Below are positions 1-64,000 of a stretch of 64,000 nt of DNA, piece by piece. The notes beneath the pieces are model-generated. The model saw only the letters and a program-made list of their open reading frames with translations, was not told where the DNA came from and did no database searches. Source of the DNA: a virus; the IMG/VR virus record IMGVR_UViG_3300020450_000010, positions 1 to 64,000 of that record; one strand, written 5' to 3'. Every line of letters starts with the position of its first letter. Position 1 is the first letter of the stretch. Both the position numbers and the translations under genes were made by a program.

Positions 1-15
1 AACAAGGAGAACTTT

Positions 16-396
16 ATGCTTGACCAAACAGTAAAATTTGAAGATGTTGATGCTTTTGAACTTGAAATGGAGCATTTCGATGACCTTAAAGCTGAACTAG
101 GTTATGCTACTACATGGTCAATGGGACAAGGTATTATGTCACTTGATCAAAAGATTTTTACTGATAAAACTCGTGTTGTAACATACAAGTGTATTGCTGA
201 AATGGGCGATACAATGGATGATGTTACATGGATGACATTTACTGCCGTTGCAATGAATGGTACAGTGAGCGAGCTTTGGAAAGCCGCTGAAAGTTGCTTC
301 CAACAAGCCAAAGCGGCTTTAGGTGATTGGCATTACTTTGTAGAAGATTTTGAATTACAAGAAGACGGAAGTCTTTCTTTGGTAACAGGATCTTAA
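16..396 (+). CDS. hypothetical phage protein (126 aa, acidic)
   Basis: ORF with AAGGAG RBS just upstream; no recognisable motif. Confidence 0.75.
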   Translation: MLDQTVKFEDVDAFELEMEHFDDLKAELGYATTWSMGQGIMSLDQKIFTDKTRVVTYKCIAEMGDTMDDVTWMTFTAVAMNGTVSELWKAAESCFQQAKAALGDWHYFVEDFELQEDGSLSLVTGS

Positions 397-400
397 AAGG

Positions 401-428
401 TTGACATTAACCTCTAAGATGCTACAAT
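401..428 (+). promoter_or_regulatory. sigma70-type promoter (early/middle)
   Basis: TTGACA at 401-406, 16 nt spacer, extended -10 TGcTACAAT ending at 428, in the gap upstream of the AAA ATPase. Confidence 0.7.
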
Positions 429-462
429 ATACATATAGTTAGAAACAACCCAGGAGATAGCT

Positions 463-1560
463 ATGCAAACAGAAACTAATACACGTCAAGTGACGCTAAC
501 AGAACTTAAGAAGTATGCAATGCATAACTTCAAAACTAAACGACCTATGTTCGTTTGGGGACCTCCAGGCATTGGTAAGTCCGAAACTTTTGAACAAATT
601 AAAAATGCTTATATTGAGCAAGGCAAAAAAGCTCATTTGATCGATTGTCGATTGGCTCTTTGGGATCCGACCGACCTTAAAGGTTATCCTTACTTCGACC
701 AAACTGCTAACAAAATGCGGTTTAGTGCGCCTGATGAACTTCCGGATGAGGAGTTGGCAAAACAGTATGATGTGATCATATTGTTCTTAGATGAACTTAA
801 TGGTGCTAGCCCTGCTACACAGGCGGCGGCATACCAGCTAGTTCTTAACCGTGCTATTGGCAAATACAAGTTGCCCGACAATGTAGTAATTGCGGCGGCT
901 GGTAACCGTGACACTGATAAAGGTGTTACTTATAGAATGCCTAAGCCTTTGGCTAACCGTTTCCTACACTACGAAGTACGTGTTGACTTTTACACATGGC
1001 AGGATTGGGCTATTGAGAACCAAATCCATCCTGATGTAGTTGGTTACCTTACTACGTTTAAAAACGACCTTTACAACTTCGATGCTAGCAGTAACGAACG
1101 TTCGTTTGCTACTCCGCGAAGCTGGACTTTTGTAAGTGAAACTATCCAAGATGTGGACGGCTTTACTGAAGAAGAGGTAACAGATATGGTTGCCGCAGGT
1201 ATTGGTGAAGGACTTGCACTCAAGTTCAAAGCACACCGAGAGGTTAGTGGTACACTACCTAACCCAAGTGACATACTTGACGGTAAGGTAAAAGACCTTA
1301 AAACAGACAACATCAGTGCTAAGTATTCGTTGACTACTGCACTATGTTATGAGCTAAAAGAAGCTTTCGATAACGATGATGATGGTAACAAGAAGTTTGA
1401 TAACTTCTTGGAGTTTATCCAAAAGAACTTCGAAAGCGAAATGGTTGTGATGGGAGCCACAGTTGCTTTGAGCAAATATGGTATCCGTCCAAAGTTCAAT
1501 CAGTTGAAAAACTATAAACCGTTTATTGCTGAATATGGCAAACTGATTGAACAGGCATAG
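463..1560 (+). CDS. MoxR-family AAA+ ATPase
   Basis: Walker A GPPGIGKS, Walker B LFLDELN, AAGNR sensor, ANRF arginine finger; next to a vWA gene. Confidence 0.9.
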   Translation: MQTETNTRQVTLTELKKYAMHNFKTKRPMFVWGPPGIGKSETFEQIKNAYIEQGKKAHLIDCRLALWDPTDLKGYPYFDQTANKMRFSAPDELPDEELAKQYDVIILFLDELNGASPATQAAAYQLVLNRAIGKYKLPDNVVIAAAGNRDTDKGVTYRMPKPLANRFLHYEVRVDFYTWQDWAIENQIHPDVVGYLTTFKNDLYNFDASSNERSFATPRSWTFVSETIQDVDGFTEEEVTDMVAAGIGEGLALKFKAHREVSGTLPNPSDILDGKVKDLKTDNISAKYSLTTALCYELKEAFDNDDDGNKKFDNFLEFIQKNFESEMVVMGATVALSKYGIRPKFNQLKNYKPFIAEYGKLIEQA

Positions 1561-1578
1561 GAAACTATGCTCCTGGGA

Positions 1579-1604
1579 GTTAATGGGGCTTCGGCCCCAT
1601 TAAC
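1579..1604 (+). terminator. stem-loop with cUUCGg tetraloop (probable terminator or processing hairpin)
   Basis: GTTAATGGGGC-TTCG-GCCCCATTAAC, a perfect 11-bp stem just after the ATPase stop codon; U-tract is weak. Confidence 0.65.
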
Positions 1605-1612
1605 ATTAAAGG

Positions 1613-1640
1613 TTGACAAATAAGTAAGATATGTTACTAT
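1613..1640 (+). promoter_or_regulatory. sigma70-type promoter
   Basis: TTGACA at 1613-1618, 16 nt spacer, extended -10 TGtTACTAT; same layout as 401-428. Confidence 0.7.
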
Positions 1641-1668
1641 AAAGTATATTAAAAATTTGGAGTGAGAT

Positions 1669-3024
1669 ATGTCATTAGACACACAAGAACAAGATATGCA
1701 AAAAGATATTATCGACCGTATGCTCAATGAGGATGCTGAAGTCGAAGCAGAAAAAACTCCAGAACAGAAAGCACAAGAGTCAGAAGAAGCTAAAGAAAAG
1801 CTAGTAACTGCTCGTGTGAAGATGCTTTTTAACCAACCATTCTTTGGTAATATTGCTTGTAGGCTACAGTTGAAAGATGTTACAGATGACGGTTGGTGCC
1901 CTACGGCGGCGACAGATGGTCGTCATTTCTTTTACAATAGAAACTTTGTAAACAAACTAAATGTTCAACAGAACGTGTTCTTAGTAGGACACGAAATTGG
2001 ACATTGTATATACGAACACTTTCTAAGGGTTGGTGACCGTGATAGAAAATATTGGAACATGGCTGGTGACTATAAGATTAACGGCATGTTGGTACGTGAA
2101 AAGATTGGTGAAGTAATTGACCAAATAGATATTTGTTTTGATACAAAATATATGGATGACAGTTGGTATACTGAAAATGTATATGACCAACTAATGAAAG
2201 AAAAGCCTCCAATAAAAATGACACTTGATGTTCATTTAGATGTTGATGGTGAAGGTGAAGATGGTAAGCCTTGTAACAGTGGTGGCGGAGATGAAAGCGA
2301 AGATGGCAAAGGTAAAGGCAAAGGTAAGAAGCCAACTATCTCTAAAGATGATGCTAAAGCTATCTCAGATGAATTGAAGAATGCAGTCATACAGGCGGCA
2401 CAGAGTGTTGGTGCTGGCAATGTTCCTGCTGAAATTGCTCGAATCGTTGGACAGTTGACAGAGCCTAAAATGGACTGGAGACAGTTTATTCGTGTTACAT
2501 TAGAAAGTAATCTGAGCAGTGACTTTACTTTTATGAAGCCTAATAGAAAGAGTCAGTTTAACAATGTAGTTTTACCTAGTATGCGAAACGATGACAAGAT
2601 TGATATTTGTCTTTGTTTAGATGCTAGTGGTAGTATTGGACAAGCTGATGCTACAGACTTTCTAAGTGAAGTAAAAGGCATTATGGATCAGTTTGGTAGC
2701 TACAGGATCCGAGTATGGAGTTTTGATACAAAGTGCTATAACTTTGATGAGTTTACAGATGATGATGGTAGAAGCATAGAAGAATATAAACTTGTTGGAG
2801 GCGGCGGAACTGACTTCATGTGTAATTGGGAATACATGGAAGAAAATGACATTACACCTAATCAGCTAATTATGTTTACTGATGGTGAACCTTTTAATAA
2901 ATGGGGAATAGAAGACTACTGTGATACATTGTTCTTGATTAAGAATCGTTACAGTAAGCCTGAGGCTCCGTTCGGACAAACAATATATTATGGTGAAGAT
3001 ACCAATCAGAAATTGGCGGCATAA
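1669..3024 (+). CDS. metallopeptidase-like (HExxH) plus vWA domain protein (DUF2201-like), partner of the MoxR ATPase
   Basis: TAATDG, HEIGH zinc motif, acidic/Gly linker, MIDAS DASGS, GGGTDF, FTDG. Confidence 0.88.
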   Translation: MSLDTQEQDMQKDIIDRMLNEDAEVEAEKTPEQKAQESEEAKEKLVTARVKMLFNQPFFGNIACRLQLKDVTDDGWCPTAATDGRHFFYNRNFVNKLNVQQNVFLVGHEIGHCIYEHFLRVGDRDRKYWNMAGDYKINGMLVREKIGEVIDQIDICFDTKYMDDSWYTENVYDQLMKEKPPIKMTLDVHLDVDGEGEDGKPCNSGGGDESEDGKGKGKGKKPTISKDDAKAISDELKNAVIQAAQSVGAGNVPAEIARIVGQLTEPKMDWRQFIRVTLESNLSSDFTFMKPNRKSQFNNVVLPSMRNDDKIDICLCLDASGSIGQADATDFLSEVKGIMDQFGSYRIRVWSFDTKCYNFDEFTDDDGRSIEEYKLVGGGGTDFMCNWEYMEENDITPNQLIMFTDGEPFNKWGIEDYCDTLFLIKNRYSKPEAPFGQTIYYGEDTNQKLAA

Positions 3025-3030
3025 GTAAAC

Positions 3031-3315
3031 ATGCGAATAGTTGAACAAAAATACAGTTTAAGCGAAGAAGATCTTGTACATTTACAAGGCACAGACACAA
3101 TAGAAAAAATGCTTAAACAAAGATTAGTATGTGAGTTCGACTCAAATCCAGATATAGACCAAATAGATTTTAGTGGAGCAAGAGGCTTTTATCTAATAAA
3201 AAATTTAGGACATAAAATGTATCAGTTTTGGTTTGAAGATATCCAAGACTATGATGATTTTAGAGCCAATATTTTGGCATATAAAATGAGTAGTAGTATC
3301 AAAGATGATAAATAA
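3031..3315 (+). CDS. hypothetical protein
   Basis: 94 aa ORF packed in the + strand gene run. Confidence 0.7.
   Translation: MRIVEQKYSLSEEDLVHLQGTDTIEKMLKQRLVCEFDSNPDIDQIDFSGARGFYLIKNLGHKMYQFWFEDIQDYDDFRANILAYKMSSSIKDDK
3307..3314 (+). promoter_or_regulatory. T4-type late promoter-like motif GATAAATA
   Basis: 1 mismatch to TATAAATA, overlaps a stop codon ahead of the RBS of 3348. Confidence 0.45.
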
Positions 3316-3347
3316 CTACGTATATAATTCGTTTATAGGAGTTAATA

Positions 3348-3602
3348 ATGGCGAAAAAAGAAGAAACTATTGAAGCAACTGCTACCGAAGTACCAACAAA
3401 CGGTGCGCCAGCAGAAGATCAAGCACCACAATTAGGTGTTGGTGATTTACAAAATGCGGCGCAGGTTATTGATGCGGCTGTAAGTAGAGGTGCTTTCAGA
3501 GCTAATGAAGCGGCACAGGTAGGTGCTGTCTATGAAAAACTTACCTCATTTATCAAAAGTGTAAGTGAAGCACAAAAAACAGATGCTCCTGCATCTGAAT
3601 AA
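3348..3602 (+). CDS. small hypothetical phage protein
   Basis: 84 aa, AGGAG RBS, helical core DLQNAAQVIDAAVSRGAF. Confidence 0.8.
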   Translation: MAKKEETIEATATEVPTNGAPAEDQAPQLGVGDLQNAAQVIDAAVSRGAFRANEAAQVGAVYEKLTSFIKSVSEAQKTDAPASE

Positions 3603-3612
3603 GGAGACATCC

Positions 3613-4263
3613 ATGCAAAATATGAAACATATAGGTCGAGTGGCGAATACTGGACTAAAATGTGTAGTTGTATTCAGAGAAATCTATGATGAAAATGGAA
3701 ACGTTACGGATCCTAATAATTGTTTGATTGTTGAAACTGAAAGGCTACCAGATATGGAACATGATGATATGGTAAGAGTAGTTGAAAGTGATACTGCTCA
3801 AGACAATCCAGATTTTTATCATGTTGCCCAACGTAATAAGTTTAGTGATGGTACTAACATGCTTGTAAAGTTAAGTCAGATGGGATATCTTAAAAAGTAT
3901 CCTACAAATCAAATTGAACTTACACCTAATTCAAGCACTGCGGTAAAACTAAGTGATGTAAACACTGTTATTAATAAACAAGCAACTGGTATGTCAGATG
4001 CAGATATTGCTAATACAATGGTAGACGATACTGATAGTCCACCACGTAATCATACTAATTTAAGTCAAACACAGACTGTAAATGAAGCTATGAATACAAA
4101 TGAACAAGCATTAGATGATACCGCACTTGCTCAACAAATGTTGGATCAAGCTAATACTTACGAAGCAGAAGTAAAACGTCTTCGCGAAGAAGCCTATGTA
4201 ATGGCACCAGACTTGAAACCCAAGCGGGGTCGTCCTAAGGCTACCGCAAATGCCAATACATAA
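3613..4263 (+). CDS. hypothetical protein with C-terminal AT-hook-like motif
   Basis: Start moved to ATG 3613 behind AAGGAG; C-terminal coiled segment followed by KPKRGRPKA. Confidence 0.75.
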   Translation: MQNMKHIGRVANTGLKCVVVFREIYDENGNVTDPNNCLIVETERLPDMEHDDMVRVVESDTAQDNPDFYHVAQRNKFSDGTNMLVKLSQMGYLKKYPTNQIELTPNSSTAVKLSDVNTVINKQATGMSDADIANTMVDDTDSPPRNHTNLSQTQTVNEAMNTNEQALDDTALAQQMLDQANTYEAEVKRLREEAYVMAPDLKPKRGRPKATANANT

Positions 4264-4555
4264 GCGAGATCGTAATTTTCAACAAATAGTAAGTAAACTT
4301 GATGTAAAAACTATTCCAGGTGAATATATTCAACAACTTAATTTAATTTGTGAGAACGGTGACCGTATTGCTTTTAGAGAGGAAGATATAAAATCTTTCG
4401 AGGGTGGTGATTTGGTTGCTGGTCTTATCAATTATGTTGAAGAAAGTGATATTAAGACTAGGGTAGTAGACGTAGAAATCATAGTGGACTATCTTAGATT
4501 AGAACAAGATGTCAAAAAAAGAACGGATCAATTATTAAAAAATGACAACAGTTAA
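4250..4555 (+). CDS. hypothetical protein
   Basis: 101 aa ORF overlapping both neighbours. Confidence 0.7.
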   Translation: MPIHKRDRNFQQIVSKLDVKTIPGEYIQQLNLICENGDRIAFREEDIKSFEGGDLVAGLINYVEESDIKTRVVDVEIIVDYLRLEQDVKKRTDQLLKNDNS

Positions 4556-5228
4556 ACTAGTATCTTATACAAAACCTACTGAAGAATTTGAACAACATGG
4601 ACTTATGGATGCACAAGACTTAATTGCTTTTTGTGCTAGAGTAAGCAATCCTTCAGCACAAATAAACAGTGAGACCAGTGAGAAACTTATCAAATACTTG
4701 ATTAAACATCAGCATTGGTCGCCATTGGAAATGGTAAATGCTTGTTTAGAAATAAACACCACCAGAGACATTGCACACCAAATTGTAAGGCACAGAAGTT
4801 TTAGTTTCCAAGAATTCAGTCAACGTTATGCTGATGTAAATGCACTTGGTGATATGTTTGTACATCGAGAAGCTAGAATGCAAGACACAAAAAATAGACA
4901 AAACAGTGTCGAACTAGATGAAAATAACAAAGAAGATGTACGTCTGGCTATGATATGGTCAAGTTATCAAAACAAAGTAATTCAAGAAGCAAAGGATGCC
5001 TACAAGTGGGCTATTGAAAACGGCATTGCTAAAGAACAAGCTCGTGTTGTTTTGCCTGAAGGCTTAACTAAAACAAGATTGTACATGAATGGTACATTGC
5101 GTAGTTGGGTACATTACATTGAATTACGTGGTGGACATGGTACACAAAAAGAACACATGCAAGTAGCTCATGCTTGTGCAGAAGTTATTAGCAGTATCTT
5201 TCCATTAATGGAGAAACTCGATGTCTAA
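4542..5228 (+). CDS. thyX: FAD-dependent thymidylate synthase ThyX
   Basis: HWSPLE, signature RHRSFSFQEFSQRY, EQARVVLP, LRSWVHYIELR. Confidence 0.95.
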   Translation: MTTVKLVSYTKPTEEFEQHGLMDAQDLIAFCARVSNPSAQINSETSEKLIKYLIKHQHWSPLEMVNACLEINTTRDIAHQIVRHRSFSFQEFSQRYADVNALGDMFVHREARMQDTKNRQNSVELDENNKEDVRLAMIWSSYQNKVIQEAKDAYKWAIENGIAKEQARVVLPEGLTKTRLYMNGTLRSWVHYIELRGGHGTQKEHMQVAHACAEVISSIFPLMEKLDV

Positions 5229-5394
5229 TTCAGAAAAAGTATCACACATGCTTGCACTAAAAGAAGAAGTAAAAGTGCTAAAAACAATGATTAGACCACA
5301 TGATACTGGTCATATCCATACCACAATATCTACTTTACAAGATAGAATAAAAACATTGTACAAAGAAGTATATAGTAGAGAAGCCAGAAATTAA
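5221..5394 (+). CDS. small hypothetical protein (57 aa, not in ORF track)
   Basis: Read by hand: MSNSEKVSHMLALKEEVKVLKTMIRPHDTGHIHTTISTLQDRIKTLYKEVYSREARN*; overlaps the thyX stop and fills the gap. Confidence 0.7.
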   Translation: MSNSEKVSHMLALKEEVKVLKTMIRPHDTGHIHTTISTLQDRIKTLYKEVYSREARN

Positions 5395-5400
5395 TAAATA
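5393..5400 (+). promoter_or_regulatory. late promoter-like motif AATAAATA
   Basis: 1 mismatch to TATAAATA, upstream of the AAGGAG RBS of 5428. Confidence 0.45.
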
Positions 5401-5427
5401 CTTGCGTATATATTAAGGAGTACAAAA

Positions 5428-5709
5428 ATGGTTTTACAAGTGGAATCAACATATAAGACTAAAAATAGTAACACATACTCGACTGTAGCCGAGTTTGTTG
5501 CAGAACACGGACCTCTTGGTAGAGACAATCTAGATCATATCTTAGAACAAGGTACCGCTGTACTAGTCGGAGACGATAGTATGAAAGTAACAGTCAAGTA
5601 TAACACAGAAGCTGAATACGACACACATGCGGCAGTAACTTCAGGTGGTGAATATGCTGGTAAAGGTGGTGATGTTACTCGAGAGTCTGTAGTAAAAACT
5701 GAGTTATAA
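5428..5709 (+). CDS. hypothetical protein (93 aa), translationally coupled to the desaturase
   Basis: Strong AAGGAG RBS; TAATG stop/start overlap with 5709. Confidence 0.75.
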   Translation: MVLQVESTYKTKNSNTYSTVAEFVAEHGPLGRDNLDHILEQGTAVLVGDDSMKVTVKYNTEAEYDTHAAVTSGGEYAGKGGDVTRESVVKTEL

Positions 5710-6374
5710 TGTTTGGTAGTATTCTTATATCAATTTTCATAGGAATCATTTGGAGTCAAATTATAAGTCATTGGGGTGCAAGTATATTACTGCACAGATA
5801 TTACTGTCATAAACAATTCAAAGTTCCAGTCTGGTTTGAAACTATTGGGCTCGCAATGCTTATGGTTGCTTGCATAAGAACTCCAATTGGATGGATTGCT
5901 AGTCATAGAATGCATCATGAACATAGTGACCATGAAGGTGATCCACATGCAGTAAGTCAAGTTGGTTACTGGAGAGTGCTATTAACAACTTGGAATATAG
6001 AAAAAATACCAATGAAGTATGCCAGAGACTTGTTTAAAAATCCTCGTTTGGTATTTTGTCATCATCACTGGGGCAAAATTTTGATTGCAGTAAATGTAAT
6101 CAGCTTGTTAATAAGTCCATATTTTTGGATAGCATTTTGTGCAGTACCTTTCGTTTTTGCTAAAATAGGTTTTGGATTATTGAATACTGTAGGGCATAGA
6201 GTTGAGGGCGGAGCAGATGTTCCGTGGTTAAACTTTTTCATTGCTGGTGAAGGATTTCATAGACAGCATCACAAAAACTGGAAACGTATTAGATTACACA
6301 AATGGGATACCGGAGGCTGGATAGCAGAAAAACTATTTCATCCAAAGACTGGTCTAATTGCCGTTAAAAATTAA
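5709..6374 (+). CDS. membrane fatty-acid (delta-9-type) desaturase
   Basis: Three His boxes HRYYCH, HRMHH, HRQHH; GDPH; hydrophobic segments. Confidence 0.88.
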   Translation: MFGSILISIFIGIIWSQIISHWGASILLHRYYCHKQFKVPVWFETIGLAMLMVACIRTPIGWIASHRMHHEHSDHEGDPHAVSQVGYWRVLLTTWNIEKIPMKYARDLFKNPRLVFCHHHWGKILIAVNVISLLISPYFWIAFCAVPFVFAKIGFGLLNTVGHRVEGGADVPWLNFFIAGEGFHRQHHKNWKRIRLHKWDTGGWIAEKLFHPKTGLIAVKN

Positions 6375-6938
6375 TTCATCAATAAACTTCTCAGAACCTG
6401 TATATAATATACCCTGCCAATTATCTTTCCACACCAGCTCAATTGTATCTTTATACACTTGCCAATTTTCAAAAACATCTGGTCTTTTGTTTTTTATACG
6501 TTCAAAAAATTTAGATCCTTTTTCTCTACTCCAAAAAAAGAACGGGTATTGTTGCTTTAAATGTTCGTAGTGGAATAAGTCTACTTGAAAATCATCTACC
6601 ATATTGAATTTTTGATTGGTCTGATTGGTTCTATAATTACTAAACAACCAGTACCTACTAAACAGTCTACAAGTGTTATCGGTCATATGTTGAGCACCTG
6701 TAACTAGCACTGGCTGATCTTTTTGATAGTCCCATAACACACTAAAAATAGCCATATCCTTTAGTTTTAAGCCCTTGTAAGTGTAGTTCCATGCCAACTT
6801 GTCATTTGCACTGTCTTGTTCTAATAGTGGAATAGTTTTGCTGGCTATATCATTAAACTGTTTGCTAGGACTTGTACCATTTACAATTATAGGTACAACT
6901 GTATATCCACAAGCTAACTTTTGTTTTGTTACTTCCAT
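6354..6938 (-). CDS. hypothetical protein, possibly GNAT-like fold
   Basis: 194 aa, last gene of the - strand run; CRLFSRYWLFSNYR weakly resembles a GNAT strand (inference only). Confidence 0.55.
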   Translation of the reverse strand: MEVTKQKLACGYTVVPIIVNGTSPSKQFNDIASKTIPLLEQDSANDKLAWNYTYKGLKLKDMAIFSVLWDYQKDQPVLVTGAQHMTDNTCRLFSRYWLFSNYRTNQTNQKFNMVDDFQVDLFHYEHLKQQYPFFFWSREKGSKFFERIKNKRPDVFENWQVYKDTIELVWKDNWQGILYTGSEKFIDELIFNGN

Positions 6939-8203
6939 ATATGAGCAATCCGTCTTTTACCAGAGAATATATTAGCATCAACTACCCAATCCTGATAGTT
7001 ATACTGTTCTTTATACTTGTACAAGTCTTGTTCAATAGTATTCAAACGCATGTTAGGTAACCATTTACTTGGATGTTGATCTTTACAAGGCTCTTGAATA
7101 ATAGCATGTTTGCTATTATAATATTCAAATGTTAGATTGTTGAACAACTGCATATGATTGTCTGGATCATATAGTAATACTCCACTCCAGATTACACAGT
7201 CAACTGCAAAGTCTACAGGAATATTATCATACATATTTCCCACTGCATAACTTATATTATCATTATTTTGCCAAACTTCGTTGGCAAACTCAATTGGCTG
7301 TGGGCTTGTATCAAATCCAAAATAATTGTAATCTTTATATCCCCTTTGATATAATACATCATTGACTGTACCTATTCGACAACCCACATCAACTATGCCT
7401 TTTATATTGTTTTCAATTATTATATCTGCTTGTTTTTCAAATATTGGTTTAGCTTCCTGCGTGTCCAAGTAACTCATGCTTCTCAATTTATAGTCTTGTT
7501 TTAAAGGTACTTCAACTATCTCTTGTGCATTTTTAGGAAGTCTGGGCCATGGTATACCATTTACTCTGTGTACATTTTTTATTTCATATTTCCATTTGGT
7601 ATTCCATTTTTCATAGTCAGATATCCAAGTCAGACTATTGTCTTTTACTTCTTTTTTTGTCTTAGATACATGCGTATCAGAATATTCACTTATGCTATCG
7701 TATATATGTTTTACGTTTTTAAATGCACCAGGAACTACACAATTCCAACTATCATTTACAACAAAACTTTGTACTACATTTGCACCCATTTTGGTTAGTA
7801 GATGTTGAGTCATCTCAAAATGTCTAGCTCCATTAGGAGCTTTTGATGTGGGCGTGAATGTAATTACAAATATAGGCTTGTCAGTTATTGCATAATCTGT
7901 TCCTAGTTTAGCATTGAACTTAGACTTGACTACTAACCAATCCATAGCATTTTTAAATCCTGCACTATAGTGACTGGTTGCTTCACTAATAGCAAAAACC
8001 AATATGTCAGCATCTAACGCACTATTAAATTGTTCAACACTGTCAGGCACATTACCATCGCTTTTGTTTGAATAACAAACAGGCATATCAAAGTCTGTCA
8101 TGTCAAATATACTATCAAACAACTTTTCTTCATTGAGTAATTTCAATCCACGAGTCTGTAGACTGTTTTCTGCGTGACTAAAACTTATTCCTACTATTTT
8201 CAT
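6929..8203 (-). CDS. fusion of NADPH-dependent FMN reductase (flavodoxin-like) and class I SAM methyltransferase
   Basis: N-half ADILVFAISE..YSAGFKNAMDWL..KP; C-half IVDVGCRIG, YFGFDTS, WSGVLLY. Confidence 0.75.
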   Translation of the reverse strand: MKIVGISFSHAENSLQTRGLKLLNEEKLFDSIFDMTDFDMPVCYSNKSDGNVPDSVEQFNSALDADILVFAISEATSHYSAGFKNAMDWLVVKSKFNAKLGTDYAITDKPIFVITFTPTSKAPNGARHFEMTQHLLTKMGANVVQSFVVNDSWNCVVPGAFKNVKHIYDSISEYSDTHVSKTKKEVKDNSLTWISDYEKWNTKWKYEIKNVHRVNGIPWPRLPKNAQEIVEVPLKQDYKLRSMSYLDTQEAKPIFEKQADIIIENNIKGIVDVGCRIGTVNDVLYQRGYKDYNYFGFDTSPQPIEFANEVWQNNDNISYAVGNMYDNIPVDFAVDCVIWSGVLLYDPDNHMQLFNNLTFEYYNSKHAIIQEPCKDQHPSKWLPNMRLNTIEQDLYKYKEQYNYQDWVVDANIFSGKRRIAHIWK

Positions 8204-8718
8204 ATCGAGTCTAAATCTGTTCCTTTAATTATGAAAAACATTACAACTAATCTATACTCATCTATAGGTTCTACCATATGCCAATACTCACCATTTTTCA
8301 ACCAAAATCCTTCTCCTGGACCATATGTTATGCTGTCTATTTTATTTGCAGTATTAGGTTCAACTATACTAGTTGTTGCTTTTCCTATTAACGGCAATAA
8401 AAAAGTTGCCTCATATATTTCAGTAGGATCAATATGTGGAGATAGAATTTTACAACTTGGGTACTCTTGTAGTGTACAATAATTAGGACCTTTGTCTCTA
8501 AAGTTTCCGTCGAGTGGAACTATTGTGTTCAGATAATTCCATAAGTTATTAGGACATTCACCGTCCCAATATATTTGATCATTACTAAGTAACCAATCTT
8601 CTTCTGCAGGTTTACTAAGTTGTAGTTTTCTTGCCCATATTAATGCTTGGTCTAAATCGAAGTCTAGTTTGTAACTAGTACCCCATTGTTTTTTAGTTCC
8701 ATAATCTCTTGTAGTCAC
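8200..8718 (-). CDS. Fe(II)/2-oxoglutarate oxygenase-like protein
   Basis: LSPHID...WHMVEP...R jelly-roll triad pattern. Confidence 0.65.
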   Translation of the reverse strand: MTTRDYGTKKQWGTSYKLDFDLDQALIWARKLQLSKPAEEDWLLSNDQIYWDGECPNNLWNYLNTIVPLDGNFRDKGPNYCTLQEYPSCKILSPHIDPTEIYEATFLLPLIGKATTSIVEPNTANKIDSITYGPGEGFWLKNGEYWHMVEPIDEYRLVVMFFIIKGTDLDSI

Positions 8719-9484
8719 TTGCTACTCTCCAAAGCAATCTAGGACCCATCACGGGTGTACGTCTATGCAAGCTGGTAAACTGATCCATAAACAACATATC
8801 ACCATACTGGAAAATATGATGTGTTTGATACTTACTTTTGAATATCTTTGGAATAAGTTTTTCAATTATAGGCTCGTGGTCTACTTTCTTTTTACCTTCC
8901 CATGCACCACATATAAAGTGATAGGGAAAGTAAAAGTACTTTAGATCATTGTGAGGATGTACGCCTATTAGATTTCTGATACTGCCTCTGTTTTTGTTCA
9001 TAAACTCCAGTTCAGGATCGTCATCATCTAAGCTGTACATTGTATGGTTTTTAAATTTAATCTTAATTTTAATACTGTTATAATATTCTTGCTCATCTTC
9101 ACTCATGTCATAATAAGGTTGGCTAGTGTTGCATATACTAAGAGTAGTATTAGGATCACCTTTAACACAATACAAACCAATTAGTATTTTATCAATAAGA
9201 TGTCTACTGTTTCCATTGCTATGCCAGCCCAATTCGCCATCGCCAAACATACCAATTTTGTTTCCTTCTGCATCTCTTTCACCACTTACTTTGAATATTT
9301 CTGGATGATCTGGATCATTCATAAACAATCCTGGAGCTTCACATTCGCCAATGCGTTTGAATATACTAGTAAGTTGTGCTTCTGTGTATTCTTGTTCAGT
9401 GAATATTGCAAGTCCGTCATGTTGAACTTGCTTCATAACATCTCTTAGTTCGTCGTCTGTGTAATCATAAAGTTGTGAGGTCAT
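8693..9484 (-). CDS. TauD/TfdA-family dioxygenase-like protein
   Basis: GMFGDGELGWHSN, GDMLFMDQFTSLHRR, RLLWR; start taken at ATG 9484. Confidence 0.75.
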   Translation of the reverse strand: MTSQLYDYTDDELRDVMKQVQHDGLAIFTEQEYTEAQLTSIFKRIGECEAPGLFMNDPDHPEIFKVSGERDAEGNKIGMFGDGELGWHSNGNSRHLIDKILIGLYCVKGDPNTTLSICNTSQPYYDMSEDEQEYYNSIKIKIKFKNHTMYSLDDDDPELEFMNKNRGSIRNLIGVHPHNDLKYFYFPYHFICGAWEGKKKVDHEPIIEKLIPKIFKSKYQTHHIFQYGDMLFMDQFTSLHRRTPVMGPRLLWRVASDYKRLWN

Positions 9485-10076
9485 CTGTACCATCCAAACT
9501 AAACATCAAAGCTATTCTTGGTTGGTTACTCATATTAACCACTGCATGTGGATAACCAATGTTAAGAAAGTTTGCTGTTCCATCTTCTAAATTATATGCT
9601 TCTAGCTTTCCGTCTCTTTTAAATAAATTAATTACATTTTTTCCACCATAGACTGGACATATACATCTGACTGCATAGCTTACATCATAGTCTACGTGAA
9701 AAGGAATAGTTTTTCCTGGAGCAAGTTTTGTTATTCGTACTCTGCTGGCAGGCGCTTTTAATTGTGTTACAATTTCTTCAAAGTAACTGTCTGTATAATG
9801 TTCAGTTGGAACATTGTACAAGTGTTCTTCTCTGCGTCTAAGTCGTTTTTTAATACTAGGCTCATATGGAAGTATTTCACTTGGTTTAGTTAGATTAATT
9901 TGTTCAAAATTATCATACACATCTGCTACTAACTCCATGTGATTATCACATAGCATTGGGTTTGCTGTTTTTACATCTACAAATTTTTCTGCTAGTGTAT
10001 CTGTTGCTTCTCTTAATCTTACGAGATCAATGTCAAGATTTAGATTGGCTATTGTTGGTAAATCTTGTTTTTTCAT
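9465..10076 (-). CDS. Asp/Asn beta-hydroxylase-like Fe(II)/2OG oxygenase
   Basis: RVRITKLAPGKTIPFHVD...PHAVVN...PRIAL. Confidence 0.75.
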   Translation of the reverse strand: MKKQDLPTIANLNLDIDLVRLREATDTLAEKFVDVKTANPMLCDNHMELVADVYDNFEQINLTKPSEILPYEPSIKKRLRRREEHLYNVPTEHYTDSYFEEIVTQLKAPASRVRITKLAPGKTIPFHVDYDVSYAVRCICPVYGGKNVINLFKRDGKLEAYNLEDGTANFLNIGYPHAVVNMSNQPRIALMFSLDGTDDLTTL

Positions 10077-10084
10077 TTTTCCTC

Positions 10085-11008
10085 CTACAAAACGTAATTA
10101 TAATGATTACGGACTTCAGCTTTATACCAATTAGCTGTTCTCAGTAATTCCCTGGGTTTATCCTTTAAGACATCGGGTCTTCTGTGAATTGTTGTTGTTT
10201 GATCCATCAACATAATATCTCCAGGTTTCCATGGATGCTTGTACGTGTACTTATCTGAACAAATCCAAGCGTTCCATATCTCATCATATATCTCTTTGCT
10301 ATTGTCTAATATTTTTCCATCTTGTATAAAACTTGTAATTTCATAAGGTTGGAAAAATAATCCTTCAGTGCCAAGTGGATGGTCAGGCACAAGCCTATGT
10401 TTATCAACTACACCTCTCCATTCGTTAAACTTGGACTTAACATCTTCTTCAATATTTGTACAGAGTTGAACTTTGCTTTTGTCTCTATTTTGCTTTATTC
10501 CTTTCATTACAGTGTCCGTATACTTAATATCCCAGTCAGGTTTCCATGGCTGATTCAAAGGTGTTGTATCAGTAGCATGCCAAAGTGTACTGTGTAATGT
10601 TTTATAAAAATTTTGTGTGTCTTTGCTTAGTGTATGCCAATAAGGAATACTAGTACATATCCATGTTTCCGTATGGTATGTTATAGTTTTTCCATATATT
10701 CCAACTATTTCTTGTGCGTCACAATGCGGAACAAGATTGCTGTGCCAGTCTAGTTCATCATCACCAAATAGTCCTTTGCTTCCATCTTCTGCCAGTGCTT
10801 CTGTTGATACACGCCAAAAATATTCACTATGTTCTTTGTCTGTACACCAGATGTCTGGGCTTACATGATAGCCAAACTCTAATGCCCATTGTGCATATTC
10901 TTCTGGTGAAGCACCACTGTTAAGTATCATTAAATATCCATGTTCGGCACACCAACGGCTGGCTTGAATAGGATCAATTGCTTCTAGTTTTTTATCTTTT
11001 ATAATCAC
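10085..11008 (-). CDS. TauD/TfdA-family dioxygenase-like protein
   Basis: GLFGDDELDWHSN, HPWKPGDIMLMDQTTTIHRR, RELLR; paralogue of 8693-9484. Confidence 0.75.
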   Translation of the reverse strand: MIIKDKKLEAIDPIQASRWCAEHGYLMILNSGASPEEYAQWALEFGYHVSPDIWCTDKEHSEYFWRVSTEALAEDGSKGLFGDDELDWHSNLVPHCDAQEIVGIYGKTITYHTETWICTSIPYWHTLSKDTQNFYKTLHSTLWHATDTTPLNQPWKPDWDIKYTDTVMKGIKQNRDKSKVQLCTNIEEDVKSKFNEWRGVVDKHRLVPDHPLGTEGLFFQPYEITSFIQDGKILDNSKEIYDEIWNAWICSDKYTYKHPWKPGDIMLMDQTTTIHRRPDVLKDKPRELLRTANWYKAEVRNHYNYVL

Positions 11009-11832
11009 TTGAAATGGTCCTCGGTAATAATATAGTCCTTGTATTTTTCAATACTTCTGTCTAATAGTTCATGCCACTTTTGTATATTTAACGTTCCCAT
11101 TGGCATTAATTGTATTCTCTGGCTAGGATGATAACCAGCATCTGCTCCATGTTCATGCACATTTCCGTCATACGCCATTGTGTTTGTTTCTGGTGGCAAT
11201 TGAGGATATATTCGTGTTTGTGCATGATCTTTGGTAAAATACAAATGCTCCTTGCGCCAATCTGTAACTCGGCTCCAACGCACTCTTAGTTGGCTAGGTT
11301 CTTGTGGCACTAATTTTTTACGAGCTCCTTCATATTCATCATAATGCGGACCAACTCCGTGATCATCTCTTCCTACAAACGCAAGCCAACGTATATTATC
11401 ATATGGCAGTGCTTCAACAAAGTCTACTATCTGAGGGAATTCATCACGCATAAAGTCAAACCATTCTCCTTTGACATCAGCGTAGTATTCACCATTTTTA
11501 AAACACATCAATGCTCTATAGTCGTGGTCATTAAAAGTGCTGTGTCTACTGCTGTTCATGTCTTCTGGTTTTTTATCAAACCAAGGTTGTGCTAAACCTT
11601 CATTTTTCTTTTGTACAATATCCTGCCAAACATTCCAGAATTTATCAAGATCTAAATCTACGTAGGGTAAATCTAAAGGTGTCCAAACTACCCCTTTATA
11701 ACCTGTGTACTCAGAGTTATAATTTACTTTATGATGCTCAGGATGACTTGGATCCTGCCTAGCAACATATTTGCTAACGTCACTTCCTGGAAGTCTTTGT
11801 TCGCTGTTTAAGACTTTTCTATAATTGTCCAT
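11005..11832 (-). CDS. Fe(II)/2OG oxygenase-like protein
   Basis: VGPHYD...VHEHGAD...RIQL; start taken at ATG 11832. Confidence 0.55.
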   Translation of the reverse strand: MDNYRKVLNSEQRLPGSDVSKYVARQDPSHPEHHKVNYNSEYTGYKGVVWTPLDLPYVDLDLDKFWNVWQDIVQKKNEGLAQPWFDKKPEDMNSSRHSTFNDHDYRALMCFKNGEYYADVKGEWFDFMRDEFPQIVDFVEALPYDNIRWLAFVGRDDHGVGPHYDEYEGARKKLVPQEPSQLRVRWSRVTDWRKEHLYFTKDHAQTRIYPQLPPETNTMAYDGNVHEHGADAGYHPSQRIQLMPMGTLNIQKWHELLDRSIEKYKDYIITEDHFK

Positions 11833-12452
11833 TTCTCGTCCCATTCTTCATATAAATGCAACCATTCACACATAGTTCTTACGTCTGTGTGTTCTGTAAT
11901 CATATTTTTCTTTTCATAAGGTTGCGATAAATCATTGTAAATTGTTTCAGATTCTGTTTTGACATACTCAAAATTGTCGGGCACACACTTGTCCCACCCA
12001 CGATTGAAAGCAATATGTCCTCTATAATCTGTGTTAAATTGTTTTAATAAATCCCGCATCATATCACTATGTCTAGCACCATTTGTATAACTTGGAGAAA
12101 ATGTAATACTATACATAGGCTTATGACTAATGCTATAGGGAATATCTAATCTTTTGTCAAAGTTAGTTTTTACAACTAACCAATCCATTGCGTTCTTGAA
12201 TGTGCCGCAATATCCGCCCATCATTTCACTTACTGCAAAAACATATGCATCAGCATCTATAAGTGCTTTATCAAATTTAATCACGCTTTCCGGCACACTG
12301 CCGTCAGCTACATTAGAATTTAAAACAGGAATATCAAAATCTATCAAATTAACATATTTGTGAAATCCTATAAATTTATCCATTAACTGCAATCCACGAG
12401 CTTGCATACTTTTAGGACTATTGCTGAAATTTACTGCTACTATTTTATTCAC
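11808..12452 (-). CDS. NADPH-dependent FMN reductase (flavodoxin-like)
   Basis: ADAYVFAVSE..GYCGTFKNAMDWL..HKP; paralogue of the N-half of 6929-8203. Confidence 0.8.
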   Translation of the reverse strand: MNKIVAVNFSNSPKSMQARGLQLMDKFIGFHKYVNLIDFDIPVLNSNVADGSVPESVIKFDKALIDADAYVFAVSEMMGGYCGTFKNAMDWLVVKTNFDKRLDIPYSISHKPMYSITFSPSYTNGARHSDMMRDLLKQFNTDYRGHIAFNRGWDKCVPDNFEYVKTESETIYNDLSQPYEKKNMITEHTDVRTMCEWLHLYEEWDEKWTIIEKS

Positions 12453-13281
12453 CGATTTCTCTATTCATTAAGTAAGATAAGTCAAGTCTAGCAACGTCTT
12501 TTACTCTGCGTCTTACTTTATATTCTTCGCTGTTACTATTGGCAATAAAGAAACAATCACTTGGTGTTAACGAATATTCTTTGCAAATTTGATATTGTTT
12601 TTCTTTATACATATTGTATATATCATCTATTTTAAAGTTTGCCATTACAGCAAGACATATCTCTACACTTGTATAATTCCAAGCTTCAACACGTTTCATA
12701 ATACTAAGGCTTTTGTGTGGCTGTTTTGTAAAAACTAAACCACTGCGTTGTCCTATCAATCCCCAGCCTTTGCTAAAACTAAACCATACTTGTTCAGTGT
12801 TTACAGGCGGAACGATTGTTCGTATAGCAGTTGAACCTACATATGCACAATCCAGTATAACATCATTTTGAATTTTGTCAATATCAATTATGTTGCCGGT
12901 AGCACATGCAGGATTGCTAATGTAAAGCAAAGTATCAGGTTGTATTACTTCTACACTGGATCCATTGCCTCCTATCATTTTAGCATACTCATAGTCGCCT
13001 TTTAAGTATTGCCAAGGTCTTGTTTCAGTTGCTATCCATTGGTTGAGTGCATCAGTTACTCCGTTAACAAAGTAGCAGTGTGTAAACTCTGTAAGGTCAA
13101 TTATATCTTTAACCCATTCTCTATATTGCTGTTCTAATAGATCCAAACGTTTTTTTGCAATTCCGTTTCCTCTTGTATAATTTACTGGAGTAATTGTTTT
13201 TAACAAACTTTGTACTTCGGGTATTTGCGGTGCTTGTACCCAAGGATTCTTTTTCATAATACTTTTATAAAGTTTATTCAT
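12445..13281 (-). CDS. PLP-dependent aminotransferase class I/II-like protein
   Basis: NGVTDAL, ISNP..TG, ILDCAY, PLP-lysine motif SFSKGWGLIGQRSG. Confidence 0.8.
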   Translation of the reverse strand: MNKLYKSIMKKNPWVQAPQIPEVQSLLKTITPVNYTRGNGIAKKRLDLLEQQYREWVKDIIDLTEFTHCYFVNGVTDALNQWIATETRPWQYLKGDYEYAKMIGGNGSSVEVIQPDTLLYISNPACATGNIIDIDKIQNDVILDCAYVGSTAIRTIVPPVNTEQVWFSFSKGWGLIGQRSGLVFTKQPHKSLSIMKRVEAWNYTSVEICLAVMANFKIDDIYNMYKEKQYQICKEYSLTPSDCFFIANSNSEEYKVRRRVKDVARLDLSYLMNREIGE

Positions 13282-13969
13282 CTACACCTACTGTAAAAAT
13301 ACTAATACCAATTTTTCTTTCAATGCCTTTACTTTTAAAATCACTGCTACAGTGTAATGCTAAACTATCAAAACACAATGCGTCTCCAACACGCCATGGC
13401 AATGCTTTATTAATACTAAGTCCGTTAAGCCAATTTTCTCTGAGATGTGTCAGATATGTGTCTTTAAAATTACTATCAATTGTAGAATGTAGTTTAATAT
13501 TTTCTACATTATTGTAAGTTGATAAAAATGTATTGTAGTGAATATTCCAATCGCTGGTATCTTCCCCATTAACAAATTTTGCAGGTCCTCCATAGTAATA
13601 CTGATCAAAAATTACAAGTTTAACATCATCACTATTACCATAAATTTTTAAAGGAATAGTAAATGCTTTGTAACAATTTGGATATTCAAACTCATCATCA
13701 TTGTGCAGTATATGAGGATCAGTTACATCAAAGTAATGCATATATCTTATTTTGCAAGGATCGATTGTACTTTGTAATTTACTAAGCAATGGATAAAAGA
13801 TATAATCCATTGGGTTTACTTTAAGCACACGCGGGCCAGTGCTTTTTTGCAATACGTCATGTTGATTTGCAAAATAATAATCTAACAATCCATCTATTGG
13901 AATATTTGTTATACTAAAAGGATCACCTTGTCCTTGTTTAATTTTGTCTATTTGTTGTTGTGTACGCAT
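13274..13969 (-). CDS. Fe(II)/2OG oxygenase-like protein
   Basis: PHILHND...WRVGDALCFDSLALHCS; start set at ATG 13969 (TAATG coupling). Confidence 0.6.
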   Translation of the reverse strand: MRTQQQIDKIKQGQGDPFSITNIPIDGLLDYYFANQHDVLQKSTGPRVLKVNPMDYIFYPLLSKLQSTIDPCKIRYMHYFDVTDPHILHNDDEFEYPNCYKAFTIPLKIYGNSDDVKLVIFDQYYYGGPAKFVNGEDTSDWNIHYNTFLSTYNNVENIKLHSTIDSNFKDTYLTHLRENWLNGLSINKALPWRVGDALCFDSLALHCSSDFKSKGIERKIGISIFTVGVDE

Positions 13970-14718
13970 TAGTAAAACTTTAAACAGCTCATAAGTCGCA
14001 TGACATTTTCCCAAGTCTTAGGAACATTAAGTATTAAATGTAAACTATCGTCACACCAACTGTGAGTTCTATGTACTTGTCTTGTGTCAACGTAATATGT
14101 TTGATTGGCTACAACTGTTCTTCGTTTCTCTCCTAGCCACCATTCGTAACTGTGCATGTCACTGCTGTTACCTAAAAATGTTATAATTCTAAAACAATCC
14201 CTTGCAAGATAAGGGCTATCTCTGTGTGGAGGGAACCAGCCTCCGGCGTTTGCTCTGATAATCATTGTGCGTCCTAGCTCTCCCCAATAATCTAGTAGCG
14301 GGTGTATACTGGTTAAGTCTCGATATGCTTGAGTTGGATATTTAAAGTCTTTTTCATATAGCATACGACCTGCACGTTTAATTGCTTCTGGTCTACTCAA
14401 ACTGTCTGTTGGTTTATCACCTTCTAAGCCTACTAGTAGTAATCCTTCTCTGTCATTGCTAATACCTTCTCGTCTGAGATAAGGTACAAATTTTTGTTGT
14501 TTAATTTGCATTGAAAACAATCCAGTATCGAATGGCATATGTAATGCTTCAAAGTCTCCAAGTGCTTGCAGTTGCAGTTCACATTTAATATCTTCTGCTG
14601 TGGGTTCTAAACTTTCTGGATTTTCTTTCCAATAGCTGTAGTAATCACTTTGACTTCTATTTGCTTTGGGTGTCAAGTTTAATGTGTTGCCGTCTTTGTC
14701 AGTTTTCTTTAGGTCCAT
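13969..14718 (-). CDS. Asp/Asn beta-hydroxylase-like Fe(II)/2OG oxygenase
   Basis: GGWFPPHRD...DTRQVHRTH..LHLILN. Confidence 0.7.
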   Translation of the reverse strand: MDLKKTDKDGNTLNLTPKANRSQSDYYSYWKENPESLEPTAEDIKCELQLQALGDFEALHMPFDTGLFSMQIKQQKFVPYLRREGISNDREGLLLVGLEGDKPTDSLSRPEAIKRAGRMLYEKDFKYPTQAYRDLTSIHPLLDYWGELGRTMIIRANAGGWFPPHRDSPYLARDCFRIITFLGNSSDMHSYEWWLGEKRRTVVANQTYYVDTRQVHRTHSWCDDSLHLILNVPKTWENVMRLMSCLKFY

Positions 14719-14722
14719 TTTT

Positions 14723-15430
14723 TTATCCTTTAATAATATCTGTATACAGCGGGCGAGGGTAAGTATCTAATACATTATCCGGAGCAAAAGGAATTGGTTT
14801 AACTTTATCTATTCTGGGATCAAAATAATCATGTCTTACACTGGTATCTTTTCCGTAACCAATTCCCATAATAAATCTAAAATCTAGTGCTCTACTATCT
14901 TCTGCTAGTTTAAAGATTTCAGTTGCTCTTTGATAGTTGTTACATATGTTTTGACACATGCCGCTTTGAATTCCTCTATTAGCTAGTGCTAACATTATAT
15001 ATGCTACAAAAATTCCTATTTCTAAATTTTCACTTTGTGTCTGATCACCATGTGGATCATTTGTTCTCTGATTACCTAACCCATGTCCATCAAATGTTCC
15101 TCTATAACTATTCTTTTCATATCTTATTTCAGTATCAGCACAGTATCTTGCATTGAATCCTAATAGCCATGGAGCAAGTACTTGTGGATTGCCTGGGTCT
15201 ACTTCAGCTTCTAAGTCTTGATTTCTGTGACAGATAGTCATTATTTCTTTGCGTATGTTGACATCGTCGTTTCTTAACAATCTAACTTGATACGGAAATT
15301 GTAAATTTTTACTAGGAACATGTTGATAAACTTCCTTTAATACTTCATCAATTATTGATCTGTCGGGTATCCTATCTTCATCCCATGCAAAAGTAGTATG
15401 TCTCGATTGAATTATTTGTAACCATTCCAT
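14723..15430 (-). CDS. nitroreductase-family flavoprotein
   Basis: IQSRHT, VPSKNLQFPY, IMLALANRGIQSG, MGIGYG. Confidence 0.75.
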   Translation of the reverse strand: MEWLQIIQSRHTTFAWDEDRIPDRSIIDEVLKEVYQHVPSKNLQFPYQVRLLRNDDVNIRKEIMTICHRNQDLEAEVDPGNPQVLAPWLLGFNARYCADTEIRYEKNSYRGTFDGHGLGNQRTNDPHGDQTQSENLEIGIFVAYIMLALANRGIQSGMCQNICNNYQRATEIFKLAEDSRALDFRFIMGIGYGKDTSVRHDYFDPRIDKVKPIPFAPDNVLDTYPRPLYTDIIKG

Positions 15431-16554
15431 TACAATATTTTCCTTTTTGGTATTTTACTATCAGCACTAGATACACAACTTTCAGTAATACAAGGACGAG
15501 GGCCGTTGAATAATTTAAATCCTGTTTCTATGTTACCAATTGGATTGTCATGGCAACTATAGCTACGTTTAATACTTCCGTCAGGCTCTCTTATAATTAT
15601 GCCACTGTATCCTGCATTACAACTCCATCCTTTGAACTTGTTAAAATTAAACGCATTAAACCGTTCTGCTTGATCCATGTACCATTTTTTACCTTTATTG
15701 TCAGTGAACTCTACCTGCATGTGCCATGGTACACTTTTATCATTTTCTCCGATAGTCTGTGGTGGCAGTTCGAAACTAGGTTTTGGACGATCATTCCATT
15801 GTCGCTTTAACTCAGTATACGCCATTTGTGGCATACCGTTGTATAAACGATCTTTCATATCCCTAGTGTATCCATCAACCACTTTTGACGCAGACGGATC
15901 CGACTGAGGCTTGAGGGTGACATTGATTCCTTGTTCATGGAAGAACAGTGCATTGTCCCAATCTTTTTCAAACCATTCTGGAACCATAACCATATTGATT
16001 GTAATTTGAACATCATATTCCTGACACAAGATCAGCTTATCAGCAAAGTCCTGCATTTTTTCTTTAGTATTTAAGTGTTCTGTATGCAAGCTGGCTGTGA
16101 TGCTAGCTCTGTGAAATGGTTTAACTCGTTCTACATACTGTTCAAACCATTTCATAGGCCTCGAACAGTTTGATGTCATGTGGACACTAGTATAATTAGT
16201 GTTGTGGACATCAGAAGCCAAATGCCCAAGGATGTCCAGGTATCCTGGGTGGAAAGTTGGCTCACCGCCAGATAAGCTAAAATGAAAGCTGTTAAAATTA
16301 TTAGCACGAGCTTGCCTTTTTATTTCGTCGATTGTTTTGAAACATAGTTCTGTTGGTCTGTGATCTTTTCTGTCGCTTCTTGCATAGGGCCAGCAGTAGC
16401 TACATCTGTAGTTACAGAATCTACCGAGGAGCCAGCTAACAGTAAACAAGTCTCTATATAAGAGTGTCCTTTGACCGACTTGAACAATGTCATCATACGG
16501 GATTTTGGTAAAGTCATATTCGCTCCATTTTAAATCTTCATTGGATTTCACCAT
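15430..16554 (-). CDS. radical SAM protein with C-terminal twitch/SPASM-like domain
   Basis: CNYRCSYC, SGGEPT, TSN; C-terminal WSCNAG...C...CITESCVS. Confidence 0.92.
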   Translation of the reverse strand: MVKSNEDLKWSEYDFTKIPYDDIVQVGQRTLLYRDLFTVSWLLGRFCNYRCSYCWPYARSDRKDHRPTELCFKTIDEIKRQARANNFNSFHFSLSGGEPTFHPGYLDILGHLASDVHNTNYTSVHMTSNCSRPMKWFEQYVERVKPFHRASITASLHTEHLNTKEKMQDFADKLILCQEYDVQITINMVMVPEWFEKDWDNALFFHEQGINVTLKPQSDPSASKVVDGYTRDMKDRLYNGMPQMAYTELKRQWNDRPKPSFELPPQTIGENDKSVPWHMQVEFTDNKGKKWYMDQAERFNAFNFNKFKGWSCNAGYSGIIIREPDGSIKRSYSCHDNPIGNIETGFKLFNGPRPCITESCVSSADSKIPKRKIL

Positions 16555-16684
16555 TTAGTCTCTTTTCCAAATATTCTATAACATGCGGTAACATAGGATC
16601 TTTTGTTTTCAAGTATAGCTCTTTCGCACCCTGTAGTTCGTATTCTAAAAATTCTTTTACAGTCCAAACATCATATTGTGTCAT
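16538..16684 (-). CDS. small hypothetical protein (48 aa, not in ORF track)
   Basis: Read by hand: MTQYDVWTVKEFLEYELQGAKELYLKTKDPMLPHVIEYLEKRLNGEIQ*; ATGA overlap with the upstream stop. Confidence 0.6.
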   Translation of the reverse strand: MTQYDVWTVKEFLEYELQGAKELYLKTKDPMLPHVIEYLEKRLNGEIQ

Positions 16685-17322
16685 AGTGTTAAACCTTTTG
16701 TTTCTTTAAATATATCTTGGGCTAGTGTTTTATGTGTAATTTCACCAGGATGATCATTATCCAATGCAAGTGGATTATTTTTAATTAATTGCAAATAGTC
16801 TATTTCCAATATCTTTGTATCAAAGAACTTATAATCCTTCCTTAGATAATTATGCACTAAAATATGATAATTTCTAATTTTTTTACTATTTAAAAATAAG
16901 TTTGCGTAGTGAATGCAATAATGTTGATTCAATGACATATCATTATCATCATGTACATGACTAAAAAATGCTGTAGATGCTCGTTGTTTTTCATTTAAAT
17001 ATTTTTCTGTAGCAAAATTACTAGGATTGGCATGCCATACTCCTAGACGTATAATATAATCTTTCTTAATTACACAAAATCTATCCGTAAAAGTCCAACA
17101 TATTACAACAATGTCATCAGTGTTATAGTCATAATTTAACACATGATGTGCTATCTCTTTATTACTTGATCCTTTATAAGACATATTTACAACTGGAATA
17201 TTTGCTAAGTCGCCGAGAATCTGAGGCCATGCAAGTTTGCTAGGTTGTTCATTGTCGGGATGAATATCACTAAGTCCTTGCCCATATGTGGCGCTACAAC
17301 CAAATGCAACTAATTTACTCAT
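16681..17322 (-). CDS. SGNH/GDSL hydrolase-like protein (possible acyltransferase/esterase)
   Basis: AFGCSATYG (block I), NMSYKGSSN (block II), DNDHPG (block V DxxH). Confidence 0.7.
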   Translation of the reverse strand: MSKLVAFGCSATYGQGLSDIHPDNEQPSKLAWPQILGDLANIPVVNMSYKGSSNKEIAHHVLNYDYNTDDIVVICWTFTDRFCVIKKDYIIRLGVWHANPSNFATEKYLNEKQRASTAFFSHVHDDNDMSLNQHYCIHYANLFLNSKKIRNYHILVHNYLRKDYKFFDTKILEIDYLQLIKNNPLALDNDHPGEITHKTLAQDIFKETKGLTL

Positions 17323-17867
17323 TTAATATCCTTTACTTTAGATAAAAATAATTCAGCACCATTGCCTACATTGGCATTCCAATCTTTCATTGCATTTTCA
17401 TCAGCCATATCACTAACATATTTCCAACTTTTAAAAGGTATTCCGTATTGTTTTGCTACATATGCTAGTGCCCAGCCTTCCATGTCAACACAATCTATAT
17501 CAGCTTGTGTAAACCAAGGATCATATTCCATTACAAAACTATCACCTGTTCCACAGCGTATACCACCATTACCAGTTTTAATATCACCTATTAGTGGATC
17601 ACTAAAAGGAATACTACCTCTAGGGGCTTGTGGTTCTGCACACATGTCTCTTTGTACAAAAGCACCAACTTGATTTAAACCTGTGACTTTTGGATTTAAT
17701 CCTCCAGCTGTGCCATAGTTTACAATTAAGTCTGGTTTATGAAAATGACATAAACTTTTTGCAAGAGCAGTAGCCGCTTGTACTTTTCCAACTCCAGTAT
17801 AAACTATATTAAAACCATTTGGAGGTTCTGGCAGTTCTGCTTGTAATGCTACGCATAATGTTATCAT
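17319..17867 (-). CDS. mtnN: 5'-methylthioadenosine/S-adenosylhomocysteine nucleosidase
   Basis: GVGKVQAA, IVNYGTAGG, TGDSF, VDMEG, YVSDMAD. Confidence 0.85.
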   Translation of the reverse strand: MITLCVALQAELPEPPNGFNIVYTGVGKVQAATALAKSLCHFHKPDLIVNYGTAGGLNPKVTGLNQVGAFVQRDMCAEPQAPRGSIPFSDPLIGDIKTGNGGIRCGTGDSFVMEYDPWFTQADIDCVDMEGWALAYVAKQYGIPFKSWKYVSDMADENAMKDWNANVGNGAELFLSKVKDIK

Positions 17868-18412
17868 GTTTGTCTTTCCTGCATAGGGTCAATACTTAAC
17901 TCATTTATATTAACATGTTTTGGCTGTTCAATCAACCATTTAATATAATCGGCGGCTTCATCTTCTAACATACATTTTCTGTCCGGATGTTTATGTTGAT
18001 TATTTGCTAGCGTACCAAAACTTATTAAACTTATTTTAGGACCACTATGCCATACTCCAACCAAACCCAAACTGTTGCAATAGTCTCTGAGTGCTTTCTT
18101 TTCAGCACTATACAACCATGCTTGACCTTTCTTGGTACGGTCAGTGGTACTGCCAATACATACTATATGTGCTTCCTTTTTGGCGTTATACACTGCTTTG
18201 TATACTAAATCCAGTAGGACAGTTTGACTAAAGCGCCATAATGCACTATTAATTATAATAACATCATGTTTAGTACATTGATTTGCAAACTCGAACATAT
18301 GGTCGGTGTTTGTTAAATCATACCCTGTTGTACGACTGCAAAAAACTGCATTAGGATATACTTTGTGTAGTGCTTTTGCCAAGCCAAAAGTTTTGTTTCC
18401 AGTAATAATCAT
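17864..18412 (-). CDS. short-chain dehydrogenase/reductase (SDR)
   Basis: ITG...GLAKAL, INSA, IGS, YSAEK (YxxxK), PKHVNINELSI. Confidence 0.8.
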   Translation of the reverse strand: MIITGNKTFGLAKALHKVYPNAVFCSRTTGYDLTNTDHMFEFANQCTKHDVIIINSALWRFSQTVLLDLVYKAVYNAKKEAHIVCIGSTTDRTKKGQAWLYSAEKKALRDYCNSLGLVGVWHSGPKISLISFGTLANNQHKHPDRKCMLEDEAADYIKWLIEQPKHVNINELSIDPMQERQT

Positions 18413-19692
18413 GCAAATATCTCCATATCATTTAAATGCCTTGGCAGTATGTTTTTAAGTTGTTCAAGTTCAGTGCTTTTTGGTGAACACAATCCACAAC
18501 CACATAATTTATTAGGACCTAGCGGACATTGTATTATTGGCATTGTTTTTGTTTCTAACTTATCTTTGAGCCATGTTATTATTTTATCACTTTCAGTAAT
18601 ACTGCCAATGGCTCCTCTTGTTCCATCAAAACGTGCTTGACAAGTTTGATGATGGAATATTTGATCCGTTTGTTGTTCTATATGTAAGAAAAACCAATTA
18701 ACACTACACTGCCAATTTTGAAATCTTTGGTAATCTAAGAATTTTGTTTTTGTCCAACATCCATTTTTGCCACCAGTTTCCATTATTCTTCCACCACAGC
18801 ATGGTCTACCCAAAGTTTCTGATTTATTTTTTGGACTTTTATATGTAGCATAGTCTTTGACTGCTCTTACATCTTTTTTAATAGGTTCAAATTTTTCTAC
18901 AGTTTTTTGTACTTCGACTGTATTATTTACTATGGTTTCTTGCAATTTGACATCACGTTGTATTTCATATTCCTCTACTTTTAAATTTTTAATCTTTTTA
19001 TCACTGCTTTTCCAATAATCTTTCATCCATTGTAATTGTTCATCAGTGTATATGTGAGCGGCAGTATCTCCTTGTTCGTCACCAATCATACGAGGAACAA
19101 AAACTATGCTATCTTCAGTGAGTTGTCTACACAATTCAATACACTCATCAAAATATTGTGCATGAAACATTACATTTATTTTCATGTTAAAGTCATTGTC
19201 CTTTAAAAAATAAATGTTTCTTATAACCTGTTTTTTTAAATTTTTATGTGCTTCAACATGATAACTTATTGTACAGTTATCATATACTTGTAATATACTC
19301 TGTGCCATCTTTTCGCCAAATGCACCATTGCTGGTTAATCCTAGTTTTAGTTTAAATTTATCTTTGTATTCTTTAGTATACAATTCACGTAACCATTGTC
19401 CAAATTCTATAAACTTAGGATTTACTGTTGGTTCACCTCCTGTAAAACTTACATTTAGTTGATCTTTGGTTTTGTATTTGCAAAGTAATTCACTATAATC
19501 AAATAAAAACTTACCAACACTTTGAAGTTCTTGTAAACTAGCATGCGGGCTAAAGTTATCATGTCTATGTGAAGGACAATAAGTGCAATCATAATTGCAC
19601 CTTCTACCAGTGTCCCAGGTGACTACCAGTGGACCATCTTTATGATCGAACAAGTTAACTGTTTCAAAATCTCTTGACTCAGCTTGGCCCAT
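18409..19692 (-). CDS. radical SAM protein with C-terminal Cys-rich domain
   Basis: CNYDCTYC, TGGEPT, TSNG; C-terminal PCCGG, WQCSVN, CP...CGCGLC. Confidence 0.92.
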   Translation of the reverse strand: MGQAESRDFETVNLFDHKDGPLVVTWDTGRRCNYDCTYCPSHRHDNFSPHASLQELQSVGKFLFDYSELLCKYKTKDQLNVSFTGGEPTVNPKFIEFGQWLRELYTKEYKDKFKLKLGLTSNGAFGEKMAQSILQVYDNCTISYHVEAHKNLKKQVIRNIYFLKDNDFNMKINVMFHAQYFDECIELCRQLTEDSIVFVPRMIGDEQGDTAAHIYTDEQLQWMKDYWKSSDKKIKNLKVEEYEIQRDVKLQETIVNNTVEVQKTVEKFEPIKKDVRAVKDYATYKSPKNKSETLGRPCCGGRIMETGGKNGCWTKTKFLDYQRFQNWQCSVNWFFLHIEQQTDQIFHHQTCQARFDGTRGAIGSITESDKIITWLKDKLETKTMPIIQCPLGPNKLCGCGLCSPKSTELEQLKNILPRHLNDMEIFA

Positions 19693-20633
19693 TATAATTC
19701 TTCCTTAATAAAAATATCTCTTTTGTTTTGTTTACATACCTGTTCACATCTAGGTATTCTAACATCACTGGTCCAACTATTTTTGATATCAGTCCAAACT
19801 TTACCATTTATTGCTTGGTCAACTGTTACACTCTTTAGATTTATATCTACTAGATAATCTTGTTCTATTAGTATATCTTCAAATCTATCTTTTCGTTTAT
19901 TACTAATAGGATACTCTAACATCTTTGCATTCAAATGACAACAAGGAATAACATTGCCCATGTGATTTACAAATATTCTTTTTTGATTTCCGTACTTACA
20001 ACTGATACTTGGATTTTCTTCTTGTTCCACTTTTTTATGCTTAACACCACCAGTATCTTTTCTATGACTGATAATAGTTTTAAATTCTACAAAGCCTTCG
20101 TCTTTGGCTATTTGTTTTGCAGTCTCTAACTGATGCTCATTGTGTTCAAAACTAATAAACTGCCAGTTAGCTCTACCTCCTGCGGCAATAAATGCTCTAT
20201 AATTTTGCTGTACTTTTTTAAAACTTGAGCCTTCTCTATAAACTTCGCTTAGTTCATCACTACCATCAATTCCCCAGACTACTTTGTGACTACTAGGTAA
20301 AATTTTAGCTAGCTGTTCCCACCACTTAGTGGTTCTTAGACTACCGTTTGTAGCAATATTGATATGTGCGTTCCAATCTGCAAAATGTTCAATGATTTTA
20401 TGAAACTGCGGGTGACTGCACGGCTCATCTACACTTCCACAAAAATTAATAATCTTAATATTAGGAAACATTTCTTTTTGAAACTTTTCTTTAAGTGTGT
20501 CGAGATCCAAATAGGTTTTGTTTAATATTTGATCAGCATGTTCACTCATCACACGAAAACAACCTTTGCAACGAATGTTACAAAAACTTGTAAGTTCAAT
20601 ATCAATCCATTCTAATGTATCAATTGACCACAT
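19692..20633 (-). CDS. radical SAM / SPASM-twitch protein
   Basis: CNIRCKGC, FCGSVDEP, TNG, FEHNEHQ, PCC, CEQVC. Confidence 0.92.
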   Translation of the reverse strand: MWSIDTLEWIDIELTSFCNIRCKGCFRVMSEHADQILNKTYLDLDTLKEKFQKEMFPNIKIINFCGSVDEPCSHPQFHKIIEHFADWNAHINIATNGSLRTTKWWEQLAKILPSSHKVVWGIDGSDELSEVYREGSSFKKVQQNYRAFIAAGGRANWQFISFEHNEHQLETAKQIAKDEGFVEFKTIISHRKDTGGVKHKKVEQEENPSISCKYGNQKRIFVNHMGNVIPCCHLNAKMLEYPISNKRKDRFEDILIEQDYLVDINLKSVTVDQAINGKVWTDIKNSWTSDVRIPRCEQVCKQNKRDIFIKEEL

Positions 20634-21453
20634 TCGTCAAAGCCCAATCACGTTCAGCACACCAGAAACAACCTTCAGACAAATCATCTATAATGTCACA
20701 GCAAGTTACCAATGGTGTGGTTCCATGGATATAATTTTTCAAAGTTGGAAAATCTTTTCTCCAACTGGTTGAGTCATATTCATGTTCACAACTTCTAGTT
20801 ATGTCAAGTAGTTCAGTCCAATTATTATTGTAGTACTGTTTTACAATAAACGTTTTATCCAATAGTGTAAATGGAGTAATATGTTCTACATTAACTTGAG
20901 GACACTTCTGTTGAGATAAAAGTTTTTCTTTTGTCCAATTGCGTTTATCTAATGCTGTAGGATGACTGAAGTTTTCATCTTGTGGATTACTAGTTGTAAA
21001 ACCATACGTAATATCTAAGTCATAAGTGTGCATTGCATATCTATTGAAACTTTGTACACAAACTGTATCTCCAGGAGCACCAACTTGTTCAATGTTGCCA
21101 ATTACACCATGCTCAAGTTCTGGAGGAATAAAGTTTTCTATTCTTCTAATAATAATGTTGGGGAACATAGCAACAAGTTTATTGTACACATCTATGCTTA
21201 CTGGTTGTTGCCACGGTCTGGTCTTCCAACATCTGTTGTGTGTTATAACTGTAATTTTTGTATCGCATTCAAGCTCGGTGATTAACTTACATAATAATGC
21301 TGTGCCACATGCACTGTCAGCACCGCCTGATAAGTTTACACCAATATTTTTAATAGTAGGATCAAATAGAAAATACTCATTATCTATTACGTGTAATATA
21401 TCTTCGTCTACATTAAAATGTGTATAAGATAGATTATTTAAACTATCATTCAT
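20620..21453 (-). CDS. QueC-like PP-loop ATP pyrophosphatase
   Basis: LSGGADS PP-loop; TRSCE...GCFWCAER zinc motif. Confidence 0.75.
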   Translation of the reverse strand: MNDSLNNLSYTHFNVDEDILHVIDNEYFLFDPTIKNIGVNLSGGADSACGTALLCKLITELECDTKITVITHNRCWKTRPWQQPVSIDVYNKLVAMFPNIIIRRIENFIPPELEHGVIGNIEQVGAPGDTVCVQSFNRYAMHTYDLDITYGFTTSNPQDENFSHPTALDKRNWTKEKLLSQQKCPQVNVEHITPFTLLDKTFIVKQYYNNNWTELLDITRSCEHEYDSTSWRKDFPTLKNYIHGTTPLVTCCDIIDDLSEGCFWCAERDWALTNVVN

Positions 21454-22843
21454 TGAATATATCCTTCATCTCTGGAAATGTTTTTGCAAAACTTAATGAA
21501 CGTTGTCTATCACATAAGGAAAGAAACTCTTTCATTTCAGGCAAACGTACACTCCAATCTTCGCTTTCCATAAAATTAAGTATACCTTCTAATCTTTTAA
21601 TACCATACTCTGCACTGCGCCAAGTACTATAATCTACTTTACCTTTATGCCAACTTGGAACTCCTAGTTCCCAATTTTGCTTCCACCAAGGATACCATGC
21701 TTCGTATTTTGCTCTACACTTTGCTTTAAAGTCTACAGGTAAACTTTTAACATTGAGATGTCCGGGCCAATATACAAAATGCTGACTAATGCCGCCAGCA
21801 CCAAATGGCCACATATTAAGTTTCTTAAAACCTTGTTCTAATTTCCATTGTATAAAGTCTGGCAAGTAATATACATTAAGTGCTTGTACTGCACAGGCAA
21901 TTGTTACTTCTACATTGTCGCTAGTATCGTTATCTAATATATGAAATACTTCTTCCTGACGTTTCCATTCGCTTGGATAACGAATATAGTCATTCATTTG
22001 TTTAATGCTGTCTACCGAATAGTGAAAACGCACAAGTTTGAATTCTCTCCATAGATCAAATAAATCCTCTCGCCATTCAACTCCATTTGAGTTATAACGT
22101 AATTCCAAATCTTTTGCATAGCCCATTTTAATTGCATGTTCAAGTATTTCATAGTGTTCCTCAATAATTAAACTCTCTCCACCTGCAAAGTATATCTGTT
22201 GCATTGTGGGCATTTGTTCGTAAAACTGTTTCCAAAAAGTTGGATTTTGTTTGTGCCAGTTGTAGCTACTACCATTGGTACTGCCTTTGTTATCCCATGA
22301 CATGGTGTGTTTCAATGATTCGTTTTGTACTTGTGGAAAGATTTTTTTATAATCTTTAATCCAGCCACTACTATCATGTGGGCTACACATAACGCAAGCC
22401 AACTGACATTTAGTACCAAAACGTAAATCAATATATGCTAGATTAGGCGGCACTTCTCCGTCAGGTTGTGTGTCAGCTACTATCTTATCTAAGTCAACAC
22501 GTTGGCTCCAATAATTTGTTTCCCACATGCGTTTACTTCTATGTCCTGCCGCTTCTTCTTTGTAGCATTTTAAACAACTAGGTGGTTTCTCTCCATTGAG
22601 CATCTGCACTCGCACATTTTTCATATAGTCGCTGTTCCATGCTGTTTCAAAGTCGCTTACATTTAAGTTGTTAGGTCGACCTTCTTCATCTTTGAGGATA
22701 CCAACTTGTCCACCGTGTTCTTTGTCATTGGTAGGACCTACACTACTTGCATTTGCAGTGCAACATACACGCATACTACCGTCTGGTCTTGTACTAAGGT
22801 GAACCCAAGGTAACAAGCAAAATGTATCGCTGGGGGATTTCAT
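21446..22843 (-). CDS. radical SAM protein with N-terminal twitch/SPASM-like domain
   Basis: N-terminal CLLPW..CC..CLKC; CQLACVMC; AGGES; YNSNG. Confidence 0.92.
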   Translation of the reverse strand: MKSPSDTFCLLPWVHLSTRPDGSMRVCCTANASSVGPTNDKEHGGQVGILKDEEGRPNNLNVSDFETAWNSDYMKNVRVQMLNGEKPPSCLKCYKEEAAGHRSKRMWETNYWSQRVDLDKIVADTQPDGEVPPNLAYIDLRFGTKCQLACVMCSPHDSSGWIKDYKKIFPQVQNESLKHTMSWDNKGSTNGSSYNWHKQNPTFWKQFYEQMPTMQQIYFAGGESLIIEEHYEILEHAIKMGYAKDLELRYNSNGVEWREDLFDLWREFKLVRFHYSVDSIKQMNDYIRYPSEWKRQEEVFHILDNDTSDNVEVTIACAVQALNVYYLPDFIQWKLEQGFKKLNMWPFGAGGISQHFVYWPGHLNVKSLPVDFKAKCRAKYEAWYPWWKQNWELGVPSWHKGKVDYSTWRSAEYGIKRLEGILNFMESEDWSVRLPEMKEFLSLCDRQRSLSFAKTFPEMKDIFNE

Positions 22844-22848
22844 ACAAA

Positions 22849-22856
22849 TATTTATA
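22849..22856 (-). promoter_or_regulatory. T4-type late promoter TATAAATA (minus strand)
   Basis: Exact consensus, 5 nt upstream of ATG 22843. Confidence 0.7.
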
Positions 22857-22862
22857 TGCTAC

Positions 22863-22870
22863 TATAAATA
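22863..22870 (+). promoter_or_regulatory. T4-type late promoter TATAAATA (plus strand)
   Basis: Exact consensus, 5 nt upstream of ATG 22876. Confidence 0.7.
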
Positions 22871-22875
22871 TCAAT

Positions 22876-24156
22876 ATGATTCACGAAACATACTGTAGCT
22901 ATCCGTTTGACTCTTTAGCAGTTAAGAAATGGCAAGACGGACTAGCAAAAAGAGTTACTCCTTGCTGTAATATGAAAAACGGCAGGGCTGATGACAAGGA
23001 TCCTATGCGTGTTAAAAACCTAATAGGTAATGGTGCAACCTTATTAGATGTATTTCACAGCAAACAGTTTGATGAACTCAGAGACAATTTATTAAATGGT
23101 GTTAAGCATAATGCTTGTGAATATTGTTGGAGGTTAGAAAGCAAAACTGGAAAAAGTCCAAGGACTGTAGAAATATCTAAACTAAAACAAGCAATAACTA
23201 CACCCAAACTTAATAAGTTTGACACAATGTTAGATGAAAATTGTAATCTTAGATGTAGAATGTGTACTCCTGCTTGTAGCAATAGTCTGAGAAAAGATGT
23301 TACACTTATTAAACAATCCAATCTCACTATGCCAGAATACATGGCACCTGCTGTTGGAACTAGGGAAGACCAAGATCCCAATGGTGTAATGAGCTTTAAT
23401 TCTCCAGATGACACTAACCAAAAACAGTTGGTTGAACTTTGCAATACTCATCTTGAAGAATTAAAGTTTACAGGAGGAGAACCAACCACCAGTGCAACAT
23501 TTTGGAAGATAGTAGACAACATTGAACGTCCTCAGGACATGATACTTAATGTAACAACAAATGGTACAAAATTCAATGACAAGTTTATAAATGCAATCAA
23601 AAAATTTAAATTCAATAAAATTACTGTGAGTATAGACGGTACACACAAAACATATGAATATATACGCTATCCATTCAATTGGCGCAAGCTAGAGCAAAAT
23701 ATAGAACGCTTGTGCAATAAAATGGAAGAGGGTAGATTGGATCTAATGTTTTGTAGTGTGCTTACAATATATAACATATTGAATATAAGAAACTTAATTG
23801 ATTGGATACATCATCATAATATGGATACTGTACACCCAATACATTTTAACTGCATAGTAGATCCTCATCCTGTTGATAGTTGTTTAGATGTAAAATGGGC
23901 TAGTAAAGAACTGTTGGATATAGCACATAAAAATATACAAGTTGCATTAGAAGAATCTGACAAACATACAGTACTGCATATAACAAGATTGCGAGACTAT
24001 CTCAAATGGTGTTTAGAAGCTGAACATGATCCAGAATATCGCAATCAACGTAGACAAAGACTGCTAATGGACACCACTACATTTGATAAAATACGCAATC
24101 AAAACTATGAAAATATTTTAAATCCACCAGTAGTAGATTTTATTAAGAGTATTTGA
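22876..24156 (+). CDS. radical SAM protein with N-terminal twitch/SPASM-like domain (only inverted gene in the cluster)
   Basis: MIHETYCSYPF..PCC..CEYC; CNLRCRMC; TGGEPT; TTNGT; start reset to ATG 22876 by comparison with paralogues. Confidence 0.9.
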   Translation: MIHETYCSYPFDSLAVKKWQDGLAKRVTPCCNMKNGRADDKDPMRVKNLIGNGATLLDVFHSKQFDELRDNLLNGVKHNACEYCWRLESKTGKSPRTVEISKLKQAITTPKLNKFDTMLDENCNLRCRMCTPACSNSLRKDVTLIKQSNLTMPEYMAPAVGTREDQDPNGVMSFNSPDDTNQKQLVELCNTHLEELKFTGGEPTTSATFWKIVDNIERPQDMILNVTTNGTKFNDKFINAIKKFKFNKITVSIDGTHKTYEYIRYPFNWRKLEQNIERLCNKMEEGRLDLMFCSVLTIYNILNIRNLIDWIHHHNMDTVHPIHFNCIVDPHPVDSCLDVKWASKELLDIAHKNIQVALEESDKHTVLHITRLRDYLKWCLEAEHDPEYRNQRRQRLLMDTTTFDKIRNQNYENILNPPVVDFIKSI

Positions 24157-25144
24157 TTTCATTTTGATATGCACGATTTTTCGCACAAGTTCTAATACAA
24201 CGACTTATATGTAAATTGTGTTCAGGATCCCAACTATCTTTTAATGCTTGTTCATAGTATTCTGTTGCTAGTATTTCATTGATAGAATAATCATTTAAAT
24301 TATTCCAATTATTTGGGTATATATTATATTTTTCTTTTATTTTGTCTTTGTCATTGAAATTACTGTCGTATAAAAAACAGCAGGGCCATAGTGTACTGTC
24401 AGAACCTATGAATATTTCTGAACCGTGATAATATTTGCAATCTATGCTTGAAATAATGTTATGAATTTGTTCTTGACTTTTGTTTTGGTCTTGTATGAAT
24501 TCGTCTAATTTTTTTACTATTGCTACTTTACTGTGTTGTTTAGCACCAGTAGTAGTGATAACTTTTTCTACTTTGTTATTTTTCTTTCCAATTTTTGCTA
24601 TCCAATTATGATAGCTATTACGCATTCCAGTTCTGGTAGCAAACTCGAATCCTAGTTGTTGTGCAAGTTGCTGTGCTTGTTCTAGTTCATGTTCGTTGTG
24701 ATCAAATACAATGTATATCCATGTGGCTTGGCCGCCAGCATCACTGTATGCTTGCATATTGCGTTTAATAATCTTATAGTTTGTGTTTACTCTGTAGATA
24801 TGATTTGTTTCTGTGCCGTCGACGCAAAAATGCACATCAATACCCAGTGTTCCTAGTTCTCGCCACCAGTCAGCACTGTTGCGTCCTCCGTTTGTACTAT
24901 ACTGAATCTTAGCACCATTGTCAACCAAATACTTTGTAATCTCCATACATTCAGGATTAACGATAGGATCACCTAGCACACCACAAAACTTAAACTTTAT
25001 GCCTTGTGGATCGGGGAACCATGTTTGTATTTGTTCTAGTGTGAGATTAGTGGGCTTTACTAAATCTATATTTTGTGTTCTAGCACACCCAGGACAAGCC
25101 GCATTACAATCACTGCTTATCTCTAGTTCAACTCTTTGTATCAT
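24143..25144 (-). CDS. radical SAM / SPASM-twitch protein
   Basis: CNAACPGC, FCGVLGDP, TNGG, FDHNEHE, PCC, CIRTC. Confidence 0.92.
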   Translation of the reverse strand: MIQRVELEISSDCNAACPGCARTQNIDLVKPTNLTLEQIQTWFPDPQGIKFKFCGVLGDPIVNPECMEITKYLVDNGAKIQYSTNGGRNSADWWRELGTLGIDVHFCVDGTETNHIYRVNTNYKIIKRNMQAYSDAGGQATWIYIVFDHNEHELEQAQQLAQQLGFEFATRTGMRNSYHNWIAKIGKKNNKVEKVITTTGAKQHSKVAIVKKLDEFIQDQNKSQEQIHNIISSIDCKYYHGSEIFIGSDSTLWPCCFLYDSNFNDKDKIKEKYNIYPNNWNNLNDYSINEILATEYYEQALKDSWDPEHNLHISRCIRTCAKNRAYQNEIKYS

Positions 25145-26226
25145 TGAAACTGTGCTCCAAATGGATCAAACTCTGTGCCACACTTCATACTACACACACC
25201 CAACTTGCCGTTTTTTACACCTTGTATACTCCAACTTGATTGTATATCTTGTAATAGCGTACCGTTGATTACAGTTTCGAGGTCATGTTCAATTACATTA
25301 ATACCTTGTTTGCCTCCTGCTCTATCAATGAAATCCCATACTTGTTCTACTCTATAGTCCTGATGCCACCATTTGTACATGCGTCCTGCTGTCCAACAGC
25401 ATGGCATTAATAATCCTTCTGCTGTAATAAAAATATTACGTTGTTCAGCTACTTTACATTTGATATCACAATTGTCATAGTATTCACGCATTGAACCATA
25501 TGTTTTTTCTATTTCATTTTGTTTTTGTAGTGCAAGATTTTGATTACTTGATTGTTTTGGTTTTTCTATTAGCTGTGTTTCAGCACCTTTGCGATTTTTA
25601 GCCTGATGTGCGTCTTTTTGTACTTGTCCACTTGCTACAATAAACCTACCGCTTTTCTTTTTTATAAATTTTTCACAGCCCCACTGGTTAGCAAGTTCTT
25701 CTGCTTCTTCAACTTGATGTTCGTTATGTTGAAATATTAAGTAGTCCCAACGAGCTCTACCGCCTGCGTCGATAAATGCTCGCATGTTACGTTCTACATT
25801 ATTCCAAACAACATTTTGTCTATACAAATGATTTGTATCACGCAAACCATCAACACTAAAAATTACTGTGCCTTTTCGTCCTATTACACCTGCAAGTTCA
25901 CGCCACCAGTCAGTACTCTTAGCTCCTGCATTTGTATTCATGCTTAACCACATCTTATCGTTGTGTTGTCTAAAGTAACGAAATACTTCTAATGTATCAC
26001 GTGCAACTATAGGATCACCCAAGTTGCCACACATATACATTGTGTTTAGTTGTTGGATAAATGCGGGTGTAAAGATACGTTGACAGTCGTGTAAACTAAG
26101 TTCACTATTATCTATATGGCGGTTGTCTACACCACCATTTTCATTCCTATCACACATAGGGCAAGCGGCTTGGCACTTTTGCGTAATTTCCAAGTGTACT
26201 TGTTTTATCTCATTGTAGTTGTACAT
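25141..26226 (-). CDS. radical SAM / SPASM-twitch protein
   Basis: CQAACPMC, MCGNLGDP, FQHNEHQ, PCC, CSMKC. Confidence 0.92.
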   Translation of the reverse strand: MYNYNEIKQVHLEITQKCQAACPMCDRNENGGVDNRHIDNSELSLHDCQRIFTPAFIQQLNTMYMCGNLGDPIVARDTLEVFRYFRQHNDKMWLSMNTNAGAKSTDWWRELAGVIGRKGTVIFSVDGLRDTNHLYRQNVVWNNVERNMRAFIDAGGRARWDYLIFQHNEHQVEEAEELANQWGCEKFIKKKSGRFIVASGQVQKDAHQAKNRKGAETQLIEKPKQSSNQNLALQKQNEIEKTYGSMREYYDNCDIKCKVAEQRNIFITAEGLLMPCCWTAGRMYKWWHQDYRVEQVWDFIDRAGGKQGINVIEHDLETVINGTLLQDIQSSWSIQGVKNGKLGVCSMKCGTEFDPFGAQFQ

Positions 26227-26746
26227 AGTTAAACTTTTGTATCTTACCCATTAAATTAATCTGTGTCATGTAATATTTTTCAGTAAAATCAAAAGCCCAA
26301 CTTTCATTAGGTATAGTGTCTATTAGTTCATAACTTTCAGGATCAAGTATTTTAATACTTTTATCTTTGGTTATTACCATGTTATGTAAACTAACATCGG
26401 TATTGATAAAATACTGGTCTTCCCTTATACATTTGCTGTACTCCATACTTTGGGCCCAACTGTAGTTGATTGCATACAAAATATCACACAATATATTTTT
26501 ATTTACTAAATGAAAATAATCGGGATCTTTAAGTAGATCTTCAACGGTAGCTATAAAATCTAGTTTCTCCATGCGAATAGTACTACCAACATCATCTATG
26601 CCAAATACTTCAACTAGAAATCTATTCGCTCTACACAATTCATGGTAATGCATAAGCCATTCTTTGGGTTCGTCCACTGGTTTGTGTTTTAACGTTTTGA
26701 CAACATTGTTGTCGTTTATTTTTATTATACTCTTAAATGTTTCCAA
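26210..26746 (-). CDS. protein-kinase-like / APH-fold phosphotransferase (putative)
   Basis: VVKT, catalytic-loop-like NTDVSLHN, KILDPES; TTG start. Confidence 0.55.
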   Translation of the reverse strand: METFKSIIKINDNNVVKTLKHKPVDEPKEWLMHYHELCRANRFLVEVFGIDDVGSTIRMEKLDFIATVEDLLKDPDYFHLVNKNILCDILYAINYSWAQSMEYSKCIREDQYFINTDVSLHNMVITKDKSIKILDPESYELIDTIPNESWAFDFTEKYYMTQINLMGKIQKFNYVQLQ

Positions 26747-26747
26747 T

Positions 26748-27422
26748 TTATACTAATCTTCCAAATCCCCATTGTCGTTCTCTGCAAAACCAACAATCTT
26801 CACAGTGTTTTTCAAATGTATAAACTTCATCATCTTCACAACTTCTGGTCAACGGAAATATATCTTCTAGTACACCCAATCTAATATAGTGTTCTGCTAC
26901 ACCTTTTTTATCCACATTAATCAAAGGTCTAAAAGTATTGTCTTTCTTTTCCAATCCTTTACTTCTATCCATATCATTGGTACCAAAACTACCAGGTAAC
27001 GCATGTGTGCCGTCGTATAATTCTGGAGCATCTTCTGCTGTTGGATTAGCAGTCAAACCTGAGAAATGCTTTTGCAAGCCTTGACTTGCATAAACATCAT
27101 TGACAAGATCTGCTTGTTGATTGATATAGTTTTCAACTGTAGAGCTATCAATGGTTCTATACTGATGTGTTGCAAATTTAATGCCTGTCATTGATTCAAC
27201 TTTGCGTAATACTTTGTCTGCAAATATCTGTTGAAATGGTTTGGTACTTGCTACCGCAGTAATAGGATGAATGGTGATATCAGGTCTTTCTTCTGTGACA
27301 TACTTTGCGACCATGTAACAAACTATTGCACTGTCAGCACCTCCACTGATTTTTAATCCCAGAGTTTTCATATTCTCCGGGAGGTCAATCTCCCAATTAT
27401 CTTGTGAGTTTTCCAATAACAT
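26748..27422 (-). CDS. QueC-like (7-cyano-7-deazaguanine synthase-like) PP-loop ATPase
   Basis: ISGGADS; TRSCE...HCEDCWFCRER zinc motif. Confidence 0.78.
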   Translation of the reverse strand: MLLENSQDNWEIDLPENMKTLGLKISGGADSAIVCYMVAKYVTEERPDITIHPITAVASTKPFQQIFADKVLRKVESMTGIKFATHQYRTIDSSTVENYINQQADLVNDVYASQGLQKHFSGLTANPTAEDAPELYDGTHALPGSFGTNDMDRSKGLEKKDNTFRPLINVDKKGVAEHYIRLGVLEDIFPLTRSCEDDEVYTFEKHCEDCWFCRERQWGFGRLV

Positions 27423-27442
27423 TTATTTCTCCATTATCAACT

Positions 27443-27679
27443 TTATACATTAATAAAATAAATCCAAATTAGTGTTGGTATAATTATAGCAAACTGTGGC
27501 ATAAAATTTAATAGTAATGCTTTTTCATTCCACCTATAACCAACATAACACCAGCCTGTTGCTCCTAACAACTGTACATAGGCATTCCAAGGAGTCACAC
27601 CTAAAGTGTGCAATAACATTGCAATTAGGATTGTGATAGCACTTGCGTATTTAATATACCAAACATGATCTCTATTCAT
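27443..27679 (-). CDS. small membrane protein
   Basis: 78 aa with three hydrophobic segments. Confidence 0.7.
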   Translation of the reverse strand: MNRDHVWYIKYASAITILIAMLLHTLGVTPWNAYVQLLGATGWCYVGYRWNEKALLLNFMPQFAIIIPTLIWIYFINV

Positions 27680-27893
27680 CTAATATCAACTTTATATCTT
27701 TGCCTGGCCCACACTTGCTAGGTAAGTCGCCGTATTGTTCTACATACCATTCAATAACTGCACTATACCAAAGTTGACTATTATGATGTGCTTTTTTGTT
27801 GAACTGGTGTATGTTATTGTTTGAAGCTTGCATAGTTGATAGTGCTTTTGCGGCTTCAATTTGTAACTCACGTAAAGAAAGGGTATCTAGCAT
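27672..27893 (-). CDS. hypothetical protein
   Basis: 73 aa ORF packed between neighbours. Confidence 0.7.
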   Translation of the reverse strand: MLDTLSLRELQIEAAKALSTMQASNNNIHQFNKKAHHNSQLWYSAVIEWYVEQYGDLPSKCGPGKDIKLILDE

Positions 27894-27895
27894 TT

Positions 27896-28849
27896 TTACT
27901 TTTCACCAATCAGCATATACCTATTATATTTCCAAGTTTCAATTTCACCTTCGAATAATATTTCTTTCATAGGATATTTTTCTTTTGCTTGTTCAATTCC
28001 AGTAACACAATTTATATGTTGTTCTTGTTCAAAAAAATCATTTGTTTGCAGACATACTAGCATGCCTTGAGGTAAATTATTATACCAATCTTCATTCATA
28101 TGTTCACAACTTGTGTTTATAACTAAATTTGGTTTTACATTTACATTTATTGCTTGATTCAGCTTATTTTTAATTTGGATATCAAAACTATCATTATTGT
28201 CATATCTAATTTCATCAACGTTTTTATGCACACTTTTAAACTGCCATTTATTCTGATACTGTTCATAATTAAAATCATCTGCAATTTCTATACAGTCTGG
28301 ATCAACTTCTAAATTGTAATAGTGTGAAACTCTAAAGTTATTGAAAATACTTTTAGCTACAGTTGCATACCATCCTCCATATTGTACAATTATGCCTAGA
28401 TATGTTTCAGGAAAAACTTCTTTTAGTTGTTCGACCATCCAACATTTACTTTTCATTTGTCCTCTACTAAAGTGTTCATTTAGATTAGCAAGCCTTTGCC
28501 ACTTTATACTCCAACTACTAATTTTTCTAATATAATCATCATTAATACAATAAGAAATATATCGCAAAACTTTTCGATGATTAACATATTCATATCCAGT
28601 ATAGTTGCTTAATAGAATATTTAAAAACTCATCAGTCAACTCAATTCGACCTCTGTCAATTTCACTGTTTAACATTTCTTTGATATTCCATATGTTGCCA
28701 TGTAGAATTGCATTGTAAATTTTTTTATATATTTCGAGTTCTGGATGATTGATATAGGTCAAATATTCATCTAAGCCATGCATCCAATGTAAGTTTTCTA
28801 CGTATTGTTTTCCTTCTACATGTGAACCTGTGTTATGAAGAGTCATCAA
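27896..28849 (-). CDS. class I SAM-dependent methyltransferase-like protein
   Basis: FSRGQMKSK, VQYGGWY, NLEVDP, VINTSCEH, Rossmann-MTase-like order. Confidence 0.6.
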   Translation of the reverse strand: MMTLHNTGSHVEGKQYVENLHWMHGLDEYLTYINHPELEIYKKIYNAILHGNIWNIKEMLNSEIDRGRIELTDEFLNILLSNYTGYEYVNHRKVLRYISYCINDDYIRKISSWSIKWQRLANLNEHFSRGQMKSKCWMVEQLKEVFPETYLGIIVQYGGWYATVAKSIFNNFRVSHYYNLEVDPDCIEIADDFNYEQYQNKWQFKSVHKNVDEIRYDNNDSFDIQIKNKLNQAINVNVKPNLVINTSCEHMNEDWYNNLPQGMLVCLQTNDFFEQEQHINCVTGIEQAKEKYPMKEILFEGEIETWKYNRYMLIGEK

Positions 28850-29537
28850 ATACCTCCTTTAGCCAATCAAAGTCGTTGATATTATTTAAAATATGTTTTT
28901 TATCTTTGTATTCGTATCCAAAATCAGCACCTTGTTTTGCTCCTAATATAGCATATTCACCAAACTCTCTATCTGCTCCTTTGGTCTGCCAAACTTTGAG
29001 TCTATATTCATTATCTAAGTTGTCACCGTGTGGAATAATAGCACTGGCTAGTTTTGTACATTCTCTGAACGCACTACGCCAAGCGTTAAATGGATCAGTG
29101 TTAAATGCTGTAATATTACTTATCTGAAACTTAGGTACAAAAGGACATCCTATTGTAGTTGTCATGTCTACACTCCAGTCCTGTGCTTCTCTCATTGCTT
29201 TGCGTTGAAACAGTTTAGCGCCACCATATCCATATAATAAGTCATTAACAGGATTACGACTACGCCATACATATACACATTCACTTTCATATACGCCGGG
29301 CCACTGTTCTTTATTTTTATCTGGTTTGAATCTAAAGCTAAACTCTTCGTCAATGATAGCATCAGCATCAATTACATAAAAATGACTGGTCTCTGCTATT
29401 TCAGCCGCGGCTTTGTGAGCTTCAAATATTCCTTTTACACCTTGTATACGTTTAGCATGGGGTGCAAACAGTTGTAGTAGTTCAAAATTATCATCAGCAT
29501 ATGGTTCGTGATAGCTGATCTGAATAACGTCTAACAT
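28833..29537 (-). CDS. GT-A fold glycosyltransferase-like protein
   Basis: ISYHEP, HKAAA, VIDADA (DxD), YGYGGAKL, AWRSAFRE; paralogue of 47034-48026. Confidence 0.7.
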   Translation of the reverse strand: MLDVIQISYHEPYADDNFELLQLFAPHAKRIQGVKGIFEAHKAAAEIAETSHFYVIDADAIIDEEFSFRFKPDKNKEQWPGVYESECVYVWRSRNPVNDLLYGYGGAKLFQRKAMREAQDWSVDMTTTIGCPFVPKFQISNITAFNTDPFNAWRSAFRECTKLASAIIPHGDNLDNEYRLKVWQTKGADREFGEYAILGAKQGADFGYEYKDKKHILNNINDFDWLKEVFDDSS

Positions 29538-29544
29538 ATAATTC

Positions 29545-29661
29545 CTATTCGTATATAAATGGGTCTCGTTTTTTTATTTCTTCTAATCGTTTTTGTAATG
29601 CTTTTTTCTCTTTATACCTAATCCAAGGCCATAATATAAAATTTATTATTCTGGTAAACAT
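29545..29661 (-). CDS. small hypothetical protein (38 aa, not in ORF track)
   Basis: Read by hand: MFTRIINFILWPWIRYKEKKALQKRLEEIKKRDPFIYE*; fills the gap between the carbamoyltransferase and the GT. Confidence 0.6.
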   Translation of the reverse strand: MFTRIINFILWPWIRYKEKKALQKRLEEIKKRDPFIYE

Positions 29662-31130
29662 ACTTCCACTCCATATTGTTTAGTCCAACGCTCTGCATCT
29701 TTTCTTGTGTTAACCAATGGTTCACCTTTTATGTTTAAACTAGTATTGAGTAACATAGGACAACCTGTAAGTTCATACCAACGTTCTAACAGCTTTCTAA
29801 ATCCTGTATTATCTGTTTTAGATACTGTTTGAACTCTTGAGGTGTTATCGTAGTGGACGATTGCTGGAAACTTAACAGGTTGTTTACATTCTGCTGTATA
29901 CTGCATGTATGGACCTGTTGGTCCTTTGAAGTAATCGCTTGCGTGTTCTTCAAGGATTGCTGGCGCAAATGGTCTGAATGATTCACGTTGTTTAATGCTG
30001 TTAACACGGTCTTTGACATCATCTCCACGGGGATCAGCAAGAATACTACGGTTGCCAAGAGCCCGAGGACCAAACTCAGCCCGTCCTGCCGCAACTGCGG
30101 TAATTTTTTTGGTTTGTAGTTGCCGTATAATTTTATCAACTGGATATTCTCCTTTAATGTTATGTCCTAGGTATGGCCCGGGCCAATCTATATGTTCACT
30201 TTTGTGTGCTAGTACACATCCTACTGCACTGCCTGCATCACCTGGATTAGGCATTATCCATACATTTTCAAAATGTGTATGAGCAATTGGATTCGCTACA
30301 CAATTTAACACACAACCTCCTGTAAGCACTAGATTCTTTTTACGACCATTTGTAAGATAGGCAGTGTGTCTGATTAAGCCTAAAAATATTTCTTCGTATA
30401 TACGCTGTACAGCGGCGGCTATATCTGCATAGTCTTGTACACTGGTTAATAATGGTTGCCAGTTCATGCAACCTCTGTGGCAATTGCGTAAGAATACAGT
30501 TTTACCATCTGTCATTGTGGGCATTTTTAAGATAAAATCATCTTTAATTAATTCATAATATCTATTAGGGTCTCCTACAGCCGCCATACCCATTAATATG
30601 TATTCATGTTCCTGTGGCTTTAGACCTATACGCTGTGTCATACCACTGTACCATATGCCTACGCTGTTAGGATAACTTTGACTCCATAGTTTCTTTAACT
30701 GATTGCCTTCGCCTGTCCATATGCTTATTGTTTCCCATTCACCTATACTGTCTATGCACAGTATTACAGCATCATCAAACGGACTGGTAAAATAACCTCC
30801 GGCGGCATGACTGTGATGATGCGTTGTTGTGCGTACACGTGGAGGATTAGTATACAATTTACCAAGCATACTTCTAGGCGAAGATTTTGTAAGTAAATTA
30901 TACTGTCCAGCGTACAACTGTCTTGTTTTCTTTAACCAAGGTCTTTCATAAAAGAAAATTTCATCAGGCTCGCCATGATACAATGCATCTACAAGTATAC
31001 CACGATTCAAATGCTTGTCATTTTTTATTCTACTGTAGCGTTCTGCATGAGAGGCAAATACAAGTCGCTTGTTATCAAAAACTGCCAAACTTGCATCATG
31101 TGCCATGCCTGACCAACCCCATGTAATCAT
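29646..31130 (-). CDS. O-carbamoyltransferase (NodU/CmcH/TobZ family)
   Basis: HDAS, ERYSRIKND, HHHSHA, GGCVLNC, GDAGSAVG, EFGPRALGNRS, FRPFAP, LNTSLN. Confidence 0.93.
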   Translation of the reverse strand: MITWGWSGMAHDASLAVFDNKRLVFASHAERYSRIKNDKHLNRGILVDALYHGEPDEIFFYERPWLKKTRQLYAGQYNLLTKSSPRSMLGKLYTNPPRVRTTTHHHSHAAGGYFTSPFDDAVILCIDSIGEWETISIWTGEGNQLKKLWSQSYPNSVGIWYSGMTQRIGLKPQEHEYILMGMAAVGDPNRYYELIKDDFILKMPTMTDGKTVFLRNCHRGCMNWQPLLTSVQDYADIAAAVQRIYEEIFLGLIRHTAYLTNGRKKNLVLTGGCVLNCVANPIAHTHFENVWIMPNPGDAGSAVGCVLAHKSEHIDWPGPYLGHNIKGEYPVDKIIRQLQTKKITAVAAGRAEFGPRALGNRSILADPRGDDVKDRVNSIKQRESFRPFAPAILEEHASDYFKGPTGPYMQYTAECKQPVKFPAIVHYDNTSRVQTVSKTDNTGFRKLLERWYELTGCPMLLNTSLNIKGEPLVNTRKDAERWTKQYGVEVCLPE

Positions 31131-31477
31131 TTATTCTTCTTTTCCATATATCGTTTTACAACTGGCATTAATTGTTGATGTGTATCATTAAACCATTCAG
31201 ACACATGATAATCTACACGCCTAGGCTTTTGTATTTTTTTATCAACAGTGTCCATCCACACAATATAATCAGGATCCAGTTGATCTATGCTTGATTGTAG
31301 TTTACATCTTTTATCAACTACTACCATCTTACCTGTGCTAAGAATGCCATCTATATATGCACGTAGATCCCCATCATAACTATCTTTGTTTACATATGTC
31401 GCGCCTATAAGTTCAGCAAATGGTTTAGCTAGTGTTGTTTTTCCTGATCCTTCTTCGCCGCAAATTAATATAATCAT
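31127..31477 (-). CDS. small P-loop kinase, adenylylsulfate-kinase-like
   Basis: ICGEEGSGKTTLA, DYIVWMDT; only 116 aa. Confidence 0.6.
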   Translation of the reverse strand: MIILICGEEGSGKTTLAKPFAELIGATYVNKDSYDGDLRAYIDGILSTGKMVVVDKRCKLQSSIDQLDPDYIVWMDTVDKKIQKPRRVDYHVSEWFNDTHQQLMPVVKRYMEKKNK

Positions 31478-32220
31478 ATTGTAAAAATATTCCCTGGATT
31501 TGCATTGTCCAATAATTGTTGTGTACGTTCAGTTTTAAGTCCAGTCATTTGTAGCACTGCTCTAGGACTACTACTTGCATTAGCTGTACAGTGTGGGACA
31601 TTACTCCAATCAAAAACATGTACTTCGCCTGCTTGCCATTTATCATACATACAGTTGCCATATGTGTAGAAGTGACCTGGTTGCCAATCATCTAACATAA
31701 TAGTAATACGCACAATACGCTCTGGATCGTTTGGACATCTATCCCAAAGTTTGTCAATGTGCATGTTAAACATTTGTCCGGTCATCTGTACGTGTGCTTG
31801 CCATTTAACTAAACTAACACCGTCACTAGTTAGTTTAAAGTAGTCCATCATTTTATACAGTGTAGGATATTCAACTGACCAATCTGCAAAACTGTTTTTG
31901 TTCGTAAGCATTAATCCTTTAGGATCTCCGCCTGCTTGTTGAATATCATATTCTTCCTGTGTAAGCATTTCTGGATCTTTTTTCTTTTGTGCAAAATGTT
32001 TACGTGTTGCCCAATTTACCGGATGACATGCACTTACAAGTCTATCACGTTCCTCTTTCCAATCGCCTTCGAATCTGCCTATTACATCAAACCAATCACC
32101 AGGTTGGTCTTGTATTGTATCGTCAAAATGATATTCACTGTGTGCTACAGTCCAGTCCCAACTACTAGGATAATCATTGGGATCAGCTAGTGTTTTATTC
32201 CAATTAGTTTGATGTTTCAT
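31474..32220 (-). CDS. Fe(II)/2OG oxygenase-like protein
   Basis: FNMHID...WQAGEV..FDWSNVPHCTAN..PR. Confidence 0.7.
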   Translation of the reverse strand: MKHQTNWNKTLADPNDYPSSWDWTVAHSEYHFDDTIQDQPGDWFDVIGRFEGDWKEERDRLVSACHPVNWATRKHFAQKKKDPEMLTQEEYDIQQAGGDPKGLMLTNKNSFADWSVEYPTLYKMMDYFKLTSDGVSLVKWQAHVQMTGQMFNMHIDKLWDRCPNDPERIVRITIMLDDWQPGHFYTYGNCMYDKWQAGEVHVFDWSNVPHCTANASSSPRAVLQMTGLKTERTQQLLDNANPGNIFTI

Positions 32221-32892
32221 TTATATAGTATCCTTTTCTATATGAGGTACACTACCATCTATCATATGCCCTACATTATTTCTTCGTCTGTCTAACCAAC
32301 TATGCTCTACGTAGTGTACATACTTTGCATTTGGATCTTTGTTAAGTATATAGTGCAAACGTTCATTAGTATAATCTACAGGAATATCTAGTACGCTGTC
32401 AAGACTTTTAACATACTGATGTCTAAACATGTAAAGCAATTCAACACTTAAAAACGTATGTCGATACTCAATAATATCTTCAATCTTATTTAAGTAGTTA
32501 TGCAAACTCTCAACACCACGTTTACGTAATTGGTTTTGTGCAGTAATGTTTTGGTCTCTACCTATAATACCAACTTGCAAATTACCTTTTTCATTAAGCC
32601 TACGCAATACTTCTTTATAGTTAGGATATTTTGTGTGTCTTACACCGTCTTTGTCTTTATCAACATAAGGACCACTAACACTTAGAACATAGTTTTCATG
32701 TTCTGTCCAGTCATAGTTGTCAATGTTTTCAGGTGTATTCCAAATATCTTTGAACGGAGCATTGTCGTGGTTAATCCAATACTCACGCAGTAGTTGGTCC
32801 CAGCCATGCACATTGCTGTGCATAGATAAGACCTTACTAAACACATGATTGCCAGTACCTTGCGGACCACTGATTACTAAAATGTTTGCCAT
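32221..32892 (-). CDS. P-loop / sulfotransferase-like protein
   Basis: N-terminal ISGPQGTGNHVFSKVLS, IIGRD resembling the 5'- and 3'-PAPS-binding positions (inference). Confidence 0.5.
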   Translation of the reverse strand: MANILVISGPQGTGNHVFSKVLSMHSNVHGWDQLLREYWINHDNAPFKDIWNTPENIDNYDWTEHENYVLSVSGPYVDKDKDGVRHTKYPNYKEVLRRLNEKGNLQVGIIGRDQNITAQNQLRKRGVESLHNYLNKIEDIIEYRHTFLSVELLYMFRHQYVKSLDSVLDIPVDYTNERLHYILNKDPNAKYVHYVEHSWLDRRRNNVGHMIDGSVPHIEKDTI

Positions 32893-33956
32893 TATTTTAC
32901 TAACTCTGATTTGTATACTGCTTTGATACCAAATGCTTCAGTGTTAAATTGTACCAGTGTTTTTAGTGCATCAGATGTAACAAACGTCATCAATGTATCA
33001 ACTTGTGCATTGCCGGCATCACCAAGCATCCATTCGTACTTGCCGACTTTCTTTTGAATCTTTTTGATTGACTCAGGATTATTTGCTACTTTTTCTAAAA
33101 CCGCAATTAGTTTTGCTTTGTTTGGATTGTCTTTGTTTACCCAAATTGCTTTTTGTAAACCATCACGAAATGATTTTGCAAGTTTATATGCATCATATAA
33201 AACGCTGTCTGGTTGTTCACCGTGAAGTTCGACAAATAATTCTTCCATTTGAATTCCTGGATAATTTGGATCATCTGCATGTGAACCGTCTGGTTGTAAG
33301 ATACCATGATGGAACCATAAACGTGCTTCGCCTTTATCAATAACTGGCTGTACATGTTTTTTGAAACTTGCAGGATTTTCTCTAGTACCATGTAATTCGC
33401 CACGCTTAAATGCTAAACGTCTTTCATTACCTTTCATACCTTTAATCCAATTTACTTTTTCTTTGAAGCAAGAAACGTATGCTTCAATAGTTGGCAAGTT
33501 ACCACACTTTAGTAGTGTCATAGCAATTCCCTCAGGAATCTTACCGCCGCCTCCGCTAAATGAAGTAGGTGTTTTGCCGTATGGGTCGTGGTCGCCAAAT
33601 ACTGCGGTAATAATATTTAGATTCATAAGACCAATACTATCATAATCTTTATAGTTGTAGTCAACTTTTTCGTTAAGAAAACTAATTCCGTTTCCTCCAT
33701 TACTGACCATAAGTGTTTTATCATCGAATCTAAATTCATTATGAAATTTGTTGAAGCCTGGAATATCTCTTGCACCTTTGATATGCTTGAGGATAATCTT
33801 CTCTCCATCTAAATATTTTTCCATCTCTGTGGCAACAATTTGTGCCCATTGGCTTGTTCCGCCTCCCGGCTTTTGTGGGACAACCATTGTATAATCAGCC
33901 AATGCTGATGTTGTAAATCCTAGTAATGCTACTAGTGTTAGTAAACTTTTATGCAT
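32892..33956 (-). CDS. tctC: tripartite tricarboxylate transporter substrate-binding protein (TctC/Bug family)
   Basis: Signal peptide ending ALA-D; VVPQKPGGGTS motif; adjacent to tctA. Confidence 0.75.
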   Translation of the reverse strand: MHKSLLTLVALLGFTTSALADYTMVVPQKPGGGTSQWAQIVATEMEKYLDGEKIILKHIKGARDIPGFNKFHNEFRFDDKTLMVSNGGNGISFLNEKVDYNYKDYDSIGLMNLNIITAVFGDHDPYGKTPTSFSGGGGKIPEGIAMTLLKCGNLPTIEAYVSCFKEKVNWIKGMKGNERRLAFKRGELHGTRENPASFKKHVQPVIDKGEARLWFHHGILQPDGSHADDPNYPGIQMEELFVELHGEQPDSVLYDAYKLAKSFRDGLQKAIWVNKDNPNKAKLIAVLEKVANNPESIKKIQKKVGKYEWMLGDAGNAQVDTLMTFVTSDALKTLVQFNTEAFGIKAVYKSELVK

Positions 33957-35385
33957 AGTCTATCCTTCCTTTTCTTAATATGCTGTATAAAAACACACCA
34001 ATAGTAATTACTATTAGTGTCATGAATATTGGTCTCGTAACCAATGTGTCTACAGTGTAAAGCCCTGTAATCTGAAGTGTAAGTCCTTCAACTTTTTCTG
34101 CTAGGATGTATCCTATTAAACATGCAGGTCGACTAAATTTAAAATGTCGCATAGTAAATCCTATACAAGAAAATATTGCTAACATTGCTAAGTCTTCCCA
34201 GCCACCTGTGTATTGCATTGATGTAAAAATTATTAATGCAAGTAATACAGGAAAGTAATACTTGTATGGCACTGCGGCTAGTCTACTAATCGGTTTAATT
34301 AGTAACATACAAATTAGTGCAACAATTACAGTTGCTCCTAAAAAGCCAAATGTCATAGCTGTGAACAATTGAGTATCATCTGCTATATCGGGTGTGCCTA
34401 GTTCAATATTTAGATACATAAACAAACTCATAAGTATGGCGGCAAATTTTGCTCCGGGTATTCCAAATATAACAGTAGTAATCATGCTTGTTGCTTTTTG
34501 TGCATTGTTTGCGCCTTCTGGTCCTATAACACCTTTGATGTTACCGTTACCAAACTTTTCTTTTGGATTGGCGGCTACTGCTTGACCATATGCCATCCAG
34601 TCTGCCATTTGTCCTCCAAGTCCTGGAAGTAACCCAATGAATGCACCAATAAATCCTCCACGCAATGCAAGCCATCTATTATCCCAACTTGCTTTTATTC
34701 CTGCCCATAGTTCTCCTTTACGGATTTGACTATCAGCAGTACTATGTTTTAAAAACAAACCTCTTGTAAGTTCTGGTATAGCAAACAAACCTGCGGCGAC
34801 TGCCATAATCTGTATGCCATCTTCTAGATAAAACCATCCCATTGTCATTCTTGGTTCATTGTTATCTGGATTAACACCCACCATTCCTATTAGTATTCCG
34901 AATGCAATAGCCAATATACTACGTAGCCAATATTGATTACTTAAAAATCCTACAGTTGCTAGTGCAAGTAATGTAAAAGCCCAGAGCTCTGGAATACCAA
35001 ATATGTATATTAGGTTAGTATACCACGGAAGTAATAAAAATACTAAACAACCCCATAGCAATCCATTTACAGTACTAGTTGTAACTGCGGCACTAATAGC
35101 ATATCCTGCTCTGCCACGTTGTGCTAGGGGAAATCCATCTACCATAGTAGCCGCGGCACTATTTGCACCAGGAATACCCAATAGGATTGCAGTAAAACTA
35201 TCTCCAGTTGTACTTGCGGCTACAACAGCCATTATAAAAATAACACCCAAATAAGGGTCATATGCAAAGTAACTAATAAATCCAAATAGTGCAATTAGTC
35301 CTGTGCTTGCTCCTGCACTAGGAATAATTCCTATTATTAATCCATATAGTATACCTGCAAATAATATTGCAATTGATTCTAGCAT
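33949..35385 (-). CDS. tctA: tripartite tricarboxylate transporter large permease TctA
   Basis: GIIPSAG, AILLGIPG, DGFPLAQRGRAG, GLLPGLG, PEGANNA, GIPG; many TM helices. Confidence 0.9.
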   Translation of the reverse strand: MLESIAILFAGILYGLIIGIIPSAGASTGLIALFGFISYFAYDPYLGVIFIMAVVAASTTGDSFTAILLGIPGANSAAATMVDGFPLAQRGRAGYAISAAVTTSTVNGLLWGCLVFLLLPWYTNLIYIFGIPELWAFTLLALATVGFLSNQYWLRSILAIAFGILIGMVGVNPDNNEPRMTMGWFYLEDGIQIMAVAAGLFAIPELTRGLFLKHSTADSQIRKGELWAGIKASWDNRWLALRGGFIGAFIGLLPGLGGQMADWMAYGQAVAANPKEKFGNGNIKGVIGPEGANNAQKATSMITTVIFGIPGAKFAAILMSLFMYLNIELGTPDIADDTQLFTAMTFGFLGATVIVALICMLLIKPISRLAAVPYKYYFPVLLALIIFTSMQYTGGWEDLAMLAIFSCIGFTMRHFKFSRPACLIGYILAEKVEGLTLQITGLYTVDTLVTRPIFMTLIVITIGVFLYSILRKGRIDYA

Positions 35386-35494
35386 TATAATTTCCCCATA
35401 GCGAAGCCACAGCCGAGTAGACTGCGGAATAAAAAATTTAATGAAAATTTATTACTGAACTTCTGCTATAGAGCGTTAGTAATAATGTACATGC
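35386..35494 (-). promoter_or_regulatory. structured 5' leader of tctA (two hairpins; candidate cis-regulatory RNA)
   Basis: Hairpin 35449-35485 (TTATTACT...AGTAATAA), hairpin 35407-35427 (CCGCAGTC-TACTC-GGCTGTGG on the - strand); largest non-coding gap in the cluster. Confidence 0.45.
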
Positions 35495-36175
35495 TTATTT
35501 AGTACGCCAAACAAAGTACAATCTATTTTTGTGCGTGTCTGTCCTAATATCTAGAATGTCAACATTAAGTTGTTCAGCACAATTTACAATAAAATTGCTA
35601 TCCCAAGGGTAAAAATAAATCCAATTACTTTCATCTGGTTCGTGTGGTAGTCCAGGGTTTGCTCTAAAGAACATTACTGCACCCGGATTACACAAACTAA
35701 CTGCATGTTCTAATTCTGCAAATATTTTATCAGTACTACCAAAGTTAATTGAACCTAGTGCTAGTGTGACGTCAAACTTTTCTTCAGGATGATAGTCCAA
35801 TAGTTTAACTTGATAGTCAGCTTTTTTGTTGTAAGGATCTATTCCAACAATATTATGTATTTTATTTTTAAATTCATGATATCCGCAACCAATGTCAAGC
35901 ACACGTCTTGGCTTGAGATTGTTTACTTCATCTATTAGTGTAAGTCCACTATACTTGAACTTTTTCATATGACCTTGCCATACTTCGCCAAAATAACGAG
36001 CAAGTACTTTATCGTCTATTCTATCTACCAGTTCACCTATGTTATGATAATCAACATCTTGTAGCTCAACATCAAATGTACCTTGTATTGCTTGTCTAAG
36101 AGTTTCAGGGTTGCGTAACAATTGAGGGCTAGTGTGTATAACTTGTTCAAGTTTGTGTAAAATTTTATGATTCAT
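35495..36175 (-). CDS. class I SAM-dependent methyltransferase
   Basis: VLDIGCG, VGIDP, FDVTLALGSINF, LCNPGA. Confidence 0.85.
   Translation of the reverse strand: MNHKILHKLEQVIHTSPQLLRNPETLRQAIQGTFDVELQDVDYHNIGELVDRIDDKVLARYFGEVWQGHMKKFKYSGLTLIDEVNNLKPRRVLDIGCGYHEFKNKIHNIVGIDPYNKKADYQVKLLDYHPEEKFDVTLALGSINFGSTDKIFAELEHAVSLCNPGAVMFFRANPGLPHEPDESNWIYFYPWDSNFIVNCAEQLNVDILDIRTDTHKNRLYFVWRTK
35496..35502 (-). promoter_or_regulatory. late promoter-like motif CTAAATA
   Basis: TAAATA core overlapping a stop codon, directly upstream of the structured leader. Confidence 0.4.
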
Positions 36176-36696
36176 ATATTATACTCAGCTAAAAATACAT
36201 CATTATGATTATGATGTTGTACCCATTGTAACATATTTTTCTGGGCAAAGTCAAGTATTAATTTATTTTGTTGTGCAATTTGTTTTCGCATGCCATCTTC
36301 ATCAACATACCAATCATAGTTGGGATATGTAATACCGAACCCACCAGCTCTTAACCACCAATCTAAGCTCGCATCATTTGGTCTGTACACCAGTTTAATA
36401 GTTGCGTTAGGATATTGATCAATGATCTGATCAAAGTAGTAGGGCCATTCGTGGCTCATTAGTAATTTAATACCTGTGCCATTAAATGGTGCTAGTAAGT
36501 TTTCTATATTGAGATCAACAGGAAACTCCATTCCTGTACCAAAGTAACTCTCTTTGTGTCCACTAAATTCGTTATGCTCATAAACTCTGTGTGGTGCTCT
36601 GTCACTAATATCATATTCAGGATCTTGTTTTATTTCTCTGGCAATACCACTCCATTTACTGCCAGGAACACCAGTAAAAAATATTAGATTATTCAA
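36172..36696 (-). CDS. sulfotransferase-like P-loop protein
   Basis: FTGVPGSKWSG, MSH, LVYRP...WW pattern (inference). Confidence 0.5.
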   Translation of the reverse strand: MNNLIFFTGVPGSKWSGIAREIKQDPEYDISDRAPHRVYEHNEFSGHKESYFGTGMEFPVDLNIENLLAPFNGTGIKLLMSHEWPYYFDQIIDQYPNATIKLVYRPNDASLDWWLRAGGFGITYPNYDWYVDEDGMRKQIAQQNKLILDFAQKNMLQWVQHHNHNDVFLAEYNI

Positions 36697-37819
36697 TTAA
36701 ATCAGCTTTCTTAATGCTGTTTTTTTCCATACTATGAAATTCTTCATAATCAACATCTTTAAAAAAACAATGTTCGTGTAACCATGAATCACTTACAGTA
36801 CCGATAGCAATTGGAGCTATCCATCTATCATCATATCCTATGCCATATGATTCTATCCAAGGTTTAATAAAATTATTAGTTAAATGACTTTGATATGGTT
36901 TGATTTCAAATCCACCTTTAGTAGTATTGTAGGTATTGCATATGTCCCATTCTATAGGATTATCATTGTCGTACCATGCTTTTGTATAATCCTTGCCTAA
37001 TATATTTTTTAAATCATACACATTAAATTCAGGACTACTACTATACATCGTAGGATCGTCATGTCTTATTCTTTCAAAATTAAAATCACAACGTTCAACG
37101 TCTGTACAACCATCTGCCATCTTAGAATTCCAATCTAAATTAGGAGTAGTTAAAAATTTATATTGTGGGTGGTGTGTTTGTATGTAAGAATTAAAATGCT
37201 TAAAGGAATTTGTTGGGCTAATACAATCATCTTCAATTTTATGTACATATGAGTTAATTAACGCTAAATGAGGAATAGCATGTTGCTCCCAATGATGGAT
37301 ACTTCCTATCTCCTCTTGCGGTATACTATATGCATCTAGTAAACTTGGATCTAAGTAACGTACTAGATAATATTTCAAGCCTGTATTTAAATTATCCATA
37401 GCGTATTTTAAATTTATTTTTTGATCGTTATCTAAGTTAAAAGTATCACTACAACTGGTTAGCATATGTGTTGTAAAGCCTCTGTGTATTCGATTGCAGT
37501 CTTCATTTGTGGGTTCATCGGGCATGTAGCCTCTGCTCCAACTGTATCCAGCTTTTTTCAAATTATCAATAGATTCGTTGACTACTTTGACATAGTCCAA
37601 TCTGATTTGTGTTGAGGTATCATAACGATTTGTTTGGATAAAATTCCAATGTTCTTCGGGCACAACTGCATATCCTTGTCGAACGATTTTGTCTTGACGT
37701 ACGCCTAATAATTTATTATTACGTGTAAATGCAAACTTCCAAAAGTCCATAAACAAACCATCTCTTAGTTGTACTTCTCCATCAATACCAGATTGTAATT
37801 CAAAAACTATTTTACTCAT
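36689..37819 (-). CDS. hypothetical protein
   Basis: 376 aa ORF coupled to the B12-radical SAM gene; no motif recognised. Confidence 0.75.
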   Translation of the reverse strand: MSKIVFELQSGIDGEVQLRDGLFMDFWKFAFTRNNKLLGVRQDKIVRQGYAVVPEEHWNFIQTNRYDTSTQIRLDYVKVVNESIDNLKKAGYSWSRGYMPDEPTNEDCNRIHRGFTTHMLTSCSDTFNLDNDQKINLKYAMDNLNTGLKYYLVRYLDPSLLDAYSIPQEEIGSIHHWEQHAIPHLALINSYVHKIEDDCISPTNSFKHFNSYIQTHHPQYKFLTTPNLDWNSKMADGCTDVERCDFNFERIRHDDPTMYSSSPEFNVYDLKNILGKDYTKAWYDNDNPIEWDICNTYNTTKGGFEIKPYQSHLTNNFIKPWIESYGIGYDDRWIAPIAIGTVSDSWLHEHCFFKDVDYEEFHSMEKNSIKKADLIE

Positions 37820-39860
37820 TGGCTACCTCCTCTATATTCTTATTATTCAAACCTATTGCATTATTTTTAAAACTCATATCACCACCTGTGCCAAACGGTA
37901 TTTCATATTTTTCAACTGCTGTATCATCTTTTAAACTTTTATGTTCAAACCTATGAGTTAGGCTACTATTAATTATGCCAGTTTTATCTACTGTCCACTT
38001 AACACTACTCCAATAATTATTTGTTACAAAAGTTCCAAACTCAGGAAGATCTATTTCAGGACTACACTTCATTTCAAAACTGTGTGCACCAAATGCTTTG
38101 TACAGTAACCAAGCAAATACAGTATATTCATTTGCGAGTGTACAACTTAAATTTTTACTCAGTGAAGTTTTATCTATAAAATAATTAAATGTTTCTTGTG
38201 TCTGTTCAATTCGTTCATTATATTCATTTGTAAGTGGAGTAAATTTGTATGAATCTTGCAAAGAAGGTCTTCTCTGTGTGTTAATTACAGTTCCGTCAGC
38301 ATTATCCTTCATTAAGTTTAACCATATGTTTGTAAACTTTAATCTAATAAATCTATGCAAAATTGTATTCGCATAGTCTTTAGTAAACCAATTACTCAAA
38401 AATCTATTGTCTCCGATCTTTTCTTTCCAAGCAATATCAAACGATTGCCAATTCAATTGCATCTCACTAAAAGGAGCGTCACCACAAGTATACCCAGGGC
38501 TTATAGCAAACATATCTTTTCTTGTATTCCACAACAAAGCCATACTGTGCATAAATTCTTGCCTACCTTCTGTGGGGAATCCAACGATCCAATTACAGTG
38601 ATTTTGCATACCAGCTTGTTTTCCATCTTTAAGATTTGCTTCTATTTCCCATACTTCCACTTTCTTTTTCATTGCATCCAAGACAACCTGACTTCCACTT
38701 TCAACACCAAAACTTAAAGTAGCACAGCCTGTTTCTCTGATATCTTTAAACATTTGTAAATCCATACGACCGTCATTACGTGCATAGCTGTTCCAACGTA
38801 TTTCTAATTTTTCATCTTTTAGTAGTTGTATAAGTTTTTTAAATTCTTTAAAGTTTCCATTTGCAAGGCTATCAACAAACCAAAATCTTCTCACACCATA
38901 CTTGTTAATCTGATGCTTCATTTCTTCAATTGTACGTTCTGCACTAGTGCTTCTAAATTTCCAAAAATGAGTTTCAGCACAAAAAGTACACTTTGCTACA
39001 CACCCTCTACTGGTTTCTATACTGGTTCCGTCTGGGTGTTCATACAAACTGAGATCATAATCAGTATAATCTGGAAAAGGTAATTCTTCGAGGCTAAGCC
39101 TAGATTTAAAGCCTCCCATAATTAACGGTTTAGTATTGTTAGAAGTTGGATAACTATTTAAATTTTCTAGTATTGTAAGTAATTCTTGTTCACCTTCTCC
39201 TGTAACTCTAAAGTCAATCATACACGGATCATATTGGAATAAATCTTCTACTGTATCTTCAAACCAATCATTGAAAGCTTCAGGGCCACCTACTGCAATT
39301 TTTTTATGAGGTGCTTTTTCTTTTATTTCTTTTATCATATACAAAGTAGCAAGAATACTTGTTTGATAAACACTAAATCCTATTAGTTCAGTATCATCAT
39401 TTAAAATATTTTTTACTGCTTTATCCAATACAGGTTTAATCTTTGGATGAACGTCAGTATAATATGTGGGTAACTCCCAACTGTAATAGTAGATACTATT
39501 CCACCAATTTGTATAATTGTTTTTGAGTACATGATGGTAAGCAGAAATATTTACATCATGTACAACCACTCTATGTCCATAGTGTCGTAATAGTCCTGTC
39601 AGTCTTGCTGTACCATAGGGAGGAAAAATTATTCCCCAACTTGGTGCAACTACCATACTGATTCCAACTCCTGTAGGCGGATTTGGTGTAATTTCTGACC
39701 AATAATTATAACCTCTAGGATGTAGAACTTCTACTGTAGAAGTTGGTTGTTGTCGATCTACAAGACTAGGACCCAAATGACTATTATCGTGTTTAATGAG
39801 TTCACGTAGAACACTGTCTCTGTCTCCGTCACCAAAGTCGTATTTGTCATCTGCTACCAT
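37812..39860 (-). CDS. cobalamin-dependent radical SAM enzyme (class B methyltransferase-like)
   Basis: B12-binding region PPYG..L, GFSVY, VGGPEA, GEGE; ETSRGCVAKCTFC; FGVESGSQ; IVGFPTE. Confidence 0.92.
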   Translation of the reverse strand: MVADDKYDFGDGDRDSVLRELIKHDNSHLGPSLVDRQQPTSTVEVLHPRGYNYWSEITPNPPTGVGISMVVAPSWGIIFPPYGTARLTGLLRHYGHRVVVHDVNISAYHHVLKNNYTNWWNSIYYYSWELPTYYTDVHPKIKPVLDKAVKNILNDDTELIGFSVYQTSILATLYMIKEIKEKAPHKKIAVGGPEAFNDWFEDTVEDLFQYDPCMIDFRVTGEGEQELLTILENLNSYPTSNNTKPLIMGGFKSRLSLEELPFPDYTDYDLSLYEHPDGTSIETSRGCVAKCTFCAETHFWKFRSTSAERTIEEMKHQINKYGVRRFWFVDSLANGNFKEFKKLIQLLKDEKLEIRWNSYARNDGRMDLQMFKDIRETGCATLSFGVESGSQVVLDAMKKKVEVWEIEANLKDGKQAGMQNHCNWIVGFPTEGRQEFMHSMALLWNTRKDMFAISPGYTCGDAPFSEMQLNWQSFDIAWKEKIGDNRFLSNWFTKDYANTILHRFIRLKFTNIWLNLMKDNADGTVINTQRRPSLQDSYKFTPLTNEYNERIEQTQETFNYFIDKTSLSKNLSCTLANEYTVFAWLLYKAFGAHSFEMKCSPEIDLPEFGTFVTNNYWSSVKWTVDKTGIINSSLTHRFEHKSLKDDTAVEKYEIPFGTGGDMSFKNNAIGLNNKNIEEVANE

Positions 39861-41032
39861 TTTGAATAGTATTCTCCTAGCTTTGGATGAACATTTAAGA
39901 TGCTTTGATGTCTGACATTGTCTAGAGCTTCAGTTCGTTGTACCCATCGTTTTCTTAATATATCAGTATAATCACTATCATCAACTGTGATCAATCGTTC
40001 AATAATATGATCTATCCGAGATTCATTTCCTAACAAGTTATTATATTTAACAAGTATATCTGCACGTTCTTGTCTGTCAGATTTTTCTGCAAGATCAATA
40101 CTTAGGTCATCAGGATAATTTACTAAATTAAAAATAAGTTTTCCATTCTCACTTTTATTTTCTTGCCAAAATTCAATAATTTTTTCTATGTTCCATAAGT
40201 TATACAATTGAACAGTTGACATTATGTGTATTTCAGTGTTTGCCATATCTCTGTATTTTTTGTATGCTTCACTCAATGTATTCCAATCTGCTCCGCTTCT
40301 TATGTAATCATTTGTATAACCAACACCACACATACTAAACTGTATAACTTTTTTAAAGTGTTCTAATAGCTTGTATGTCTTTCCTTGTAATCTTGTTCCA
40401 TTTGTTGTAATATCTAAAAATACATTTGTGTTATTACTTTCTATCATCCAACGTAATAATTTTAATACACCTGGCATAAACAATGGTTCACCACCAGCTA
40501 GTTTTAGTGTATGCGTATGAGGTATAAGTTTTTTAACACTTTCAAATGATATTGGATCATTTAACCAATCTTTTATATCTCTAGGATTATCGCCTACTAG
40601 TTCAGCAAGTTCTGGATTATCTACAAGTTCTTCTGCAATAGCACTGCTGACATCACTGAAACACATTCTGCATTTTAAATTACACAATCTGCCTGGTCTT
40701 AAATCTAAGTACACTGGTACTTCTAAGTTATTACCATTTACAACATCAATTTCTATATCAGGAAAATTGTCTACCCATATTTTGTTGTGTACAACTCTAT
40801 CACTGCTATCACCTTGATTATAACAAAGCGTACAACGTGATTCTTTTTTGTTGTCTAACATTGTTTGCCTGATCTTTTGCATCTTCTCACTGGTCCAATG
40901 AACAGTCAGGTCAGAAACATGCTCACTAACTGGATTGTCCCAGTCGGCTACACAGCATAGATTTACTGCACCATTGGTAGCTACATACTGATGTACAAAA
41001 GGAAGTATGCAGAATTTATCTTTTTTTACCAA
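39854..41032 (-). CDS. radical SAM protein with N-terminal twitch/SPASM-like domain
   Basis: FCILPF..CC..CTLC; CNLKCRMC; AGGEP; TTNGT; start uncertain (TTG 41032 fits paralogues; ATG 41080 and 41128 are possible). Confidence 0.88.
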   Translation of the reverse strand: MVKKDKFCILPFVHQYVATNGAVNLCCVADWDNPVSEHVSDLTVHWTSEKMQKIRQTMLDNKKESRCTLCYNQGDSSDRVVHNKIWVDNFPDIEIDVVNGNNLEVPVYLDLRPGRLCNLKCRMCFSDVSSAIAEELVDNPELAELVGDNPRDIKDWLNDPISFESVKKLIPHTHTLKLAGGEPLFMPGVLKLLRWMIESNNTNVFLDITTNGTRLQGKTYKLLEHFKKVIQFSMCGVGYTNDYIRSGADWNTLSEAYKKYRDMANTEIHIMSTVQLYNLWNIEKIIEFWQENKSENGKLIFNLVNYPDDLSIDLAEKSDRQERADILVKYNNLLGNESRIDHIIERLITVDDSDYTDILRKRWVQRTEALDNVRHQSILNVHPKLGEYYSKW

Positions 41033-42725
41033 CTGATGCAAGGGTAGCTGATTTTTTCCTTGATTCTTTTTCTTTAACATCTCTAAAAACCTGTAATAAT
41101 TCTGGACAAACGTCTGAGAATTTTTCATTTCTTATATTATCTAATTGACCTGTAATTTGAAAAAACTTATCCCAATGTTGTGTATTTGCTTCTTTCTTCC
41201 ACATATGATCTAACACTGCATTTAAATGTTTTTTGGTTGCTTGCCGCCAAAAACGATTATCATTTTCAGGCCATTTTTTATCTATGGCTTGTTTGAACTG
41301 AATATAACGTTGTTCAATAAACTGTTTAACTTCATTGGGTAGATTTTGTATATTCATCCAATCTGGGCCATAAAGCATACTAATATTAAACCAGTCTTGT
41401 AAACGTGCAAAATTTTGTTCTTTATGCCACCATACAAAGTCTAAGACATGCAATACATTGTATATGCTTAATGTCAAAGCAACAGAAGCACTTACTCTAT
41501 CAAATCCATCTTCTTTATCAATCCTATTCATTCCTCGCAGTGCTTTGTTCCATTTGCCTGGATATCGCATGTATTCAAAATGTTCATACATACCGTCTAA
41601 GCTCATTCCTATTCCCACATGTCTAAAATGTTTCCATTGATCAAAAACTTTCATTGGCACACCTGCCATATTTGTATTGTATTCTAAATGCACCTTATGT
41701 GCAAGACCTTTTTCAATGATTATGTCTAACAGTTGTCTATGTTTTAAATTGATTGTTGGTTCTCCACCTGTAAAATAGTATCTATCAATATTTTCAATGT
41801 TGTCAATAATGTGTGTAAAGAGTCCACTGTCTTCCCACCAATTGTTTATTTCTGGTACATCATATTTTCCGTTTTTGTCTTTTTCAATATACATCATTGC
41901 GTGATCTCTATAGGAAAATCCGCCTGGTTTTTTGTCAGGTTCCCATTCTTCTGTCAACTTGTAAAAGTCTTCGTACCATAGGTTACTATCTGTTGGACCA
42001 CAGCTACGGCATGCTAGATTACATTTGTTTCCAAAACGAAGATCTAGGTATTGTAAAGGAAATTGTTTACTATCAATTGTTCCATCGGGTTTGGTATTGA
42101 CAAGTGCTCTTTCAAATAAACTAGGATATTTGTCCTTGGTACCTACACGTCTACTATTCACGCCCGTTGCTTCTTGCATTGTACAAAGTTTACAAATACT
42201 AGGATCAATACCTTTTAGCATTGCACTACGTATTTCTTTTAGTGCTGGATGATTTCTATATGCTTCTGGATCATCACTGCCGGTATATGCTTCTTTAACA
42301 TTGCTGTCAGAATTTTCCTTGTACAAAGTACCGTACTTGGGTTCTATATCATTCTGTGTCATTTGACAACACATTCTTACACTACCATCTGCATTTGTAG
42401 CAATATGATTCCAAGGAATAGTGCAAAAAACTTTCCAACGTTGGTCTTTGGCTTCATATTCTCTGAGAATTTTTTTTTGTTTTAAAACTGTATCGTCTTT
42501 TTCTTCTAATCTATCTTTAAGTATAGATCTAATTTTATCATTTAGGTTTGGTAGAAAATAAATTGATTCAAGAACTAGTTGATCCTGGTCATAAGTTGCT
42601 ACAGTTTCTAAAACATCTAAGGGACAATCTGGATCTTCGACCATGGTACAACGTTCCTGCATTGTACGAAATATAGCAGGATCTAAACTAAATTTATCAT
42701 GTTTTTGTTCTTCTGTAGTTTCCAA
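41016..42725 (-). CDS. radical SAM protein with N-terminal extension and twitch/SPASM-like domain
   Basis: FCTIPW..CC..CKLC; CNLACRSC; TGGEPT; YNTN. Confidence 0.92.
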   Translation of the reverse strand: METTEEQKHDKFSLDPAIFRTMQERCTMVEDPDCPLDVLETVATYDQDQLVLESIYFLPNLNDKIRSILKDRLEEKDDTVLKQKKILREYEAKDQRWKVFCTIPWNHIATNADGSVRMCCQMTQNDIEPKYGTLYKENSDSNVKEAYTGSDDPEAYRNHPALKEIRSAMLKGIDPSICKLCTMQEATGVNSRRVGTKDKYPSLFERALVNTKPDGTIDSKQFPLQYLDLRFGNKCNLACRSCGPTDSNLWYEDFYKLTEEWEPDKKPGGFSYRDHAMMYIEKDKNGKYDVPEINNWWEDSGLFTHIIDNIENIDRYYFTGGEPTINLKHRQLLDIIIEKGLAHKVHLEYNTNMAGVPMKVFDQWKHFRHVGIGMSLDGMYEHFEYMRYPGKWNKALRGMNRIDKEDGFDRVSASVALTLSIYNVLHVLDFVWWHKEQNFARLQDWFNISMLYGPDWMNIQNLPNEVKQFIEQRYIQFKQAIDKKWPENDNRFWRQATKKHLNAVLDHMWKKEANTQHWDKFFQITGQLDNIRNEKFSDVCPELLQVFRDVKEKESRKKSATLASVGKKR

Positions 42726-42736
42726 AATATCTCTTC

Positions 42737-43378
42737 CTAACTATTTAACAACAGTTTTTTATTGCCATCTATCCATTTTTGTAAATCAGAATCAAAATTT
42801 ATTTTATCTAAATCTGGAAAAATTGGTACAAGTTGATCACTTATAGTGCTTGTAGTCAAATTTTTAATATCTATTATATATGAATTTTGAAAGTGTCCTG
42901 CGTACTTCATCACATCTGTGTTTATTAAAGTGGCATGAAAATCTTTGAAAAAATCTTGTTCTGTTTGCGTTATATTTATTTTTTTTAATTTTTGATAACA
43001 TAACCTTGTCCAATATCTATAGTTACAATTTACAACTAAGCAAATACAATTAAAACTTTTAGGCCAATAATCAAATACATCAACTGTATAGTGATCCTTG
43101 TATAGATTGAGTTTTGTTGGATCATCTTCTCCTTTATAGTGTTCTGTATAATAATTTTTATTTTCTAATCCTACCTTACTATAAGTTACTTTGGATACAC
43201 TGGACCATCTATTATTATTAATTTTCTTCTCAGTATCTTCATGGTGTAGACTAACCGTTAATCGATTGAACTGCGGAACATGTTTTGTAAGTATTCCACT
43301 CAAATACTCTCCACCAGTACCAGGGTGATACAACAATACATAATCATTGTTGTTGGAAAAAGGAAATTTCATTCTCAC
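42737..43378 (-). CDS. hypothetical protein, possibly sulfotransferase-like
   Basis: YHPGTGGEYLSGIL Gly-rich N-terminal loop; weak similarity only. Confidence 0.5.
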   Translation of the reverse strand: MRMKFPFSNNNDYVLLYHPGTGGEYLSGILTKHVPQFNRLTVSLHHEDTEKKINNNRWSSVSKVTYSKVGLENKNYYTEHYKGEDDPTKLNLYKDHYTVDVFDYWPKSFNCICLVVNCNYRYWTRLCYQKLKKINITQTEQDFFKDFHATLINTDVMKYAGHFQNSYIIDIKNLTTSTISDQLVPIFPDLDKINFDSDLQKWIDGNKKLLLNS

Positions 43379-44771
43379 TGTATCCTACTAGTTTACTTGC
43401 ATCATCTAAGGCCCTGATAGGCACTAAACTTATTGCACCAATTTGTCTATTATTTGCACCCAAAGTATCTAGTCCCAACTCAATTATTTTTTCTTTGAAC
43501 TCACTTGCTCTATCCAAATAACCAGGAGGAGTCATCAATTTAATTTCTAACCAATGATCTTTGTTTACTTGCTTATGGTGATTTATGATAGCTTCACAGT
43601 TTTCTATAAATCTTTGTTCGTTACCAGGAAATTTATCCATGCTTCCAAAGTGTGCAGACATATTAATACTATTAATATATTTTACAGCTTCGCTCCAAAA
43701 CTTTTTGCTACGGCTTCCATTTGTTGTTACTAATACCCATTGTTTTTTGTAATTTAGATGTTTGAGTATATCCATAAATTGTGGATGCATACTGGGTTCA
43801 CCACCACCAAAGTTCCAGCGTATTTCATCTCCTTCTGCCCAGTGATCCACTGCTTTATCAATTGTTTGAATAATTTTTTCATAAGCATGATGTGGTTCCA
43901 CATTGTTGTGTACACTGGGCCAACAATAATCACAATCGTAATTACAACGTCTAGTAATATCCCAAAGTATTTGATGTACAATAGGAAAGTTCATTTCCAT
44001 TCCGTGAGGATTTTCAATTTGGTTATTTGTGTTGAAGCCATGTTTTTGTCCCTCAAAACCAAGATTAGTTACAAAAAGTTTTCCAACACTGGATACAGTT
44101 TTTGCTTTGCTTAATATTACATCTGCTCCACAGCCACAGCTTGTATAAGGACATTTTAACCATGTGTCAGGAGCTTCCCAATCTGTATAGATACTACCAA
44201 GTAATCCCCAGTCTTTGTCTTCAACAGTTGTTTTATAACTCCAGTTCTCAGGTGACTTAAGAAACTGCTTGTATAACTGATTGTTTCGATCACCAACATG
44301 TAGATACTTGTCAGGACTAAAGAACTCTGCTTCAAGCCTTGCTATCTCTGCCATTAACTTGTGTTGCTGTTCGCTATCTTTATGATTATACTTGGGCATA
44401 GGCCACCCATTTACTGTATTTTCATTAAGCCATTTTTTACGAAGTTCGCAATTAGGATCATCAGTGCCTATTATTGATTCACGATACTCTTTCCAAGCAT
44501 CTTCCAAATGTTGTTCATGATTTTGTTTAGTTTGTTTGTGAAAGTCGTTAATACGTTTAGTATGTACTTTACCATAGAAGTTTGAACTTGCACAATTAGC
44601 AACCCATACATTGCCGTCATAATCTATATAAAGATTACGTGCACCTGCACTACAATGCCAGTCTTTCCAATGATTCAGCCCCTGTGCAATAATTTCATCA
44701 ACTGAAAATAATTTGTAATTTGCATGATTATCATACAGTCTAAGTTGTTTATTATCTGTTGGTTGTTCCAT
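43344..44771 (-). CDS. domain-permuted radical SAM protein (twitch-like domain N-terminal, radical SAM C-terminal)
   Basis: N-terminal WHCSAG..IDYDG..C...CPYTSCGC; C-terminal WDITRRCNYDCDYC, GGGEPS, TTNGS. Confidence 0.88.
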   Translation of the reverse strand: MEQPTDNKQLRLYDNHANYKLFSVDEIIAQGLNHWKDWHCSAGARNLYIDYDGNVWVANCASSNFYGKVHTKRINDFHKQTKQNHEQHLEDAWKEYRESIIGTDDPNCELRKKWLNENTVNGWPMPKYNHKDSEQQHKLMAEIARLEAEFFSPDKYLHVGDRNNQLYKQFLKSPENWSYKTTVEDKDWGLLGSIYTDWEAPDTWLKCPYTSCGCGADVILSKAKTVSSVGKLFVTNLGFEGQKHGFNTNNQIENPHGMEMNFPIVHQILWDITRRCNYDCDYCWPSVHNNVEPHHAYEKIIQTIDKAVDHWAEGDEIRWNFGGGEPSMHPQFMDILKHLNYKKQWVLVTTNGSRSKKFWSEAVKYINSINMSAHFGSMDKFPGNEQRFIENCEAIINHHKQVNKDHWLEIKLMTPPGYLDRASEFKEKIIELGLDTLGANNRQIGAISLVPIRALDDASKLVGYSENEISFFQQQ

Positions 44772-45427
44772 TATTTTACTACTTCTTCAGGAAAGAAAAT
44801 TGCATCTTTACAGAACTCTTGTGCATGTTGATGTTGTTTGTACCCTAAATTATTTAAAATCTTTACTATAAGGTGATCATTTCCATCTGTCACAATAGTT
44901 GGACGATATTTAGATATAACTTCTTTTGCTCCCAAAATTGCTTCTGCATCTGCACCTTCGAGATCAGTTTTTAAAAAATCAATAGGAGTATCTATTATAT
45001 CATCTATTTTAGTTGTGGTGAGCTTGCACTCACTGATATTTGTTTGCGTTTCGGGATTGCTGAGATTGTGAAATAAGAAACTTTTATATAAAGACCCTAG
45101 TGCAGGATCGTCTTCGGGTCTATAAAAAGTTAACTCATCTCCAGTTGATGAATATAAACAGTGAGAAATTAAATTAACATTATCAATGTTATCCAAATGT
45201 TTATGAGCATTAGGACTAATTACAGCATCTATACTAGTAACTTGATCAAATATGTCCGCATATACCATACTGTATGTGCCATTGGCGCCGATACCACAAT
45301 CAACAGCATGTATCCATCTATTGTTAAACTTACCATGTACTATTAGAGGATAATACAATGTTGTGTGTCCAATCTTAAGGTGTTCACTGTAAGCTACTGG
45401 ATCAACGTTATAATTTATTAGGCTCAT
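44771..45427 (-). CDS. FkbM-family methyltransferase
   Basis: VDCGIGANG, TTKIDD, IDFLKTDLEGAD.EAILGA..I..YRP. Confidence 0.78.
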   Translation of the reverse strand: MSLINYNVDPVAYSEHLKIGHTTLYYPLIVHGKFNNRWIHAVDCGIGANGTYSMVYADIFDQVTSIDAVISPNAHKHLDNIDNVNLISHCLYSSTGDELTFYRPEDDPALGSLYKSFLFHNLSNPETQTNISECKLTTTKIDDIIDTPIDFLKTDLEGADAEAILGAKEVISKYRPTIVTDGNDHLIVKILNNLGYKQHQHAQEFCKDAIFFPEEVVK

Positions 45428-46038
45428 TATTTGTTTTCCAATACAACTCTTATTACACCAAAAAGAGGATCTTTTAGCACTGCTTCATTGTATATTGCAT
45501 TGGTATCTATTTCAAGTTTATCTAAATGCGTATTACTATACATCTGGTCATTTTTTAAATATCGACTTATATCTTGTTTGGTTTGTTCTTTTTGTCCATG
45601 CCAAAAGTAATGTACATTTCCAAGTTTTTGCCAACGTTTTTTATTTTTCCATTCATCTATGTTTTGATTTTCGTTTAGACTGATGTACATCCTATTGCAT
45701 TTGTTCAGTGCTTGTTTGATATTTTTTTCGATATCGTTCCAATGCAAGCTGTTTACAGCAATACCATATTTGTACTCTGGCAATTTTTCCCATGCTTCAT
45801 CATATTGCCAACCAAAAATGTCTGCTTCATTTGTCCGATCCATTCCAACAATATTTTTAAAAAATAATTTTAGATTGTTCTCACCACATCCTATATCAAG
45901 TATGTCATACCAATCATGACATTCAGTAATAAAACTATACAAAGGTTTAATAGTACAAAAAGGCAAGAATTCACTTCTTCTTGCTGTGTGTCTTAGTCTA
46001 ACTATATATTGCCAAGTTTCATCATATAATTGTATCAT
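45427..46038 (-). CDS. class I SAM-dependent methyltransferase
   Basis: ILDIGCGEN, VGMD, AVNSLHW. Confidence 0.75.
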   Translation of the reverse strand: MIQLYDETWQYIVRLRHTARRSEFLPFCTIKPLYSFITECHDWYDILDIGCGENNLKLFFKNIVGMDRTNEADIFGWQYDEAWEKLPEYKYGIAVNSLHWNDIEKNIKQALNKCNRMYISLNENQNIDEWKNKKRWQKLGNVHYFWHGQKEQTKQDISRYLKNDQMYSNTHLDKLEIDTNAIYNEAVLKDPLFGVIRVVLENK

Positions 46039-47033
46039 TCTTCTATCACATATCTATTTCTTGGTAATAATTTCTTACTCATTATGTCAAAATTACAATG
46101 ACACATAGATTTATTGCACATCACAGGCTTTGTGGGCCAGCGTATATATTCAGGCATTTTCATATTGCCAAATGCACCGCCTACTCTACACCAACCAATC
46201 ATTACACTGCCATCAAAGTCAACAACAATTTGTTCTATACCACTCCAACACAACCAGCCTTTCCAGTTGTTAGTTTTGTCATTGATAAATCTGTGGGCAC
46301 TGCTATTCTGATTAAGTTCGTTTACGTCATCATGCATTTGCATACTGCCGCGATAAATTTTCCATTGCTTTGTGTGCTTTATTTTACTTCCTAAATTATG
46401 CCACTGTCTGTCTATATATTCAGTTTGCCAATCTTCATAACTGTATAATGTCTCGCCAAAATCAATAATTAATGGTTGTAGTGCTAAACTGATATTTGGA
46501 ATTTCAATTACATCTTCAGCAACTTCTTGACAACGAGGCCATATCTCTGGATCATAATGCATCATTACATTTACATGTGTTCTGCATTGTTCACTCATAA
46601 TTTTAACGACTTCTACAAAATGGTCTGCTTTTCCTTCTTCAGGATGAAAACTTAAACATACATGATCAAAAATGTGCTTATGCTTTTCCCACCACCGTAT
46701 GGTTCTACTACTATTACTAATAAAACCTATATCATGTCCTATTTCTTTAATGTATTCAGCACCCTTAATAAAATCTCGCCATAAGGTAACTTCACCTCCT
46801 GTAAATTCAAAATAAATTTTACGTGGAGAGTAATGTTCTACAACACTATCTATAAAATCTTTAACTACTTGAAAATCGTTCCAACCAAAACTACCATCAT
46901 GCAATATGCTGGGACAATAACTGCATTTGAAATTGCACATATTGCCTAAGTTCCAATTTACTACTACCCAGTCTTTACATTCAGGATGATGATGGTCCAA
47001 TCTATTGTAGAAATTCTGTGGACCTAGTGGCAT
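46035..47033 (-). CDS. radical SAM protein with C-terminal twitch-like domain
   Basis: CNFKCSYC, TGGEVT; C-terminal WLCWSG..DFDG..C...CNKSMCHC. Confidence 0.92.
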   Translation of the reverse strand: MPLGPQNFYNRLDHHHPECKDWVVVNWNLGNMCNFKCSYCPSILHDGSFGWNDFQVVKDFIDSVVEHYSPRKIYFEFTGGEVTLWRDFIKGAEYIKEIGHDIGFISNSSRTIRWWEKHKHIFDHVCLSFHPEEGKADHFVEVVKIMSEQCRTHVNVMMHYDPEIWPRCQEVAEDVIEIPNISLALQPLIIDFGETLYSYEDWQTEYIDRQWHNLGSKIKHTKQWKIYRGSMQMHDDVNELNQNSSAHRFINDKTNNWKGWLCWSGIEQIVVDFDGSVMIGWCRVGGAFGNMKMPEYIRWPTKPVMCNKSMCHCNFDIMSKKLLPRNRYVIEE

Positions 47034-48026
47034 CTATGTATCTTCGACTCCTATATCATCAACGACTTGTGCCTCGGTAATCATTGCACCAAGTCTGTGA
47101 GGATTTTTATAAACAGCTTTGAAGAATCGACTTGCAACGGGATCCATATCACTTATTTCTAAGTCTAACACTCCTCGTAACTCACTTCCTAGCCTAACTG
47201 TTTCCTCTTTTAGTTTATTTAAGTCCCATGTCGCACCAGTGTTAACACACATCTGATCACCGCCTTCGAATTTGGGAAATAATTCAGTTTGAAAATAATT
47301 ACTTAACCAATCAAAATCTCTAACGTTTTTCCAGTCCCAATCATGCCTTTGAATATTGGTCATATAGCATCCTAGTCTGGATCCGTATATTGCCCATAGT
47401 CCGTTTGTAACATCTTCTCCAATACTCATCCACACCAAAAGTCTTTTATAATTTTCTCTATATATTCTTTTTATATCTTGTGGATCAACAACATCACCGT
47501 TTTCCAAACCCATCTTTACACCTTCACGGAAACCTGCTCTCCAGGCTTGTAGTGGTGAACCATTGTTCATTACATCACAGTACACATTGTTCATTTGCAC
47601 ATAATGGATATTCCAACAAAAGTCAACCTGTGCTCTTTTATCACTTTGCGGGGCCGCTTCATGTGTACGCATTTGATTTACTACATCAACGGGCCAACAT
47701 TTGATACCACCATTTCCATATACTAATCCATTCACTGTATTTTTTCCAGCCCAACTAATTACATCAACTGCTCTAATACGGTCCATGTCAATTTCAATAT
47801 TGAAAAAATCTTCTCTTACAATATTATCAGCATCTACTGTAATAAACCTATCTGTATCACATAATGCCGCCGCCGCTTTGTGTGCGGCATCACTTCCCCA
47901 TACACCATGACTACGTTTTGCCCAAGGACATTTGTTAAGCAAATCATTAAAATTTTGTTCAGCGTTAGGTTCATCATAACTAATAAAAACTATATCAAAT
48001 TCAGTTATAGGTACAAGGTTACTCAT
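47034..48026 (-). CDS. GT-A fold glycosyltransferase-like protein
   Basis: ISYDEP, HKAAA, VDADN (DxD), YGNGGIKCW, AWRAGFRE. Confidence 0.7.
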   Translation of the reverse strand: MSNLVPITEFDIVFISYDEPNAEQNFNDLLNKCPWAKRSHGVWGSDAAHKAAAALCDTDRFITVDADNIVREDFFNIEIDMDRIRAVDVISWAGKNTVNGLVYGNGGIKCWPVDVVNQMRTHEAAPQSDKRAQVDFCWNIHYVQMNNVYCDVMNNGSPLQAWRAGFREGVKMGLENGDVVDPQDIKRIYRENYKRLLVWMSIGEDVTNGLWAIYGSRLGCYMTNIQRHDWDWKNVRDFDWLSNYFQTELFPKFEGGDQMCVNTGATWDLNKLKEETVRLGSELRGVLDLEISDMDPVASRFFKAVYKNPHRLGAMITEAQVVDDIGVEDT

Positions 48027-49033
48027 TAGTTTTCTCCTAAATTCATATCGAAGGTAATGTTCTTATGTTCTTCTCGTGTCATAATTTTACACGTTTTTAA
48101 ATCCATATCAGTATTAAGTATAACTTCTTGATTATATCCTACATCATTGAAAGGAATATGCAACATACCATTAAGTATATTTACATTGTTTTCATTTAGT
48201 ACATACAAAAATATATCTCCATATATTTTTTGTTCTGCTGGTTGCACAAAATTACTTCTAAGATAAAATTTATCTTCCTTGGGAATTATAGTAAAAGTAT
48301 TTGTAACTTGTTGATCTTGTTCTGTAATATCATGTATTAATCTTCTTTTATCTCTTCTTCTACTAAATTCAGCTCTGACAAAATTTTGTTTTCTTTTGAC
48401 TCCATAAGTTTTAAATATTTTTTTTGTTAATACAGTGATTTCACCAAGTCCACAGACAGGTCTAAGTTTATGCAAGTCGTATAAAATATAACCACTGCTC
48501 ACTAATTTTTTTGTATCTATCTCTATTGTGCCAATCAAATAATTAGGATCATTCTGTTTTATAAGAAATAATTGTATGTTATCATACTTTCCTTCGTTGT
48601 CTTGATTCACTGAAATATGTTTATGGAATCTTCTACCTGTCATCCTATACAGTGTATCTTCGTTGAAGTTGACTTCCATTTTCCAACTGTTGATGTAAAA
48701 TATTATATTTACATCTTGATTATTTTTGACTATTGGTAGTTTACTTAGAAAATTTTCAGCAGATCTAATTCTAATGCTTTCAGTTTTTTCCACTAATTTA
48801 AATCCATCGGTTAGTTCAATTACAGAATATTTCTGTGGATTAAGATCTCCAGTTAGTATTTTTCTTGCATCCTCAGATGTTGTATATACATATGGATATT
48901 TTATTTCTTCTCTAGGTCTATTTGTAACTGTAATTACTTCTTCCGTGAAATCATCAAAATACACACAAAATCTATGCGGAGTATCTTTTTCGTGTTTAGT
49001 GCTAACAAGAGGATTATGAACTTCTATAGACAT
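48026..49033 (-). CDS. hypothetical protein
   Basis: 335 aa ORF inside the GT block; no motif recognised. Confidence 0.75.
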   Translation of the reverse strand: MSIEVHNPLVSTKHEKDTPHRFCVYFDDFTEEVITVTNRPREEIKYPYVYTTSEDARKILTGDLNPQKYSVIELTDGFKLVEKTESIRIRSAENFLSKLPIVKNNQDVNIIFYINSWKMEVNFNEDTLYRMTGRRFHKHISVNQDNEGKYDNIQLFLIKQNDPNYLIGTIEIDTKKLVSSGYILYDLHKLRPVCGLGEITVLTKKIFKTYGVKRKQNFVRAEFSRRRDKRRLIHDITEQDQQVTNTFTIIPKEDKFYLRSNFVQPAEQKIYGDIFLYVLNENNVNILNGMLHIPFNDVGYNQEVILNTDMDLKTCKIMTREEHKNITFDMNLGEN

Positions 49034-49862
49034 TTATGACTTCATCAGTTAAAAAATTTTCATCGCAGTAATGGATAATACCACTTGTGATAATGTGATT
49101 TTCGATTTGTATCTTACCGTTCGAACTAATCCAATAATTCAACATTTCAGTCCATTCTTTTGGTAAATCTTCAGTCCAAACACCTTGACAGTCTGCATGT
49201 AAATCAAAATGATTGCCTACTAAAACTCCAATTTCGTCTTTAATATCTAAACAGTGCGTAACTAAATTACACAAAATATTTTTATCAAATGTACCAGGTT
49301 TCTTATCAGTAAAAAATCTATTATATGCACTTCTCCAATTTTGCATAATTGGATCTGCCATCTTGAACCATTCTAATGCTAGTTGTGTATCATTTTTCCA
49401 ATAAATCATATTGTTAAAAAATTTTGGTAAATCATACAAAGACTCAAATTCAAATCTATATGTATTGTCTATAGAATAGTTTCTGTAACTTAATGCATTT
49501 TGTGGCACAGCAAAGTCGCCTTTAGAACTCATTATATCCCATAATAAATCTATATCTATGTTGTGTAATAGAGTGTCTGAATCAACATATATTGTTTCAT
49601 CAAACGGACTACAATGAAACATTTGCCAAATATTCATTCCATGAAAACCATCTACGTGAGCACTATTTCCAAAAGGTAACTCAACAATATAATCAAAAAC
49701 CAACAAATAGTCTTTAGGCACCAGATCACTTTTGCCTTTGTCAACAACCAAACATGTTAAAGAATCTGGATCACTATGCTTAATACTACTTGCAAGTGCA
49801 TAACTGTGATATATCCTATCTTTTTCCGTATCTATGCCAAGTGTAATAAATCCTTTAGACAC
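49014..49862 (-). CDS. GT-A (GT8-like / nucleotide-diphospho-sugar transferase) glycosyltransferase-like protein
   Basis: YALASSIK, FDYIV, SPFDETIYVDSD (DxD), IIHY; GTG start 49862 behind GAGGAG. Confidence 0.68.
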   Translation of the reverse strand: MSKGFITLGIDTEKDRIYHSYALASSIKHSDPDSLTCLVVDKGKSDLVPKDYLLVFDYIVELPFGNSAHVDGFHGMNIWQMFHCSPFDETIYVDSDTLLHNIDIDLLWDIMSSKGDFAVPQNALSYRNYSIDNTYRFEFESLYDLPKFFNNMIYWKNDTQLALEWFKMADPIMQNWRSAYNRFFTDKKPGTFDKNILCNLVTHCLDIKDEIGVLVGNHFDLHADCQGVWTEDLPKEWTEMLNYWISSNGKIQIENHIITSGIIHYCDENFLTDEVINVYRSS

Positions 49863-50760
49863 TACTATTCTCCTCAAACATGGTGTTTATATTTTCAATC
49901 TGTCTATCAAATGCACGTTTGTTCATAAGATGCATATTTGTGTTTGTATGCCTACACAAAATATTTTTCCATGCTTCAAGTCTATTGTGTTTTAAAAATA
50001 CAAAATCGTTTAAACTGTTTAGCTTTACAATATCATCCTTTTGATCCATATTAAGCAATGGAGTGCTTTTAAAATCATCCATGAATACTTCATTTTGAAA
50101 ACCGTTGATCATATGACTAGCAATACTAACACAGAAATCTGTCCTAAATAGTGACTTTGGAAACTGATACAAAAGACTGTAATATTCCCAATTGTCTTTT
50201 ACATGACTCCAAATATCAAAAAACATTTTACTATGTTCGCTTTGATCAAAGTATACAACTGTACTCCACCAATGATTAATTCCTGCTCTATTAAGCATCA
50301 TTTCATCTTGATATGGTAGTTCACCTCCAAGATATTCTGCTGTTCTGTGCATAGCTACTGGAGTGTTTGTTTCAAATATATAATCATAAAAATTATTTTG
50401 TACAATAAAATCCGTATCAATCAATAGTGTACGTTCAAAAGGTGTATATTCAATTACTTTATGTTTATTTGAATTTTGAAACTGTGCAGTAAATTCTGAC
50501 CACGGACTGTCGTGATGCACTCTAGGATTACTAATATGTTCATCTTTAGTAATTATTACATAGTCAAAACAATAATCAATTGTCTGTTGACTTAAACTTT
50601 GTTTCATCCAGTTTTCAGTTCCTTCGTTGGTTATCAAAGCAACTTGATTATTTTTCATATTTCTTTTGACAAATTTACTTACAACACTTGCAAACTTAGC
50701 ATAGTCCAATTGTTCATTGTTGTAGGCAAAAATACATACGCCATTGCCATTTTTATCCAT
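49855..50760 (-). CDS. GT-A (GT8-like) glycosyltransferase-like protein
   Basis: FDYVI, TPFERTLLIDTD (DxD), FRTDF, HLMNK; paralogous to 49014-49862. Confidence 0.68.
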   Translation of the reverse strand: MDKNGNGVCIFAYNNEQLDYAKFASVVSKFVKRNMKNNQVALITNEGTENWMKQSLSQQTIDYCFDYVIITKDEHISNPRVHHDSPWSEFTAQFQNSNKHKVIEYTPFERTLLIDTDFIVQNNFYDYIFETNTPVAMHRTAEYLGGELPYQDEMMLNRAGINHWWSTVVYFDQSEHSKMFFDIWSHVKDNWEYYSLLYQFPKSLFRTDFCVSIASHMINGFQNEVFMDDFKSTPLLNMDQKDDIVKLNSLNDFVFLKHNRLEAWKNILCRHTNTNMHLMNKRAFDRQIENINTMFEENSSV

Positions 50761-51108
50761 TTACCAGTCCATTAAACTTTTTATGTTTCTAGCTTTTACA
50801 ATTTTATCCATTTGTGTTTTATACTCATTGGTAGATTCAGTATAAGCACTCAAAAGACTTTCTAAAAAATCTGCACAGTCTTCAACATATATGGGCTGTT
50901 CTTTGGAATCTAATATTATTGCATTTTGTTTTCCACTATCTATCAAAGTTTTTATAAAGCTAATTGTTGCAGGATTAGCATTAAATACTCCTCTGTTATA
51001 GTTAACAGTTTGTAACACATGCATACGCTGTCTTATTGTTCTTTTTTGATTACTTAATGTAATCCGATAATTTGCAAATTCTAATGCTTTTTCGAGTCTA
51101 TCATCCAT
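50761..51108 (-). CDS. hypothetical phage protein
   Basis: 115 aa, AGGAG RBS; first gene of the enzyme run. Confidence 0.78.
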   Translation of the reverse strand: MDDRLEKALEFANYRITLSNQKRTIRQRMHVLQTVNYNRGVFNANPATISFIKTLIDSGKQNAIILDSKEQPIYVEDCADFLESLLSAYTESTNEYKTQMDKIVKARNIKSLMDW

Positions 51109-51135
51109 GATGAGTTTCTCCTATAATTATATACT

Positions 51136-51165
51136 ACTATAACTTATTTATGTGAGGTTTGTCAA
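51136..51165 (-). promoter_or_regulatory. nested sigma70-like and late-like promoters at the head of the enzyme cluster
   Basis: Minus strand TTGACA (51165-51160), 18 nt spacer, TATAGT (51141-51136), with CATAAATA (51152-51145) inside the spacer. Confidence 0.55.
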
Positions 51166-51171
51166 CAGTTT

Positions 51172-52338
51172 TTAGCTATCATCGCCAGTGTTGAAGTTGT
51201 TTGTAATTGCTACTGTTGGAGCAGGCGCTACACTAAATGTTGCTCCACCTTGTGTTATTGCGTCTGGCATTAGATAGCTTAGTGTTGGAGTAAGTGTGCC
51301 GTCAATAATATTATTATGTGCAGTATCATCTAAAACCAATTTTAGATGCACTTCTGCTCCATTTGCCGCATACTTTCCATATAGTTTAAATTTTAATGAT
51401 TGATAGCTACTGTACATACTATAAGCACTAACATAAATTGTATTGCTGTATGAGCCACCTATAATAGCAGGATCAGCCCACTGTGGAAATCCACCAGGAC
51501 CAGTGATGTAACCATAACCATAACCTGATGTACCACTATCACCAACTGTTCTACCAAGTGTTACACCGCTTGATGTAAACAATAGACCTTCATCAGCTGA
51601 ACCAGCATCACTACCATCACCATAATATTGTGTTAGTTGATAAAAACCTTTTCCAGTGCTTGTGCCAGCTGTAGTACTACTACTCTGGGTTACTGTGTCC
51701 CAATCTAAGTTCAGCACACCCATTTCATTTATGACATCGCTCCAGTTGTAATAACCTGCTGTACTACCACCTGTCATTGCTAAATTCACTCTTACTTGTC
51801 CACCACTGTTAAAAAAATATCTTGCTTTATTATAACTCGACCATACCCATTTGTGTTCACCAGCAAGTTTTGTATTCCATTGGGTTGTTCTAGTATAAGG
51901 CCCTCCAGATGTTGGTGTTGCTACTAACGCACTTGCATTTGTAGCATCAACTGTAAGGTGATTGTTTCCGGTTAATATAGAAGTATCAAATTTGTTTTCT
52001 ACAACATTTAAATCTTCTGCTCGTATAGATGTATTAGCTGTTACGTTTACTCTTCCTGTAGGTACAGTAAACACCAAACTGCTATCGGTGACATTTACAT
52101 GGTCAATACTTACATTTGTGCGTTCGACCATAGCTTGTAATCTTGCGGCAGTAATTGTAGTGCCTGTAGCTAGATTGTATGCAATATCAGTTGCACCCCA
52201 ACCAAACTTGTGTGTATCTATTCTATTACTATCTGTGACCGCCGCAGACTGATAATTATCGCCAAAGACTTTGTTTACTTTTGTCGCCACTGTGTTATAG
52301 TGTGTTGCTGTTGCTAACTGTCCCTGGGAGACTGCCAT
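51172..52338 (-). CDS. virion structural protein (tail/baseplate-associated, putative)
   Basis: Thr/Ser/Gly-rich, ARYFFNSGG motif, located in the structural gene run. Confidence 0.65.
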   Translation of the reverse strand: MAVSQGQLATATHYNTVATKVNKVFGDNYQSAAVTDSNRIDTHKFGWGATDIAYNLATGTTITAARLQAMVERTNVSIDHVNVTDSSLVFTVPTGRVNVTANTSIRAEDLNVVENKFDTSILTGNNHLTVDATNASALVATPTSGGPYTRTTQWNTKLAGEHKWVWSSYNKARYFFNSGGQVRVNLAMTGGSTAGYYNWSDVINEMGVLNLDWDTVTQSSSTTAGTSTGKGFYQLTQYYGDGSDAGSADEGLLFTSSGVTLGRTVGDSGTSGYGYGYITGPGGFPQWADPAIIGGSYSNTIYVSAYSMYSSYQSLKFKLYGKYAANGAEVHLKLVLDDTAHNNIIDGTLTPTLSYLMPDAITQGGATFSVAPAPTVAITNNFNTGDDS

Positions 52339-53253
52339 TTACTTTGCTCCTACTACTACTTCTATTGTGCCTGCATCATCAGTATCTTTGGATTCTAATG
52401 CTCTACCAATTATAGGTCTGTAATCTGGAGTATCACCTGTATGTGCTTTTGCAGTGCCTGGTGTGTTACTTGAAACCAGTCTTTCTCCTTTGGCTACTTT
52501 ACCAATAACTTTACATGGAACACGACCTGCTAGTGCTACAAATGGATGTGTAGCATCTGAACCAGCGCCTGCATTCATTTCAAATCCTGGCGAATCACTT
52601 ACTATACCAAACACATCACTGTCGTGTCCTTCCGTTGTCTGTGTAATTTCTTTATCACCGCCTATTTTTACTACTGTACCTGCAGAATATTCTGCATCTG
52701 CTTCATATCTTTCAGCAAGGTCGGCATATTCTGCACTGGTCGCTATACCTCTAAACTTGTAGTTTGCTGTGCTATTCATTTGGATGCCTGCTTGAATAGT
52801 TGCAAACTGTGTAGTTAGAGCAGTTGTACCATCTTCTAAAAATTCTGTTGCATGCGGTGTCCAAACTGTAGTATCATCTGTTGTGATTGAAACAATATTG
52901 TTGTCAACAATTAATTCAATTGTTTTGTGATAAACACCTGCTGTGTCTTGTCTATTCCTGTACTCTATTCTAGTTGTGCCAGCTGGCGAACCTATTGTGA
53001 ACCATTGACCATTATCATAAAGTTTTAAAACACTGTTCGTAGTGTCATACCAAAGTTGACCTTCGGTTGGATTGCTTGGAGCACTTGCGTTAGCAAAATT
53101 TTCCAACAAGTGTAGTAAGTCTTCATTTAACAGTTCACCAAAGTTAGTATAATTTTTCCCAATTAAACTAAGACTTGTAGTTGTATCAACTGTTCCATCA
53201 TTTACTACAATTGCTGTTTTACTACTTGTGCTATAATCTACTGTATATGGCAT
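52339..53253 (-). CDS. virion/tail-fibre-like protein with C-terminal chaperone (peptidase G2/IMC-like) domain
   Basis: LIGKNY..FGE..NE..LHLLENFA, PTEGQLWYD; C-terminal YADLAERY, ALAGRVPCKVIG, IIGRALE. Confidence 0.7.
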   Translation of the reverse strand: MPYTVDYSTSSKTAIVVNDGTVDTTTSLSLIGKNYTNFGELLNEDLLHLLENFANASAPSNPTEGQLWYDTTNSVLKLYDNGQWFTIGSPAGTTRIEYRNRQDTAGVYHKTIELIVDNNIVSITTDDTTVWTPHATEFLEDGTTALTTQFATIQAGIQMNSTANYKFRGIATSAEYADLAERYEADAEYSAGTVVKIGGDKEITQTTEGHDSDVFGIVSDSPGFEMNAGAGSDATHPFVALAGRVPCKVIGKVAKGERLVSSNTPGTAKAHTGDTPDYRPIIGRALESKDTDDAGTIEVVVGAK

Positions 53254-53265
53254 CTCTATTTCCTT

Positions 53266-53865
53266 TTATAAGTCCGCAAACGAACTTCTTATCCTTAATG
53301 TATAAACAACTTGTATTTTTCTATTCGCACTTTTTTGTACGGGGTGGAAAATGACATGTGTTAAAAGTGTATCGTTGGCTGTGTATAATGCTAATTCATC
53401 AAACACATATGTACCGTTCATATTAGTTGCTGTATCTGATGCGTCTTGTCCGCTTGGTGTTCCATAGTCTAATGTACATGTTGCGATTACATCACTATGT
53501 GTGTTTGGACTTGTATGACTCATCTCTACACTATTATCAGCACTACCTGATATTGTTTCATCTATTGTGGTGCTGTGTGTTTGATTGTACAATGCACCAC
53601 TTGCACTGTTTGTATTAGTTGCTTTGTAAGTCACTGCACCTAATCCATCTATGCTTGTACCACCATTGCCAAAACGCATTGTCTTAATCTCGTAGGTGCT
53701 TGTAGATCCTGATTCGTTTGCTAATAAACTTGCGAGTGCAATACTCATGTTTTCAAAGTTTACAGCATTACGTCTACGAACCATAACTTCACCTGACTCT
53801 GGATCCCATATTTTAATGTGTCCTTCAATGCCTATCAGTGGTGTTTCAATTTGTTCTAAACTCAT
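53266..53865 (-). CDS. virion structural protein (putative)
   Basis: GHIKIWD, FGNGGT, FDELALY, HVIFHPVQKSANRKIQVVYTLRI beta-rich pattern; structural context. Confidence 0.65.
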   Translation of the reverse strand: MSLEQIETPLIGIEGHIKIWDPESGEVMVRRRNAVNFENMSIALASLLANESGSTSTYEIKTMRFGNGGTSIDGLGAVTYKATNTNSASGALYNQTHSTTIDETISGSADNSVEMSHTSPNTHSDVIATCTLDYGTPSGQDASDTATNMNGTYVFDELALYTANDTLLTHVIFHPVQKSANRKIQVVYTLRIRSSFADL

Positions 53866-53885
53866 TTGTCTTTTCCAATTTATAA

Positions 53886-53893
53886 TATTTATA
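53886..53893 (-). promoter_or_regulatory. T4-type late promoter TATAAATA
   Basis: Exact consensus overlapping the stop codon of the giant gene, upstream of 53865. Confidence 0.65.
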
Positions 53894-56800
53894 TCGATCC
53901 TTGCCCTGCATTTCTAATAAATGCGTGTTCAGGTGAGATTCCTGCGGCACTTAAACTTATTCCACTATCATTGTATGCAAGTCGTAAGTTATCTCCGTAA
54001 TCAGAGAACTTTTCTAGTATAGGTATACGTGTTGTTGCGCCACTGTTAACTACAGTTGCTCCACTATCATGTGCTTTTGCACTAGTTCCTAGTGTGCCTC
54101 TTGTACAGAACAGTAAGTTATTACCACTTATGGCACTGTATTCTATTCTTTCACTTCCTATATACACTACTCCTGGTACTTCACCTGTTCCATAAACTGT
54201 ATCAGGATTATCTAACTTGGTTGCATCTGTTACAGGAATAGTTGTATCTAAGCCAGTCACTGCGGCTGTGGTAGTTGTTTTGTTTGTATCTACAATAACA
54301 TTACTTAGTTGAATATTATTTGGCATATACATACTCATTCTATATGTTCTACTGTCAGATGTCAATTGACTTCCTTCTGTAAATGCATATGGAGAGGACA
54401 GTGCATATGATTTCACTAGATCCGCATTATTACCAGTAATAAACATGTTATGCCCGTCGGGTGAAATATGTATACCTGAAGGATTGCCTCCAATAAAATA
54501 AAATTCTTCATGTGTTGCTGTTGATATATCCCATGGTGTGGTAAGTTTCCATAAATCTACACCATTACCACGTGTGCCTACTACAAACAATCTTTTACCG
54601 TCGGGACTCCATTCTATACCAAATGGTTCTACGTCTATAGCGGTCATAGTCAAATCTTGATTGAATGTTGCTGTTGAAATATCAAATGCACTGCTTAAAT
54701 TGTATTCATATATCTTGTTATTTTGATCACCTGTAATGTACATTTTAGTGCCATCATCTTTAAAGTCAAGTCCAAAGTTATCACTGTCTACAGTTGTAAC
54801 AAGTGTTTGGGTAAAACTTGCAGTTGATACATCAAAGCCAGTTGTTAATGCATACTCGTGAACATTACTATTTCCTGTACCAGTAACAAACATTTTTGTA
54901 CCATCACTATTAAACTTTACTGCGGTTGGATTTGGACATTGTGTAACTGCATAACTGTCTACAAAAGCTACTGTAGAAGTTAAATCAAATCCTGTTGAAA
55001 GAGTATATTCATTTACATCATCTCCAGTTGTACCAATAATAAACATTTTTGTTCCGTCAGTGTTAAATGTTATGCCTCTAGGATTGGTTTCTTGAGCATT
55101 TACACTATAAGTTGCACCTGCTGTGACTGTGCCTGGTAAGTTTGTTTGTACAGCAATTGCAATGTTTTCTGTAAAATCAGTTGGATACAATTCACCATCA
55201 CAGTATTGATATCTTGGATTAGCAAATATATCACCATCTGCGATATTATCATAACTTGAATCAAGTGTAGTAAAACTGCTTTCATCAATATTGGTAGCAG
55301 TAGTTTCCATATCTGTTGTGAACAATCCGCCATCTAATATTTCGTCCCCATTCCACTCACATAAAGTATGGTCATTGTAAATCATAGTAATAGCAGTCTG
55401 TCTAGATACTTCTTCCATTTCTGCCATAGTTGCTTCTATGTGTGTGTTGCTTTCAGTGAGATCTAATAGCTTTGTATGGAATGGTTTAATACTTTCAAAA
55501 TAATCTTCAACTACACTTATCTGATATCTTTGGTATGTCTCTTTGTTTGTTAGTAATGGATGTTTTACTCTTAGTTTTACATAACTGGTTTTAAATGCAA
55601 AATCATCTGTTGTGTTTTGTAAAATTGCACTGTATAATAATTTAAACCACATTCTATTGTACATTACTTTGTGTCTATGCACAAAAATTTCACTTCGTAA
55701 TAGATCCATTAGTTTGCCTATTACGTCATTTGATCCACTATCGTAAGGTAAAACGCCAAATCCACCTGCATCAAAACCATGTCCAAATTTACTTTCTAAC
55801 CAAAGTTCTTCACTTAGATTGACAGTGGCTTTTTCCATGCTTACAAGTTTATCTACACCACCTGTAAACAAAAGCATCCTTTGTCTGTTTATTCCATCAT
55901 TACCTTGATTAGTTTTAATTAAAATATAACTACCATCTGGAATGTTTCCTATAAAATTTAAACGATCAGTATCACTATCAAATGTAAAATCAGCTACAGT
56001 GTTTGGATTAAATTCAAATGTTACGTTACCGTCAGAATCTCTTTCAACAAGATTCCAATCAACTAATGTAACGTAATCTTTAATATTGTAGGTTACATTA
56101 CCTTTTTCAAACGTTGCATGGAAACAGTTTTTCCAATTTACTACTTCGTCAATTAAGTTAACTTCTCCTAGTAGATCATTTACTGTAAAGACAAAATTTT
56201 GTCTTGCTTCTGCAACATCTCTAAACAAACTTTGTCTTGGTCTAATCAAATGACCATATCTATTGTACGGATGTAAATTATAATCAGGTAGGTGTTGTCC
56301 TCTCCATATTTTTATATCATCTATTTGTGTTGTATCATCAAATGTAAAATCATAAATCTGTTGCCAATTTGTCATTGCTGTATCCAATGCTGGATCACTG
56401 CCTTGATTTGATGATTTACGACTGATGTAATATTTTCCGTTTCTTATTACCACTGCATCTACTGAGTAACTTGTACTGTTACTCCAAGTTGAATAAGTTG
56501 TATCAAATGTATGATTATTAAAACCAGCTAGACTGTCACGCATTTTAATGTGCAAATATTCTGGAATATAGCAATTAGGATCACCTTCACCTAGTAAAGT
56601 CCAATCATTTAATGGCATGCTGTTTGTTGCTGTGTAATTTTTAGTTACCTGTACAACTGTGTTTTTCGTTACAAAGTTACTGACATTGTTTAACAACAAT
56701 TGATTAGACAACGAAGGTGCCGCCCATGCTATGTCAAATGCACTAGGATTTTTTAGTATCTGTGATATTTGACTTACATTGTATTGTCTAATACCTGCAT

Positions 56801-59800
56801 AGTTAAGTTTATTCTTTACCCAAAAGTAATATACAACTTCGTCACGTCTTGTTTTTGGATTGTAGTATGTTTGTTGTGTCCAATTGTAAACTTTTTCATT
56901 ATTGACTATTGTAAAGTATGCTTCACCACTGGCTTCTTGCCCATCTATAATAATACCATCTTCTACTGCTTGAGACCAAAATTCAGGAAGCACTGTGGAT
57001 CTTGTCCACTCGTATACATCTATGCTTGCACCAGGAAATAGTCTCCCCCAATTGGTTTGTTGATATTCAATAATACTTTGTTCGTAGTCTAAATATACGG
57101 CAGTGCTTAAATCCCACCAACGTACTCCCACATACTCATCTTTCCAAGCATTTAGATTAGTCATTTCGCCATTTAGTGTATTATAGTTGTAACTACCAAT
57201 ATCATTTATTAGTTTGTAATCTATTTCTTTGTCAATAAATCCAAATATAATACCTTTGGCAGGATCCCATATTTCTAAGTTAGCTATACTGGTCCTGGCT
57301 CTTGCATCATAAAGTTTTACTTGTAAGTTTGTTGTTGGTAATGATTGGGCTTGTCCTGTACGAGTTTGAGTAAAGCTACCATTGTGATGTCCATTTGCAT
57401 CAGTATAGTCACCTGACCAATTATATACTGCACTTTTATCATAACTATCGTCGTCAACAAATATATTAATCTTATTCAAACTGTTATTCTGTCTTACTCC
57501 GTTGAAATTATATTTGTGTACACCATTTACTTTTAAGTTGTATACTGTATCTAATTCTGTCTTACTACTAAATCTTACAGGACGCAACGGGTAAATGTTT
57601 CCAAGTTTACCTTCTGATTCTATATATTCATCAATGAAAAATTTTGCATTGTTTGCACTATCAACAAATGTAACTTTGTGTATTCCGTCTATGCTTGGTG
57701 TAGTTGTACTACCTCTGATTAATACATAATCTCCTGCAACTAAATTGTGTGCTTGTGTAACCGTGCTTGGTGAACGTGCTACTGTAACCTCTGCGTCATC
57801 AGCATTTGTTGGTCCGGCACATGCATTGCTAATATACATTCCGAAATCCATAGTTTGATAAACTTGATATCCCTTATTGAAACTGCCAAACTCACTGTCG
57901 TCTGCAACCCAAATACTAAAAACATTAGGATCATTTGTCATTTCTTTAAACACTTCAACGCCATTTACTATTGCATTGAATACATTACTGACTACACTAG
58001 TTGCCGCTGTATATGTTTGTGCAGTTAAACCTACAGTTGCATTGCTTGTTCCTGCACCAATTACTAGGGTTGAATTATTACTGGTCAACTTTAATCTATT
58101 GTTACTGTTACTAGCTGTAACACCACTGATTGTTGTTGTGTTAATTTTATCAACAATGTCATTGATATCTAGTGCAACATTTATTGTTGTTGATGTAGTA
58201 CCAGCTGGAGTTACACCTGTTGTTAAACCTACAATGCTGTTTGCAGTACCAGTTCCTATAAACAATGAACTTGCACTACAATTAATTTGCAATAAATTAT
58301 TATTTGCACTATTGACAACTGCTGAAATATTTGATATACCAGCATCATTAATTTGTTGCACCACTTGTGCTAAAGTTAAATTAGGATTAGTCACTGTAGT
58401 GCTACTAGTGCTGGTGATTGTTTCTGTCGCACTTTGAAATCCTACATCAGTATTAGCTGTGCCTGCACTAATTACCAATGTAAATTGAACAGCAGGTGTG
58501 CTAGTAGTTTTTACAAGTCTTAAAAAGTTACTGCTATTGCTAGCTGTAAGATTTCCAATACCTGCACTGTTTATCTTTTGCACAATATCTGCTAGTGTGT
58601 ATGTTTTGAATGTAGTACCACTTGTTGTTGTAACCACAGTAGATGTTGCTAATACTACTGTTGGATTTGCTTTAATATATGTTGCAAATGCCGCAATATG
58701 AGTTCCGTTGTCAATTGCGTTTTGTGTTGCTGTAATATCTGAACTTGCTACTACGCTTGTACCAGCCAGCACATCTATCGCAACATAACTTGTGCCTTGA
58801 TTTGCATTTATTATTGCTACATCACTAGTAATTAATGAGCCTAATTGTGTTTTGTATGCTGGGTTTGTATTGTATGCATTTAATAACAGTGTTAAATCAA
58901 TACCTGCATTGCTTGGATTAAAATAATCTGTCATAAATGTTGTCCATGCACTTGCACTGTTAGCACTTACATATCCAAGTCTCAATGACTCTAACGCATT
59001 AATTCTATTGGTTGCTAGTGTTGTTACGTTGCTTAATCCGTTGGCATTGAAAGCATTTTCCAAAGCTGTTTGTGCCGTAATATTGTTTGTTGTGCTTACT
59101 GTATCATCAAAAGTAATTGTATTACCATCAATGATTAATGTTTTAGTAGCACTACCAACAAAACTTGGATTGCTTACTATACCATCTTTGGTGATGTTGT
59201 TGTATGTAACATTGCTTGAACTGTTTTGAAAAGTTATTGTACTGCTTAATGCACTGGTTGCACCTAGTATTAATGTGCTTCCGTGTGTGACTACATTGCT
59301 GGTAGCAATGTCTTGTGTTCCAATTTTATTAATTACATTCAATGTTGTTTGTGTTGTGGACTTTGTTAAACTTATTGTGTTTCCGTCTATTATTAGTGTA
59401 CCACCACTTGCAGGAACTATAGGCAGAGTAATTGTACCTACAACTTCGATTGGTTGACTGCTTGTTGCTAATCCACTGTATCCTTTAGGATCAACCATTT
59501 CCCATGTACTTCCGTTATACATGATTTGATCATTGAACTTGTAACTTACATTTGTTTCCCAAGGTGTAGGTTTTTCCCAATCACCAGTAAAGTCATACTC
59601 ACTGTTTATTGTATTTGGAAAAGCAAGTAAACCTTCTCTGTTTAAAACTTTGAAATCTGCTTCTGTAAGCAATGGTAATCCTGCACTTACAAAATCATTT
59701 GCAAATGCATCTTCTGCTGTAATACCTGTTTCAGTATATGTTTTGACTGCTCTAGTATCAAAATAATCTCCTGGTGTACCTGTTACAAGTAAAGGACTTT

Positions 59801-62800
59801 TAGTATCAATATCAATTGTTGTATCTGTAAGCACATCATATTTTTGTGTGCTAAAAAATCTTACAGGTTGTGGACTTGTGATTAATAAATCAGGAGTTAA
59901 TTCAAACTCTAGTGTTTCTCTGCTACGTGTATCTCCAAAGTCACCCATTCGTACAGCCCATTCTTCATATAGTTCACCTGTACTATCTCCATCAAACAAA
60001 CCTTTGTTTTTTAAAAAAGCGTCCAAAGCATATTTTGTACCTTTATATTTGTAAGTACCTTTTACAAATTCAAATAATGAATCTTCGTCAAGGTCCAAAT
60101 TGTTTGCCCAACTGGGTGGATTATATCCTATATTAAATCTAGCTACATCACTTACTTGACTGTTGCTCAAAGTTTTAGTTCTACCTAAATATTGATCTGT
60201 TTGTTCTGCTAAACTATCAAAGTTAGAAATTATAGTATTGTCAGTAACAATAAATCCAGGACTGTAAAATTTTCCGTTCCAATCTTTTGTTCTACTTCCG
60301 TTCCATTGGATTCTTTTATGTCTTTGACCAATACTTGCATTGTAAATTGTATCATCAAAATTAGTGGTGTTGTCAAAAACTATTAGATGTTCTACACTTG
60401 TTTTATATAATCTTAAACCAAATATCTGTGTAGTAGATTTTTTGACTTTAAAAGTAGTATCACTGCTAGGAATCATTAAATTTCTATCAATTATCAAATC
60501 AGTTGGTTGTATTTTTTGACCTAATTTATTGTTAATGTTGAATATACCATCATACTTTGATTCTAAATTATCAAAGTATCCATCAGCTCCGTCGTTAACA
60601 ATTATCTTGCTGTTATCTGGTATTAGATAAAGTGTATCTGTTGTTGATCCTATTGCATAGTTTATAAAATTACTAGCACTACCTCTCCAATTTTGTGTAA
60701 ATCCTTGTTGTGCTAGACATTCACCATAACCTAAAAGAAAATTATATACGTCTTGCATTGTTGGTAGAATTGTGTTATAATTAAGTATAGTTTTAGTTGT
60801 TGCATATTCGTTGTATCTAAATATATCAACACTGAATGTTTGTTTAATAGGCGCACTAGCTGTATTTGGTTTGAAATATTCAAAAAACATTTTGTCATTA
60901 TCATAACCATTTATTTTGTATCCTGTTGCTACTTTATCTACAATTACGCCACTAATAAAATATTCAGCAGTTGGTTTGCTGTTGAATAAAATTGTAGTAA
61001 AGTTTTCCTCAGGTACAAATACTCTGCCTTTATCTTGGCTACTTTCCAACATGAATTTTTGATTGTTGTTTACAAAACCGCCTGCTTTTACAATAGGATT
61101 AAAATCCATACTGGACATTCTTGTTTGTATTGTAGTGCTACCAACATTTAATGACTTAGCAAATTCAATCACAGCATTTTGTAATCCACCAAAATATCTC
61201 TTAGGTTCTTCTGCAAGCACTGTTTCTAGCACTGCTGATCCACTGCTTAATGTTAGCTTTGGATTGTTGTAATAGTCTTTACCTGCGTTTGTTACACTTA
61301 CACTGACTACACTACCATTCTGCACGAAAGCTGTTAGTGTTGCACCACTACCAAAATTATCATTTATAACAATAGTAGGAGCACTTGTATAGCCTGTGCC
61401 TCCGTTTTTAACAATGACGCTTTCAATTATTTTTCCAGTTTGTAATACTCCGCTTACACCAGTAGCTTTAAAGTTAGAAAGTTTTTTACTGTCTACACTA
61501 TAAATTTGAGGTTTATCATATGATGTCAAATCTTTTGTAGATCTTTCATTAAGTTTAAAATAATTGTTCACAGCAATTAAAGGTCTAGTTTTTGCTAGTG
61601 ATAAAAACTCTGCTATTCTATATTCAGGACTGCGTCTCCATTCTGCTTCTACAGGTCCCCAATCGCCATATACAAAATCTTTTGTTCTGTTTGCTAAAGT
61701 TGGCGTACTCACTACGTTTGCAGTATCAGGATCATTTAATGTAGCTGTGTTTGTTACCAAAGTATTGTTTGCCCAGTCATAGTTGTCATAGCTGTAATTA
61801 ATATCAAAAACATCATTAGTGCTAGGATCATTGACTTTACCATATCTTAATGCAGTAATCAATGCAGAACGTTTTGGTGCATTTGTCCAACTGTAATAGG
61901 TATTCCACCATGTAGGTTTTTTGTTATGACCTAACATTTCCCAAGGATGTGTATGTGGTCTGTCTGTGTTAAAGAAATAATGATATATTCCTCTCCAACC
62001 ACCTATGTTTGGACTTACACTTGAATAGTTCCATGTAAACTTATCAGCACCACTGTAGTATGTTGTGCTTTGTAGGTCTGTGTAACTATTTGCTACTTTC
62101 CATTTATTGAATTCACTTACAATTGAATTCTGTATTTGTGTCCAACTATATCTATTTGCCCTATGTGCATTAGGCATATAATTTTTGATATTGTCAACAT
62201 TATCTAATGTAGAATTCAAGTTGTTGTATATACGACACTCTAAGTCAAAAATTGCGGCATCAACTGGATCATATCCAGCTTTGCTTCTATCATATATTTC
62301 TGTACCTTTACGGATATGTATACTTCCATCGTGTCTGGTTATTACATTTGTTGTGGCTGTGCCATTGCTAGACTCACTATAATCTGATCTTAATTCTGGT
62401 GTGTAAGGTTTGATTAATCCAAGTTTTACCGCACTGTTAGGTACGAAACTTACACTGTCTCTTTTATACCATCTTATGTGTGTTTTTGCTACTCCACTAG
62501 AAGGATATGCTACTGAACCAGTGATAGTAACTTTATTACTGTCTAGTGTATAATCAATATCTTTAATTAGTGATCGCCAGCGTAGGTTGCCTGCACCATC
62601 ATCATCTTGCACCCAAACTTGAACATGATTTTCTGTATCATCATATGTATTAACACTTTGAGGCAAATCAAAAACTTTTGTCATTGTTGTTTGAAAACTG
62701 TAATCTTTGCTTTCATAATCTCTATACAATGCCATATTACTTTGTGCAAATTGCATTTCTTTATTTTTGCCAAGATTCATTTCTTCTAAAATCTTATCAA

Positions 62801-63998
62801 CCATTTCATATGTGCTTTTGGTAGTATCCAATGTTTTGTGGATTTGTACAGCCTTGGTTGCAAATTTTTTCAAAAACATGCTGTAATTATTGCTTGCATG
62901 TTTTATACTTGCATAAAGATTTGTATCAGTATCCATAAGTAATTGACTTAACAATTCTGTACTGTATGGTTGTTGTCTAATTGTACCGCCAAACTCATGC
63001 ACATGAGGAAGATTTCTATAATTGTTTGTGCCAAAATAACCACCAGTAAAACCTGGAATACTTGTCATCTGTTCACGCATGTGTTCTATTAAATCTCCAA
63101 ATGTAATATTTGTAAAACTATTATTTTGTGGATTCAGCAAGTGTGTGTCGCTAGCTTGTTGAAATCCTTCAGCTGAATCACTGTAAGTGTTGTGTGTATG
63201 ATACTCTACTTCGTAAATATCATCTACTGCTAGTCCGCCATTTATTGTCAATATATTATTGCTTAGTGTATAGTTACTGGTTTCTATTCTATTTCTAAAT
63301 ACTTTTATATCAGTATCATTTGCAATAGTATTAAAGTAAATTACACCAAACGAATTAGGAGTTGCTGACAGCCTATATTTGATAGCAGTCACAGTGGGAG
63401 AAGTTACTACTATGGTAAAATCATTACCACTACCTGCTGTGCGTGTCAATCCACTACCTATTGCTGAACCGTCTATGTTTACGAATTCAACTTCTGACTG
63501 GGCGAACTGTGTTGTAATATTGTATGTGGTATTAGTTGAGAAAAATAATTCAGGATATTTGCCATTGACATCTGTCAAAACATTTGTTAATCCTGTATCC
63601 TTTTGTGTCTTTACATTAATAAATCCATGACGTTTGAACATTGTAACATGTCTATCAGTTGCAAAATCTGTATATCCTAAATCAAATACCATTGGCAATT
63701 GAGAGTTTGCACTTGTAACAGTTTTGCTTATTGTTCTCTTAACAGGCTGTCCGCCTCGCACCAAACTCCAACCATTAAAAGCATTGCCATCGAAATCTCT
63801 ATAAAAATATTGTCCTATTATTTCTTGGTTCAAACTTCTAAGTCCATCACTGCTTACTTTTGTGTATGTAAATCTATTGCTAAGGAATGGCATGCTAAAA
63901 TTCAAACCTGGACTATTGCCATAATCAGCATAGCTTGGACTAAATCCTAATGCGTCATCTTTTGCATTTGAATCATTGTGTACGTAATCAAATATACA
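53889..63998 (-). CDS. giant virion structural protein, baseplate-wedge/tail-like (>3369 aa, 5' end beyond the window)
   Basis: The frame stays open from the ORF-track start 63905 to the window edge; contains GxGY-type repeats, CBM5/12-like motifs, Ser/Thr-rich repeats and beta-propeller repeats. Confidence 0.75.
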   Translation of the reverse strand, partial: CIFDYVHNDSNAKDDALGFSPSYADYGNSPGLNFSMPFLSNRFTYTKVSSDGLRSLNQEIIGQYFYRDFDGNAFNGWSLVRGGQPVKRTISKTVTSANSQLPMVFDLGYTDFATDRHVTMFKRHGFINVKTQKDTGLTNVLTDVNGKYPELFFSTNTTYNITTQFAQSEVEFVNIDGSAIGSGLTRTAGSGNDFTIVVTSPTVTAIKYRLSATPNSFGVIYFNTIANDTDIKVFRNRIETSNYTLSNNILTINGGLAVDDIYEVEYHTHNTYSDSAEGFQQASDTHLLNPQNNSFTNITFGDLIEHMREQMTSIPGFTGGYFGTNNYRNLPHVHEFGGTIRQQPYSTELLSQLLMDTDTNLYASIKHASNNYSMFLKKFATKAVQIHKTLDTTKSTYEMVDKILEEMNLGKNKEMQFAQSNMALYRDYESKDYSFQTTMTKVFDLPQSVNTYDDTENHVQVWVQDDDGAGNLRWRSLIKDIDYTLDSNKVTITGSVAYPSSGVAKTHIRWYKRDSVSFVPNSAVKLGLIKPYTPELRSDYSESSNGTATTNVITRHDGSIHIRKGTEIYDRSKAGYDPVDAAIFDLECRIYNNLNSTLDNVDNIKNYMPNAHRANRYSWTQIQNSIVSEFNKWKVANSYTDLQSTTYYSGADKFTWNYSSVSPNIGGWRGIYHYFFNTDRPHTHPWEMLGHNKKPTWWNTYYSWTNAPKRSALITALRYGKVNDPSTNDVFDINYSYDNYDWANNTLVTNTATLNDPDTANVVSTPTLANRTKDFVYGDWGPVEAEWRRSPEYRIAEFLSLAKTRPLIAVNNYFKLNERSTKDLTSYDKPQIYSVDSKKLSNFKATGVSGVLQTGKIIESVIVKNGGTGYTSAPTIVINDNFGSGATLTAFVQNGSVVSVSVTNAGKDYYNNPKLTLSSGSAVLETVLAEEPKRYFGGLQNAVIEFAKSLNVGSTTIQTRMSSMDFNPIVKAGGFVNNNQKFMLESSQDKGRVFVPEENFTTILFNSKPTAEYFISGVIVDKVATGYKINGYDNDKMFFEYFKPNTASAPIKQTFSVDIFRYNEYATTKTILNYNTILPTMQDVYNFLLGYGECLAQQGFTQNWRGSASNFINYAIGSTTDTLYLIPDNSKIIVNDGADGYFDNLESKYDGIFNINNKLGQKIQPTDLIIDRNLMIPSSDTTFKVKKSTTQIFGLRLYKTSVEHLIVFDNTTNFDDTIYNASIGQRHKRIQWNGSRTKDWNGKFYSPGFIVTDNTIISNFDSLAEQTDQYLGRTKTLSNSQVSDVARFNIGYNPPSWANNLDLDEDSLFEFVKGTYKYKGTKYALDAFLKNKGLFDGDSTGELYEEWAVRMGDFGDTRSRETLEFELTPDLLITSPQPVRFFSTQKYDVLTDTTIDIDTKSPLLVTGTPGDYFDTRAVKTYTETGITAEDAFANDFVSAGLPLLTEADFKVLNREGLLAFPNTINSEYDFTGDWEKPTPWETNVSYKFNDQIMYNGSTWEMVDPKGYSGLATSSQPIEVVGTITLPIVPASGGTLIIDGNTISLTKSTTQTTLNVINKIGTQDIATSNVVTHGSTLILGATSALSSTITFQNSSSNVTYNNITKDGIVSNPSFVGSATKTLIIDGNTITFDDTVSTTNNITAQTALENAFNANGLSNVTTLATNRINALESLRLGYVSANSASAWTTFMTDYFNPSNAGIDLTLLLNAYNTNPAYKTQLGSLITSDVAIINANQGTSYVAIDVLAGTSVVASSDITATQNAIDNGTHIAAFATYIKANPTVVLATSTVVTTTSGTTFKTYTLADIVQKINSAGIGNLTASNSSNFLRLVKTTSTPAVQFTLVISAGTANTDVGFQSATETITSTSSTTVTNPNLTLAQVVQQINDAGISNISAVVNSANNNLLQINCSASSLFIGTGTANSIVGLTTGVTPAGTTSTTINVALDINDIVDKINTTTISGVTASNSNNRLKLTSNNSTLVIGAGTSNATVGLTAQTYTAATSVVSNVFNAIVNGVEVFKEMTNDPNVFSIWVADDSEFGSFNKGYQVYQTMDFGMYISNACAGPTNADDAEVTVARSPSTVTQAHNLVAGDYVLIRGSTTTPSIDGIHKVTFVDSANNAKFFIDEYIESEGKLGNIYPLRPVRFSSKTELDTVYNLKVNGVHKYNFNGVRQNNSLNKINIFVDDDSYDKSAVYNWSGDYTDANGHHNGSFTQTRTGQAQSLPTTNLQVKLYDARARTSIANLEIWDPAKGIIFGFIDKEIDYKLINDIGSYNYNTLNGEMTNLNAWKDEYVGVRWWDLSTAVYLDYEQSIIEYQQTNWGRLFPGASIDVYEWTRSTVLPEFWSQAVEDGIIIDGQEASGEAYFTIVNNEKVYNWTQQTYYNPKTRRDEVVYYFWVKNKLNYAGIRQYNVSQISQILKNPSAFDIAWAAPSLSNQLLLNNVSNFVTKNTVVQVTKNYTATNSMPLNDWTLLGEGDPNCYIPEYLHIKMRDSLAGFNNHTFDTTYSTWSNSTSYSVDAVVIRNGKYYISRKSSNQGSDPALDTAMTNWQQIYDFTFDDTTQIDDIKIWRGQHLPDYNLHPYNRYGHLIRPRQSLFRDVAEARQNFVFTVNDLLGEVNLIDEVVNWKNCFHATFEKGNVTYNIKDYVTLVDWNLVERDSDGNVTFEFNPNTVADFTFDSDTDRLNFIGNIPDGSYILIKTNQGNDGINRQRMLLFTGGVDKLVSMEKATVNLSEELWLESKFGHGFDAGGFGVLPYDSGSNDVIGKLMDLLRSEIFVHRHKVMYNRMWFKLLYSAILQNTTDDFAFKTSYVKLRVKHPLLTNKETYQRYQISVVEDYFESIKPFHTKLLDLTESNTHIEATMAEMEEVSRQTAITMIYNDHTLCEWNGDEILDGGLFTTDMETTATNIDESSFTTLDSSYDNIADGDIFANPRYQYCDGELYPTDFTENIAIAVQTNLPGTVTAGATYSVNAQETNPRGITFNTDGTKMFIIGTTGDDVNEYTLSTGFDLTSTVAFVDSYAVTQCPNPTAVKFNSDGTKMFVTGTGNSNVHEYALTTGFDVSTASFTQTLVTTVDSDNFGLDFKDDGTKMYITGDQNNKIYEYNLSSAFDISTATFNQDLTMTAIDVEPFGIEWSPDGKRLFVVGTRGNGVDLWKLTTPWDISTATHEEFYFIGGNPSGIHISPDGHNMFITGNNADLVKSYALSSPYAFTEGSQLTSDSRTYRMSMYMPNNIQLSNVIVDTNKTTTTAAVTGLDTTIPVTDATKLDNPDTVYGTGEVPGVVYIGSERIEYSAISGNNLLFCTRGTLGTSAKAHDSGATVVNSGATTRIPILEKFSDYGDNLRLAYNDSGISLSAAGISPEHAFIRNAGQGSI
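54390..55110 (-). repeat. five beta-propeller (NHL/YVTN-like) protein repeats in the giant protein
   Basis: PRGITFNTDGTKMFIIG / PTAVKFNSDGTKMFVTG / FGLDFKDDGTKMYITG / PFGIEWSPDGKRLFVVG / PSGIHISPDGHNMFITG; boundaries approximate. Confidence 0.8.
58010..58600 (-). repeat. three Ser/Thr-rich protein repeats (flagellin hook-IN-like)
   Basis: LADIVQKINSAGIGNLTAS..GTANTDVGF / LAQVVQQINDAGISNISA..GTANSIVGL / INDIVDKINTTTISGVTAS..GTSNATVGL; boundaries approximate. Confidence 0.7.
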
Positions 63999-64000
63999 TG

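Follow-up and report, generated by a model that had tools for sequence, protein, structure and literature searches.

Why would a virus carry twelve radical SAM genes? The question is raised by a window of 64,000 nucleotides (the whole stretch analysed), which belongs to a viral contig of 124.7 kb. With a CheckV completeness of 35%, this contig represents about 35% of the genome of an abundant, uncultured marine T4-like jumbo myophage related to PA5oct and Atu_ph07. PHROGs for portal, head, and baseplate are present on it, its major capsid protein is 68% identical to those of Vibrio phage 2.275.O and PA5oct, and Atu_ph07 and PA5oct have virion proteins that match a giant ORF of the contig. Directly downstream of the giant virion-protein gene lies a block of 47.5 kb (6354-53865), 99% coding, with only 4 gaps longer than 40 bp. 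The block is located in the late structural region and adjoins tail-fibre-like genes, and ThyX is encoded close to it.

The twelve genes occur at the places given in the preliminary description, among 34 ORFs of 15430-47033, and none is a pseudogene. All match PF04055 (E <= 1.5e-5), nine of them at or above its cut-off of 29.5 bits, and all bear CX3CX2C, a motif found in no other ORF of the contig. Since eleven are on the minus strand, the numbers by which they were first located are low coordinates and mark the low ends of these genes; the twelfth is on the plus strand (ORF 22822-24156), and its number, 22876, is an in-frame ATG, the probable start. The same numbers serve as names below.

15430..16554, minus strand: radical SAM, group A 'anchor', 374 aa; CX3CX2C at 47-54; PF04055 55.4 bits
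18409..19692, minus strand: radical SAM, group A, 427 aa; PF04055 exactly at the cut-off (29.5 bits)
19692..20633, minus strand: radical SAM, group B, 313 aa, C-terminal twitch-type domain; PF04055 32.4, SPASM 25.9 bits
21446..22843, minus strand: radical SAM, group C 'anchor', 465 aa, N-terminal twitch domain; NF033640 415 bits (cut-off 170); SPASM match at residues 9-94
22876..24156, plus strand: radical SAM, group C, the only plus-strand gene of the block; NF033640 223.6, PF04055 39 bits
24143..25144, minus strand: radical SAM, group B, 333 aa; PF04055 39.1 bits
25141..26226, minus strand: radical SAM, group B 'anchor', 361 aa; CX3CX2C; PF04055 25.7 bits (below cut-off)
37812..39860, minus strand: B12-binding radical SAM, group D, 682 aa, class-B methylase-like; PF02310 36.1 (cut-off 32.1), PF04055 70.7 bits
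39854..41128, minus strand: radical SAM, group C, 424 aa; NF033640 280, PF04055 27.9 bits (below cut-off)
41016..42725, minus strand: radical SAM, group C, 569 aa counted from TTG; NF033640 341 bits, match beginning at residue 98; PF04055 25.7 bits (below cut-off)
43344..44771, minus strand: radical SAM, group A-related; PF04055 52.1 bits (residues 272-393); 265-aa N-terminal extension, without the C-terminal Cys cluster
46035..47033, minus strand: radical SAM, group A, 332 aa; PF04055 39.5 bits

An all-against-all BLASTP comparison reproduces exactly the four paralogue groups proposed earlier: A (15430, 18409, 43344, 46035), B (19692, 24143, 25141), C (21446, 22822+, 39854, 41016), and D (37812). 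Thus, 18409 matches 43344 and 46035 with E values of 4e-15 and 1e-13, 25141 matches 24143 with 5e-41, and residues 23-69 of 43344 align with residues 245-291 of 46035. The Cys motifs described for the groups are real and conserved in relatives. In group A, the four C-terminal Cys of the twitch-like domain (312, 334, 355, and 360 in 15430) are retained in 18 of 19 aligned rows, the exception being 43344. Group B has the pattern C-x18-CC-x63-C-x3-C (Cys 212, 231/232, 296, and 300 in 19692), with the CC and C-x3-C residues in 42/42 rows and the first Cys in 40/42, and the N-terminal pattern C-x17-CC-x61-C-x2-C of group C is found in 15 to 17 of 17 rows. The auxiliary domains are twitch/SPASM-like, as had been supposed: groups A, B, and C are 'twitch' types with a single auxiliary Fe-S cluster each, C-terminal in A and B and shifted to the N-terminus in C. 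Group C corresponds to NCBIfam NF033640, all four members exceeding its cut-off (170 bits). Group D is of the B12-dependent class-B type and belongs to no specific family, because its top NCBIfam match, PhpK, reaches 122 bits against a cut-off of 600.

Are these ordinary auxiliary metabolic genes, i.e., housekeeping copies (NrdG, QueE, MoaA, lipoyl or biotin synthase) that enhance the metabolism of the host? Such a role was proposed in 2010 for CP220/CPt10, according to excerpts of the report (PMC2853527), and weak N-terminal matches to MoaA, NrdG, and QueE models point the same way. However, in model scans none of the twelve reaches the cut-offs of NrdG, QueE, MoaA, or viperin (best scores 28.6 vs 131, 19.3 vs 206-260, and 42.9 vs 284 bits for the first three), canonical partner genes are absent, and radical SAM content is extremely variable among close relatives; we regard this explanation as extremely improbable.

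The array had also been ascribed to repeated duplication and divergence, which fails if recent or local events are meant. Paralogues within the window share only 19-36% identity (BLASTP), while orthologues in other viral contigs reach 80-89%. When 21 group-C proteins are placed in a tree, no two of the four window copies come out as sisters, and 21446 and 41016 each fall in a well-supported clade with viral and Bdellovibrionales proteins. Therefore, the array was assembled from old subfamilies, as cassettes. All twelve genes are predicted to yield functional radical SAM enzymes, which fall into four old subfamilies, and it is plausible that each putatively acts at its own site or step.

A high number of such genes is normal for this phage lineage. 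In IMG/VR, 142 stretches encode a relative of 21446; among the best 80 of the 142 (80-89% identical), radical SAM genes make up 625 of 1367 ORFs, with 1 to 13 per locus (each locus at most 21 kb). A homologue of 25141 at least 50% identical is present in 73/80 loci and one of 15430 in 41/80 (median identity 83% over the 55 loci with a match), and a set of 5.8 billion proteins holds 3650 clusters related to 25141 at E <= 1e-5. Position is conserved as well: in 5/5 large relatives, a giant ORF of 4651-5296 aa is followed 14-30 kb downstream, on the same strand, by the C anchor. A comparable island with about 15 radical SAM genes is found on a Bdellovibrionales contig, its orthologues being 40-68% identical (68% for 15430 and 59% for 21446).

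The other genes of the block, all on the minus strand, include the following.

6929..8203, minus strand: FMN reductase (flavodoxin-like) fused to a class I methyltransferase; PF03358 44.1, PF13649 28.1 bits
8693-9493 and 10085-11008, minus strand: two TauD-type Fe/2OG dioxygenases; PF02668 60.2 and 65.5 bits
9465-10076, minus strand: Asp/Arg-hydroxylase-like cupin between the two TauD-type genes; PF05118 24.3 bits
11808..12452, minus strand: FMN reductase (flavodoxin-like), paralogue of 6929-8203; PF03358 47.6 bits
14723..15430, minus strand: possible nitroreductase-family flavoprotein, a lead only; ESM Atlas matches 0.93 and 0.92, with PF00881 in 29% and 11% of cluster members, respectively; no match in the Pfam scan
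17319..17867, minus strand: MTA/SAH-nucleosidase-like protein; PF01048 65 bits; 34/34 PDB matches are MTA/SAH or related nucleosidases
20620..21453, minus strand: QueC-like PP-loop ATPase; BLASTP paralogue of 26748-27422
26748..27422, minus strand: QueC-like PP-loop ATPase; PF06508 24.9 bits (cut-off 22), C-terminal part only; no match of its profile in PDB
27672..27893, minus strand: conserved 73-aa protein; 60/80 loci, median 73% identity; no match in the Pfam scan
27896..28849, minus strand: class I SAM-dependent transferase fold in the C-terminal half; AF2 mean pLDDT 71.5; no match in Pfam and PDB sequence searches
28833..29537, minus strand: GT-A / nucleotide-diphospho-sugar-transferase-fold protein; AF2 pLDDT 85.3; invariant D57-x-D59
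29646..31130, minus strand: carbamoyltransferase (NodU/CmcH/TobZ type); PF16861 183, PF02543 148 bits
33949..35385, minus strand: TctA-family permease; PF01970 322 bits, full length
35495..36175, minus strand: class I methyltransferase-like protein; PF13489 25.5 bits, under the cut-off of 27
44771..45427, minus strand: FkbM-type methyltransferase; PF05050 39.7 bits
47034..48026, minus strand: second member of the GT-A-fold family; BLASTP to 28833, E 1e-25

Pfam families are absent in 29 of 53 scanned block ORFs. The 27896 model has at least 500 Foldseek matches at E <= 0.001; those listed are mostly methyl-, aminopropyl-, or aminobutyryl-transferases, and also TYW2. For 28833, the best Foldseek matches are GT-A glycosyltransferases, and its GT-A matches include the peptide glycosyltransferases SunS and ThuS; over residues 1-147 (VIA Z 9.4-11.5), IspD-type nucleotidyltransferases match as well as glycosyltransferases.

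When is the block expressed? TATAAATA is a T4-type box, and in T4 this box is linked to late expression. In and next to the block it occurs as follows.

53886..53893, minus strand: TATAAATA box between the giant virion gene and the first gene of the block
22849..22870, no strand assigned: TATAAATA twice, back to back, within the 32 bp that separate 21446-22843 (minus) from the divergently oriented plus-strand gene

The box is rarer than expected both in the window (3 seen vs 11) and in the 124.7-kb contig (6 vs 26.5), where 6/6 are intergenic and 5/6 lie 5-41 nt ahead of a start codon; the one at 22863-22870 ends 5 nt ahead of the ATG at 22876, others precede the baseplate and portal operons, and downstream of the sixth (124304) the contig contains no ORF. 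In relatives, 33/126 boxes are at most 60 nt upstream of a same-strand ORF vs 3.5 expected (200 trials, maximum 8). From this promoter motif and the T4 rule, the block would be expressed late, a conclusion weakened by the occurrence of a box ahead of the C anchor in only 1/80 relatives. Contigs from RNA libraries also match the block, which is not proof of transcription.

What could such a block make? That it encodes one pathway is suggested by its 99% coding density and by the bacterial island, where the three anchors (A, B, and C), the carbamoyltransferase (35% identity to 29646), and 27896 (24%) all have homologues within a stretch of 9 kb. Our leading, though still tentative, explanation is a late tailoring pathway with its own support functions, which would yield a variable sugar-derived decoration of the virion or infected-cell surface. 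The lean towards sugars comes from several sides. Among solved structures, group B comes closest to BlsE, which is a sugar-nucleoside decarboxylase (E 1.5e-8), and the twitch domain of BtrN can be aligned with the N-domain of group C. The block also encodes an FkbM methyltransferase and a carbamoyltransferase, as well as two proteins of GT-A fold that carry DxD. A bacterial NF033640 gene sits among glycosyltransferase genes and OmpA, and in another case the protein is fused to an O-methyltransferase domain. In relatives, a Pfam survey of 150 cluster representatives, radical SAM proteins excluded, adds CTP_transf_3 (2), Sulfotransfer_2 (2), Epimerase (1), UDP-Glc/GDP-Man dehydrogenase (1), and GATase_7 (1), each just 1 or 2 per 150. 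The sugar reading is weakened because Pfam finds no family of classical glycosyltransferases, nucleotide-sugar enzymes, flippases, or polymerases in the window's own block, because of the IspD-type matches, and because GT1/GT2 have no match on the bacterial island contig. It is further weakened by the mostly peptide-modifying solved relatives of groups A and C and by surveyed families compatible with chemistry on peptides or small molecules (Asp/Arg hydroxylase, TauD, Trp halogenase, AMP-binding).

Peptides are the usual substrates of SPASM/twitch enzymes, and a somewhat unlikely alternative is that proteins of the virion, such as its tail fibres or the giant protein, or else RiPP-like peptides, are modified by thioether or C-C cross-links, epimerisations, C-methylations, and hydroxylations. 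In its favour, group A matches YydG (3.5e-8) and group C matches SkfB (6e-12) and CteB, although these matches span the common radical SAM core only and all model scores are well under family cut-offs. The B12-radical SAM protein matches RiPP C-methyltransferase models (118 bits), the GT-A matches include SunS and ThuS, TauD and Asp/Arg-hydroxylase-like genes are present in the block and Trp halogenase families in relatives, and the block occupies the late structural region, where tail-fibre-like genes adjoin. On the other hand, a PqqD/RRE domain was not found in 53 of the 54 block ORFs scanned, and the motif of A and B begins at residues 12-46, leaving no space for a leader-binding domain. 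The 99% coding leaves hardly any space for precursor genes, and the sole conserved small ORF (27672) is not precursor-like because its conservation is even along the alignment; it has no conserved Cys. The absence of PqqD/RRE and the scarcity of precursor space also support the sugar lean.

Could the product be a modified base or nucleoside instead? 7-Deazaguanine pathways modify phage DNA and allow escape from host restriction. The two QueC-like ATPases of the block belong to a family in which SGGxDS and the QueC-type cluster C-x11-C-x2-C-x2-C are invariant (16 rows); a nucleosidase-family protein, a Kae1/YrdC-type carbamoyltransferase, the TYW2 and aminopropyl transferase matches of 27896, the nearby ThyX, and a variability consistent with an arms race also suit hypermodification of phage DNA (or tRNA). 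Yet TGT/DpdA and QueD were not found in the contig (only 35% of the genome), QueE models reach at most 19.3 bits vs cut-offs of 206-260, no known DNA-modification family occurs among 53 scanned ORFs, and the same core resides in a bacterium with about 15 radical SAM genes. To our knowledge, no known base pathway needs near five to thirteen radical SAM enzymes. Campylobacter phage CP220 does combine 11 radical SAM genes with fully ADG-modified DNA, according to excerpts of the reports (PMC2853527; bioRxiv 10.1101/2023.04.13.536721); all in all, we consider hypermodification improbable here.

Equally improbable is a small, diffusible product, such as a nucleoside-type antibiotic or a cofactor, that alters host metabolism or harms competitors. 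Tailoring families as in natural-product clusters, the BlsE match, the TctA permease, and the cellular counterpart island would fit it, but no enzyme that could form a scaffold (NRPS, PKS, terpene, or precursor) was found, and the late structural location (5/5 relatives) and cassette variability better suit a structural role.

The identities of the genes, their architecture, conserved position, and variability, as well as the bacterial counterpart, are observed; for the surface decoration favoured above, we infer the support roles and, above all, the substrate as follows. The flavodoxin-like (such as 6929) and nitroreductase-like flavoproteins would supply electrons to the Fe-S clusters, and the 17319 protein would dispose of 5'-deoxyadenosine and SAH. 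A core common to the phage block and the Bdellovibrionales chromosome, comprising the three anchors, the class I SAM-dependent transferase, and the carbamoyltransferase, would build a scaffold, with a unit derived from a sugar or a nucleoside sugar as the most likely substrate. This scaffold would then be diversified between phages by the variable radical SAM cassettes, together with Fe/2OG oxygenases, methyltransferases, GT-A-fold transferases, and the QueC-like ATPases in an amidating role, giving a variable glycan-like decoration.

The radical SAM density, earlier called very high for a virus, is indeed high beside most cultured phages, since the three anchors match 3, 4, and 8 of 50,697 records, but it is not unprecedented: a marine T4-like genome has 12 such genes (excerpts of PMC5332604). 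The high count is not new; it is a known kind of phage feature, and the 12 genes of the present phage resemble the 11 of CP220 and the 12 of CPt10, as given in excerpts of their report (PMC2853527).

The preliminary description had reported twelve radical SAM genes in four paralogue groups between positions 15430 and 47033, and both the number and the grouping hold. Twelve of the 34 ORFs in this interval are radical SAM genes, and an all-against-all BLASTP comparison recovers groups A, B, C and D exactly. The CX3CX2C motif, which binds the SAM-cleaving 4Fe-4S cluster, is found in all twelve products and nowhere else among the ORFs of the contig (124,715 bp). PF04055 is also matched by 12/12, nine of them at or above the gathering score of 29.5 bits; the products of 25141 (25.7 bits), 39854 (27.9 bits) and 41016 (25.7 bits) lie just under the cut-off and were accepted as radical SAM proteins because of an NF033640 match or strong paralogy. 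Eleven genes lie on the minus strand and one on the plus strand, where the likely start of ORF 22822-24156 is the in-frame ATG at 22876, located 5 nt past a TATAAATA box. The genes are listed below by their low coordinate; the three conserved ones serve as anchors.

Radical SAM genes of the window
15430, minus strand, group A (A anchor)
18409, minus strand, group A
19692, minus strand, group B
21446, minus strand, group C (C anchor)
22822-24156, plus strand, group C
24143, minus strand, group B
25141, minus strand, group B (B anchor)
37812, minus strand, group D (B12-binding)
39854, minus strand, group C
41016, minus strand, group C
43344-44771, minus strand, group A
46035-47033, minus strand, group A

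Conservation of Cys residues was assessed by aligning each group with relatives from other contigs. In group A, four C-terminal Cys are kept in 18 of 19 rows, the exception being 43344, which bears a 265-aa N-terminal extension partly resembling the C-terminal domain of 46035. Group B ends in C-x18-CC-x63-C-x3-C, with the Cys of CC and C-x3-C present in 42/42 rows and the first Cys in 40/42. Group C carries a pattern of the same type, C-x17-CC-x61-C-x2-C, ahead of the radical SAM core; here 15 to 17 of 17 rows keep C9, C27(C28), C90, and C93, the SPASM model matches residues 9-94 of 21446, and the N-domain shows a weak alignment with the BtrN twitch domain. SPASM proper, with its two auxiliary clusters, has seven to eight conserved Cys including CX2CX5CX3C. 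Only four to five auxiliary Cys are conserved in groups A, B, and C, which falls short of this definition, and the PF13186 cut-off is reached by two of the twelve proteins (19692, 25.9 bits; 21446, 24.0 bits). Judged by sequence, the Cys pattern of the three groups is that of a one-cluster "twitch" and not of a full SPASM domain. Residues 23-69 at the N-terminus of 43344-44771 resemble residues 245-291 at the C-terminus of 46035-47033, a likeness that hints at another domain permutation of the group C kind.

All four group C proteins pass the NF033640 cut-off of 170 bits over their full length (415, 223.6, 280, and 341.2 bits), and the best score among groups A and B is 50.3 bits. The group D protein 37812 matches PF02310 (36.1 bits vs 32.1) and then PF04055 (70.7 bits), which is the class B (B12-dependent) layout; against the named B12-radical SAM equivalogs (PhpK, RiPP C-methyltransferase, HpnJ, BchE) its best scores are 122 vs 600 and 118 vs 282 bits. 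No curated family cut-off is reached by groups A, B, and D. The possibility, raised in the preliminary description, that most members are housekeeping enzymes or pseudogenes found no support, because the best scores among the twelve are far under the cut-offs for NrdG (28.6 vs 131 bits), QueE (19.3 vs 206-260 bits), MoaA (42.9 vs 284 bits), and the prokaryotic viperin model NF038283 (57.1 vs 180 bits, from the N-terminal part of 43344 only), and none of the twelve copies is truncated or interrupted. A search for the C anchor as part of longer fused proteins yielded one uninformative protein, and no informative fused domain occurs among the 120 relatives listed of a bacterial NF033640 protein.

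A C-anchor relative is encoded by 142 IMG/VR stretches, the best 80 of which, with proteins 80-89% identical and loci of at most 21 kb each, were compared. They contain 1 to 13 radical SAM ORFs per locus, and when non-overlapping ORFs of ≥110 aa are counted, 625 of 1367 (46%) are radical SAM genes. The C anchor is present in 80/80 loci, the B anchor at ≥50% identity in 73/80, and the A anchor in 41/80, and the radical SAM genes between the anchors are only 21-35% identical to those of the window. In a tree of 21 group C proteins, the four window copies fall into separate lineages, two of them in well-supported clades with viral and bacterial proteins. The array is therefore made of old subfamilies exchanged as cassettes, and a recent local expansion does not account for it; the interpretation given in the preliminary description is supported in part. 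Among the annotated neighbourhood genes of Vibrio phage K566 and of Ralstonia phage RsoM2USA, nearly every one is labelled "hypothetical protein".

The contig, of which the window makes up the first half, is single and linear, without terminal repeats, and its CheckV completeness is 35%. Its structural genes include those for a portal, baseplate proteins, a major head protein of the T4 type, and a 4008-aa virion protein, and the major head protein shares 65-69% identity with its counterparts in Vibrio phage 2.275.O, PA5oct, Phosso, and GAP32. The source virus is a marine jumbo myophage of the 2.275.O/PA5oct/Phosso/GAP32 superclade; among public contigs that bear a close homologue of the B anchor, the longest measures 352 kb, and the full genome is estimated at near 350 kb. 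The ORF of the giant virion protein occupies 53889-64000 of the window, runs to contig position 65915, and matches structural proteins of the Atu_ph07, Phosso, and PA5oct virions (28-31% identity over about one third of the length). Contig positions 92-124 kb hold about ten large tail-fibre-like genes with mosaic segments shared at 40-80% identity, most of them followed by a small ORF of 75-118 aa; three such small ORFs are mutually similar. There are no tRNA genes in the window, and megablast of 24.9 kb of the block that contains the array (6354-53865, 47.5 kb) against 50,697 phage records gave no match. The B anchor is represented by 3650 sequence clusters, and three studies dated 2014 to 2024 have the window genotype in their marine metagenomes. 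Window positions 15001-35000 are fully covered by contigs, mostly at ≥99% identity, in marine metagenomes of two studies other than that of the window (2016, 2024).

The block lies downstream of the giant virion gene and is 99% coding, with four gaps of more than 40 bp. It is bordered by 463-6374 on the plus strand, which encodes a MoxR-like AAA ATPase with a DUF2201 metallopeptidase/VWA protein, ThyX, and a fatty-acid-desaturase-like gene. The sequence TATAAATA, which is the T4 late-promoter box, occurs 3 times in the window vs 11 expected, and 6 times in the contig vs 26.5 expected; all six copies are intergenic, and five are situated 5-41 nt upstream of a start codon, e.g., the box at 22863 preceding the in-frame ATG 22876.

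Positions of the TATAAATA boxes in the contig
ahead of the baseplate operon, one box
ahead of the portal operon, one box
past the tail-fibre array, one box, the contig having no downstream ORF there
between the giant gene and the block, one box
22844-22875, two boxes set back to back in the block's one divergent spacer

Each box of the back-to-back pair is 5 nt from a start codon, an arrangement that would give nearly leaderless transcripts. In the 80 related loci, 33 of 126 boxes are found within 60 nt upstream of a same-strand ORF vs 3.5 expected at random. The box ahead of the C anchor is kept in only 1/80 relatives, which fits the idea that it is needed only here because the neighbouring gene is inverted. 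In 5/5 large relatives, the C anchor is located 14-30 kb downstream of a giant ORF of 4651-5296 aa on the same strand. We conclude that the block belongs to the predicted late structural region. Two RNA libraries contain few block contigs of 155-186 nt, which may be DNA carry-over and are no proof of transcription.

The Pfam scan covered 53 of the 54 block ORFs, and 24 of these 53 gave a match. The genes that accompany the radical SAM array are as follows.

Other genes of the block (6354-53865)
two flavodoxin-like FMN reductases, one fused to a methyltransferase
a probable nitroreductase-family protein (a lead only)
an MTA/SAH-nucleosidase-like protein (34/34 PDB matches)
two TauD dioxygenases and an Asp/Arg-hydroxylase-like protein
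a carbamoyltransferase
33949-35385, TctA, tripartite tricarboxylate transporter permease (full-length, 322 bits)
an FkbM methyltransferase
a second methyltransferase-like protein (under its Pfam cut-off)
two QueC-like PP-loop ATPases

No TctB or TctC was detected alongside TctA. MTA/SAH nucleosidase removes inhibitory 5'-deoxyadenosine, and flavodoxins reduce radical SAM clusters; we infer that the nucleosidase-like protein of the block clears 5'-deoxyadenosine and that the flavodoxin-like proteins reduce the clusters. The model of 28833 and 47034 has a GT-A/nucleotide-diphospho-sugar-transferase fold (pLDDT 85, Z 9.4-11.5 over residues 1-147). D57-x-D59 is invariant in this family, for which IspD-type nucleotidyltransferases score equally with GT-A glycosyltransferases, and there is no Pfam match and no PDB match by profile or sequence. 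A class I SAM-dependent transferase fold is predicted by modelling for 27896; its family and the PP-loop family gave no PDB match in profile or sequence searches. Two small hydrophobic ORFs also lie inside the block, 27443-27679 (78 aa) and 29545-29661 (38 aa), the former being found in only 1/80 relatives.

A genome scan with a three-sequence group C alignment found seven loci, five of which, being short or phage-like contigs in MAGs of unrelated taxa, were excluded from host inference. C-anchor genes of 60-89% identity occur on contigs binned to Flavobacteria, Neisseriaceae, Planctomycetota, and Pseudobdellovibrionaceae MAGs; these are probably mis-binned phage contigs and hence give no host signal. 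A 178.7-kb contig of a Bdellovibrionales MAG bears two response regulators and, at scattered sites, five tRNA genes, and it lacks homologues of phage structural genes. About 15 radical SAM ORFs lie on it within 30 kb (141,900-172,000), in an island that lies near the contig end and a tRNA-Met gene; three ORFs of the island have no PDB match by profile or sequence search. A stretch of 9 kb contains homologues of all three anchors (A, 68%; C, 59%; B, 40%) together with those of the carbamoyltransferase (35%) and of the 27896 family (24%), and this five-gene core common to the phage block and the bacterial island speaks for a single pathway. Another NF033640 gene from a bacterium sits among glycosyltransferase genes and OmpA.

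What the pathway acts on may be judged from several lines of evidence, which together favour a putative sugar-derived substrate. Group B is similar to BlsE and group C to BtrN; the block has the GT-A-fold pair along with carbamoyl- and FkbM-type transferases; sugar-nucleotide, sulfotransferase, and amidotransferase families occur in the islands of relatives; the bacterial contexts point the same way; and no RRE domains or precursor genes were found. On the other hand, no classical glycosylation families are found in the window or on the bacterial contig, the nearest structures of groups A and C are of the peptide type, and families suiting peptides or small molecules also occur. A radical SAM RiPP maturase would be expected to have an RRE/PqqD-like domain and an adjacent precursor gene, and neither was found: PqqD gave no match at E ≤ 0.01 in the 53 of 54 block ORFs scanned, a scan that remote RREs can escape, and a 73-aa ORF was dismissed as a precursor candidate for its even conservation and its lack of any conserved Cys. 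That the block serves DNA modification, as its QueC-like proteins and the precedent of phage CP220 might suggest, is in our estimate improbable. The 7-deazaguanine pathway calls for DpdA/TGT, FolE, QueD, and QueE together with QueC, and only QueC-like genes were found; DpdA, QueD, and QueE are absent, as is TGT, from a contig that represents about 35% of the genome.

We tentatively propose, rating it as a possibility rather than a probability, that the block is a combinatorial "radical chemistry cassette array" for hypervariable decoration of the virion host-recognition apparatus in abundant marine jumbo phages, with a counterpart in some predatory bacteria. The three conserved twitch-type radical SAM enzymes would build a core unit, and the swappable radical SAM cassettes, nearly half of the island genes, would rewrite it from strain to strain. 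The resulting covalent decoration of the host-recognition apparatus could then be an enzymatic counterpart of tail-fibre diversification. If true, this would mean new chemistry both for NF033640, an uncharacterised family, and for two or more radical SAM subfamilies that are uncurated. Should the product prove to decorate the virion or the cell surface, it would add a new layer to phage–host recognition. Unexplored radical enzymes are in any case present in the island in large number.

Among known enzymes, BtrN and BlsE, which are twitch proteins acting on sugars, resemble the window proteins in having one auxiliary cluster with C-x~18-C...C-x2/3-C. The group B profile match to BlsE (E 1.5e-8) is weak and confined to the core, and residues 181-257 of BtrN align weakly to the group C N-domain, the domain order being permuted in group C. 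The RiPP maturases SkfB, YydG, CteB, and PqqE belong to the same superfamily branch (profile matches E 6e-12 to 2e-5) but differ in that the window proteins have no RRE/PqqD domain or precursor gene and four to five auxiliary Cys instead of the seven to eight of SPASM. NF033640 ("twitch domain-containing radical SAM protein", N_Twi_rSAM) is like group C end to end (224-415 bits); it is a family without assigned function, here with four paralogues in the window and as many more in relatives. A literature search, with supplements outside its scope, found no publications on NF033640 or on the anchor-and-cassette layout. The glycosyltransferase A64R of PBCV-1 (2p72), an example of virus-encoded glycosylation machinery, is among the Foldseek matches, and the putative GT-A-fold proteins of the block likewise stand beside structural genes. 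To our knowledge, radical SAM enzymes are not part of known viral glycosylation systems.

Radical SAM arrays in phages are an already known, unexplained kind of feature. CP220 and CPt10, T4-like myophages of Campylobacter, carry 11 and 12 radical SAM genes, of which five belong to an interchangeable module, and their function is left unexplained (PMC2853527). Their products show only 22-25% identity to those of the window (E 4e-7 to 1e-3), host and habitat are different, and neither the anchor-plus-cassette architecture nor the N-terminal twitch type is described for them (PMC2853527). The marine T4-like genome TARA_ERS488813_N000010 carries 12 radical SAM genes (PMC5332604). In the pelagimyophage "host recognition cluster", radical SAM cassettes vary between close relatives, and the variable island is flanked on one side by a giant gene, VrlC, and on the other by structural genes (PMC7029224). 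The three papers give no function for these genes (PMC2853527, PMC5332604, PMC7029224). Compared by their descriptions, the TARA genome and the pelagimyophages measure 183 kb and about 150 kb vs about 350 kb here, and the capsid here is closest to those of jumbo phages.

Arrays of this kind have been on record for T4-like phages since 2010 without ever being explained, and here one is found in a very abundant ocean lineage. The question is narrowed to a testable five-gene core that is also present in a bacterium, and NF033640 gains a context. What is new in comparison with the known arrays is that the core is conserved, that the block lies in the predicted late structural region, that the share of radical SAM genes in the island is extreme, and that there is a bacterial counterpart.
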